DNA of 63,571 nucleotides, counting the filler, from Octopus bimaculoides (Eukaryota), in the NCBI RefSeq assembly GCF_001194135.2. It is 5 parts of 4 records of this genome, joined end to end, with 100 filler letters (N's around TTAATTAATTAA, not from the genome) between each part and the next. Parts side by side here need not be neighbours in the genome. Positions count along the whole stretch, not along the records: positions 1 to 16,033 come from NC_068983.1; positions 16,134 to 47,442 come from NC_068989.1; positions 47,543 to 54,576 come from NC_068987.1; 2 more parts are not named here. The stretch is one strand, 5' to 3'. Under the pieces are notes generated by a model. The model was not told where the DNA came from and made no database searches. It was given only the letters and a program-made list of their open reading frames with translations. Position numbers and translations under genes: made by a program. Each line of letters opens with the position of its first letter. Within the stretch, counting starts at the first letter, position 1. This document shows positions 1-63,571 of this stretch, one piece after another.

Positions 1-164
1 TTTTTTTTGCTCTTCTCTTCTGTCTTTTGTTCTGTGTGTACCATGAATATCGCTATCAATTAGAGAACAATTTGTAGTTTTAGAATCAGTAGTTCTTTGG
101 CTGCTGTTTCTGAATTCTCAGTATGTTGGAGAAGCAGGTTTCTGCTAATCCCTATATATTTATG

Positions 165-170
<6 letters not shown>
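1..170 (+). repeat. Third, more diverged copy of the post-hammerhead segment of the 15.3-16.0 kb element
   Basis: Aligns by eye with 15885-16033 (...GAATCAGTAGTTCTTTG.CTGCT.TTTCT.AATTCTCAGTATGTTGGAGAAGCA...) and ends in (TA)n. Confidence 0.8.
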
Positions 171-200
<30 letters not shown>

Positions 201-969
201 ATAATTGTTCTGCTAAGGCAGTTAGAAAATCTTGACAATGCTGGTCAATTTTGTTGAATTGCAAATATACGTCAAAATTATCTACTTAAACTTGTGCACA
301 AATTAATCCGTTTAAACTAATAGACTACCAACGTAGTAGGTCAGTGTGTTGATTAAGTAGCCGTACAATATATATATATATATATGAGCATAATAATTAG
401 TTACAGTCGTATGGTACGTTACCTTATGCAAGCAATTGGAAATATATTGTCAGAGAAATATACTTGACAGGTCCGTTAACTGTACAGTGTGAGAATCTAT
501 GTGTCAATGGAAATTGTCTTTTGGGTTACTATATAAGCAGTGAGTTTGCTGAAAGGTTTGCCCACAAAACAGAATGTTTAGCGCCATTCTATCCTGCTTA
601 ACGATCTAAATCCATCTTGGTGATGATAAAACAAATACCAGTTGGGCAAGCTAGTCGACTAGCTTCCATCCCCGAAATTTCGGGCCTTGTGCATATAGGG
701 AAAAGGATTACTGTAGTATAACGCCATATTTTACGATTTACACTACTCTTAAAACGCTGAAAGTGACGCAGTTATTATCAATGATCAAAATGTGACAATA
801 GGCAACACACTTTAGAAGAACGCATGGAATGAAATACAACAGTGCCAAGTATATGGATATCACATTATAGCTCCTTAAATAAATTTGCTTCTATGATGTG
901 AATCATAATATAATGGTGAAAACCAAAAAAAATACAAATGACATTTTTGATAAAATACATGTATGTCTT

Positions 970-1404
970 AAGGCGGCGAGCTTGCAGAAATGTTAGCACG
1001 CCGGACGAAGAGCTTAGCGGTATTTCGTCTGCCGTTACGTTCTGAGGTCAAATTCCACCGAGATCGACTTTGCATTTCATCCTTTTGGAGTCGATAAATT
1101 AAGCACCAGTTACGCACTGACGTCGATGTAATCGATATAATCCCTTTGTCTATCCTTGTTTTTTCCCTCTATGTTCAGCACCTTGTGGGCAATAAAGAAA
1201 TAAGAAACGTTAGCACGCCGGGTGAAATTATTAGCGGTATTTCCTCTGTCTTTACGTTCTGAGCTTAAATTCCACCGAGGTTGACTTCATCTTTCATCCT
1301 TTCAGGGTCGATAAATTAATTACCAGTTGCGTACTGGGGTAGATCTAATCGACTCCCCCCCCAAAAAAAAAATTCGGGCGTTGTGCCTGGACTAGAAAAG
1401 AATA
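970..1404 (+). mobile_element. SINE family A, dimeric copy
   Basis: AAGGCGGCGAGC..GCAGAAA.GTTAGCACG head, GAGGTCAAATTCC B-box-like motif, tail AATAAAGAAATAAG at 1204, then a second monomer. Confidence 0.85.
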
Positions 1405-1881
1405 TATGTATTACTCTACATTGATTTCATATTTTTGCACTAAGCCAGCAAGCTCAGGGGAGGGTGTAAGTCGGTTTCATAGACGCCAGTACTCAATATG
1501 TACTTGTGTAATTAACCCCGAAACGATGAATGGCAAATTAAGCTTCTGAATTTTTTATATGTCAGAACCTGAATGAGACAAAACGCTGCTAATTATTTTG
1601 ACCGAAGGTGCCGACGATTCTATCATCTCGTCGTCTCAATATTGCCCTATATTAGAAAATACATGTTTGTTAAACGTTTAGATGGAGTACTTCAAATATA
1701 AACTTCCATGAAATGAGATGTTTCACTAATTATATACAAAAAAAAACAAAAAATTCACAAAGTTTTCTTAACGTAACGTTTATTGTATTCGAAACACGAA
1801 AGATTAAATTTGTGCTTGGCGCATCTGAAAATAATGATAATTGTCTTCTTAATTTGCATATTTAATTTTAAATGTATCTAT

Positions 1882-1912
<31 letters not shown>

Positions 1913-2069
1913 NNNNNNNNNNNNNNNNNNNNNNNNNNNNNNNNNNNNNNNNNNNNNNNNNNNNNNNNNNNNNNNNNNNNNNNNNNNNNNNNNNNNNNNN
2001 NNNNNNNNNNNNNNNNNNNNNNNNNNNNNNNNNNNNNNNNNNNNNNNNNNNNNNNNNNNNNNNNNNNNN

Positions 2070-2110
<41 letters not shown>

Positions 2111-3386
2111 ATGTATGTATGTATGTATGTAAGAGTGTGTGTTTGTGAGAGAGAGATTGAGAGATAAATAGATTGATAGACATAATATGGATAAGTATGT
2201 GCATGGGTGTATACGCATTTTTACATATATGCCTGTTGCATCAAGTACGTAGTACTATGGAGACGATGAATAAGTTAATACATATTTCTTCTCCGAAAAA
2301 AGTTTTAATATATATTGAATGGTATTGTTAATCTTACAGCTTGTACCGCATAACCTTTTTTTCATAGTGCATAATACTCATCTCTGGTTGTATCGGTTTA
2401 CTGATACATTACTAAACATTTATACACGTATATACATGTGTGTGCGTGTGTGATTGTTTATCTATATCTATCTATCTATCTATATATATNNNNNNNNNNA
2501 TAGATATGTAGACATATGTAGAATGATCAGTTTCATATAATATGTATCTATATACGTTAACGTTGTTCTTTATTTACCTATCATTCATCAGTAATACGTT
2601 AAAAGTTTTCCAATATTTTTGTTTGGTTCCTTCATTACAAAGTATATTACTATTATATAGGTAAACTAAATATATGTTCTTTCGAAAATCTTTTTAGATA
2701 TCCGCATCATATCGATGTTATAAAGGACAATATGATTTATTTCATTTATGCATTTCTTCTTATTGTAGTATTTCTGTCTTTATTCATTTTGTTATTGTTT
2801 GTTACTCTTGCTTCTGCTGTTCTCATCTCTGTTATCTTCTCTGTAAACAACGTGTCGTGTTTACGTCCCGCATATTTCGCAACACATCTACGGTATATAT
2901 ATATATTTATGATCCTGAGTGGCATGTTTCCGAAGTGTGCGATTGAGAAACGCATTTCTTGTCCCTCTTGCTATAAACAAAATATGCACATGAAATACAT
3001 CGCGTCCTTCTTCATATGCACATAGCATGCACATGAAATACATCACGGGTCCATCATTAAACCGAAAGAAATTGAATGTTTAGCAAGATATTGTTGTTAC
3101 TCGCACATGTGATAAATATATACAACCTTTCAATACTTTCATAGAAAACTGTAATACTTTCACCGATAGTAGTTTCATATCAATGATGGCAAGTCATCAC
3201 TACATGGAATTTGATATCTACGAAAACCACATTGATGACGTCACAAAAGTTGAAGCTACTGAGATCATGATTACAACAATCATAACTGCAAAGTATCGTA
3301 AAATAGAAAATCGTAGAATTTTCTCAGTCGTACTATCGACAAATCATGCAAAAAGAGAGGTTACAACAAATTAGCTTAGCTGAAAT

Positions 3387-3612
3387 AGGGCGGCGAGCTG
3401 GCAGAAACGTTAGCACGCTGAGCGATATGCTTATCGATATTCCATCTGCCGATACGTTCTGAGTTCAAATTACGCCGAGGCCGAATTGGCCTTACGGGGT
3501 CGATAAATTAAGTACCAACTACGCACTGGGGTCGATGTAATCGACTTCATCCGTTTGTCTGTCCTTGTTTGTTCCCTCTATGTTTAGCCCCTTGTGGGCA
3601 ATAAAGAAATAG
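3387..3612 (+). mobile_element. SINE family A monomer
   Basis: Full match to 970-1204. Confidence 0.85.
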
Positions 3613-6199
3613 TGCCACCACTATTTTATCCAGTAAGATAAGCTGAGCTATCAGCAATTTTGGCAGGCACGATTATTCCAATAGCAACATCAGCATAAAT
3701 CATACTGTGTGCCCAAGATAATTTGACGTGGCGGAAGAATAAGTTTTAGAACATTATCATCACAATAGGAAAACAACAATATAGTAACCCCAAAAGTACG
3801 TCAACTTGAATATATACCAGACCAATTCTTCCTATGTTGACCAATGCGACCCGCTGCAGGATTGAGTATGATAAATCGAAGTGAGTACAAATTGAGTTGT
3901 CCCTCAAGGATGGGGGAGATGGAACGAGGAGTGTTAGCAGAGAGGCATAACGCCTCGGTTGCGTGGGAATAAATATCCGTATTGCAATTCACCTACCGGC
4001 ATTTCTCTTTGCTGAAGTTGCCGTTAACAAATTTACAACCACATATTAATAATTCTCAAGGCTATCGTTATGAATGTGGGTGTTAAGAGATCTGTTAGCA
4101 GATGCTGATCGATATATATGTGCGACTGCATTACATGGAATCAAAGATTAATAAACTATGAAACAATTTATGCATTTCGTTTATTCACCTAAGTGTTTAC
4201 TAAGCGAAAAACTAATAAACAGAATTCGTTGTAGAACCGATATCCGACTGAAATTGCAGCAGAAATAACATCAATAACATCCACATTTGAGCTAATATGA
4301 ATATGCTGTTAATTCAAAGTAATAACAGAAACGACATTGAAAATACAGACAAAGAAAAACTCACAGTTTTGCCATTCATAAATATGGATAACAATGTATA
4401 TAGTAATGCAGACTCACATATATATCTAAGCGCTTTCACTCCATCAAGTAATAACCATGAGAGGAGGTGGACAGAAAATGTATAAGAGTTTGTTGGGTCT
4501 ACAATTTGCAGATAAACACGGGAAAGTTCCATACTGAGAAGAGGTTGTTCGTTTAACAAGGGTTACTGAAATAGACGCATCATTAAACAATTCAGCCAAA
4601 ATTTTTTCTCCACTGAAGGAAATGACTAGGCAGAGATAGCTTATATGTGTTATGAACGTGCGCTGCTTAAAGACAGATTCAATTTCGGAGAGACACGGAA
4701 GATCGTCGATGCAGAGAATTGCGGGAACGATCAAGGATTTCTGCATTTTCGATCACTGAAGTGTATTATTACCAAATCCTTAGACAAGATCTGAATTTTT
4801 TGATATTGGAGACACTGGATACTACTTTCACTGGCATTGCGAAAAGACACCGAGCGTACATTGATATATGTATCCCATCTGCATTTCTATGACATTATAT
4901 TCTAAAATCATATATATCGATCTGTCTATACTATGCGTACTTAAGTGAATACATACATAATAAATGAAAGCATATACAGAGCCACAGGCGCCATGGTTTG
5001 GTAAGAAGCATGTTTCTCATTCTCATGGTTCAGGTTTGGGTTATTTTATACAAGTACATTAAAAGATAGATTGAACAGGCTTTAATCTAAATCACAATAG
5101 TTTCTGTGCAATGGTATAAGCTGTTAATTGCTGAGTGTTTCATTCATTATTCATATTATTATATAAATCTTACATAAATATGATACAAGGAATAGCTGTC
5201 TGCACGCATGTCATCAGGTGAGTGGCTCTGAGAGACCTGCTGGTTCAGCTATGGTTCTCATTTTTATATATGTAAAGCAATAGAAAAGTAGATGTGAACC
5301 AGCAATGCTTTGAAAGACACACATCTGACGAGGCGAATGTACACAGCTAGATTATGTGTGCATCTAAGTGTGTGCATCTAAGCGCACGCCCATATGTAAA
5401 TATATAAGTTAGAACATATATGCGTTTGTATATATCTACATGTGTATATAGACACATATGTGTATATCAACACATATCTCAATATCTGTGTCTAACTATA
5501 TACGTACGCATTCATACATCTGTTAATATAGGCACATATTTGTCGCGTGTGTCTACTGAGGTGTTGAAGTTACGGGTACTTCGTTTGTTTGTGCATCATA
5601 TGTGTGCATGTATGTGCATGACACTGTTATGAGTGATGGTGTGTCTACTGATTAGATTATACACGAATATATATGATATTATTTGAAACAATTTCAGACG
5701 TACAAAGTCAGAGCGGAAGGATAGGAGCGCTTGGCGAATCATGAGTAAATATTATTAATTATTGTGATATAAATAACAAACACAAATAGTTTTATTAATG
5801 TTGTCTATGCTATCGTTGATTTTCCTTTTAATATTATTGTATTTATTTCGGTTTCTAACGCTTTTAATTTTTTATGGCAAACTAGACATTCCTAATCGAT
5901 GAATGTATTTTGCCAAACCATGATTCCATTGATGAATTTAGATTTAATCTTTTAAAAGAAAGTAATGAATGTAGGCAAACAGACAAATAACTCGGTAGAA
6001 AATTGTGCCAAAGATAAATATACATCATTTCTTTTGTCCTATTATCCACTGTTTTAATCTTATTCTTAATATGAAAGTAATAATCACATAGCACACAGTC
6101 TATATTGAGAGTACTCAGATAATATGTGTAAGAATATGTATATATATACAAATACGCAAACAGATATGCACAAAGAGCTTGTATATTTATATATATATA

Positions 6200-6513
6200 T
6201 ACGAGAGGTGTATGAAAAGTTTTAAGCCTAACCGAGAAATGGGGCTGCTTGGTAGCTGAAACAATTTTTTCTGGTAAGTACAGTCTTTTCGGAGTAATCT
6301 TGCTCAATTTTATGATTCTGATATTTTAATTTTTGATTTCTTTTTTTGCAGATTTTTGAAAAAACAAGTGTCAAGGTTACAAAGAAAATAGAGAAAACTG
6401 AGTATCGTGCTGTCATAAAGTACCTTCATTTGAAAGGCATGACTCCCTCAGAAATCCATGAAGATATGGTGAGAACCTTAACAGACAATGCTCCTTGATA
6501 TGCAACAGTCAGG
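6200..6513 (+). mobile_element. 5' fragment of a mariner element (TIR plus N-terminal HTH pseudogene)
   Basis: TA-CGAGAGGTGTATGAAAAGTTTTAAGCC terminus; 6388-6513 translates EKTEYRAVIKYLHLKGMTPSEIHEDMVRTLTDNAP*YATV. Confidence 0.85.
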
Positions 6514-6548
6514 GAATGTGTCACACTGCCGTTCATCTTGGCTGTGTA

Positions 6549-6790
6549 TAGTTTCTTCTTTCTTTACTGCCCACAAGGGGCTAAACATAGAGGGGACAAA
6601 CAAGGACGGACAAAGGTATTAAGTCGATTATATCGACCCCAGTGGGTAACTGGTACTTATTTAATCGATCCCGAAATGATGAAAGGCAAAGTCGACCTTG
6701 GCGGAATTTGAACTCAGAAGTTGGCGGAATAAAAAACACTGATAAGCATTTCGCCCATCATACTAAAGTTTCTGCTAGCTGGCCGTTGTG
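6549..6790 (-). mobile_element. SINE family A monomer, next to the end of the mariner fragment
   Basis: Reverse complement of family A including tail. Confidence 0.85.
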
Positions 6791-8173
6791 TATAGTTTCT
6801 GCTAAGTTAAATTTTCAGGGATAGGTGAAGATCTATTGAACGATAATTAGGTTGTGCGGTATGTTGCTATGGAAACACTTTTTATCAAATTTGCGATTAT
6901 GTTATTGTTATATTTGTGACTGCGTTGTTGTTCAGAATTTATTCATGCATGTGAATCATATTTGTCGCGTGTGTCTATTGAGGTGTTGAAGTTACGGGTC
7001 ACACGTTTGACTTTTAGTTGTTCATGCATGAATGTAGTTAGGTGGAGGTGCTTTTGGTTTTATTTGGATACTAATGGTAGATATGATCTTTTGTGTTGGA
7101 AATGTGGAGATTTATGTTCAGAATTGAGTCTAGCATTTAAGATTGGGTTCTTTATTAATATATAGCAGTTGTTACCTCACCGAGATTTTACAGGTTCAGA
7201 AAAGTATATACGTAGGTAGTAAGTTTAGTGGGTTAGCAGATTCTTTTCTTTTATTTGTTTTATGAAGGTGGAGGTTATCAGGGAAGGATATCATGTTATT
7301 GGTAAAGAAATTTGTTTATCTTATGCTTTAATGTTCAGAAAAGTATGAAGGTAGGTGCAAAGTCTGTCTGGAGTCAAATTTTCTACGAGTTATTTAAAAA
7401 TTTTAACATTTAGGGAGATGGAGTTTTATGGGTATAGTTTGCTATAACAGCTAGGGTGAAAGAATTAGTAATGTTATTGTTTTTATGTTTAGACGTGAAT
7501 TCAAACTACTGCATGGGTATATGGAGGGTTTAGAATTTTTGTCAGGAAAAGATTGATTCAGAGTTTATGTTCAGAATTTGAATACTTACATTCCTTTGCC
7601 AACCATTATAACTCCAGGAAGAGAAAGCTTATGCGCGTTACGTAGCACACCTTATTACAAAAGTATGCATGCTGAACAGAATTGTGAAGTATAAGCTTCA
7701 CATCTATAAGGTAAAGGTTTTACGAGCCATTAGTATCTCTCGAGTTTGACGCCTCTGATTTCATACACACACAAACACACACACATACACACACGCTCAC
7801 ATAATAATATAGATTTACTCAAAAGATTAAATGTGGTACTTAAAATGTTTGAGGCACCAGAATTTGGTAGGGTAAAAACTAAAAACACAATCAAGAGATT
7901 TGGTGAATAAAATTTGAAGTTAAGCAACAAAGATTCAATAGGTTATAGCAGTACCTACGTTTCGTACAAGCTCCATTTATTCATGCTCACATATATGAAT
8001 ATTTCAGTTCCATTCACTGGAACCAAGAACTTTCGACAAAATTATCACTTTCCAAAACTCTAATCCCATTTCCCACCACTACCTGGTCATGGGTATTTTA
8101 TTAAGTTATGTTCCCCCTTTTCTATTTTTCTCCAGATCTATGCAATATTATACAATAAATTCTCTCTCTCTAT

Positions 8174-8209
<36 letters not shown>

Positions 8210-9381
8210 CGAGTATATATATATATATATANNNNNNNNNNNNNNNNNNNNNNNNNNNNNNNNNNNNNNNNNNNNNNNNNNNNNNNNNNNNNNNNNNNNN
8301 NNNNNNNNNNNNNNNNNNNNNNNNNNNNNNNNNNNNNNNNNNNNNNNNNNNNNNNNNNNNNNNNNNNNNNNNNNNNNNNNNNNNNNNNNNNNNNNNNNNN
8401 NNNNNNNNNNNNNNNNNNNNNNNNNNNNNNNNNNNNNNNNNNNNNNNNNNNNNNNNNNNNNNNNNNNNNNNNNNNNNNNNNNNNNNNNNNNNNNNNNNNN
8501 NNNNNNNNNNNNNNNNNNNNNNNNNNNNNNNNNNNNNNNNNNNNNNNNNNNNNNNNNNNNNNNNNNNNNNNNNNNNNNNNNNNNNNNNNNNNNNNNNNNN
8601 NNNNNNNNNNNNNNNNNNNNNNNNNNNNNNNNNNNNNNNNNNNNNNNNNNNNNNNNNNNNNNNNNNNNNNNNNNNNNNNNNNNNNNNNNNNNNNNNNNNN
8701 NNNNNNNNNNNNNNNNNNNNNNNNNNNNNNNNNNNNNNNNNNNNNNNNNNNNNNNNNNNNNNNNNNNNNNNNNNNNNNNNNNNNNNNNNNNNNNNNNNNN
8801 NNNNNNNNNNNNNNNNNNNNNNNNNNNNNATATATATATATATATATAGACATATAATAAAAATTGAAAAATACTTAATCTTCAGTCCTTTGTAATTGTA
8901 TGTATTAAACTTGCACATTCCGTGATCAACACAGCATATAATTAACTTTCGTTAAATTAATGGTTGCATTCGGTTTGCATTAATGGTCTGAATAGCTGCT
9001 TGCATTATAGACGTTTTTTGTTTCCTTTATAGTTTAGGAGCCTGTAAAGTTAATTAACTTAATAGGTCACTTAACTATTTTATAATGACAATATTTTTTT
9101 CTAATCTCACACGGGGTTGACGGAAACAGAATAATGCCCTTCTTAATACTTTAGTTAATTTATCTAACGTTAACGAGGCAAGATGTGAAGCAAGTATAGA
9201 GATGCTTTTGTTGCAACAATTATCAACAAAATAACCGTCACGAGCAAAACTGATATAGTCCTGGAATTTAAGAGTATTTTTGACATTGCAGTTCCACACC
9301 TACTATAAGTCTCAGCTGTTTTTTCACAACCTACTTATACATGTAGTATGTATTTCATTGTAGAATATCATCCCACATTGA

Positions 9382-9814
9382 AAGGCGCCAAGCTGACAGA
9401 AACTGTAACACGCCGGGCGAAACACTTAGTATTTCGTCTGTTTTTATCTGCTGAGTTCAAATTCCGCCGAGGTCGACAGTGCCCTTCACCCTTTCAGGGT
9501 CGATTAAATACGTACTAGTTACGCACTGGGGTCGATTTAATCGACTTAATCTCTTTGTCTGTCCTTGTTTGTCTCCTCTATGTTTAGCCCTCTGTGGGCA
9601 GTAAATATATAAGAAACATTTGCACGTCGGGCGAAACGCTTAGCGGTATTTCTTCTGTCTTTGTGCTCTGAGTTCAAATTCCGTCGAGGTCGATTTTGCC
9701 TTTCATCCTTTCGGAGTCGATAACATTAAGTACTAGTTGCGTACTGGATTCGATCTAATTAACTACCCTCCTCCTCCAAAATTTCGGGCCTTGTGCCTGG
9801 AGAAGAAAAGAATA
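9382..9814 (+). mobile_element. SINE family A, dimeric copy
   Basis: Same two-monomer layout as 970-1404. Confidence 0.85.
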
Positions 9815-12639
9815 ATATCCCGCTCTGAAATTGCCTGGATAATATCGTTGAGATTTTCGGTTCTACATGAAGCTTAATCAACAAATTCATAGTTCCCATT
9901 ACTCTGTAAATAGGATATAACTGATTTTCCAGTTTCTCTGGCGTATATGTATTCCTCCCTAGACGATACGCCGGTGCATCGCAAATACATGATATAAAAT
10001 ATATGAGGAAATACATTCAAAAACTTGAAGATATATTCTTCCACAAATACAGTTACTGCAGTATATTTAAAGATAGTAATTTTACTCAAGTAAACGATGC
10101 TAGTCTTCTTTTGCATTAAAACTGGTTGTTTAAATTAAAGAATTTAAATAACTTCAGCGAAATTCATCAGAGACTCGGAAATAATTTCATATATTTGTTT
10201 TCAATACTTACACACGGATTCCACATTCTGTGGCAGTTAGGTATTTGTCATCCATTTGTAGTCAACAAATTAATGTAACAATCGAGTGTGGGCAAAGTCA
10301 TCGACAAATTCTCACCAACAAAATGTTAGTCCTTACAAACAAGCAAGGGGTTAATTATGAATCTAAAATACATTTTCTCACCATATGCCTGCCACCAAAC
10401 ATTGCAGTGTTTAGTTATTAATATTACCCTCAAATCATCAAGGCGGCCAGCTCGCAGAATTGTTAGAGTGCCGGTCTGAATACTAAGCGTTATTTCATCA
10501 GTTTTTGTGTTCTCAGTTCAAATTCTACCGAGGTTGATTTACCTTTTATCATTTCGGTATAATTAAAATAATTTCCAGTCAACCTAATTGATACACCTCA
10601 TATACATAATTGCTGTCCTCGTGTCAAAATTTGAAATAAGTATTATCCTGAAAAATTTTTTTTAATTGAAGTGCTGCCATGTTTAGCTTTTGCATTTCAT
10701 ATCCTAACACATGCACCTGTTTAATTCTTTTCTTTATTGTAAGTTATGGTAACCTATCACAATGCAAAGCTTAACCTGGTGTATCTGACAATACATATTA
10801 CAGTGTAAACTGGTTATTGAAATGCTACGTTAGGAAAACGAATATCAAATCAATGTTAGTTATAAAATGGGCACCTGGTGAGTCAAACAACTGCATTATT
10901 CGGATTCGAATGTTTCTGATATCTTTTTATTTTATGTCGTTACTCTTTCAGGAATCATTAAGCTATTACGTTAAAATTCACACAATATTTATGAATACTG
11001 CGTCATTTACTGTGATTGAAATTCAAAGTATTTAATTTTGAAAATACTTTTGTAATTCGTACTTACTGATGATATTATAGTGATTGACAGTTATTCGTCG
11101 TATATTTTCCTATATTTACTGGACATTTGTAAGTGGAAACTCACCATGTTTGTATAAGAAAAATAACTGTAGCTTAGTTTTGGAAGGAGAGGAACATGTA
11201 TTACTGACAGTAATTATGCATCAGTCAGTGAAAGAATTAGAATGAAGTTCAATTCGAATTTACCGGAATCGAATCTAGTGTTGTATTTAATCTGTTTAAT
11301 GTTAGCTATTGTATATGATGCATCTGTTGTATATGATTGGATAACATTATATCGTATTGGTAGATCTCAGCTAATGTACATTCTATGTAGTGATCTACTT
11401 TGTATCAATCAAACTCCCCTTTTGATTTTTTTTCTTTAAACTGCTTCATTATCGTTGTTGTGAAGACTTAATATTGTGCGTGATATTCACAAAAATAATG
11501 CTTATTTCATTTCACTTCTATAAGCACATTTAATTTTTGTTACAAATTAAATTTCCCTTAAATTGCAATTCTAAAGTGTAAAACATGAACATTACAGGAA
11601 ACATATAAAAGTGCATCACGTGACTACACGACAGAAAAACAGCAATTTTAAATGCTTATATTATGCTACACTTGAATCTACTTTTAAAAAAATCTATAAA
11701 AATAGTCTGTGTCACGAAATAAATGAGAATTCATATTTTATACACTGAATTTTTGTTCTTATGGTGTATACAGCTGACACACAAAATCGGGGCTTTTTAA
11801 GTTATTAGGACATGTATATTTTGCTGACGAATTGATAGCATTTAGTGTAAGGCATTAATATTACTTAAAGAAAAGCGAGATACGAAGAAAGCGGAAGGTG
11901 AAGTCATATGCTAGAATAACGTATTTTGTTTATTAAACATTATATTTAAACACCATATTAAATATAATATTTGAACACATCAGAAATTTCATTTGAAGTG
12001 AACGATGAGTAAATACACCAGCTGCCTACAAGCCTAAAAGCAGCAAAAATATAGCAAAAAAACTGTTAATCGGAGTTTCACGTTCCCGTTCATCGGACAG
12101 TTTTGTTAGAAATGAGCGAGAAATGACGATGTAATCTCCTGTATATATATATATATATATATATANNNNNNNNNNNNNNNNNNNNNNNNNNNNNNNNNNN
12201 NNNNNNNNNNNNNNNNNNNNNNNNNNNNNNNNNNNNNNNNNNNNNNNNNNNNNNNNNNNNNNNNNNNNNNNNNNNNNNNNNNNNNNNNNNNNNNNNNNNN
12301 NNNNNNNNNNNNNNNNNNNNNNNNNNNNNNNNNNNNNNNNNNNNNNNNNNNNNNNNNNNNNNNNNNNNNNNNNNNNNNNNNNNNNNNNNNNNNNNNNNNN
12401 NNNNNNNNNNNNNNNNNNNNNNNNNNNNNNNNNNNNNNNNNNNNNNNNNNNNNNNNNNNNNNNNNNNNNNNNNNNNNNNNNNNNNNNNNNNNNNNNNNNN
12501 NNNNNNNNNNNNNNNNNNNNNNNNNNNNNNNNNNNNNNNNNNNNNNNNNNNNNNNNNNNNNNNNNNNNNNNNNNNNNNNNNNNNNNNNNNNNNNNNNNNN
12601 NNNNNNNNNNNTATATATAAAATACATGCATGCACATAC

Positions 12640-12685
12640 ACTCACACGCACGCACGCACGCACACACACACACACATACACACAC

Positions 12686-12742
<57 letters not shown>

Positions 12743-12745
12743 CAT
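12640..12745. repeat. (CA)n microsatellite; similar simple repeats at 13850-13960, 51213-51270 (ATT)n, 60560-60615 (TG)n, 31903-31937 (AAAAT)n and at most gap edges
   Basis: Directly visible; explains the HTHT/CVCV/YIYI ORFs. Confidence 0.95.
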
Positions 12746-13405
12746 ATATATTGGAGACTTCCAACTCACGAACATTCTACATATAATTGCCCATGAGAGA
12801 CTATGCAGATTCCAATCATATATCATTTTGGGAAAAAACAATTGGCGTTTATTTGGGAGAACTATTCCTCACTGGGAGTTTTTCGCAACAAGTCGTGCAT
12901 ATTTGTTTCGGTTTCTCCGTTTTGTGCGTATGTTCCTCCATATATAACCCTTACCCCAAGTCGTAAAATTTCGGGAGAAAATTAGAAAGTTAAGTGGTGT
13001 ATTAAAAAGTCTAAAAGTAGACTTTTTTTTTGCATATTCAGAATCTCGGTTGGAGACAAGGTCGGAATCCGTAGAAAAAAAAAGTACAAAGAGGTGTGCA
13101 TGCTTATTCTCAGTCTCCTCCCACACACGAACACACACATATATACATATAACGAAAAAAGTTAAAACGGGTAATTATTCCATTCAATATCATATTTATT
13201 GTAGAGTTTACGCAACAAATTATACTTTACATTGCTATATATAACCGTGCGTGTACATTCCTTAATTTTGCTTCTGGTGTTTTCTGCCTTTCTATTAGAA
13301 CCGTTTACCTAACTATATTCGTAGCAAATGTCATTAAAAAAAAATATCCATTTTTCGGTAAGTTATGATCATCCAAAGTCTGGAGTTATGCCCTGAGATG
13401 TGTGT

Positions 13406-13778
13406 GCTGGTACTCCGTCGCTTACGACATCGAGGTTTCCAGTTGATCCGATCAATGGAACAGCCTGCTCGTGAAATTAACGTGCAAGTGGCTGAGCACT
13501 CCACTGACACGTGTAGCCTTAACGTAGTTCTTAGGGATATTCAGCGTGACACAGTGTGACAAGGCTGACCCTTTGAATTACAGACACAACAGGAAGTAAG
13601 AGTGAGAGAAAGTTGTGGTGAAAGAGTACAGCAGGGTTCGCCACCATCCCTTGCCGGAGCCTCGTGGAGGTTTAGGTGTTTTCGCTCAATAAACACTCAG
13701 AACGCTCGGTCTGGGAATCGAATCTACGATCCTATGACCGCGAGTCCGCTGCCCTAACTACTGGGCCATTGCGCCTCC
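13406..13778 (-). mobile_element. SINE family B
   Basis: Reverse complement of 27185-27567. Confidence 0.9.
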
Positions 13779-13886
13779 ACTGCTCTGTTGAGAACTGATC
13801 AATTAAATAATATCTCCCTATGATTTTTTCCTCTCTCTCTCTCACTCTCACGCACACATACACACACATACACAAACACACACACA

Positions 13887-13963
<77 letters not shown>

Positions 13964-15328
13964 ATATATGTATATATCTTACAGAAATAGAAAACCGGAG
14001 AAGAATATAAAAAAATGAAAGACACTTTAGAAATTCTCTTTTATCTGATATTCTCACAATTGTAATGATGCCCACATGAGTGTGCGCGTCACTTAGTTGT
14101 CATTTTGATATCGAAAAAACAGTTAAGTAAAAGTGTTAATTAGTCGAGCTGCACCAAGAATAATCACATGGGATTCAAATGTGAAATATCAAGTCTTAAC
14201 AAGGGGACTTGTTCCAAAAACTGCCCGAAATATGTATTGGAAAATCAGTGTATAATATGCAGTACCTCGTTTAATTAACTGAGACGAAGGCGTCTATCTC
14301 CGTATGAACTTTTTTTTCTTCTTTACAAATTTTCCTTTATCAGAACCCGTCACAACTGTAATGATGCATACATACGTGTGAGTGTAAATAACTGGTTAGG
14401 ACGCCAAAGACAGGAAGTTCAAACATAGGAAGTTGAGAAAACGATTTAAAGAAATGAATCTTTATATATAGGGAGCAATATCATTTAATTTTAATAAAAA
14501 AAGTATTATTCCTTCCGGTGTCAAATTATTCATGTACCCCAGGTATGGTACAAATTCATCTAGAGGTTTGAGCGTGCATTGAGCACACACAGAGACAGGA
14601 TATTTTATATATGAATATCAAGTATATGTTTTTATATATATTCATATTATTATAAGTAAATCAATACCCTCAAAATACTAGGTATTGAAGAAGTACTTTC
14701 CAAGGGTGAAACCATCCCATCTCTTGGTTAACAAAACCTATAATAGAATATCTTCTTATGTATGATTGTATGTATGTATGTATGTATGTATGTATAGCTG
14801 TCTGGCTGTCTGTCTATCTATATATCCATCTATCTATCTATCTATCTATCTATCTATTTATCTATCTCTCTCTCTCTCTCTCTCTTTATATATATATATA
14901 TATAATGCATTGTATGCAGATATCATCTGTACCTTTTATATACGGCGCATCAGACGGCTCTTATATGTTGCGTCCGTGGACAAGGGTAATATAGAACTGT
15001 AGTTTATTTCTGCAGAAATCCGTCATCAATTGCTAGGAACTATGTTAAACATACCGTTCAAATTTACAAACATAGAAGCAACGACAATCAATAAGACATG
15101 CACCAACTAATTAATTATTAATTAGAAGGATTAAGCCATTTCCATATTGTATAGGACACGTAACCTCTTATTAATTATCAATTATATGCAAGTAAGGGTT
15201 AAACAGAATGGGAGTTTCACTCCGTATTGTTGTGTGTAATCTATAATCGATTCTATATTTAGCTGAAATAGTGTACATGAAGGTATGCATTTATTCGTGT
15301 ATATATATATATATATATNNNNNNNNNN

Positions 15329-16033
15329 TCAAACGGATGGCGATATTTATGGCACACACAATCGCCATCCGTTAGAGAAAAAAATTGTAGTTTGGAATCA
15401 GTAGTTCTTTGACTGCTATTTCTAAATTCTCAGTATGTTGGAGAAGCAACTCATGCTAATCCCTGTATATTTATGATTATAAATGCTTTTACCGATAAAG
15501 GTTTTTTTCATACTGAACTACTTGGGAAAATTGTTAATTATTAATTTTATTACTAATTGACGATCCCCTGCCCTATATCTGTATATTTTATATTGATGCC
15601 TCTAATTGGATGGTTAAACTGTAACCCTTTATACAGGACTTTTTATACGGGACTATTTGTGGCGCACATAGAATGGATTCTTTGGGGTGAAGTGTTTGAA
15701 CTCACTAGCCGATGAATTTCGTAAGTGCCTTACTCACGTGGTTTTGATGTCGGATGGTCAAAATTCCTGTGAGTTATATAGACACTTTCAAATTTATTCG
15801 AATATTGGGCTGAAGATCGGAATAGAGTACCTTCATACTCTTAACCGTGAAACGTCGTACTCAATTAACTAAAGGCAGGTTTGTTTTTGCTTTTCTCTTC
15901 TGTTTTTTGTTCTGTGTGTGCCATAAATATCGCCATCCGTTAGAGAAAAGATTTGTAGTTTGGAATCAGTAGTTCTTTGACTGCTATTTCTAAATTCTCA
16001 GTATGTTGGAGAAGCAACTCATGCTAATCCCTG
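15329..16033 (+). mobile_element. Hammerhead-carrying non-autonomous tandem element (retrozyme-like / Penelope-derived), unit about 568 bp
   Basis: 15361-15473 repeats at 15929-16033; hammerhead lies between the copies; short inverted piece at 15332-15360; no ORF; runs into the scaffold end. Confidence 0.65.
15804..15865 (+). ncRNA. Minimal type I hammerhead ribozyme motif
   Basis: Stem I ATTGGG/CTCAAT; core CTGAAGA (15810-16); stem II CGG/CCG plus AGAGTA/TACTCT with a U-U closing mismatch; GAAA (15849-52); stem III AC-gtc-GT; cleavage triplet GUA (15857-59). Confidence 0.8.
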
Positions 16034-16133
16034 NNNNNNNNNNNNNNNNNNNNNNNNNNNNNNNNNNNNNNNNNNNNTTAATTAATTAANNNNNNNNNNN
16101 NNNNNNNNNNNNNNNNNNNNNNNNNNNNNNNNN
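16034..16133. other. Artificial assembly spacer (44 N, TTAATTAATTAA, 44 N)
   Basis: Exactly 100 bp with a six-frame stop linker. Confidence 0.95.
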
Positions 16134-17879
16134 AAACTGATGGGAATCTTATAATAATTCTGTTTGATGTGGGATGGGAAGGGAGAGGGGAGGTGAGGGA
16201 GAGTTGGTAGTGAGTGAAAAGTGTAATTTTTTTTAAGTAAGTTTTTCTTCCATTACTTAGCCCGTCTGCAACGCTTTCACGTGATTAATTGAATGGAAAA
16301 GCAAAGAGCAGAAGAAAAAGGAGATAAAAAAATGGTAACTCGAAGAGTAAGAGAGAAAGAGGGAGAGTGATGTGTATTAAGTCTATAAAATTGTGCATAA
16401 AGTATATAAAGTGTTTATATAAAGTGCATTAAGTAATCAATTTCTTTCACTTTTCAATGATTAGCAGATGGGTGACTATCTTTTGATACAGACACAACAC
16501 AGGCTATGCATTCGGGTTTTGGGATTAAATGTTTCGTGAAATATTCACGGATCTCGCTAGAATACAAAGAAATTGATGTAATTTCCTCAAATCCTTTTTA
16601 TCCAAGTTTATTTTATTTTGTCCCACGAATATTAATTGTACTTTAGATCTTTACAGGCTTTTAGTTTATCTTTTTTTACTGTATCTTGAAGTAGAAGCTG
16701 AAACCATGGTCTTTGAAGTGCCTTCTGCACCTGTGAGATTGATGTCATCGACCTACGCTCCCGCCCGAACTCTTGTTATATCATTCGGCATATTCGCACC
16801 CATGCCCTATCTCTAAACTTACTCTACTTTTTTCATACACTCTTACCAACTTTTACCCAACTATCCTTCATCTTGCCCCCAGAGCCCATCTGGTCGTCTG
16901 GTCATGTTGTCATCATCATCTTTATCTTTCTTTCCAACTTAACACTAATTACCTTCATCCACACTTGTACAATGTAAGCAGCCATGTATCTCCTCTGCAG
17001 TAAGAAACCTGTTCCGGTCCCTTCCTTCATATTCTAACCTTTTATCACTTAGCATAAAACTGCCTCCTTCTCTAGTGTAGCCCCGCTCAACTGATGGGGG
17101 CTGTTAGTCTTGCGAACTACCTGGCGACTTCACTAGAACTGATATCACGAAAATAGCACCCAGCACAATTTGTAAAGTCGTTGGCATTAGGAAGGGCATC
17201 CAGCTGTAAGAATTAGGTCAAAGTAGACATTAGTACAAAACGTAACCCTTTGACCTGTTCGATCTTGTCAAACCATCCAACCCATACCAGCATGAACGAC
17301 GTACATAAAAATATGATGATGACGATGACGACGACGACGACAACGATGACAACGACACCTGCAGGAGAGATATGAGTCGCTTAATTTGTTCACAAGTTTA
17401 GTCTGAGATGAGGTAAACTAAAAATCAGATTATTCTGAGAACTTAAAATGATTTTGAACCTGCGCCAGTTCATTTAATAATGTAACACAACGATTTTTCA
17501 ATCATTTTCGAACCACGGCAAACAGATTGAGGTGCTAAAGGTGTTATGGCACACCATGAACTTGAAAACAGTTTCATTATTTAAAAAAAAAAAAAAAAAA
17601 AAAAAACGAAAATTGGTTTAAAACAGAAATGGATTTCCGCATCACATTTTGTCACAAATCGACCGATCAGGTGCATTAAAGTCGGTCAATGCTTTTTGCT
17701 GTGTCTTTTTGTTTATTTTGGTGATCCTAGCATTTTCTGACTAAGCACAAAAACCCGCAACATACATAGACCTACTTCTATATCTAGGCACAGAGATTGA
17801 GAACGTCCGTTTCAACTGCTTTTTTCTTTCATTTTGCTCATTAAATATTCCTGTTATGGTGATCCTCCTCTTCCTCCTT

Positions 17880-18468
17880 GCCAGATGCCTTTACTAAGCA
17901 GAATTATGTCTTTGCCATTTGACCCTTCTAACTTCTTCTCGGCCACCAAAAGCTAGAATAAAGATAACAGACCTCCAACGAAATCTATTGTTCTCAACAA
18001 TATGCCTATCAGTTCTGCCTGGTTTTGGATAATTATAAAAACAAGAAATCCGTAAGCCAATGCTAGTTAGTGAGAACCGATTCTGGCTAACCGGCTGAAC
18101 AAAACGCCATCACTAAAGGAAAAGGCATAAAGGGACAATTATGGTAACTCACCAACGAAGCAGTTGTTTCATCCCACCACTCTCACTTTAAACTAACTCA
18201 CTTTCTTTTCTCTGTAACATTACCATATCTCTCTATATATATACTACTATGAGATCGTGTACACACATATACAGGCCGAAATTAATTATTTTTACCTCGC
18301 ATGCTTTTCCATTTACTAATTATACATATCAACCCGTCGTGGTTTTGGATATATAAAAAGTAACGGTAAATAAATATCTCTTTACAACTTCAATCACTGT
18401 TCTTCTTCCATTTTGCATACTGGCAACCAGCACCTTAACAACAACCGTTACAATTGGTGACCCTCGAC
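17880..18468 (+). mobile_element. LTR-like repeat followed by tRNA-Trp-type primer binding site
   Basis: Ends ...CCGTTACA-AT-TGGTGACCCTCGAC (18455-18468; canonical TGGTGACCCCGAC). Homologous to 22811-23150, 57960-58134 and 59091-59540. Confidence 0.6.
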
Positions 18469-19479
18469 TGCAACGAAGTACTAACCGTTACAACTGTTAT
18501 CCTTAATTACTCTCATTAACACAATACTACAATTTAAAGGGAATGTATTGGCGAATGAATCTTCAAGGTATGTTACTTGTGTCATTAATTACTTGTATTA
18601 ACACAAGACCGCAATTTCATATAAAGCGAAATATCAACATAAATATTTTAAGTAAAAAGTTTCTTATTCTTCACTTTACTAGAAGTAATAGCTTGTCCTA
18701 TACTTTTACAGGTGTGATAACTTGCCCTGTACTTTTCCAGGTTGATAATCTTAAGAATATTATTTTTCATGCTCGCATTTTTCCATGTAATCCATGATTT
18801 TTCCAGGCATTGCTGTTATAAGATAATTAATAATGTGTCAATTAATAATTTAAGATTTTACCTTATAAAATACTGAAAAATGATATTTCAATTTTTCCAT
18901 GTAAGTGATGATAATATTTCAATTTTTTTTTCATGTTTAATTTAAATATATGTTGTGATTGAATTATTTGAAATTACCCATCCACACCAAATTAATGACA
19001 GAGATTTTTACCATGCTGTTGGTACCACTATGGCTCACCAAAAGTTACAAACAACAAGACCCTCAAAGCATCAGTTACCAGGTTCACCTTAAGTAACCTA
19101 ATTTTGTAATATTAGGAGGTCACAGGAATTCATTCAACGAAAAAAAAATTTCCAATGATTCCGGGATCGTGGGGGAAGGGGGAACGACCACACTTCATTT
19201 TTTTCGAACCAAAATAAGGGATTTGCAGCATATTAGGAGGTCAGGGTACTTGATTCCACGCNNNNNNNNNNNNNNNNNNNNNNNNNNNNNNNNNNNNNNN
19301 NNNNNNNNNNNNNNNNNNNNNNNNNNNNNNNNNNNNNNNNNNNNNNNNNNNNNNNNNNNNNNNNNNNNNNNNNNNNNNNNNNNNNNNNNNNNNNNNNNNN
19401 NNNNNNNNNNNNNNNNNNNNNNNNNNNNNNNNNNNNNNNNNNNNNNNNNNNNNNNNNNNNNNNNNNNNNNNNNNNNNNN

Positions 19480-19831
19480 GGTTCCAGTTGATCCGATCAA
19501 CGGAACAGCCTGCTCGTGAAATTAACGTGCAAGTGGCTGAGCACTCCACAGACACGTGTACCCTTAACGTAGTTCTCGAGGATATTCAGCGTGACACAGA
19601 GTGTGACAAGGCTGGCCCTTTGAAATACAGGTACAAGAGAAACAGGAAGAAAGAGTGAGAGAAAGTTGTAGTGAAAGAGTACAGCAGGGTTCGCCACCAT
19701 CCCCTGCCGGAGCTTCGTAGAACTTTAGCTGTTTTCGCTCAATAAACACTCACAACGCCCGGTCTGGGAATCGAAACCGCGATCCTATGACCGCGAGTCC
19801 GCTGCCCTAACCACTGGGCCATTGCGCCTCC
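19480..19831 (-). mobile_element. SINE family B
   Basis: Reverse complement of 27185-27567; 3' end lost in the gap. Confidence 0.9.
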
Positions 19832-22159
19832 ACTCTAGAACATTACACACAATGGGCGTGTGATTTATGTAGGGGGATACTTTGGCTGCTATTTTTAGCG
19901 TGTCGAGCGACCCGGTAGAGACTCTTTCTTTGGTTCGATTGCGTGATGAGATTTTTTTACACATATATGTAATATGCATATATATCATCGGCAGAAGTTA
20001 GAGAGTAAGTCAAAAGCTGAGAGTTTCGTGTATTGGCGCTTAGCAAACACGAATTTGTCCATTGTCACTCTGTAACTTCTGACGAAATAACTTCTAAAAT
20101 ACAAAACTTTGTCAAAAACGTTAAGAGTAAACCCTGTTCTATGTGATATATTTTACCAGTATCGGAAGTTTGAAAGTTCTTTGTTTAAAAAAATTAATTA
20201 AATAATCTGTACGTCTAACTGAATAGATCCGAAATAGATGAAAGGCAAAGTCGACCTCGGCGGAATTTGAACTCAGAACGTAAAAACAGACGAAATACCG
20301 CTTCTAAAATACAAAATTTTATCAAAAACGTTAAGATTAAACCCTGTTCTATGTGATACGTTCTACCAGTATCGGAAGTTTGAAGGTGTTTAGTTTTTTA
20401 AAAAAATTAATTAAATAATCTGTACGCCAAAGTCGACCTCGGCGAAATTTGAACTCAAAACGTAAAGACAGACGAAATACCGTTAAGCATCTCACTCAGC
20501 GAATTAACGTTTCTGCCGGATCACCGCGTTAAAATTTAAGCATTCATTTTAGAAATATATTCTTTATTCTTATTACTTAGGCATTACTTCTTACTTTCTC
20601 ACTTACTGACATTAAATTCCGTAACATTTTACCTCATAACTGTTTTTCTACTAATTTTTGTTCAATGCGACTAGCGATTCTAAATTCTTCATGCTTTTTT
20701 TATCATTTAAGCCGAAGAAAAGTATACTTTTAATTTAAAATTTAAAAAATTATGTTAAGTGAAGATGAATATCTGCCTTACTGCCCACCTGCCCATGTGG
20801 TGAAGACTATGTTGAGTATCACATTTGTAAGAGAAGCAGTTATTCTACCAACATGTGCAATTTGAACGCCCTACGGAGGTTATAAAGAAAAACGGTTACG
20901 ATATCCGTTGCTTTACTTTCAATAAAATTCTAATAATTCGTTGTTCAGTTGTAATATATAAGCCCTGATCCAGCAGAATTTATTACTAAAACTGTTCCAA
21001 CTGTGACCACTCTGTCGTTATTTAGGCTTGATTTTTGTTTTTAATCTTGATGATGAGGGAGATGATAAAAAGCATAGACATTCACTTTCTTGCTAAACAT
21101 GTAAGTTGAATTGGACCATAATCCGGTCGCTCTCTGACAGGTTTATCGTCGAGCCTGTGACAGTAGAGACCTCCAGCGTTCTCGGAACACGAGAAAACAA
21201 TCAGGGTATCTCAAATGCGAGCCCCGTGAGTCAGAGTGGTTGTTCCAGTGCATCTCCCTCGCCATCTATCGGGACAACGGCCTTTTTCCAATTTTGTCAA
21301 CTGCGACCATAAGTTGGTTTGAATTACAGGACATTGCATGTTCCACTCCTAAATGTAAAGTTACTCCAGAGTTATCCCAGATACATAAATGTCAGTTCAT
21401 ATATATATATATATATCAGCCCCTTCACCCTTATTCGTTCATTCCACTGTTCGTTCTTTCGTTCCCCGTCGCTCACATTTCCTTGCCTTCTCTTCTTTCC
21501 CTCCACTTTTCACTTCACTGTGTCCCTGTCATTTTTCTCGCCCCTCCCTAATTCTTTTGTCCCTTTGCCTCTACCTATCTCTCTTCTCTTCCCAGTGACC
21601 GGTGTTCGGCCAAGCGTAATCTTTCTTTCTTGGCCGGCCGTTGTACGTGTAACATCGTTATTCCTCTCTGTGCCTGTGAAATCTTGTATTCCTGCCTTAA
21701 GGCCTTATTTCCACAACGCCCGCTTAATTTAATTCGTCGTTAATCGAAAGACATCTGTTGTTATGTCCTGTTTTATTATTTTTATAGTATTTGTGTAACA
21801 TTGTTCGTTTTTTTTTCCGTCCTTGTTTTTGTATACATTCGCTGCTTTCTTCCAAGGAATCTAATGCTCTTAGCTTAGTTTTTCCTTGGGGCTGGCCAGA
21901 TTGGAGCAATATCGAGAATAACCAGCCGAAATTGCAAGGATAATCTGGATCTCGACTGAAGAGAGAAAACTCCGAATGACCTGTCCGTGTTTCCTTTGTA
22001 TCGTCAATCTGTATGTTTTGTCCCTTTCGTGCATCACCTAACTGTCTGGATGTTTTGTATTATTTATACATACATATATANNNNNNNNNNNNNNNNGCAG
22101 GCATGGCTGTGTGGTGAGTAGCTCGCTTACCAGCCACATGATTCTGGGTTCAGTAGAGG

Positions 22160-22810
22160 AGGAGGATTTAGAAGAACGAGGGTGAAATGGAGAGATTATT
22201 CAGAGTGGAGGAGGGAAGAGAAGAGGTACCAGCAGTGGAGCAGGAAAAGGGAAAACAAGTAAGAAAGCCCAAAAAATATCGATGGAATTTTGTGACATAT
22301 GCGAAAAACAAGGAAATAGAACGGAAAATAATGAAATTTATAAGGTTGAAGCTGTATTCGGAGAATGTGAAGGCCATTGTGGTCGATAGGGAGAAATACA
22401 TCAGGCTGAGAGATATGTGTGGAAGGGGAATTGATCCGCCAGGAGTAGCGGTGGAATTCGATGAATTGCCACCAGTAGTAGAACTGAAATAGCTCGAGCT
22501 TTTATGAAATCCTAAAAAATAGAAAATTGTTTAATGAAAAAAGGAAAAAAAAAAGGAAAATTGTTTTGTTTTTTAAAAAGAGAGAGAGATAAATGATAAG
22601 GAAAAAAAACAAAGGAAAATGAACGATTGTAAACAGTGTATTAAACGTTCAAATGGTACTGCATGGGAGTGGGCCCATGCAGCCATTTCATTTTCATTAT
22701 ATAACATCATTTTCATTCCTTTTATGTTCTTTGTCCCCACTGTGATGTTCTGTCTGTCCTTGTTGTGTTCCCTCTGTGTTATGGCCGTAGTGCCAAATAA
22801 AGAAAGAGTT
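22160..22810 (+). mobile_element. Probable 3' end of a second LINE
   Basis: Purine-rich 101-aa ORF (22187-22492), A-rich tract, then UTR ending TGTCTGTCCTTGTTGTGTTCCCTCT...AATAAAGAAAGAG like 59040-59090. Protein not recognised. Confidence 0.45.
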
Positions 22811-23190
22811 AGTCACTTTGGTAACAACTCAGGTAGAACGAAGTCTGGCTGACTAGCTAGAACAACTATGGTATCTCGCCAACGAAGCAGTTGTTTCGTC
22901 CTATACTCTCTCACTCGTACTAGCTCTAATTCTGTTCTCTTACTACATCATCCTATCTCTCTCCGTAATTACTAATAAACAATGACGAGAACACCAACAC
23001 AAACAAACATCTATCTTTACTTCGCATGCTTTTGGATTTTTTATCACCTGTCCGTCGAGGCAAGGTATTGTATAATGTAACGGTAAAAATTAATATTTTC
23101 TTAAAAATTCATGCATTGTTCATCTTTCACATCCTTCAACAGGAGTAAACAATGGACATGTTTCGTTGTTATTTGACCTCCTCCATAAAA
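22811..23190 (+). mobile_element. Partial copy of the LTR-like repeat
   Basis: Shares CAACGAAGCAGTTGTTTC with 18150 and TTACTTCGCATGCTTTTGGATTTT..ATCACCTG..CGAGGCAAGGTAT with 59370-59420. Confidence 0.7.
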
Positions 23191-23876
23191 CATATTCGAT
23201 TCAGTTGACAAAACTAAAAGTGATATACATGCATTATACATACATGCATGCATACATACATACATACATACATACATACATACATACATTCCCGACCACA
23301 AACACGGATTATTTTTTTAAAAGTAAAATGTTGACAGTGACTTCGGAGTTTCGACTTGCAATATAGAGAGGAACGTTCTCCGTGCTTACAGCATGAATGG
23401 TAAAGTCTCTCAAATGTTCTATACTGAGTTAAATAAAACTTTGATCGATGAGTTTACCTAAGCAATGATTGTAAAGTTTTGTCGTAGAGGGAGTTTGTAT
23501 CTACTAATTGGTTGGATTATTGTTATAGTGTAGATCCCCATTCACTTGTCTGTTATTGTCGGCACTGTAATATTCTTGTCGCCACTATTATGTTGTGGCG
23601 GTATTCCTCGTCTTACTATCTTTGACTCATCTATCGTGTTATCGCTGACAACTCCGCAAATCAATGACTTTGAAACGTCTATTTTGACGGTAACTCGAAC
23701 TCGCATATATCGCATAACTGACATTGACTCCTACTAAGAACTCGCACAACGACTCTACTGCTACTGACCTCCAACAACGACTTTGTCACGTGGGATAGGC
23801 AGTACCATTTTCACTACAACAATTATCTCATCTTATCGAGATCTTTTACTTATACTTTATGGGTGTGGTGTGTGTG

Positions 23877-23907
<31 letters not shown>

Positions 23908-24302
23908 TGCTGCCGTATTTGTCTCTAGTACTCAGAATGCTCTCAAAGGTTTTTCCTCAATCACGTTTATCGACAATTATCTAAGACAGTGTTAACGTTC
24001 TAATTAAGTATCAAAAATTTAATTATGAAAACTTATGTGGTGAAGAAAAGACAACGTAAATTTAATTACTAGATTTATTTTTCAATTTCAGCAAATACAG
24101 GAGACAGCTATGTTTCAGTTTCATCGACATCAACAGCGAAGCATATAATTCAATAGACACCGGAGTTATCTCCCGTACTTTCTGAAAGGATTAAAACAAC
24201 ATTAGTCATTGAGCTAATGTTCTCTTTTCCTCACTGCAAAAGTATTTTTAATTAGATTTCTTTAAGCCTACTATACTAAAGTATTTTAACACATGATTGT
24301 TG

Positions 24303-24907
24303 GGATCTTTTTTAAAACGGGGGCCACATTTTTCATTAACGAAACACTTTGAAACTTGGAACACTGGTAGAATGTGTCATATAAAACATCTTTTTCTCTT
24401 AGTCTTCTTTAAAAAAAAAGAAATCCCTAAGTTATTCCATGTTAAAGTTGTCGTATTTCTGTAATTTCAACCAATCACTGACGTCCATTCAGCCGATATA
24501 CATTAAGTGCCGACTACGTAAACAAACGATTCTGAAACAATTCTATCGGTGATAGGGTTAGGGTTAGGGTTAGGGTAAAACAGCAAATTTAAAAAGAAAA
24601 AAAGCAAATAAAACGAAGAAGAAAAAAGAAAATGAAAAAAGCAAATTTAAAATGAAAAAAGCAAATAAAACGAAGCTATGGCTTAATCAGCCAAAGGAGT
24701 AAATGTAAACAACTGAATACTTGTCAGTGATTGGTTGAAATTATTGAAATAAGACAATTTTTTACATGAAATAAATTCGAATACAAAAATATTTTTCTGT
24801 TCTATAACACAAAATAGATAAGTATACGAAGTTTGAAAGTCTTTCGGTACCAAAAACACTACGTAAAACATTAATGAAAAATGTGGCCCCCGTTTTAAAA
24901 AAGATCC
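24303..24907. mobile_element. MITE with perfect 37-bp TIRs and 8-bp TSD (Merlin- or hAT-type), internal (TTAGGG)4
   Basis: TIR GGATCTTTTTTAAAACGGGGGCCACATTTTTCATTAA at 24303-24339 and 24871-24907; TSD GATTGTTG at 24295-24302 and 24908-24915; telomeric repeats 24553-24576. Confidence 0.9.
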
Positions 24908-25480
24908 GATTGTTGTTTTTCATGCAAGTAGCGTCTCTGAACCCTGAGTAATTAACTTCAGAGATTAATTTTCATAATTACGACGATCATTTAACTGCGT
25001 CTCTCTTTCATATTAATGATGTTTTAAGCGATTGCAATAAGCTCACTATTAATGCTTTTATTAAGTTATACAATATGACTTCCCCTGTAAACTTGATGCC
25101 TTGTAATTTATGTACCGTCATATTGGTAGCGTGGCCAAATTGTTAAGAAATTCGCTTTGCAATAACAAAGCTGCGTGTTCAATCTCCTTGCATGGAATCT
25201 TTTTTTTTTTTTTTTTTAATCATAGACTTCTGAATGATACTGGATTGCCGGAAACTGTGCGAAAGCTCAATGTGTAGACTGTGTCGTGTCACGCTGATTT
25301 TCAACAAGAGGATTACATTAAGAATGCACGTGACAAGGGAATACTCAATCATTTGCATGCTAATTGAATGAGCTAATAAAATCGAACAACTGAATACTCA
25401 GCGGCGACACCGACGAAAATTCATTCACTTATCCTCGCAGTAGAAGATAAAGGTAGGACATTGGCTTGGTTGCACTAGCG

Positions 25481-26383
25481 TATCCGACTTAATTTTTTTC
25501 CTACCAAAACTAATGTCACATGGGTAAAATCTTTTGGGTGGGAGGTGACGCTACCCTTCTTGTGCATGCGTGGAAATTTTCGGATCGGTAGGTTGTATCA
25601 GTTCACGGTTTTTACGACAAGAGTACAGACTTGTATTGCGCTCTTGTCGGATTTTCGTTTCCACGCGAGATGACCGAACGCTTCAAGTAGAGATCATAAA
25701 GCCATGTTTCATCACGAATGATGATGGTCATCATAAAGTCTTGGTTGTGGTTTGCACAGTCCAGCTTGTCCTGAACGATTTCCATGCAGAGTTGCTTCTG
25801 CTTCTCCGCCAGCACTTTGGGGACGAATTTCACCGACAATCTCCACATGCACAAATCCTCCGTTAAAATAGATACACTAATCTTGAGCATATTCCCATTT
25901 CGCGAGCAATTTCTTGGATTGTTACACGGCGGTTTTCCATGACTATTCGCCGAACCTTCTCAATCGGCTCCTCGTTTCGGCTTGTAAGTGTCTTGCCTGA
26001 ACATGCCTCGCGCTCCACTGAGGTGCGAACATGGTTGAAGCGGTTTACCACTACTTGATCGGAGCGTTGCCCATGGCTTCATCACCAAAAGTCTGCCGTA
26101 TCTGGACAGTTTGAGCTAGAGTGTCACCAAGCTTTTCACAAACCTTGATGTAATACCCCTGCTCAATTCGATACGTTCCATTACAACGAAAATCCGACGA
26201 GCGTGCACCTACACGTCTGTACTCTAAGCGTAACAGCCAGGAACTGACATGACCTACCGGCGCGGAAATTTTCACGCATGCGCAGGAATGGTGGCGTCAT
26301 CTTCCACCCAAAGGATTTTGTCCACGTGGCATTAGTTTCGGCGGGAAAAACTAATGTCGATTCTTTTTTCGATGCACCTCGTA
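25481..26383 (-). mobile_element. Internally deleted mariner transposon with frameshifted transposase pseudogene and long inverted repeats
   Basis: Minus-strand pieces RIEQGYYIKVCEKLG...FGDEAM, KVRRIVMENRRVTIQEIAREMGI, KFVPKVL, RDETWLY; ATG at 26181; terminus TA-CGAGGTGCATC at 26383; inverted arms about 25481-25659 and 26185-26365. Confidence 0.9.
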
Positions 26384-26456
26384 TGCATAATATTATTGAC
26401 ATCATAAGAATTTTTATAAATTTCAAAAGATCAAGAAATAATTCTTTTTTGGGATG

Positions 26457-26634
26457 TTGAAGCAGATAAGCTATAAATAATAGCATGTAAATAATGGGTT
26501 AAAAATTTCTTTGCCTGGAAAAAGTCGAAGGCTGTCTGTGTCATGTTCCACGGGCTGCCTTTGGCTTTTTTCTATGCTAAGAGCTTTTTTAACCCAACAT
26601 TTACATACAATTATTTACAGCTTATCTGCTTCAA
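26457..26634. mobile_element. Small hairpin MITE-like element
   Basis: About 50-bp imperfect inverted repeats TTGAAGCAGATAAGCT.TAAATAAT...ATGTAAAT..TGGGTTAAAAA; no TSD seen. Confidence 0.6.
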
Positions 26635-27184
26635 GAGCCAATGTTCCATGAAAGAATTATTACGTTTTGCGGGGAGGGGCGAATGAGTGACAAACTTACG
26701 GACTGCGCAGAGTGGCACAAAATCTACCTACGTCACTGTTTGACTGGAGAAAATTGGGCAATACACAATCTTGTAGTCGTGTTACGCTTAACACGTTGAA
26801 TAATTTTCAACAGAAAAAAATTATCATTATACAATGTTAATTAATAACACTAGACATTTTTAATATACATAATGTGCAATTTGTATGCATGTTCTGTTTG
26901 TAAATCAAAAAATAATGAAATTATCCGAAGTTAAGAGCTGAAAAATTTACATAGATTTAGGACAATGTCGCCAGATACAAGTGAAATAATCTCTTGGAAA
27001 ATTGAGGGACGAAAGTTATCTTACTGAATGTGGGCCTAAAGACGTACTCGCCGGCTACAATAAGAACATTCCCTATAGAGAGCTGAACTCCAGGGTTTTT
27101 ATAAGCCCACCAAAACGTTCTAGAATGAAGCCCTTAAGTTCAAATAATAAACTTTTCTTTTAGTCTTCCACCACTTACCACAAT

Positions 27185-27567
27185 GGAGGCGCAATGGCCC
27201 AGTGGTTAGTGCAGCTGACTCGTGGTCATAGGATCGCGGTTTCGATTCCTAGACCGGGCGTTGTGAGTGTTTATTGAGCGAAAACACCTAAAGCTCCACG
27301 AGGCTCCGCCAGGGGATGGTGGTGAACCCTGCTGTACTCTTTCACCACAACTTTCTCTCACTCTTACTTTCTGTTTCTGTTGCGCCTGTAATTCAAAGGG
27401 TCAACCTTGTCACACTGTGTCACGCTGAATATCCTCGAGAACTACGTTAAGGGTACACGTGTCTGTGGAGTGCTCAGCCACTTGCACGTTAGTTTCACGA
27501 GCAGGCTGTTCCGTTGATCGGATCAACTGGAACCCTCGACGTCGTAAGCGACAGAGTGCCAACAACA
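27185..27567 (+). mobile_element. SINE family B (tRNA head, about 385 bp), full length with 11-bp TSD
   Basis: Head GGAGGCGCAATGGCCCAGTGGTTAG...GGTTTCGATTCC; TSD ACTTACCACAA at 27173-27183 and 27568-27578. Confidence 0.9.
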
Positions 27568-28299
27568 ACTTACCACAAACTGACTTCAAAAGGCAATTAG
27601 CTGGGAAATAATGACAGTAAGCGTTAATATAAAGTTCTGAGATAAAGCCAAAATAACTCTGGTCAATATTACCAAATATGGTAATATTATTGGCCAGCAA
27701 TTTTCGCTTCGGAACTTTAAAATTCCGGGTTCGAATTTGAAGAATGCTATCTGCTACAAGATAAAAAGCTGCTTTCCGGACCATAAAGATCCATTGTGCT
27801 TGTGTTCTATCCCTTATCTGAAGCGTTAAGTTCATGAAAAAGAAACCTCATTTCTGGCTAGGATATTGTTCTATCGCAAATAGTTTTTACCTGCGAGATG
27901 AACCGATGACAGCATTGCAAACCGGTAACAATTCCCCCTTTGTTGCGTTTTCTTTCAGCATTGAAATATACTCACTGCTATAAGCCTTCTACGAGGTCGA
28001 TCGATCTTCGTAGAAATAGTAGTCAAATCTTCTTTAAAATTACATTCTATTGTCTTAAAACTCAGACAAATTGGATAATGTGGGCTGGAATTAGAGAATT
28101 CAACTCGTAATAGTGTCATAAGAACGCTGTCGTGATAAACTGTGTGTCTCCTAGCGGAACCCATCCTTTTCCTAGTCTGAGTACAGCTAATTTCTTCCTA
28201 AAGGAAAGTGTGTGCGTATGGCAAAATGATAGGCGGACAAAAAAAGAGAAAAACTAATACTTTATTTATCGAGCTCGGAAGATTGAAAATAAAAAGTAA

Positions 28300-28572
28300 A
28301 AGCAACCTCTGGAGCTGAGATTTGAACTCAGAGCGCAAGAAGCCAGAACGTAAAGCATTCTTTTTTTTTTCTGTTCTAGGCACAAGGCCCGAAATTTTTT
28401 TGTGGGGAGGGAGCAGTCGATTAGATCGACCCCAGTACGCAACTGGTGTTTAATTTATTGACTCCGAAAGGATGAAAGGCAAAGTCGACCTCGGCGGAAC
28501 GTAAAGATAGACAAAATACCGCTAATCATTTCGCCCGACGTGCTAACGTTTCTGTCAGGATGCCGCGTTATG
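28300..28572 (-). mobile_element. SINE family A copies
   Basis: CACAAGGCCCGAAATTT...GTCGACCTCGGCGG...TGCTAACGTTTCTG. Confidence 0.8.
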
Positions 28573-30634
28573 AAGCATTCTATCTGACGTTCTTACGATT
28601 CTGCTAATCGGCTGCCTTATTGCATAACGTCGTTAATGATGGATATATACAAAAAAAGACGGGAGGACCATGACTAGAACGTCTTGTATCGTAGGTCAGC
28701 TCGATCAGGGTTGATCCGAAGAACAACAGTAACCCATTGCATTACCTAATTAGAGATAAGCAGATTCGATTGTTGAGAGCTAATTATCATGACTGAACAA
28801 ATTACNNNNNNNNNNGGTGGTGGTAGTGCAGGTGGTATTGTGGTGATAGCAGCTGTTGTTTAGCTCCAAGTGAACCTTAGAGCTAAAGGTGACTTAAGAT
28901 CAACGATGCGTTCCAGCCGTAACCATCTTGCTTTCTGTTTTATGACTATGTAACATTTAAAACATAATTTAATGTCTCCTTCCTTTTGAAATGGCTATGC
29001 ATTTATTTGAAGGACATTTGACTGCTATTTCCGGCGGATCGAACGAGGTTCCCTTGATGGTGATGATTAGTAGATGTTTGTCGAAAACATAAAAACAATA
29101 ACAAAATCATCAATAGAGAATCGTAACATTTAAGAATTAAAAGCAATTTTTGTCCGCATCAGTTCTACAATATCACTCTCATATTTAACAACCAAACAAT
29201 CATGATGTAATTAGTAATTTTGTGGACATGCATTCACTTCGGTAATAACAAGAAATGTTTATACGCCTAGATACTTTTCTAGCAATTACAGATTTCCAAT
29301 AAAAATATTTTTGCGTTTAGAAAAATGAAGTACCAAATTTATCATATATGATGTGGTCGACTGTTTATAGAGACCTCCCGCAAAATAAAATAATACTGCT
29401 GCTGTATAAACCGTCCGCGAAAATATGTAGTTTCAACAAGAAACTGACGTAATCAATTAAAATTTAACGTCCTTATAAAGCACGAGTTCAATATTCATTG
29501 ATACTTGACACTTGGACTAATCGTCAGTGTTGTATCTTACAAGATACACTCTCAACGGGCACTTTAAACAAGTAGCTTTTAGTGGATATTAGACATTAAG
29601 TCGTTGTTAGTAAAATATCACATTAGGTAGGCTATGTGAAGGTGAAAATGACAACACTAATACTTTTATAAGTTTCCATATTTTTTATTACCTGATACAC
29701 TTACATGCATGTACTACAGTTATATGAATAAAACAGCATACAAGAAATATTTGAGTTATTTAGAGATATTTTAGCTATTAAGATGAAAATTGTTCATGGT
29801 TATTAGAGATAGAATAAGTAGAAAAAGTGAGAACAAAACCGCTAACAGAGTTCTATGAAGCACCAGAGGTTGTTCTGTTTGAGAGTTCAATGTCCCAACT
29901 TTTATAGCATTCAGTCAAAACTTCTAGAACCTTCGGCAGAACTATAAGGAGGTGAAAATTTCACAAAAACTACTTTCAAATCTACTTTTATTTGGTTACA
30001 TACTGGCATTTCTGATTGATCGAACCATGTTCACCCGGGTATTTATGCCTTTAATGACGACAGTTAATTTCTCGTGGCTAGCCTTTGTTTTTTATGTCAG
30101 TATAATCGGACCGTGTTCCTATACTGGAAAATCTGAGTGAGATGCCTCGAAACTTAGCAGAAGCCTTTCTACAAGCTGAAGTAAATAACCAACCATCTAT
30201 GATGTCCATGTGGCGCATGAATTCAACTTACATCTACAAATGCAATATTTGGATACATCATCGGTGTTGTATTCCGGTGTCGCAAGCTATTTGGGATCTT
30301 ATAATACACAACCTCATCCAAGTAGCTTAAACAAGAAGCTAAAATAAACGACCAAATATTTATGATGTCCTTCTAGAGCATGTATTCAACTTACATCTAC
30401 AAATGCAATACTTGGACACATCATCAGTGTTGTATCATGGTGTCATTGGATGTTCCAGGTTTTACAAAAGATGCCTTCATGCAGTTGATCCAGCCACGGT
30501 TGATCGAGCTCGTGTCCGACTGACCTGAGAACTTATTCCAGCCGTAACTAGAAACTTAAATCGTTAAATACGTATATTTTTAGTCCACCATTTCAGCAGT
30601 ATATCATTTTATTTCAGCAGTATATTATTTTATT

Positions 30635-30986
30635 ATAACTCTTTCGCCACCATATTTCTGTTGAAATATACTCACTATATTTCAATCAGTTTTAGTAATA
30701 ATGAAGAATTTAGCAAAATAAATGGCATTACCAATCTGGTGTTTAGAACTTGGCATGAAATTTTGAAAGGTTGTTTTAATGATAAAAGGTTGCAGTGCAA
30801 TTCAGTTACTGACCAAGTAGCAGTGCGACAAAATTTTGACACAAAATTACGAATGATTAAGTGAAATTTACATTTTCCTACGTATTTTAAACGTCTCTAG
30901 CTGTTTAGATGTAGATCACTATAAGACATAAAGTTTTTAACATCGAACAAGTAACAGTTTCAGGAGTGTTACTCTCAGAGGGTTAA
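30635..30986 (+). mobile_element. TTAA-flanked (piggyBac-like) MITE, family 1
   Basis: (A)TAACTCTTTCG...GAGGGTTAA; internal sequence matches 38339-38501 (-) and 39828-40425. Confidence 0.6.
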
Positions 30987-32544
30987 TAACGTTTTGTCAG
31001 TTCAAAACAATGTCTTCATAAGTTACGATCATACAAACACTTATTTCGTAGTTCCCCTTCCCCTATAAATATAACGTGACATTATCAGATTATGACTCAT
31101 TCTCACCAAAGTTGTCAATGGAACCAGCTTGCCGTACGATTGCTTCAACGTCAACTCGGAATTCGAAGGACGTCATAAATTTACGACAACGCTGTTGCAT
31201 AAAAGTGTTTCATGGAGCTTTTTTTACTTTTGATGTAAATATTTCAAGCAGAAAACTCTATACAACTACTTGACAACAGAGAAAATAACGCGCACACACA
31301 CACACATACATACACACACACGGCGCCATAAAAGGCAAAAAGCAACAACAAAAAATTCTTTTAATTGGTAATGTTACTTTTACTCATTTCAAAAACTCTG
31401 TTATTCATTCATTCTTTAGCTGACGTCTCTCTCTCTCTCTCTCTCTCATATAACTACCTCCTACAGTTTTTTTATATATATTTATTTACACACATACACT
31501 CCCCCCCCCCACCTCTTTCTTTTTCCTTGCCTCGCTTTCTGTAAACGCCTTCTATAAACCATTTTCTTCCTGCAATTGGTAGATTTTTTCCAGCTGAGTG
31601 ACTGCCAGCTCTGCGAAGACAACTTAGTTTGGAACTATTACAAAAAGACCACTCCTTCTTGCTTCTTCATACGCCCCACACCCTCTACTATTTTCCTTAC
31701 AGTTGATCATGTTAATACATTGAATAGTAGTAAATCTTTTCTATTCGACTAGCCCCAGAAATTCAAACAAGTTTTTATTTTTTAAAAAAAAAAGTAAAAA
31801 GAACTACAGCAAATTAAGTATTTTCTCCTTTGATCGCACGAATATTTTGAATACTAGTAAAGTCTTCCAAGACAATTAGCCCCATAAGTTCAACAATTGT
31901 AAGAAAATAAAATAAAATAAAATAAAATAAAATAAAAACTAAGCAAATTAAATATTAAATTTGGGCTTACGTCATACATCAATAAATAATTCGTAATATA
32001 GTTTAGAGCACATTTTAAACTATTTGTTAATTTCAGTTTTTCGTTGCTACAACTTCTTGACTACTGCTGTAATCGTGGGCTGGGGCCCATGACAGGCAAA
32101 TATATAATACATAGTTAAGCGTGTGCAAGTATCTGATTTAGAAAAGCAAAAAATGTAGTAGGATGCAAGTGTTCCTGCAGTAGAACACACCCTTCCTCTT
32201 TCATTCAGTCAGTGATCGTCAGTGTCACTTGAGTCATGTGATCTTGACAGACAAACTTTGACAATCCTGCTTAATCTCTCGCCGCCCACAACAATTTGTT
32301 AACCAGCAAATTGAGTTTTTTTCCCTTTATTTTCTCTTTCTTTCTTTTTTTTTTAATCATTGTGGGCTTACCACTTTTAAGAAAAATTAAGCGTATGTAA
32401 AAAAAAAAGGAAGAAAACAAACAAGTACAACAGCACTGAAAACAAAACTAATAGTTCTCATCAGTGTTAAAGATAACAGCAAAAAAAAGTATTTTCGGTG
32501 AAACAGGGCGACAGAGGTTTCAATTGCAGGTATTCCAAGTCTGA

Positions 32545-32568
32545 CAGGAAGTTACATGTGACGTCACA
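32545..32568 (+). promoter_or_regulatory. Clustered ETS (CAGGAAGT), E-box (CATGTG) and full CRE (TGACGTCA) motifs just upstream of the G-alpha ATG
   Basis: 12-bp palindrome TGTGACGTCACA at 32557-32568, ending 15 bp before the ATG; motif match only. Confidence 0.3.
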
Positions 32569-32583
32569 ACACACTTTGCCAAA

Positions 32584-33045
32584 ATGGCTTCATGGTTGGG
32601 TTCGTGTTTTCTCTCTGAAAATGCTAAAGTACAGAGAAGTCGAAGTCGGAAAATCGATCGTATGTTGGCTCGGGATAAGAAAAATTCACGCTTGATTGTT
32701 AAATTGTTATTACTAGGTGCCGGAGAAAGCGGGAAAAGTACTTTTCTTAAGCAAATGCGTATAATTCACGGTAATGACTTCAATGAAGATTCTCTCCGAG
32801 AATACAAACCGGTTATTTATATGAACATAGTAAAAGGTATGAAAGTCCTGATCGATGCACGAAACAAATTAAAGGTTCCGTGGGAAGATCCTCAAAAGGA
32901 AGAATATGCCAATCGGATATTTTCGATCGAATCTGCCCAAGATATGGATGAAAGTGACTTCCTCCCTTATGTTGATTGTATCGAACAGTTGTGGCAGGAT
33001 AAAGCAATTAAGCTAACGTTCGATAGAAGGAGAGAATTTCAGCTG
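32584..33045 (+). CDS. GNA12/13: Heterotrimeric G protein alpha subunit, G12/13 (concertina) class, first coding exon (aa 1-154); rest of gene not in this scaffold piece
   Basis: ORF MASWLGSCF...KLLLLGAGESGKSTFLKQMRIIHG...NIVKGMKVLIDARNKLKVPW...FDRRREFQL. P-loop GAGESGKS plus TFLKQMRIIHG and RRREFQL match G12/13 rather than Gq (GTGESGKSTFIKQ). Phase-0 donor CTG|GTAAGT at 33046. N-terminal Cys8, no Gly2. Confidence 0.95.
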
Positions 33046-35642
33046 GTAAGTTAGTTAATTCATCGATGTTTATATCAATTATAAATGTTGTTGTCTTTCT
33101 AGTACTTATGCTTGTTTCAGAAATTATTTCAGTTTTATTTAAGTCTAGTAAATACAAGTTTTGCTGGGGTCTTTTTTTTCTAAATTGTTTTTGTTTAGTG
33201 AGTGTCCCTAATGTTTTCCTTTATTAATCATACCGCGCCATCCAAGTACTCATTGTTAATTTGTCCCACTGTCGTTAATTTTCCTCTTTTCTTTTTCTTT
33301 TGCTTCCTATCGTTTTATTTTATTTTATGTTCAATCCTTATTACTAAAATAAATAGACCGTGTGTTGATCAATAATCCCAAACTCGTATCTTAATATGTT
33401 TATACTCTTTATTCTATAACTAACTCCAACTTCAGCTAGATTTGAGAATAAAGTGTCGCTAATTATACTTTTAGAAGTTATGCATTTAGTTTTAAGTCTC
33501 GTAATACTTTACACGCTGTTACTCATAAACAATCTCGGTTTAAGGCGATTTTATCTAACTCTTATAAACTTGTGCGCGCTGTATTGAAAGACTAGTTTTG
33601 AAATATTACTCTGTTGTAATCATTTGCCCAGCTAGGCAAAGCTTGTCATATCAGCGTTACTGCTTTGTTAAGCATGTTGTTTCTTCCATTGAAACATAAT
33701 ATACACACACGCCTAGCTTCGTCTTCCCTCCCACTGTTACTATACTTGATAATTTGGCGAATACTGACTGGGTGGCAGGAAATGTTTTACTTGACTCGGT
33801 AAAAACTATTTCGTTCGTGTAATAAATACAGTTTATTTTACGCGTATTTAACATAACGTGTCAATTTTCCAACAGTATCGGTTCATAAGCATGCCTGCAC
33901 ACACACACACACACTTGAATAAGTTTTCTGTTGTTAGATTATAGGAAAATGTTTGAATTTCGTTTAATCAATTTTCAGCATTTTTATTTTTATTAAAAAT
34001 GCTAACTGTTTACATTATATCAATTGCTCTCCTCCCATGCACACGCTGGAATAAGTTTTTGTTTGAGTTGAAATAACCTATAGGAAAATGTAATGAATTT
34101 AAACTAATCATCTTTTCAGTTTTAAAAAAGCTGTTTATATATTAAATATAATTGCATACTCACACTCAAATATACTACAATAAGTTTTCGTTTAGTTCAT
34201 TTATAGAAAAATGTATTGAATTTAGCGGACTTGAATTTAAACTAATCGACTTTTTCCCCCATTAAAAGAAGAAGAAAAGTTGGGGGAAAACTTTATATTG
34301 AATATATTTTTTGTGGTATGAAATGTGGGTATTGGAAGTGACTGAGCCTGCAGTGCGATTAATTGTTTTTAGTATATACGTAAAACTTTTTTACATTCCA
34401 AACGTGCCGATTCTGTCGTTCATCGAGGTGAGTCGAATCTGTGTTAATAAAATACTGCAACAGATTCAATCAATTATACCCGTGGTTCTTATCCTGGTGG
34501 GGGAGAGACTTCAGGATTCCAGGGGGCGGGTATTTAGGGGTTTCCTACGGAGAAAGTTGTTCGTAAGCTGGAACGCCGCCAATTTTTTTTTTTTTATTTA
34601 TTCGCAATATTTTTTTTTTAATATTTATGAGTGAAGTTTTGCGTGAATTTCTTTTATTACACCTGTCCCGTAAGACAGGTGTAAATTCTGATCGGTGGAC
34701 TTTCGTAATAACTATCACTACCTCACAGTGAAGGAAACGTACAAGCATTTAGTGGGTTCTTCACCCACCCTCCACCTCAATTTTATCTTTTAACATTTTT
34801 GCATTCTGTGCCCTTTTCCGATCAATTTTTACTATCATACCTGTCACACGAGAAAAATACTCAGTTTTGGAGTAGTTATCGTTTTATCATGTGGAAGAAA
34901 AGGAGTAGTGAATGGCGACGAGCATAAAAATTTGTATTTTTTGTAAAAACTTATTTCAGAATCGTAATTTTCATATGATTGACACACGAAAGAAAGAAAA
35001 GACATGAAGGTAAACAAACCCACCCGATTTCTAGTCTGTTTCCGTCCCCATGAAGTAGTGACAGTCACTCCGAAACTCCGCCCGATTTATTTACTTTGAA
35101 GTTGATTTTAATGATGCTAATGTGAAATAATTGTGTTTCTGATGTTATTGCAATACAATTTCTTTTTCTTCACAAATGTGGGGGGAAAATAGGATGGTGA
35201 GCTGTTAACGGGGTGAGGAATACAGAGGGGGTAAACTGGTTGAGAAACTTTGAATTAGTTTTGCGTCAGAATGGTATCGGTTTTATTTTTCTGTTTTGTA
35301 TATCTTTCGGAATAGCTCCTGAAGTCCTTTCTTGTTTAGCTCTCAGATCAGCCTTGACTGAAAACTTGTGACTAAACGTATTTCTGTCGTAAACAACCTG
35401 TCTTTTTATACATCTAATGTGTTCTCGTTTCACAACTGTATATTTTGGCAACTATTTTTAGCAGGTCGAGTGACCGTGTAGATGCTCCCCCGTTTTGTAT
35501 CTATGTGTTTCCATGGAGACAAGACTTCCTTTTGTACCCTACAAAAAAACACCAGGGAGGAAGTCTTTCCCCAGGTTATTTTCAAAAACTGTAGTTTTGT
35601 ATGCTCATGATGAAAGTCGTATTTATTTTTGCTAGAAACTAG

Positions 35643-35799
35643 AGTAAATTTTCAGATTAACAAATGCACGATTTCACTAGGGTGTTAGGGTTAGGGTTTT
35701 AGGGTTAGGGACGGAATTCCCTCACCCTAACACCCTAACCCTAACCCTGACCCTAACACCCTAATGAAAATCGTGCGGGTGTTAATCTGAAAATTTACC
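35643..35799. mobile_element. 157-bp fold-back MITE made of inverted TTAGGG/CCCTAA arrays
   Basis: Arms GTAAATTTTCAGATTAAC...GCACGATTT.A.TAGGGTGTTAGGG and the reverse complement; flanks GAAACTAG / GAAAATAG (7 of 8 identical). Confidence 0.8.
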
Positions 35800-36725
35800 G
35801 AAAATAGTAAGGTATATCAATGTATAAAATTGGAAAGAAAAAAAAATCAGGTGGTAATTCGAACTCTTTCAGTGGTTGGAAGAAACCGTCTGAGTAGTTT
35901 GTTGCTTTTTATCTGTATTCAGTCCTGGTCGAACAAAGGTATTTCAGCCGTGACCATCCCCTTCTTTTTTTTTTTTTTTTTTTTTTTTTTTGTAACTGAA
36001 CCACTTACCGATCTTCCGAAATAGATAAATTTGTGCTGTATATATTGAACAGTGTCATAGATCCAGTTAATATATATATATTGCTAGGCACCTGGTTTCA
36101 GGTTCGGTCTCACCTTGTGAGTGAATATTGAAGACAGAAACTTTGTGGATGCTTATTGTGTGTGTGTGTGGGCATGTGCATGCGTGCATGTTTTTATGTT
36201 TGTCCCACCACATCACTGCTTCACAACCGTGTTGGGTTGTTTACGTCCTCGTAACAAAGCGGTTCGGCAAAAGTAACTGACAGAATAAGTACATGACATA
36301 AAAAGAAAGATACATATTGCTGTCAATTTGATGGATTTAAACCCTTCAAAGCAGCTCACCAGTATAACCGCAGTCCAGTGTTACAGCAATGTTCAACTTG
36401 CTCCAATATGTATGCTTGTGTGTGTGTATATATATATATATATGCAGAGATAGATAGATAGATAGATAGATAGATAGTGTTTTTAACACAAAATGTCTTT
36501 GAAGAGATTTTTCCCTCTGACAAAATCTACACGATCATGCTTTTCACTGGTATATATACATTTAGTATGATATGCAGATGGCAATTACAACATAGTGTTA
36601 CACATGCTGCAAGGGTGGATACTCTACCAGAATCCGATATATTTATATTTTAGGTAGTAGTAGTATGGAGGCATGTGCTGCTATAGTATGATGCTGCATC
36701 TGCCATTTGTTAGTTATTCCATACT

Positions 36726-37112
36726 CTTATTTCTTTATTGCCCACAAGGGGCTAAACATAGAGAGGACAAACAAGGACAGACAAAGGGATTAAACCGATT
36801 ACATCGACCCCAGTGCATAACTGGTACTTAATTATCGACCCTGAAAAGATGAAAGGCAAAGTTGACCTCGTCGGAGTTTGAACTCAGCACGTAAAGACAC
36901 CAGGCTTCTTTTAATTTCCATCTACCAAATCTACTCACAAGGTTTTGGTCGGCTCAAGGCTGTTGTGGAAGATACTTGCCCAAGGTGCCACACAGTAGGA
37001 CAGTTGGTCAGCTTGAGGCTATAGTAGAAAACACTTGCCCATGGTACCACACAGTGGGACTGAACCCAGAACCATGTGGTTGGGAAGCAAGCTTCTTACC
37101 ACATAGCCACGA
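36726..37112 (-). mobile_element. SINE A monomer followed by two stacked SINE C heads
   Basis: Family A tail at 36726-36900; family C pieces at 36905-37112. Confidence 0.75.
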
Positions 37113-37347
37113 TCTATATTTATATATACCAGTTCACTCAGTAATGTGGTTGGCATTGGAAAGGGCATCTAGCTGTAGAAATCATACTAAAGCAGACAAT
37201 GGAGCTTGTTGGAGTCCTCTAACTCAGCAGCTCTTGTTAAACCATTCAACTCCTGTCTGCATAGAAAACAGGTGTTAAACGGTGATAATGTTGGTATATA
37301 GCTGGGTGCATCCAGACACAAATATAATAGCACTTAGATACAGAAGC

Positions 37348-37405
<58 letters not shown>

Positions 37406-38117
37406 GGAGATTGATAAATAGATAATATTGATTTTGACTGGAATTTCAAATTTCATCTTCAACAGCTTATTGGAGCTATTAATGGTAAAATTTGAAGTCC
37501 ATTCAAATCAATATTATATATATAGAGAGAGAGAGAGTGTGTGTGTGTGTAAACAAAAACTAATGAATGGGTTAGATCCTCTGTGTGTGTGTGTATCATT
37601 TTTTTTATAGTGAAACTTGAAGTAGATAGAACTGTGTAAATGGTAGTGTGTAAATTAAAAACCCCTTTGGATAGCAAATGTTGAAGGTTGCTCATAGGAC
37701 ACAAACCCACATAAATATAATAAATGTTCTACCATACAACAAACACAGTGGGACTAAACCTGAAACTATGTGGTTCGGAAGCAAACTTCTTATACACACA
37801 CAGGTGTGTGCATGTGTTTATATTTGCCCTTTATGAAAATATCTAGCTACTAACAGTGTTGTTGCATCTCTTCTTACCAAACTGTCTGCATCATTCTTTA
37901 CCTTCCTATATGAAATGAGAAATCCCTTGAATCACAACAGGACAAGTAGGCATTTTTTTTCTTTGCAGAGTATATATTTTAGCCAAGCTTTCTGATCCGC
38001 CATATAACTGAAATATTCCACAAGTTCAACTTTAAATCATTTTAACCTCTTCCTCCTCAACTTTTTTTTTCTAGCCCACCTGAAACTTCCCCTGTTTCTA
38101 TGATACAAACTTCTGTT

Positions 38118-38501
38118 TTAACCTTGTAGCATTTGAACCAGTTATAATAACCAGGCCCAAATATTCTACCTGTTTTACGTTCAAACAGATCTAGCCTCTC
38201 ACACTTACTCTACATTGTCATTCTAAAAATAAACAATCACATCGTTGAAATCTTGAAGCTATGAGATAATGCAGGATTAAAAACTGTGGGAATAAATATG
38301 TATTACATTTGACAGTAATCTGAATGCTAAAGGATTAAAGTGAAATAAAATTTAAACTTTCAATCAAAATTTTATGTTAATTTATATTCCAAACACCAGC
38401 TTAATGATGAGTTATTTTACTAAATTTTTCATTATTTTCAAAAAAGCAATTGAAACAAGTGCAGTGTTTTACAACAGGAATATGGTAATAAAAATGGTTA
38501 A
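38118..38501. mobile_element. Two abutting TTAA MITEs (family 2 at 38118-38338, family 1 fragment at 38339-38501)
   Basis: TTAACCTTGTAGCATT...AATGCTAAAGGATTAA; a reverse copy lies at 48567-48786. Confidence 0.65.
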
Positions 38502-38561
38502 GTATTTTACAGATGAATGATCTTCCAAATTCCAAATGTGCTTCTGTACTTTTGGTGATAC

Positions 38562-38597
<36 letters not shown>

Positions 38598-39827
38598 AGA
38601 GAGATAATTTAGTAGTAGGAATAGGTTATAGATAACATCTGCTGGTTCTTCGATTATGAACAATCTTATTTATTTATCTATTTTTGATCTTTCTCATGCA
38701 TTTTGCAGATTTTCAAAATGCGTGGCACCCCCTGCTTGTTTCTGTAGGTCTATCGGTTAATCCCAGCTTGTCCATATTTGAATTTACCCACATCCATTTT
38801 CTCTAAACTGTTATTCTAGTTGATCCCATCTCCACTCCATTTTGGGGTTCTTATCATGCACACATTTATTTTTCTATTAATTGCACAAAATCTCTTTTTA
38901 TTTTTCCTTTCCTTGGTATTTTACTGTAATTTTCAAGATGCATAGTATCCATTGTCATTGTGTTAAATGTATCATTTGTAGAATATCCATAATGGGAATT
39001 GGTGATACTTAATTTTCAATAACTTTTGGTGTTGGCTTTGGTAATTGTTGTTCATAAAAGGGCAATACTACACAAACAACATATCCTTTATAGTTTGTAA
39101 GCTGGTTTCTTGGAGATCACTTATGATCTCTTTATTTATAATTATAACTTAATGGTTTGGCAAAAAGAGACCGATAGAATAAGTACTAGGCTCACAAAGA
39201 AGTTCTGGGGTCGATTTGTTTGACTAAAAGCAGTGCTCCAGCATGGCCACAGTCAAATGACTGAAACAAATAGAAGAGTAAAGAATAATATACATAATCC
39301 TGATCATTTTTTTTTTTTTACATTTGCTTTCCATACTGGCTTTGATTGGATATTTTAACAGGATCCAATAGGTTGGTGGAGTATATCCTGCTCCAGTCTC
39401 AGTTTTGATATGCTTTTTATGTCTTAGTGCCTTCCTAATGCTGTCCATTGTACAGAGTGTATTGTATGCTTTCTTGTAGTGCCACTACTAATGAGGTTGC
39501 CTTATAACTTACAAAACCAAAGAGCCTCTTCAACTGAGAAGGAGGATAGGAGATAAGGTGGTTTCATTAAGCAAGGTGTTGAGAGGTTAAAGTATGATGG
39601 GGAAGCAAGAGCATATTTACTGTTGTAAAGGAGATTCAAGGCTACTTTGCATTTTACATGGGTGTAAGATGTTTATAAGAATTTAGAAATTTTGAGAGGT
39701 ATGAAGTGAATTGGTTTTTGTAATGATGGAACCTGAAGTAGATAATGGCTCTTATTTAAAACAGCAAATTTTTAATTTTTTTTATCGTAGAACAAGTGAT
39801 TGTCTCTGTATGTTCTCATCTGAATAA

Positions 39828-40087
39828 TTAACCCTTTTGTTATTATATTTTCATCGAAATAAACTGCCTTTATTTCAATTAATTTTTAAATTAATGGATC
39901 TAGTAAAATAACTTTGTCAATATAGGCGTAGGAGTGGCTGTGGTAAGTAGCTTGCTTACCAACCACATGGTTCCGGGTTCAGTCCCACTGCATGGTACCT
40001 TGGGCAAGTGTCTTCTACTATAGCCTCGGGCCGACCAAAGCCTTGTGAGTGGATTTGGTAGACGGAAACTGAAAGAAGCCCGTCGTA

Positions 40088-40122
<35 letters not shown>

Positions 40123-40425
40123 GTCTGTGTTTGTCCCCCCAACATCGCCTGACAACCGATGCTGGTGTGTTTACATCCCCGTAACTTAGCAGTTTGGCAA
40201 AAGAGACCGATAGAATAAGTACTAGGCTTCCAAAGAATAAGTCCTGGGGTCGATTTGATTCGACTAAAGGCGGTGCTCCAGCATGGCCACAATCAAAAGA
40301 CTGAAACAAGTAAAAGAGTAAAAGAATATTAACATAGTGTTTGAAACTAATTAGCTTCAAATTTTAATGCAAGGTTTTAACTTTAGATCAGAGAACACAA
40401 GTAAGTTGCTATCAAAAGGATTGAA
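39828..40425 (+). mobile_element. TTAA MITE family 1 interrupted by a composite SINE (39925-40325)
   Basis: TTAACCCTTTTGTT...AGTAAAATAACTTTGTCAATA | SINE | ...AGTGTTTGAAAC...CAAAAGGATTGAA. Confidence 0.6.
39925..40325 (+). mobile_element. SINE family C (CORE-like), young composite copy
   Basis: tRNA-like head GGAGTGGCTGTGGTAAG...GGTTCAGTCCC, CORE-like ACCTTGGGCAAGTG, internal (TA)n, 3' module ending AAGAGTAAAAGA. Other copies at about 36085-36385, 39155-39285, 44385-44762 (-), 49205-49565, 57033-57125 (-), 59700-59897 (-), 62183-62348 and 22097-22153. Confidence 0.85.
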
Positions 40426-41924
40426 TTAGTAGTCAAATGCAGAGGATTGTGTTACTTATTTTCAGTAATAAAGGTATGTTTATATAATTGTGACATGTGT
40501 ACCATTCAAAAAGTTGTAATGGGTCACATGTGGGTCGTGTGCCACCGGTTGCCCATGATTGTTTTTAGAGTTTGAAACCAGCTTTCACCAGTGTCATTTT
40601 GATTTGTCTTTTTTTAGTTGATCTTCTGGACAAAGTTTTTAGAGAGTTATTAATTTTTGCTGTAAGTAAAGTTTATTTTATGCACTGCAAGTCTGTGTTC
40701 ACTATCTCACATATGTATATATATGTGTGTGTGTGTGTTGTTCACCATTTGGTGGTTGTTTCAGTGTTGTTTGTTTAGCACATTGTTCTTAGTAGTTTGA
40801 CTACAATTAGCATATAGTTTTTTAGGTGTTGTCTGTATTCTATTCAAAAGTTTATCTCTTATGAAAAAAAAAAGAAAAATTCTCAAAACACTGCATGGTA
40901 GAAATGGATACCAAAGTATTACCCTTTCTCTGTAATTCTGGGTATTATATCCTCGATTTTAGATATTTTATTGAAAAAGATAAAAAACGAATGATACTAT
41001 TCTCTATATGCAAAACATGTTATAATTTACTATTGGTTGTTTAATAAATTTGTCCAGTCACATCTTCATTTGCTGTTATCCTAATAACTGACTTATAATT
41101 GTATTTTGTTAATTTGAAATAGCTTAATATACTTTCCTTGTAATATCTACCAGAAATCTATGAAGACTATAGCTTTTTCATTTTCTTTTCTCTGAGTCCA
41201 CTCATGCAGTAGGACAGGGAACCATGTGGTTTCAAACAGTGAAATATTGCATCACCAAATAAGGCACTTTACGTACTTCAGTCCTCAAATGAGATCTCAA
41301 AATCATTGTGAGAGGCAGTAGCTGAGTGACTCAGGCACTGAACTCAAGGCAGCCCGCTCAAGGTCTCATGCCCAATAAATTCCATTTCAATGTTTGTAGG
41401 AGCTTTGATATTTTGCTGTTAAACTTAAATATTTTTTTTGTTATATTTCACCTTATAATTCCTAAATTATAAATATGCTTTAAAAAACAGGTTTCAACTT
41501 TTTCAGCTTATTTGATATTAAGAAGTATATAAAGCAATTAAATATTTTTGCTCACACTGAAGTATATAAAGCAATTAAATATTTTTGCTCACACTCACAG
41601 ACACACACAAACATACATACACATCATCATTATCAACATTGTTATACATCCACTTTTTCATGCTGTCAGTGGTCAGATGAGACTTATGTGACTAGTTTTC
41701 TGTATTTGTAAGCCCTTCTTGTCATCAACTCTCAGTTGTTTCCAAGTAAGTTACTATTTCTGCCCTGGTCCTTCAAAAACAACTAGTTCAAAAAGTGGTC
41801 ATGTTTTCGCAATAAACATAAACAAGGACATTGTTTATGTCATGGCAAGATGGGTCAGACATAGATAATAACACTGTCTACACAGCACACAATTGGAAAA
41901 CACAACCACACACAAATATATATG

Positions 41925-41965
<41 letters not shown>

Positions 41966-44900
41966 AGGCAGGCACCATGAATGAGCATGGTTTGACAATA
42001 TGTGTGAGCATGTGTGCAGTAGTATCTCTTTGTTTTGGTGTCATGCAATAAATGTAAATGAGTGTGACCACCAAACAGTGTCATCCATTTCTAATCTACT
42101 GTGAAAATATGTCTGACAATGGTCTAGTGTTGAAAAACCACAGAGTAACGTCATTTGTAGAAAAGGTTAGAAAGGTAAAGGAAGACAATGTACTTGTGCC
42201 ACATAAAAAGCAATCATGCCAGCACCACATAAAAGCACCCAATACACATTATAAAATGGTTGGCGTTAGGAAAGGCATCCAGCCATAGAAACCAAACCAA
42301 ATTAAACTAGAACCAGGTGCAGCTCTCCTGCTTGCCAGCACTGGTCAAACCATCCATTTTATGCCTGCATTGAAAACAGATGTTAAAGGATGATGATGTT
42401 GAATGAGAAAATACTTCCTTACTTGGAAGTAGGTGAGGGTTGGCAAACATGAAGGGCATCTGGCCATAAAAAATCTGCCCCAATACATTTCTCTCTGATG
42501 CATGCTCACATGGAATAGTAGATGTTAAAACAATGAGGGTAATGATAATGTTGATGTAAACTGTATTAGTTACAATGTTCGCATTCACTCTACAAACTTT
42601 TTACAAACTTTTGATGAGAATAAAGCTAATTTTCTGTAGATGGGGTTTAATGTATAGTGTAGTGTCAGATTCCTGAAAGTAGTCAGTAAACTGAAGCACA
42701 TCCACCTAGGTAACATGTAATAAATCTTATGTTGTCACCGTACCTCCCATTCACTTGATGCTACAGAAACTAAAGATAAGCATTAACCTCCCCGCAATCA
42801 TTGTACCTCAGCAGAACATAAAGATTTCATATGTTTAACAATGCACACATATGCACCTGCATATGGTTTGGAACTTTATAGTAATATCATAATGTACGTG
42901 TATGAAAAAAAAAAAAAAAATTACAAACTCTTGAAAATATTATGAGAGCTCTTTGCAAAATATCAAACTGACGTAGAATCATGAATAAATCAACTGCCTC
43001 CTTCTCTTTCACTCTCTCTCTCTCACACACACACTCACACATACACATTCTCTGATTGTTTCTCTCCTCTTTCACAGTTAAGTAGGCAACTATTCCATCT
43101 TTATGTAAATGCCCAAATTTACAACAAAAATACCATATCTATGCTAGCATTGAGAAATAGATATGAAATAGAAAAATATGTATGTGCACACTTTTGTATA
43201 CTGCTATTGTAGTATCCTACACTTATAATTTGATCCCCAGACATGTCAATATCTAAACCATATGTCAGTTAACCAGATAATTCAGCACCTTAACTCCTGT
43301 ACTCACCCATAGCATTTATTCACATATATAGTAATTTTTTTCTAGTATACTCCATTACCATCAGGATATTCTCTTAATTAACTCTTAACTTCCTGTGCAA
43401 CACAGGAGTATATCAGTCAGCCAATCCTGAATTGCACATCACAAGAATCATACAAAGCTTGTTTACATTTATCTTGAATGAATTAGAGAACTCTCTAATA
43501 TATGGGAGAAGCTCTCATCCATTTATTAGTCATCTCTGTTTTGTATTTGAATCATTACTGGACTGGACTTTCACCTAGAAAATTTACAGCAGGATGTAAA
43601 GAGTGAACAGCCTAGATAATTTTAAATAATTTTGATTTTTACCTAGGTCTAGATACTGACTTCAATATATTCACTTGCCCTCCACAATCAGGCTAATTAA
43701 TTAATGGGGGTGGGAGTAATGTTTTCTGAAGTGCATGATTTTTTTTTTCCATTCTCTTACTGTAACTTCAACCAAGTTTAATTCCATCTGTTTATGTTAT
43801 TTGTCAGTTAATTTGATCTTAAGTTACCAGTCCTATGGCATTTAGTATATTACATATCAGGTACATTTACTGGAGTTCATTCTGTGGCAAGCATCTAAAA
43901 TAGGAACCAATAACAACAACCACAATGATTTCCCTCCCTGCAGATGTTCTGAGAAGTTTGTAAAGGTCATAGGTTTAAAACTTCTTGTGATTAACTTGAA
44001 AAGAATAAATAAATAAAAAAGCTTATATTTTCAAATTTTACAAGTATTTAATATTTATTGCTAATATAAGCACTGCACTGGGTCAGAAATTTTAGGTGTT
44101 AGCAATTAGACAGATTCCAGTTCTTGACGGCTTTGTTTCTGTAACTGACACTGGAAGGAAAAACGGCAAAAGCAATTCCAACAAGATTTTCGAACTCAAA
44201 ATGCAAAAAGTTGTGACTAAAAAATGGCAAGGAACCAATATTAATTAAAGCAATGCAGTAATAGACAACATTCTGTCTAATTTTTTTTATTTATTTTTTT
44301 GCTGTGGGTGTGTGGAGAAATTTAGATTGTGTGCAAATTTCATCTTTTCAAAGAATGTGCATGTCCATGTGAATAACCTTTATTCCTTTACTTGTTTTAG
44401 TCATTTGACTGTGGCCATGCTGGAGCACCACCTTTTAGTCGAACAAATTGACCCCAGGACTTAATTTTTTGTAAGCCTAGTACTTTTTCTATTGGTCTCT
44501 TTTGCTGGAATTGCTAAGTTACAGGGATGTAAACACACCACCGTCATCAAGTGATGATGGGGTGGGGGGGACAAACACAGACACACAAATATGTACGTAT
44601 ATATAATAAATATATATATATATATATATGACAAGCTTCTTTCAATCTATTCATAAGGTCTTGGTTGTCCCGAGGCTACAGTAGAAGACACTTGCCTAAG
44701 GTGCCACGTAGTGGGACTGAACCTGGGACCATGTGGTTAGGAAGTGAGCTTCTTACCACTCCTGCACGTTTGCTCAGATTTCTTCAATTAAAAAATCTGG
44801 TTTTGTCTTGAAGACCTTTGGGTGCCCATTTATCCTTTCCTAGTTGTAAAATGTGTTGATGCACTGGAACGTTGTACAAAATGGTTTGCAGTATTTAGCT

Positions 44901-47234
44901 CAGGATCTTTATGCTCCGAGTTCAAATCCCATCAAGGTCAACTTTGCTTTCTACCTTTCTGGAGGTCAGTAAAATAAAGTACCAATTGAGGTCTTGTAAT
45001 TTATGTTAGAAATCAATACTAATTACATCCAAGTTTAAGTGTTTAACTGAATTCACTGAGAAAGCAATGTTTTGGCCCACTCATGTTCATGATTGATATA
45101 GGGCTAAGGTTCTATGATTTGTAATAAATTACAGAATATCTTTTGAGTTCTGGATATTCATGTAGTTTATACAATAATAATTCAAGACATTTATGAACAA
45201 ACCTTGTGTGTGCGTAATGCATGCAAGAGTGTGTGTGTGCTGTCTTGTCTTAAAACCAGTATGATAATGATGATGTGTTGGTGTGTGCTTGGAATTCAGT
45301 CCCATTGTGCAACATATTGGGCAAAAGTACCTTCTAAGTGGATTCAGTAGATAGAAACTGGAAGAAGCTCATTGTGTGTGTGTGTGTGCATGTGCTGCCT
45401 TGTCTTAAAACCAATATGATGATGATGTGTCTGTGTGTGACTATGTATTTACATGTGTACATTTGTGTGAACATATGCAAGCATACATATGTACCTACAT
45501 ACACACACACATATATACTGTATTTCCTTAAATACAGTGCAATCTCAGATATGATAATGTAACTTCCAGTATTTTTATACCTAAAAATCAGTCATGGTAT
45601 TTTTATCTTTGCACTTGACTAATGGTAATCCCCAAATATAGTTGCCGAGTTTTGTTATAAATTTCTTCCATTCGTCACAAGTGTGTTTCCATGCAAACTT
45701 ATGTATGCTCATATATACCTTTCTACGTGTGTGTGTGTATGTGTGTGAAAAGTATAGCAGAAAACATCACATATTTTACATGGCTCTTGGTGTGGTGCCA
45801 GTGCAGTTTGGCCAGTGATGACAGTGTCTTCAGGTAGCTAATATTTTACCTTTTTTCTCCCACTTACCATCATAGTTTTAACTGGTGTACACCACATCTT
45901 AGCTTTTGAAGCTTTTGTCAACTTCTAAAATGTGGATTTTTTTTTTTTTTTTTGCTGTGCCTTCTAAATACACACATATATGTATGTACATATATATATA
46001 TATGTATATATGCACACAAGCTCAAGCATTCATGTATACAAGCTAATCAGCATGCACTCTAATACACTTGAGATTCTGGACTAAGAAAATATAAATCCCC
46101 CATTGGCAACTTCTACATATATACAGAATAACAATTGAATTTAGGGAGGCAAAAAGGAGATTGCAAGCTTTTGAGTGCTGCATTAATCATATTACTCGGG
46201 TAACATCTTCTAAACAACAGTGATAAGAAATGAGTACATCACAAAGGTTAGAAGCATTATTATTATTATTATTTTGAACATTCCAAAGTAAAGTGATGCT
46301 GCCTGTTGTCATTTGACATCTTCTCTTCAATGCTCACTGCAGCTTGTTTCTGATGCCAATATCAACATTTGATAAAATAATCATCACAACCTAATATGTT
46401 GAAAGGGCTTCTGCTTTTACATATCACATCGCAGGACATTCAGTCAGTTGAGGAAATATGCTATTTTAGTTTGGTATACTGTTATAAATTTCTTCTATGA
46501 TTTCAAGTTTCTTATATTTGATATTCTGTAGAGATTTGTTTACAGTTTTCCATCTATGGATGTTTAATTCCTATGGCCAAAGGGAGACTGATTTCAAAGT
46601 GCAAACCCAGTTGCAACTCACTCTCTCTCTGAAACTCTGCCTCTCTAACACTCTCAGTCTATAGCTGTGCCTCCCTATCTCTCTCAGTTTATAGTTCTGC
46701 CTCTCTGTCACTTTTTGTTTTGCTCTGACTCTATCATGCTCAGCTTTGCTTTTCCAGCTTTATCTTTCCTTCTCTCAGACATTCTTTCTCTCTCTCCTTC
46801 GATTGTTTTGATTTTAACCCTATCCTTAATAGATTATAATAAAATACACTGATTATATATATTTTTAATTAATTTTTGAAAGTAACTATGAATTCTTAAG
46901 GAATTTAATATGGTAACTAATATGGTAAACAATTTTATTATGTTCTACATTCAAATTCTATCAATTTTGTCTTTCATCTTTTCAGTGTCGATATAAGGAA
47001 CCAGTTGAGCACTGGGACCTATGTAGTCAACTTACCTCCTCCCCATAAAATTGTTGACCTTATGCCAAAATTTAAAACCATCATCATCATTATTATTATT
47101 ATTTATCTTCAATCAACATTTCAACATCCATATTCTTATGCTTGCATGGGAATATGGATGTTGAAACTTCCTACCACACAGCCATGTCTGTGGCTATTAT
47201 TATTATCATATGTGTGTGTGTGTGTGTATATATA

Positions 47235-47442
47235 TCATCATCATCATCATCATCATCGTTTAACGTCCGCTTTCCATGCTAGCATGGGTTGGACGATTTG
47301 ACTGAGGACTGGTGAAACCGGATGGCAACACCAGGCTCCAATCTAATTTGGCAGAGTTTCTACAGCTGGATGCCCTTCCTAACGCCAACCACTCAGAGAG
47401 TGTAGTGGGTGCTTTTACGTGTCACCCGCACGAAAACGGCCA
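47235..47442 (-). mobile_element. SINE-like family E with (GAT)n tail
   Basis: (CAT)n CGTTTAACGTCCGCTTTCCATGCTAGCATGGG; related copies at about 17090-17345, 37145-37292 and 42255-42400 (+). Confidence 0.75.
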
Positions 47443-47542
47443 NNNNNNNNNNNNNNNNNNNNNNNNNNNNNNNNNNNNNNNNNNNNTTAATTAATTAANN
47501 NNNNNNNNNNNNNNNNNNNNNNNNNNNNNNNNNNNNNNNNNN
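47443..47542. other. Artificial assembly spacer
   Basis: 44 N + TTAATTAATTAA (47487-47498) + 44 N. Confidence 0.95.
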
Positions 47543-48000
47543 ACAACCACCACTACCACAACCACCACTACTACAATCACCAACACCACAACCACCACTA
47601 CCACAACCACCACTACTACAATCACCAACACCACAACCACCACTACCACCAACACCACAACCACCAACACCACAACCACCAACGCTAACACTACAACCAT
47701 AACCACCACAGCAATGTAATTACTCCCACCACCGCCACTCCCAATACCACTAACCCCACCGATACAACCACCACTGCAATCAACATCGCTACCACTACCA
47801 ACAGCACCATAACCATCAATACCATTCTCGATACATTCACTACCACCGTAAGGATTATCAATACCACCGCCACCAATAACACTACTACTCCTAACAACAG
47901 CAACAATATAATCACCACCACAACTACTACTAATATAATCACTACCACTACCTCCGTCAACAGCAACAAAAGCAACAATGATAACAACAACAACACCAAA
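47543..48000. repeat. Degenerate (ACC/ACT/ACA)n trinucleotide tract
   Basis: Directly visible; gives the poly-Val ORFs. Confidence 0.9.
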
Positions 48001-48566
48001 AAAGTAATAAAGAAATAAAATATCTTTCTGAAAGCTTGAGTGAACATCGCCATATCAGACAAGTGTTGTTTATAAATTTTTGTATTTATATTTTTTGTGA
48101 AGGAATTTTTTTTTTCGTTTTCTTTTTCTAAAATGTAAACAGACGAACGAAAGCTTCAACTATTTATGTTTTATATCGAAGTTCACCTATTGCACATCGA
48201 TGCACATTAAGAATGTAATTTCATTTTTAGTGATATTAAAATAATTAAGGAGGCAATGCTTCTAAAGTTCTTTAAACTAGTCATTTTTAGGGTAAAGGCC
48301 AAATACTGAGAGTTGCAAGCCAAGAAATTGTCTCCCTTCTTTTACATAGCTTTTTTATTTTATTCTATTTCATTTTATTTTATTTTATCCTTTATATTTG
48401 GCTGATAGACAGACAAGATAGCGGAATTCCTAAAAGGTTTAGAATATTTTCGTGCGTTTCCTACCAAGTGTACGGATTATTATTTTAAACACGTTGCTAC
48501 TTGGGAAATAGAATATTCTCAACTGTCATCCGAACGGTTGTTCTCCTGTACCCTGTCACCATAACC

Positions 48567-48786
48567 TCAGTCCTTTAGCATTCAGATTTTTTTTGTCAAA
48601 TGTAATGCTTATGTATTGACATTATTTTGACTTAATCAAGCATTATCTTGTTATTTCAAGGATGTGATTGTTAATTTATAGAATGACATTGTAAGGTAAG
48701 TGTAAGAGGTTGGATCTAGTCGGTTTCAATATAAACAAGTAGAACATTTAGGCATGATGTGGCCAGTTTAAATACTAAAAGGTTAA
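48567..48786 (-). mobile_element. TTAA MITE family 2
   Basis: CCTTTAGCATTCAGATT...TACTAAAAGGTTAA, reverse complement of 38118-38338. Confidence 0.65.
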
Positions 48787-50322
48787 CGAAATCATGGGCA
48801 AACTGCGGCAAGCAGGACATTTTGAGTAGCACGCTAACAAAAAACTACTTGTATTTTTTTTTAGTAGTACAACCCACCTGATGTTAAGCCATGTCACATG
48901 TGGTCCGCTTCTCGAAAATGGTTGCTCGTATCTGCTTTAATGTATTCGCGATCAAGTAGGACATCAAAATATTCTTTCTCATTTCGGCACAAGACCAGCA
49001 ATTTTAGCGGGAGCATGTAAGTCGATTACATCGACCCTAGTACTTGATTATTATCGACTCCGAAAGGATAACAGCGAAGTTGACGATCTAAGCGGTATTT
49101 GAACTCGAAATGTAAACGGAAAGCCGTTAAGCAGCCAAAACTTACTCTAAACCATTTAAAAAAAAACAAACTAAAAACAAAAGTATTATATCAAGGTTCA
49201 AGAATGAATGTGTGGGAAGAAGTTTACTGCCTAACCACGTGGTTTTGAGTTCAGTCCCACTGCGTGGCACATGGACAAGTGTATTCAGCTATAGTTCCAG
49301 GACGACCAAGACCTTGTGAGTGACAGACGAAAACTGAAATCTTGTATGTGCGCATGTGTGTTTTTATGTCTATCCCCACACCGTTTTACAATTTTTGTTG
49401 GTTTGTTTACGTCCCCGTAATTTACGGTTCAACATAAGATACCGATAGAAATAAGAGACTTTAAAACATAAGAACTAAGGTTGATTTGTTTGACTAAAAC
49501 CTTTCAGGGCGGTACCCCAGTATGGCCGCAGTCCAGTGACTGAAACAAACGAAAGAGAAAGAATATCTAAGACCGAACAACGAGTTTCGTATAAAATTTG
49601 ATGGACATTGGTTGGAATCGTAAGCACTTGACTACGGTGCGATCTCGTTACATCCTGTTTTACTCGACAAATTTTAATTTTCCCCAACTAATTATCTATA
49701 AAGACAATAATTAAATTCTGCGACCAATCACTGATTACAGTTTCGGATAGTTTCCTGCATTTTCTAAACAACTCAGCGATTATTCCACACACGTTGCTAT
49801 CTCTGCCATAATCTAGACTTTTAGCTAGTTTTCGCATAGAGAACACATTTTTAGTTGAACTCTTGTCACATCACACATTGTGAGTTCTTTTGTTCTCCGA
49901 AATTAATGATCCCATCGTATTAGGATTACGTATACACACGAGTACATTTATTCACACATGTACACACACAGTTAGTAATATATGCATGAGCACGTGTGTG
50001 TGTGATTGCGTATTGAAAGAATAACAACGGAATACTTAATGACGAGGATACTAAATACCAAATGTAGAGTCAAGTTAATAATTTTTGTTTTCACTTTGAT
50101 TTTAAAGTTTTGCCTGGTGACAACTTTGATTGAAAAATCGTAAGAGAAAAATAAAAGGTCCACTCAAAACAGATTTTTTGATATGTGTAGGTATCAAGCA
50201 TGTGCCATCCGTAATTACTCAGGGTAGATTGTTGGTGACATTTATGTAGAAAAACGCACAAAAAAAAAGCGAAACACTGGCGCGCGACTGAGTTGTAGAC
50301 AGATTTACTTCTGCCTTTATAG

Positions 50323-50408
50323 CACGTAAAGAATACGTTGTCATCGGAATGTACGCGGAACGTGTACTACAGCAGTATTATGGCTAGCTTAAATACTTGG
50401 ATTGAAAA
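50323..50408 (+). CDS. Candidate internal coding exon of an unidentified gene (HVKNTLSSECTRNVYYSSIMASLNTWIE)
   Basis: Acceptor TTTACTTCTGCCTTTATAG, donor AAA|GTAAGG; only one frame open; ends in phase 2. No homology recognised. Confidence 0.35.
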
Positions 50409-51209
50409 GTAAGGACGAATTATGCCTACCTAATCTATAAAAAAATAAAATATCTTGCATTTTATACATAGCAATCAGAGTAACCTTCATGATTTTATTG
50501 AATTAGTTGCATATTTTGTCAAAAGAGGAAAATATTGCAATCGATCTATTTTATCCAAGGTAAGCACTGCCTACCTTGCCTACCTAGACGGCACGTCCCT
50601 GGTAGGTATGTATATCAATTTGCAAAATTTAATTCATATAAATCCAGTTTCTACACCCTTCACTGATGTATAATATATATTTCACATACGCACAACAGAT
50701 TAGACTGTTTTCCTTTTAATATATTTACTACATTCCCCGTGCATGTTTACATATAGTGAGAGATGCGTGGCTTTGAATTGTTTTGACATGGTGATCTCAT
50801 ATCCATATACACAGCGCACCTTGCATCTTAGGCCCAGTTAGAATTCTCTTCAGATTGAGTAGCCCATCTCACTCAAAAGGTCCCTGAATAAGGTTTGTTT
50901 AAGGATGGTGAACAAAACACCCATGTTTCCAGAAGTGAGTTATTCAAATCCCAACGAATTTCTCTCAACACATGGCTATAATGCTCTCCCACTACTTCTG
51001 CTCGTGATCAGAGATGCACATATCGTCAGTCACTAAGGGACATGCTCAACTGGTTAAGGTCAAATAACTGACAAGCAAATCTGTGGTATTAAGCAGAATA
51101 TTTGCTGTAGCTCATATTTCATACCAAGAAAAAACAATGTACATAATAACACTTCCAATCAGTTAAGATCAAAAGCCATGAGAACCACTACCAAGTACTT
51201 CATCAGGGC

Positions 51210-51269
<60 letters not shown>

Positions 51270-51661
51270 CATTAGGGCAGTGNNNNNNNNNNNNNNNNNN
51301 NNNNNNNNNNNNNNNNNNNNNNNNNNNNNNNNNNNNNNNNNNNNNNNNNNNNNNNNNNNNNNNNNNNNNNNNNNNNNNNNNNNNNNNNNNNNNNNNNNNN
51401 NNNNNNNNNNNNNNNNNNNNNNNNNNNNNNNNNNNNNNNNNNNNNNNNNNNNNNNNNNNNNNNNNNNNNNNNNNNNNNNNNNNNNNNNNNNNNNNNNNNN
51501 NNNNNNNNNNNNNNNNNNNNNNNNNNNNNNNNNNNNNNNNNNNNNNNNNNNNNNNNNNNNNNNNNNNNNNNNNNNNNNNNNNNNNNNNNNNNNNNNNNNN
51601 NNNNNNNNNNNNNNNNNNNNNNNNNNNNNNNNNNNNNNNNNNNNNNNNNNNNNNNNNNNNN

Positions 51662-51696
<35 letters not shown>

Positions 51697-51700
51697 TATA

Positions 51701-52237
51701 TGCTGTGAAAATCAGAGTCAAAAGATCCTCTAAATAAAGTCGCCAATCATTGGGAATATAACAAGCACAACAGAAATTGAGCTACAAGCAAAGAAATTAA
51801 CCATCTCAGTAAAAGCCTTTAGAATGAGGAAATAGATATCTCTGTATCAATTCATTTCGAATTTTGAGACCCTACCACTCTTAATTCTCATCAGCAGATC
51901 TTAATATACGCAGGGTTAAAGCTTTGCTCGTTTCAGTGTGCTTCGTAGCCGTTGAAAAGCTAGCGCCATATTCAAAAACGGTGTCAATGTATAGAATTAC
52001 TAAATGAATAGATATTCGAAAATATTTATATAAATATTATTATTAATTGTTATCATTAGTAAAATGAATAATAACAACAATAATGTAAGTGGCCAGCGAG
52101 CAAAAGCCGATAAATGGCAAATCTAAAATTTTATAATTATAATAGGGCACACGAGATGCCAGCATTGCTGTGAAAATCAGAGTTGAAAAGTCCTCTAAAA
52201 AACACCAATCACTGGGAATGTAACAACCACAACAGAA
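51701..52237 (-). mobile_element. Hammerhead-carrying non-autonomous tandem element, unit about 465 bp
   Basis: Diverged direct repeat TGCTGTGAAAATCAGAGT...CACAACAGAA at 51701-51775 and 52166-52237 flanking the minus-strand hammerhead; no ORF. Confidence 0.6.
51841..51898 (-). ncRNA. Minimal type I hammerhead ribozyme motif
   Basis: Minus strand reads TCTG CTGATGA GAATT aa GAG tggtagggt CTC aa AATTC GAAA T gaattg A TA CAGA: stem I TCTG/CAGA, intact core, 5-bp stem II, cleavage triplet AUA. Confidence 0.8.
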
Positions 52238-53847
52238 GCAGAAATAGAAATTTTACTAATGATAATAATTAATAATAATATTTATATATATTCGAAGAAA
52301 TGTAGGGCCTCTACTGGTCAGGCGTGAAGAAGTGTCTGCATCTATATGTGCAGACCTGAGCAAGGATATATTCAAGAGAAGACTGGCGGTTGCCCATACA
52401 TGCAGGTCTCCCTTCTCCACAGCACCGACCTCATCCAAGAGAAGAGAAGCCGCTTTCGAGACCATAAAGTTTTGTCAGAGAGCTGCTGTCAGAATACAAA
52501 TGGCCAGAACAGATACTGTAAGGTATATATTCCGAGTCTCCGACAGTTGTGCCAATCAACCGCGACGGATAAATACTTTTTCTATCGATCCTGAAAGCAT
52601 AAAAAGCAAAGTTGGCCACAGCGGGATTTGAACTCAGAATGTAATGAGCTAAAACAAATAACGAGAGGCATTCTTTCCAAGCTCTAACGACACTACCAAT
52701 CTGCCGAAATCCATTCCTTCTACATAACGTCCACCATCTCAAGTTTACTTTCAGCCTTCAATTTGTCCCATACAAGTTAATTTGCAGATGTTCAAATTGA
52801 ACGACATCTATCGCACTTTCGTAAGTCATGGGCACTGGTTCTCCTTTCTGACTAAACCATTAACAAGAATTGCCATTTTACCGTTGTGATATACTTTATG
52901 GAACATGTGACTATACTGGGGCGTCTGTTGTTTCATTTCCAAACATAAACGCTAACCTCATTTACTTCACTAACTTCAGTGCAGCTTGTTTCCCCTTGAG
53001 TAAGCCAGAATAAAATAAGAGAAAGTGAGAGAGAGACAAATCAATACATGTGTGAGTTTGTATGGGTATATGTTTGCATTTGCGTGTATATATGTACTTG
53101 TATGTTTATATATGCAAACATATATTTGTGTGAGGTGGATGGTTATAACGATGACGTAAAAAGATATTTCCGAGACGTAAAAGAATAAAGTGAGGTGTGG
53201 GATGCCAGACTAGATATATTGAATGATATAACAGATTAAGAGATCAAGAGAGGGAAAGATGGAAGAAGAAAGAGAGAGAAAGAGCTGGGAATATAGAGAA
53301 AGAAGATGAGAGAAATAGAGAGAGAAGGATAGAGAGAAAAGAACGAGACAGATTGAAGCAAAAGGTAGGAGAGATAGAGAAAGCAAAAAATGGAAGAACT
53401 ATATACAGCAAGAGGTGCCAGAGATGGGAAGACAGGAAACGAGAGGGAGGTCGGAGTTAAAGGTTTGGCAGAAAGAGTAGATGATAGAAAAATAAGCATT
53501 ATAAATTAAAGTTAAGAATATGGAGAGATAATTAAAAAGAAAAAAAGTAGGGATAGAGAGGGGATAAAATGAAAGAGTTATTTAGAACGACTGTGAGAAA
53601 GTATAGGAAAGTATAAAATGATGTAATAAAAAAGAAATGCAGATTTTGGAAAAAGACGTTGAAGAATGGAAAGTAAAAAGTTGATGTAAATTTAATTATA
53701 ACTAGATTGTTGCCTGTTTGTTTTTATAGTTTTCGCCCTTGAATTGTTTCAGCCGATCATGTGTTTCGTCGTAACCGGATGCAGGTTAATTTGTCGTGGT
53801 TTAGCTCTCCAGGCATGTAGCCTCGTTTTTATCTCTTATTTCGCTAG

Positions 53848-53919
53848 AATGGTTGACTTCCGGACTATGGTTAGCGCGTGTTCAATGGACATATTTAGTG
53901 AATTAGAAAGATTACACAA
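53848..53919 (+). CDS. Candidate 72-bp symmetric (phase 2-2) coding exon (MVDFRTMVSACSMDIFSELERLH)
   Basis: Acceptor TTTTTATCTCTTATTTCGCTAG, donor CAA|GTGAGT; only one frame open; phase-compatible with 50323-50408. Confidence 0.4.
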
Positions 53920-54480
53920 GTGAGTTAGAATCCGTAACCACTTGTAAACGTTTCAGCTGATATACATACACACACGCACATACACACACACACGCATACA
54001 CACACACACGCCCACAGATACACAGACATGCACTCAGACAGATACACACAAACAAATACTCATTAAGATGCACGAGCATTTACACATATGCACGCATGTC
54101 CACGCACTCCCACTAGCTCTGATAAATACATACAAATGTCGGTGCAGATATTTGTGCTTATTGATACATATTGATATATGGGAAATTAGTTAGGTCCACG
54201 TATTCAGAAACAAATCATGCCATTTAAAGTACATACAATGTGTGTCTGTGTACCCTGATATGCATCTATATACACATGTAGATGAAAGTATATACATATA
54301 TGTGTGTATACATGCATATATATTTTTTGTATTATTACATCATTGAACGCACACGTCCATTTTGCAAGTAAGACTGTACTTTATTATTCTGACGTGACTA
54401 TCTATCTATCTATTTATCTATCTGTCTTCCTCTATCTTTCTATCTATCCCTCTATCTACCTATCTATCTTTCTCCTTACC

Positions 54481-54512
<32 letters not shown>

Positions 54513-54576
54513 CATACATACATAATACAAAAAATATATATGCATGTATACACACATATATGTATATACTTTCATC

Positions 54577-54676
54577 NNNNNNNNNNNNNNNNNNNNNNNN
54601 NNNNNNNNNNNNNNNNNNNNTTAATTAATTAANNNNNNNNNNNNNNNNNNNNNNNNNNNNNNNNNNNNNNNNNNNN
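54577..54676. other. Artificial assembly spacer
   Basis: 44 N + TTAATTAATTAA (54621-54632) + 44 N. Confidence 0.95.
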
Positions 54677-54891
54677 GGGAATGTTTTTAACTTTGGTGTT
54701 ATATGTATTGCTTGAATTTCTTTGACATATGAAATATATGTATTTTCACATTGGGTTTGTAAAAGAGAGTTGTGTAGTTCTCGAGTTTTAGGGATTCACA
54801 CAGACACACAGACAGACACACAGACAGATAGACACACAGACAGATAGACACACAGACAGACAGACACACATTATCATCTTTATATATAGAT
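54677..54891 (+). mobile_element. Pearl/DINE-1-like (Helentron-associated) element end
   Basis: GTAGTTCTCGAGTTTTAGGGATTCACAC + (ACAG)n + TTTATATATAGAT; same end at 56049-56160. Confidence 0.55.
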
Positions 54892-55825
54892 ATATATATA
54901 TATACACACACACACGCACCCAAACACACGTATATATATGTATATCAATATAAATATATGAAAGTCAATGAAGTTTCGTAAAAGAAGGTGATCATGTACA
55001 TACGTTCTTGCTGTTGTGATTATAACACCTCGTTGTAAACAATGTTCCTTGTTTTCCCTTGTGGAGCATATGCAAATAGGTTTTTTTTTTGTTGCCCACT
55101 CTTCAGTAGCCAACATACAGTTGTCCATGTGAGAAGCGGGGCTCTTCCAAGAGAAGACCAGCTACAGACAGTGCTCATCTGTTATGTTCGGGTTAAAATT
55201 TCATCAACATCAAAAATATATGAATTTTCATGGGAGTTATGGCCGTTATGCATAGAATGTAATTTCCAAATTTCATAAAGATCCATTCAGTACTTTTGAC
55301 GTAGTTTTGGATAAGAAAATAAATGACTAATGTGTGTGTTTGTGTCCATGTGTATGTGTGTGATAGGTGTATATATGTATAGATATCTGTATGCATGTAT
55401 ATATATGTATATATGTGTACATATGACATGTACATCNNNNNNNNNNNNNNNNNNNNNNNNNNNNNNNNNNNNNNNNNNNNNNNNNNNNNNNNNNNNNNNN
55501 NNNNNNNNNNNNNNNNNNNNNNNNNNNNNNNNNNNNNNNNNNNNNNNNNNNNNNNNNNNNNNNNNNNNNNNNNNNNNNNNNNNNNNNNNNNNNNNNNNNN
55601 NNNNNNNNNNNNNNNNNNNNNNNNNNNNNNNNNNNNNNNNNNNNNNNNNNNNNNNNNNNNNNNNNNNNNNNNNNNNNNNNNNNNNNNNNNNNNNNNNNNN
55701 NNNNNNNNNNNNNNNNNNNNNNNNNNNNNNNNNNNNNNNNNNNNNNNNNNNNNNNNNNNNNNNNNNNNNNNNNNNNNNNNNNNNNNNNNNNNNNNNNNNN
55801 NNNNNNNNNNNNNNNNNNNNNNNNN

Positions 55826-56090
55826 ATCGAAATGTGATTGTTTCAGCTAGTGGAATAATTTCATTTTTAAAGTGAAAGTATTTGACATGAGTGTTTTTGT
55901 TTCACTTTTGACACGTAATACTTAAATAGTGGAGGAGATATTATGTTGCCGTGGGCTCGAACTCTGCAAGAATTAAAAAAATTTTTTGACTAAAACACAA
56001 CTGGAACCCTAAGTAAGGCATCTGTAAAATTTGAATGAAATTGGTTGCGTAGTTCTCGAGTTTTAGGGATTCACACACACAGACAGACAA

Positions 56091-56121
<31 letters not shown>

Positions 56122-56160
56122 AACAGACAGACACACATTCTCATTTTTATATATATAGAT
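55826..56160 (+). mobile_element. Pearl/DINE-1-like element, abutting the hAT remnant
   Basis: Same end motif, (ACAG)n tract and TTTTTATATATATAGAT terminus. Confidence 0.55.
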
Positions 56161-56700
56161 TATGGAAGAACAATTATCGTTTGCAAATTCAATCGTATTT
56201 TCGATGGGAATATTTCTTTCACGTAAACAAGATTTGACAACATTGCAAATACCAAGAACTGTTCTAACATTGCATCTATTACTCAAGTCAGAGTTTCTCA
56301 CGATCATGGCCAAAATTTGGGCGAGTAAAATGTCTTTATTCACATCAACTATGATGGAAAACTTTTATACCTTTCAGTTACCGTTGTCACTATTTTTCCA
56401 TGAAAATCTATACCCACCTGAATAACACAAAAAAGTTTTTTATCGTTTTCATTGATAATTTTTCAGAAATGATCTCTTACATACTGTTATAAAGTTATCA
56501 ATATTTGCAAAATGAGTGTAATGTTCAATAAAAGAGCTAGCAAGGTTTTCACTTTTAGCTGTTTCTTCATTTATCGCTGATTTCTTTTTTGTCACGAATA
56601 GAGTAATAACAACACTAAATGATTTAACCACATCAGAACGTTTCTGGTGTTTTACGGAAGTTTTAAATTCCATTAACACTAATTTACTTGCATTTTTTTG
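56161..56700 (-). pseudogene. hAT-superfamily transposase remnant
   Basis: Minus strand ETAKSENLASSFIEHYTHFANIDNFITVCKRSF, then KFSIIVDVNKDILLAQILAMIVR (FSIIVDE.TD-like) and NIPIENTIEFANDNCSS (A.DN-like); contains stops and frameshifts. Confidence 0.7.
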
Positions 56701-58134
56701 TGCAATATTTTAGCATTTACAGTTATTAGCTACTTTATCTGTTTTGTCTTGTCGAAGACAATCCTTAAATTCATGTGGTCTTTTTTCCTGCCTGACAACA
56801 TATCCCAATTACCTCATTTAGTAGGAACTTTCATTTCGTTACATATTACAACGGAGAGCAAATAATATGCATATGTAGCAAGTTATTACGACAGGAAAAA
56901 CGAATCACCTCATACAACGCACCATGACGCACGGCCAATGCCATCTCCGAATGACAAGGTCGCCAGGCCGAAGGTAGCTGCTTGCTACAACAGTATACGT
57001 ATCTTATGGAATTTAAAAATTTAGATGATGACTAATCACTCAAAACCTTTGGCAAATTTCTTCTACTATAGCTTTGGGCCAACCAAAGCCTTGTGAATGG
57101 ATTTGGTAGACAGAAACCCGTTGCATATATATATATATATATATATATATANNNNNNNNNNNNNNNNNNNNNNNNNNNNNNNNNNNNNNNNNNNNNNNNN
57201 NNNNNNNNNNNNNNNNNNNNNNNNNNNNNNNNNNNNNNNNNNNNNNNNNNNNNNNNNNNNNNNNNNNNNNNNNNNNNNNNNNNNNNNNNNNNNNNNNNNN
57301 NNNNNNNNNNNNNNNNNNNNNNNNNNNNNNNNNNNNNNNNNNNNNNNNNNNNNNNNNNNNNNNNNNNNNNNNNNNNNNNNNNNNNNNNNNNNNNNNNNNN
57401 NNNNNNNNNNNNNNNNNNNNNNNNNNNNNNNNNNNNNNNNNNNNNNNNNNNNNNNNNNNNNNNNNNNNNNNNNNNNNNNNNNNNNNNNNNNNNNNNNNNN
57501 NNNNNNNNNNNNNNNNNNNNNNNNNNNNNNNNNNNNNNNNNNNNATATATATATATATAATATAAAATAAATAATATATAAATATATGCATATATCCATA
57601 CATATATGTACATACCTACATCTATATGTATACATACATGCATATATGGGTACAGGACATGAAAAAAACGTTAAACACAATGAGAAACGAAAACAGAAAA
57701 CAAACTTGTTTCGAACAACGAAAAAAACAGAGAAACGAGACATGCAACATAAAGAGTATACTTCTTCATCAGTTGTCCCTGTTTCATCTAATCCAGGTTT
57801 CGAGTATGTATGTATATATGTATGTATGTATGTATGTATGTAGTGGATCTTGCAGGCATGAAGTGAAATTCGATCCACCATAGCCAAATTTCAAGTAACA
57901 GTTCAACAGAACTTTTCTCACGATAAAACAATAGTTTTTCTATAACAGCAGTTTTACATTTGCCAGATTGCCTTAGCTACGCCGAAATAATGTCTTCACC
58001 ACTTGACCTTTCTAACCTTTCTTAGACGACCAAAACCTCGAATTAAGATAACAAGTACCACCAACTAAATCCATTGCTCTCAACAATATGTCTATCCTTT
58101 TAGATAAGTATAAAAACAAGAACTCCCAAGCAAA

Positions 58135-59090
58135 AATCATAGAATGCAGAAATGCACTCACTCTGTTCTCCCGGGCGAGCAGTACCGGTAGCGGGGTTAC
58201 CACTGCAGATTTCTATAGCGGGTTGGTAGAGCATGTCCGACGACGTTCTGGGGGAGACTATGGGCTTCGATGAGGAACAGCTTGTCAACCTGTTCGGAAA
58301 AACATTCGGGCCGAGGTATCAGGACAACTTCCAGAAATCGCTGGCCTGGTTGTTCTGCTGATCAGCCTCACCAGTTCGAGAGAAGTTGTCAAAGCATGGT
58401 GCCCCGCCCACGTACGTGAGATGTGGGTATGTCAGTGAAACTGTCACGCACGCCTTCGTACATTATGAGGGATTAAGGGAACTGATAACCTATGTCGAAC
58501 AAATGGTATCAGATGCGGGAAGAGTACGGTTATCGACTGAGTCTATCATCAAGATTGTGCCGCCTCCCTCCTTTAACAAGGAAAAGGAGGCGTCATTTTT
58601 CTGCGTAGTAGCCATATTGAAAGAAACAGTATGAATGACGCGTGGAAGAGGAATTGAGGTAGGCAACTTCATATCCGGACGTGGATTGGTTGGTCTTTTT
58701 ACCTACCACCTATCTAAAAAGTTTAGCCTGGAGAAGAGGTGCCTGCCTCGAAGTACATTTGTGAAAAGATGGACGAATGTTGTAAGGAAGTTGAGAGCGA
58801 ATGGGGCCGTGCTGGTGTAGCCGGTCTAATCAGAAAGGAAGAGTAATAAGCAGAAAAAAGAAAGAAAACAAAGGAAAGAAAAGAAAAAAGAAAAAACACC
58901 GGCGGGTCAAACACGAGCCCGAAAATATAATCACAGAAATTCTTTTACGATTCTCGATTTCATTATACCATTCGATTTCATTTTTCCGATTTCATGTTCC
59001 GATTGCCATTAAGTCATAACTCCCAAAGCTAAATGTTTTGTATTGTCTTGTATTGTCCCCTCTCATTTATTGGTAAATAAAGAAATAAGT
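58135..59090 (+). mobile_element. 3' part of a Tx1/L1-type non-LTR retrotransposon: decayed ORF2 C-terminus with zinc knuckle, plus 3' UTR
   Basis: DNFQKSLAWLFC*SASPVREKLSKHGAPPTYVRCGYVSETVTHAFVHY (degenerate C-x2-C...ET..H...C, zf-RVT-like) and TFVKRWTNV; A-rich tract at 58840-58895; UTR ending AATAAAGAAATAAG. Confidence 0.8.
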
Positions 59091-59540
59091 TAGTTACATG
59101 GTGATAACTCAGTTAGTCACTTGGTGACAACTCGTGAGTTGAGAGAGAGCTGACATCAGTTAGTGAATCGACCACTAGAATCATGGCCACAAGCAGGCAG
59201 ACAAACGGCCAGAGAGAAAAAGAAAGAAATTTAGAATCAGCGACTATACGAGACCCAACTTCCTACGCACTCTCATTTTCACTAACTCAGTTTCTCTTCT
59301 CTGCACATTACCATATCTCTCTCGATGGTTTACTACTATAATAAGAACACACAGGCCGAAATTAACTTTTTTACTTCGCATGCTTTTGGATTTTATCACC
59401 TGCCCATCGAGGCAAGGTATATACAAATGTAACAGTAAATAAATATTTCTTCACAACTTCAATCACTGTTATTTCATCTTTACATAATGACAATCAACGA
59501 AGAACCAATCCTTTGCAAACTGATTATGACTCCGACGTTT
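59091..59540 (+). mobile_element. Copy of the LTR-like repeat (3' part; 5' part at 57960-58134 before the LINE)
   Basis: ACAGGCCGAAATTAA, TAAATAAATAT..TT.ACAACTTCAATCACTGTT shared with 18270-18400; degenerate PBS TGACTCCGACG near 59527. Confidence 0.7.
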
Positions 59541-59598
59541 CATATTATTGTTTACACAAATTAATTCCAACCGATACAAAATAAATCTTCATCGCTAC

Positions 59599-59640
<42 letters not shown>

Positions 59641-60558
59641 ATGCGTGCGTGTGTGTGTGTGTAGACGCACACGACGGATCTCTCAGTTTCCGCCTACTAA
59701 ATCCAAACGGTGGGACAAACAGAAACAATTACACGCACGACGGGTTTCTTTCAGTTTCCGTCTACTAAATCCACTCGCGAGGCTTTAGTTAACCTGAGGT
59801 TATAGTAGAAGACACTTTTTCAAAGAGCCACTCAGTGGGACTGAACTCCGAACCATGTGGTTGGGAAGCAAGCTTCTTATCACACAGCCACGCCTGTGTT
59901 CATTCACTTTCGTATATTTTTGCTAATCAACAAGCATAGAATTAAGTGTATACCTGATGTACTATCAATGTGGACAATCGAGTAAATATTCTCACGAAAC
60001 TGAAGATTGCGCCATAGAGTTGTAGACCGCAGGAACTGCCCACCGTTTTATTTTTTTTATTGTTGCAGTAAAGTTCACCCCGATGTAAAATATTTTGTAA
60101 ACTTGCAGTATTTTCATGAACCAGTAACATTGATACTAAGGTTTTTTTGTTTTTTTTATCAGTCTAAGCAAATAATCAGTTCTATAGGGAATTAGCAATA
60201 TTTACTTTCCACAATTAGGAAGATAAAAATAAAATATTTATACGCGATTCCTGATAAGTCATTAATGAAAAACGAAACCAGTGAACTAGGAATTTATTCT
60301 TTTGAAAGTACTGTGGTTTAACTGGTAACTACGGACCTTGCTTTCATAGCCACACTAAATATGATTACTAAATGTATGAATGACTCCTACTATAACAATT
60401 TTATAGTTGACACTGTAAAGTTAATTGTTTCGTAATGACTTATAGTTTCATCTCGAGTAGGAACACGTCGACTATTTTTTATTTACTTACATTTACATAT
60501 ACCTTCATATATTTGCGCGTGCATGTGTGTGCATGCCTGCGTGTAGGTGCATGCCTGC

Positions 60559-60617
<59 letters not shown>

Positions 60618-61543
60618 CGCGCACGTGTGTGTGCATATTGGAAGAAATTGAAGAATAATGGTAGAGGAGTGGAGGACAAAAACTAAAGAGTGAATGAACT
60701 TTGATATATACATACACACTCGCGCGCATGTACGCATGTGAATACATATCCTGTTAATGTGTGTACGTGTCCGTATGTGTGTATGAGTCAAGAATAACGG
60801 GAAGAACGGAAGGAATTTTGTGTAAGTACACAGATCACATACTTCCTTCAAAAGTGTAACATAAATAACTTTTCTTCCTTGGCGTCCATAAAATTTGCTT
60901 CCTTTAACAAATGCAAAGCAGCAAACAAAACAAAAAATAATAATAGTAAAAAAAAGAAAAGAAGAAAAGGCGGGTGGGATGGGCGTTGATGAATACTTTG
61001 AATATTTCTTTATTCAATTTCTGTTATTTCGCAAACGAAATCTTCAACTGTTCTTCAAACAGCCAGCTATATTCTTTGTAAGCTGTCAAATGCCACGTAA
61101 TAATAATCACCATTCAACTTGAAAGCTGATAGTAGTCAGGAAATGGACAAAAGTCGAAAATAAAGGGGTAAAAATGTCGACCATTGTGAAGAAATGTAAA
61201 TTGCTGAGACCTGTTTTGAAATGTTATCTGTTATGTGTACCTGTGGTATGACGTCATGGTCTGGGGAGGCTGACCGGAAGGGCGAGTCGACCGGAAGGGG
61301 GAAAAGGGTAGAGGGAGCCTCGATCGGCATTCGTGCCCTTTTCGAACGGGGCTGCGGTCAGGACAAGACGTGTTAAGCGACGGTCTAGGTTTGGGAAGGT
61401 TTGGGAGAAGCAGCTGCTATTCCTGGTGTACTTTGGGTCGGGGCAAGCTTCAAGGATCGGATACCTATTTCTTTACTGCCCACAAGGGGCTATACACAGA
61501 GGGGACAAACAAAGACAGACATACGGATTAAGTCGAAATATAT

Positions 61544-61643
61544 NNNNNNNNNNNNNNNNNNNNNNNNNNNNNNNNNNNNNNNNNNNNTTAATTAATTAAN
61601 NNNNNNNNNNNNNNNNNNNNNNNNNNNNNNNNNNNNNNNNNNN
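61544..61643. other. Artificial assembly spacer
   Basis: 44 N + TTAATTAATTAA (61588-61599) + 44 N. Confidence 0.95.
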
Positions 61644-62881
61644 CTGAAAGCACTCAAGTATAGAGTCGGTGTAATATCAAAAGATGAAATTAATATGCTA
61701 TATATATAAAGACTTAACAGAACAGTACCTTCAAAAGCTGCTATACACAAGAAACTCATTTACTGATATATAGGAACAAATGCATCTCCACATCACTAGC
61801 ACAACTTATATGGAATTTCAAAGAGAGAACAGCTATGTTATTTCAAACTGGAACATCATTGAGACTACAAAACCACAAAACAGAAGCACAGTAGATGAAA
61901 TTTATGCGTATCCGAAAGCCGAGAATATCAGTTACATTTATTAATGCCTTCCATCAGACCAAATCCTCCTTATGTTATCTAGATATATATTAACTATTTT
62001 TAACAGATAGAGTGATTGTACAGAAGCTCTTCTTCGCTAGCTGGTTGTATATCAAGTTATTGTTGTTGCTTAACCGCTTGTCACCCAATCGAGTACATGC
62101 AGGATCGAAGATATTCTAGTCATTACCACTCTGAGTCGGTTACATCGAATCTCGTTCTCAGCTGGTACTTATTTCATCAATAGGCGCAGGAGTGGCTGTG
62201 TGGTAAGTAGCTTGCTTACCAACCATATGGCTCCGGGTTCAGTCCCACTGCGTGGCGCCTTAGGCAAGTGTCTTCTGCTATAGCCTCGGGCCGACCAAAG
62301 CCTTGTGAGCGGATCTGGTAGACGGAAAGAAGCCCGTCGTATATATATNNNNNNNNNNNNNNNNNNNNNNNNNNNNNNNNNNNNNNNNNNNNNNNNNNNN
62401 NNNNNNNNNNNNNNNNNNNNNNNNNNNNNNNNNNNNNNNNNNNNNNNNNNNNNNNNNNNNNNNNNNNNNNNNNNNNNNNNNNNNNNNNNNNNNNNNNNNN
62501 NNNNNNNNNNNNNNNNNNNNNNNNNNNNNNNNNNNNNNNNNNNNNNNNNNNNNNNNNNNNNNNNNNNNNNNNNNNNNNNNNNNNNNNNNNNNNNNNNNNN
62601 NNNNNNNNNNNNNNNNNNNNNNNNNNNNNNNNNNNNNNNNNNNNNNNNNNNNNNNNNNNNNNNNNNNNNNNNNNNNNNNNNNNNNNNNNNNNNNNNNNNN
62701 NNNNNNNNNNNNNNNNNNNNNNNNNNNNNNNNNNNNNNNNNNNNNNNNNNNNNNNNNNNNNNNNNNNNNNNNNNNNNNNNNNNNNNNNNNNNNNNNNNNN
62801 NNNNNNNNNNNNNNNNNNNNNNNNNNNNNNNNNNNNNNNNNNNNNNNNNNNNNNNNNNNNNNNNNNNNNNNNNNNNNNNNN

Positions 62882-63530
62882 GCAAAGTTGACCCCGAAAG
62901 TTTGAAAGGCAAAGTTGACCCCGAAAGGTTGAAAGGCAAAGCCAATCTGCTCGGAATTTAAATTAGACACGAAAGGTTGGAAGAAACGTCACGCAGCATT
63001 TTGTCCGGAATGCTAAAGGCTCAGCAAGCTCCCCACCACCGTAATAATAATAATAATTTCAAATTTTGGCACAAGGCCAGCAATTTCGAAGGAGAGAGTG
63101 GGGAGCTAGTCAATTACATGGACCCGAGTGTTCAACTGGTACTTATTTTATCGATCCCGAAAGGATGAAAGGCAAAGTTAACCCCGAAATGATGAAAGGT
63201 TAAGTCGATCTCAGTGGAAATTAAACTCAGAACGTAAACACGAACGAAATACCGCTAAGCATTTTGTACGGACGGGTAACGATTCTGCCAGCTCTTCGCC
63301 TTAACTCCAGGGAGGGAGTTAGCCAATTACATCGACCCCAGTGCTCAACTTGTAGCAATTTTGGCACAAGGCCAGCATTTCAGCGGAGCGGGGTTTAGCC
63401 GGTACTTAATTCATCGACCCCGAAAGGTTGACGGTATAAAGTCGACCTTGGCGGAATTTAATCTCAGAACGTAATGCATTTTGACCGGCGCGGTAACGAT
63501 TCTGCTAGCTCACCGCCTTAACTCCAGGCG
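62882..63530 (-). repeat. Cluster of SINE A fragments with SINE-derived 27-bp tandem repeat
   Basis: GCAAAGTTGACCCCGAAAG.TTGAAAG x2 from 62882; repeated SINE A segments to 63530. Other A fragments at about 620-715, 1441-1590, 10438-10640, 20222-20530, 44870-45000, 48980-49130, 52570-52712 and 61460-61525. Confidence 0.75.
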
Positions 63531-63571
63531 ATGATAAAATTACATCTAAAACCGAAGGGAAAAAAAATTTT

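What the first reader, a model, noticed from the sequence alone, without database searches (positions are those of the whole stretch)
15329..52237. Candidate family of cephalopod retrozyme-like elements that could produce about 0.5-kb circular RNAs
Seen: both hammerheads share architecture (A-rich symmetric internal loop in stem II, distal GAG/CTC stem, palindromic stem III). Both are followed by CTAAAGGC and then a T-rich TTTGCTT...TTCTGTT tract, and both sit in a repeat-spacer-ribozyme-repeat unit with no ORF. A third copy of the post-ribozyme segment opens the window (1-170), so a ribozyme may lie just upstream of base 1. Known: tandem type I hammerhead repeats in coral, mussel and salamander are processed to small circRNAs. 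Inference: head-to-tail arrays of these 568- and 465-bp units would release unit-length RNAs, probably mobilised by Penelope RT. I cannot tell whether this family is already described, and each locus here shows only one ribozyme.
Basis: inference. Interest (0 to 1): 0.75.

Follow-up and report, generated by a model that had tools for sequence, protein, structure and literature searches.

The report
Two hammerhead-bearing Penelope-type mini-retroelements
The two spots are copies of two unrelated, protein-less jumping repeats that each carry a predicted self-cutting RNA motif and were likely spread by a Penelope-type enzyme, a kind of element already known from many animals, and the RNA data examined show no sign of abundant RNA circles.

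Summary
Both type I hammerhead motifs are real, but they belong to two unrelated ORF-less families, not one. Family A (568-bp unit) is young and common; family B (465 bp) is old, decayed and nearly absent from RNA. The shared CTAAAGGC is a coincidence (1 of 24 B copies). Family A shows compensatory stem changes. Its insertions carry Penelope (PLE) signatures: scattered 5' ends, an inverted copy in 54 of 119 loci, and two fixed 3' ends running into (TA)n, like Hydra-type PLEs in the same genome. True dimers are rare (6 of 119 loci, 4 with both cores intact) and no trimer was seen. 46 of 48 copies run through the cut site, so the template was uncut or re-ligated RNA. Repeats within one locus are homogenised (3.4% against about 7% between loci). 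RNA reads of A come from both strands, mirror the DNA copy profile and show no ends at the cut site; the library type is unknown, so circles are not excluded. No autonomous partner was found in 160 PLE loci. These are new members of the known non-LTR retrozyme / non-autonomous PLE class; the scan noted similar families on other DNA of this genome.

The parts
1..173 (+). Family A copy, unit positions 521-568 then 1-124, ending in (TA)n (153-197); its 5' part is hidden by an assembly gap
   Evidence: 86-90% identity to the unit; 1154 N upstream; TA array
15329..15360 (-). Inverted piece of family A at the 5' side of the insertion (reverse complement of 15913-15944), next to a 10-N gap and (TA)n
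   Evidence: 31 of 32 identical; sequence
15361..15928 (+). Family A unit, 568 bp, no ORF, GC 35%
15805..15864 (+). Type I hammerhead motif A: stem I 15805-09/15860-64, CUGAAGA 15810-16, stem II with U.U base and 4x4 loop, GAAA 15849-52, near-palindromic stem III, predicted cut after 15859
15929..16033 (+). Start of the next A unit (positions 1-105); in the genome a 1475-N gap and then (TA)n follow, so the array length is unknown
   Evidence: 98% identity; gap
51701..51775 (-). Terminal repeat of family B (unit 1-72) running into (TA)n 51662-51701
   Evidence: 84% identity; TA array
51773..52237 (-). Family B unit, 465 bp, no ORF, GC 33%, old family
51838..51899 (-). Type I hammerhead motif B: CUGAUGA 51894-88, 5-bp stem II with AA/AA loop, 10-nt stem III (a perfect palindrome in other copies, two mismatches in the self-duplex here), predicted cut after 51845
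52250..52291 (+). Inverted piece of family B (unit 173-214) at the 5' side of the insertion
   Evidence: 95% over 42 nt

Best explanation
The two loci are copies of two unrelated ORF-less repeat families with type I hammerhead motifs, likely non-autonomous Penelope-like retroelements (non-LTR retrozyme type) copied in trans by a Hydra-type Penelope RT/GIY-YIG protein. Inferred cycle: the protein nicks a (TA)n target and starts reverse transcription at one of two internal sites about 185 and 295 nt past the ribozyme cut site. It copies through the ribozyme on uncut or re-ligated RNA and usually stops early, often adding an inverted copy. This leaves mostly 0.3-1.4-unit stumps and occasionally dimers. 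The short palindromic stem III suggests that cutting needs two ribozymes. Family A was active more recently; family B is a decayed relic. Circles may be a rare intermediate but are not shown.
For: Shown: A has 3109 first-look candidates (40 scored) and 176 exact 24-nt ribozyme motifs against 0 for the reversed control. Core intact in 85 of 99 A copies, with only N7 varying freely (A 72, U 16, G 6 among the 94 CUGAnGA copies). On 80 distinct copies 91% of cells pair, 85 cells change on both sides (shuffles 25.8, 0 of 500 reach it) and slid controls pair 33-48%. Of 107 3' ends not at gaps, 57 lie at unit 105-126 and 39 at 218-237; 87 of these 96 run into TA-rich or microsatellite DNA. B shows the same two clusters (10 and 14 of 37 ends). 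Inverted piece in 54 of 119 A loci and 7 of 27 B loci. 46 of 48 non-gap 5' ends lie upstream of the cut site, spread over 750 nt. ORF-bearing Hydra-like families in this genome also have long stem II hammerheads and two 3' ends 100-130 nt apart in (TA)n. U.U under stem II occurs in 14 of 26 Hydra-clade rows of File S2 of PMC8557442 (my count). Literature: tandem/inverted anatomy (PMC8557442); internal initiation on unprocessed RNA (PMC11167929); retrozymes as PLE derivatives.
Against: No autonomous element sharing the A or B end was found in 160 fetched GIY-YIG/PLE loci, a small sample of 2,390 to 12,499 candidates per search. U.U is not exclusive to Hydra: one Poseidon-like locus, L067, has it too. 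Cleavage was not tested. Covariation counts sequences, not events, and pairs with a change on both sides (8 against 5.8, 33 of 500) are not significant. Part of the copies were picked by a motif inside the ribozyme. The spacing between the two 3' ends is longer than the 30-40-bp tail in the papers read.
Confidence: 0.8

Rival explanations
1. Family A is a full retrozyme in the sense of Cervera and de la Pena: dimers are transcribed, cut twice, ligated into 568-nt circles, and the circles are the RT template (rolling circle).
For: Six of 119 loci hold two whole ribozyme spans in direct tandem, four with both cores intact. Direct repeats within a locus differ by 3.4% (157 of 4661 sites, 30 loci), no more than inverted copies do (2.9%, 163 of 5543; Fisher p 0.23), against about 7% between loci, so repeats are reset in each lineage. 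The unit folds well as a circle (z -5.9 against 40 shuffles), with helices enclosing the ribozyme 97-99% paired over 37 copies.
Against: RNA runs X21-X23 (one study, 6% of each read): 53-87 reads per million, both strands about equal, 66-70% running on into unlike flanks, depth 200-460 on the tail but 2-8 mid-unit as in the DNA run, no pile of ends at the cut. No trimer in 119 loci. Young homogeneous master arrays, re-priming on one RNA or gene conversion would also homogenise repeats. The helices were chosen by the folding program on the same copies, and a linear precursor can form the same fold.
Confidence: 0.25
2. The units are only truncated 3' ends (pLTRs) of an autonomous Penelope element that was not found, and have no life cycle of their own.
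For: Most copies are short stumps. The assembly has many gaps beside these elements. The partner search covered few loci.
Against: Copies that extend far enough upstream run into the previous unit, up to 2.2 units, never into a shared foreign sequence (30 loci). Five PLE protein probes found no ORF placed upstream on the same strand in 157 fetched A loci (119 distinct). Several subfamilies keep the same unit.
Confidence: 0.1
3. Chance motifs in AT-rich satellite-like DNA.
For: Neither isolated motif folds better than shuffles (z -0.96 and 0.40); Rfam gives no hammerhead hit.
Against: Descriptor chance rate 0.017 per window; free N7 with fixed core; compensatory changes; dispersed insertions with fixed 3' ends.
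Confidence: 0.02

Closest known systems
Metazoan non-LTR retrozymes (Cervera and de la Pena 2020, PMC7229834; read: matched passages, the mussel section and the discussion)
   Same: Type I hammerhead in an ORF-less, low-GC, head-to-tail unit; PLE proposed as helper.
   Different: Units of 568 and 465 bp exceed the 170-400 nt reported there; arrays here reach only about 2 units; no abundant unit-length RNA was seen; cleavage untested.
Non-LTR retrozymes as non-autonomous PLE derivatives (Li, Clavereau, Pollet, bioRxiv 10.64898/2026.07.22.740005; read parts 1-3 of 5, supplements closed)
   Same: Units of 51-972 bp, many monomers, few repeats; 'active' defined as two tandem units with whole ribozymes, which 4 to 6 A loci meet.
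   Different: That study sampled vertebrates, insects and a coral and linked families to pLTRs by homology; here no parent pLTR was found. Only 1 of their 9 dimers cleaved in vitro.
Hydra-clade and other EN+ Penelope-like elements (Craig et al. 2021, PMC8557442; read passages, Files S1 and S2 in part)
   Same: Partial tandems, inverted 5'-truncated copy, (TA)n target, hammerhead near the 3' end, U.U under stem II, palindromic stem III; an octopus Hydra family (Hydra-1_Obim) is listed.
   Different: No ORF; five A/B motifs are absent from the held supplement text (long lines may be cut); 3' ends about 105-130 nt apart instead of a 30-40-bp tail.
Anolis Poseidon element PAc (Frangieh et al. 2024, PMC11167929; read parts 1-2 of 4)
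   Same: Two internal RT start sites downstream of the ribozyme, AT-rich target, unprocessed RNA as main template, no RNA-seq ends at the cut site.
   Different: PAc is autonomous and of the Poseidon clade, with a short tail.

Membership tests
Non-LTR retrozyme | Type I hammerhead motif in the unit | tested here: met
   core intact in 85 of 99 A and 11 of 24 B copies
Non-LTR retrozyme | No protein-coding capacity, GC under 45% | tested here: met
   six-frame translation and tblastn blank; GC 35% and 33%
Non-LTR retrozyme | [quoted passage not shown] | tested here: met
   A: 6 of 119 loci, 4 with both cores intact. B: 3 of 27 loci have two direct cut sites, cores not scored one by one. Not seen at the window's own loci; locus A ends in a gap.
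Non-LTR retrozyme | Unit of about 170-400 nt (2020 paper) | tested here: not met
   568 and 465 bp; inside the 51-972 bp range of the 2026 preprint
Non-LTR retrozyme | Abundant unit-length linear and circular RNA | tested here: inconclusive
   Read-through pattern for A; 26 and 28 reads in about 12 million for B; library strandedness and poly(A) selection not on record
Non-LTR retrozyme | Self-cleavage | not testable with these tools
   needs an in vitro assay
Non-autonomous PLE | Partial tandem with inverted 5'-truncated copy | tested here: met
   54 of 119 A loci, 7 of 27 B loci
Non-autonomous PLE | Two fixed 3' ends (tail) and AT-rich or microsatellite target | tested here: met
   spacing longer than the canonical tail
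Non-autonomous PLE | 3' end homologous to the pLTR of an autonomous PLE | tested here: inconclusive
   none in 160 loci; small sample
Hydra-clade PLE | Clade-defining RT and EN sequence | not testable with these tools
   the units encode no protein; only ribozyme style, target and 3'-end spacing agree

The most novel reading that the evidence does not exclude
Family A moves as a re-ligated 568-nt RNA circle that a Hydra-type Penelope RT reads by rolling circle from two internal priming sites about 105 nt apart, resetting its repeats to identity at each jump. It would be a compact, many-copy model for the open question of how Penelope tandems and pseudo-LTRs are regenerated.
Probability: 0.25. 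Interest if true: 0.55.

Novelty: new member of a known kind. Interest (0 to 1): 0.27.

Why it matters
It adds two families to a known class and ties one of them, by anatomy, to Hydra-type Penelope machinery. The useful part is mechanistic: in genomic copies the template was not cut at the ribozyme, and repeats within a locus are homogenised. Those two facts bear on whether retrozymes move as circles or as uncut tandem transcripts, which is unsettled. Without RNA evidence it does not establish a new circular RNA system.

Tried and rejected
Rfam scan: only miRNA-family matches below gathering score, mostly on microsatellites; no hammerhead. Shared CTAAAGGC and T-rich tract as a family signal: rejected. 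Autonomous partner: searched through PF01541, one ribozyme-less GIY-YIG family and two Hydra-like families; A or B pieces near those ORFs lie in flanks or on the opposite strand. An insertion ending at the cut site (L349, L356): gap or contig end; one B copy ends 13 nt past the cut (L035). Splicing inside unit A: no skipping joint. 'Goes back' joints in RNA are the ordinary tandem continuation across my reference end, not circle evidence. No RNA holder was listed among indexed runs; raw runs were laid instead. A looser descriptor hit at 11066 fails the strict one. Sequence look-ups in earlier findings were blank. Searches that found no description of these families: 'hammerhead ribozyme'+'octopus', 'octopus, penelope, non-autonomous, cephalopod', 'cephalopod, circular RNA, ribozyme'; listings only. 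Repbase and Dfam are not available here, and the preprint's supplements are closed, so the families may already be catalogued.
Full report
Observation. The window is a pack of five stretches. Locus A (15329-16033) ends stretch 1 and maps to G000 C3; locus B (51701-52291, minus) lies in stretch 3 and maps to C7. Each holds a type I hammerhead motif. A strict descriptor finds just these two, against 0.017 per shuffled window in 60 shuffles. Rfam lists no hammerhead at E<=1, and the isolated motifs do not fold better than shuffles. Units are 568 and 465 bp, with no ORF or PLE protein remnant. A third A copy covers 1-173; a 1154-N gap hides its upstream part.

Two families, not one. A and B have no significant similarity. 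CTAAAGGC follows the ribozyme in 1 of 24 B copies and occurs at two other places in the window. A has 3109 first-look candidates (40 scored), median pairwise distance 9.8% and minimum 0.4% over 119 pieces. B has 125 candidates (40 scored), median 16.7% and minimum 8.3% over 32 pieces. The core is intact in 85 of 99 A copies and 11 of 24 B copies.

The A ribozyme has been under selection (inferred). Only N7 of the core varies freely. On 80 distinct copies, 91.3% of 1178 cells pair and 85 change on both sides (shuffle mean 25.8; 0 of 500 reach it), while slid controls pair 33-48%. The count of pairs with a change on both sides, 8 against 5.8, is not significant, relatedness inflates cell counts, and a bulged stem I variant is misregistered in the alignment. 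Some copies were picked by a motif inside the ribozyme. Stem III is self-complementary in both families; a review states that such PLE hammerheads likely act as dimers (PMC6765202, passages).

Insertion anatomy. I fetched 157 A loci, 119 distinct. Of 175 3' ends, 68 lie at gaps or contig ends and were dropped; of the other 107, 57 fall at unit 105-126 and 39 at 218-237, which is 174-195 and 287-306 nt past the cut site, and 87 of these 96 run into TA-rich or microsatellite DNA. In B, 10 of 37 ends fall at 100-117 and 14 at 232-256. An inverted piece is present in 54 of 119 A loci and 7 of 27 B loci. This is the anatomy described for PLEs (PMC8557442, passages).

The template was not cut. I anchored copies on a motif just past the cut site (281 matches, first 100 listed) and read 70 loci: the first 30, plus 40 picked by hand, mostly ones lacking the exact ribozyme motif, which should favour ends at the cut. 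Of 70 anchored copies, 22 end at gaps; of 48 others, 2 end at the cut site and 46 run through it, ends spread up to 752 nt upstream. So reverse transcription used uncut or re-ligated RNA (inferred). This matches the in vitro result that unprocessed RNA is the main PLE substrate and that RT starts at two internal sites (PMC11167929, parts 1-2 of 4).

Multimers. Eight of 119 loci have two cut sites in direct tandem and none has three. Two of the eight have a partial second ribozyme (L014, L020). Of the six whole pairs, four have both cores intact (L022, L285, L302, L027). The longest array read is 2.2 units with its 5' end at a gap. Direct repeats within a locus differ at 157 of 4661 sites (3.4%, 30 loci), inverted copies at 163 of 5543 (2.9%, 34 loci; p 0.23), and all 64 lie below the between-locus median of about 7%. 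Repeats are therefore reset within each lineage. A rolling circle would do this; so would young homogeneous masters, re-priming or gene conversion. The unit folds well as a circle (A z -5.9, B z -1.2; 40 shuffles each), and helices around the ribozyme are 97-99% paired over 37 copies with mostly G-U/A-U changes. A linear precursor can form the same fold.

Helper. The genome is rich in GIY-YIG retroelements (2390 candidates; 12,499 and 10,901 for two probes). The latter two resemble Hydra-clade proteins by eye against the alignment in the supplement of PMC8557442; no tree was built. They carry hammerheads with long stem II and end in (TA)n at two sites, +38-45 and +129-157 in one family, +51-59 and +187-193 in the other. 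Family A shares the U.U pair under stem II seen in 14 of 26 Hydra rows of File S2, though one Poseidon-like locus has it too. None of 160 fetched loci has an A or B end after its ORF, and five protein probes found no ORF upstream on the same strand in the 157 A loci. The helper is therefore inferred, not found.

RNA. Three raw RNA runs of one study, about 6% of each read, gave 1116, 907 and 612 reads on unit A (53-87 per million). Both strands are about equal, one read is 99% alike or better, 66-70% run on into unlike sequence, and depth follows the DNA contig profile: 200-460 on the tail, 2-8 at 15599-15636. No pile of ends lies at 15859. This fits read-through of scattered copies. Dips may also reflect divergence or filtering, and strandedness and poly(A) selection are not on record, so rare or tissue-limited circles are not excluded. 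B gave 26 and 28 reads in two runs, most in an AT-rich patch.

Comparison. The class is known: retrozymes of coral, mussel and axolotl (PMC7229834) and their reading as non-autonomous PLE derivatives with units of 51-972 bp (bioRxiv 10.64898/2026.07.22.740005, parts 1-3 of 5). Three searches listed no description of these families; repeat databases could not be checked. Five of six earlier notes on this genome describe similar hammerhead repeats on other DNA; sequence look-ups for A and B were blank.

Verdict. Real elements, two new families of a known kind, likely PLE-mobilised (0.8). Circular RNA as the mobile form remains possible for A (0.25) but has no direct support. Interest 0.27.

Noticed in passing
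window 32545-33051 (+): Exon of a G-protein alpha subunit gene (PF00503, E 3.8e-37).
   Followed up: partly
window 35644-35798: Fold-back element: TTAGGG-like repeats facing CCCTAA-like repeats around a short core, with inverted outer arms.
   Followed up: no
window 13405-13782, 19480-19834, 27181-27564: Three copies of a 350-380-bp dispersed repeat at 90-94% identity.
   Followed up: no
window 968-1404, 3386-3611, 6551-6785, 9382-9815, 36725-36899 and others: A very common dispersed repeat family, SINE-like by abundance only.
   Followed up: no
L156:2686, L187:2816, L202:2159: ORF-bearing Hydra-like PLE families whose hammerheads have unusually long stem II regions of about 58-59 nt, longer than those in File S2 of PMC8557442.
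   Followed up: partly
L108:3830-5620; L123: An abundant GIY-YIG element (3205 candidates) ending in (TA)n with no CUGAnGA core seen in its 3' region; a family A copy sits in its (TA)n end on the opposite strand.
   Followed up: partly
L067:2230, L080:1295: Poseidon-like PLE copies with short hammerhead motifs after the ORF.
   Followed up: no
L223, L228 downstream of the ORF: The 3' UTR of one Hydra-like family holds a variable number of ~110-130-bp tandem repeats.
   Followed up: no
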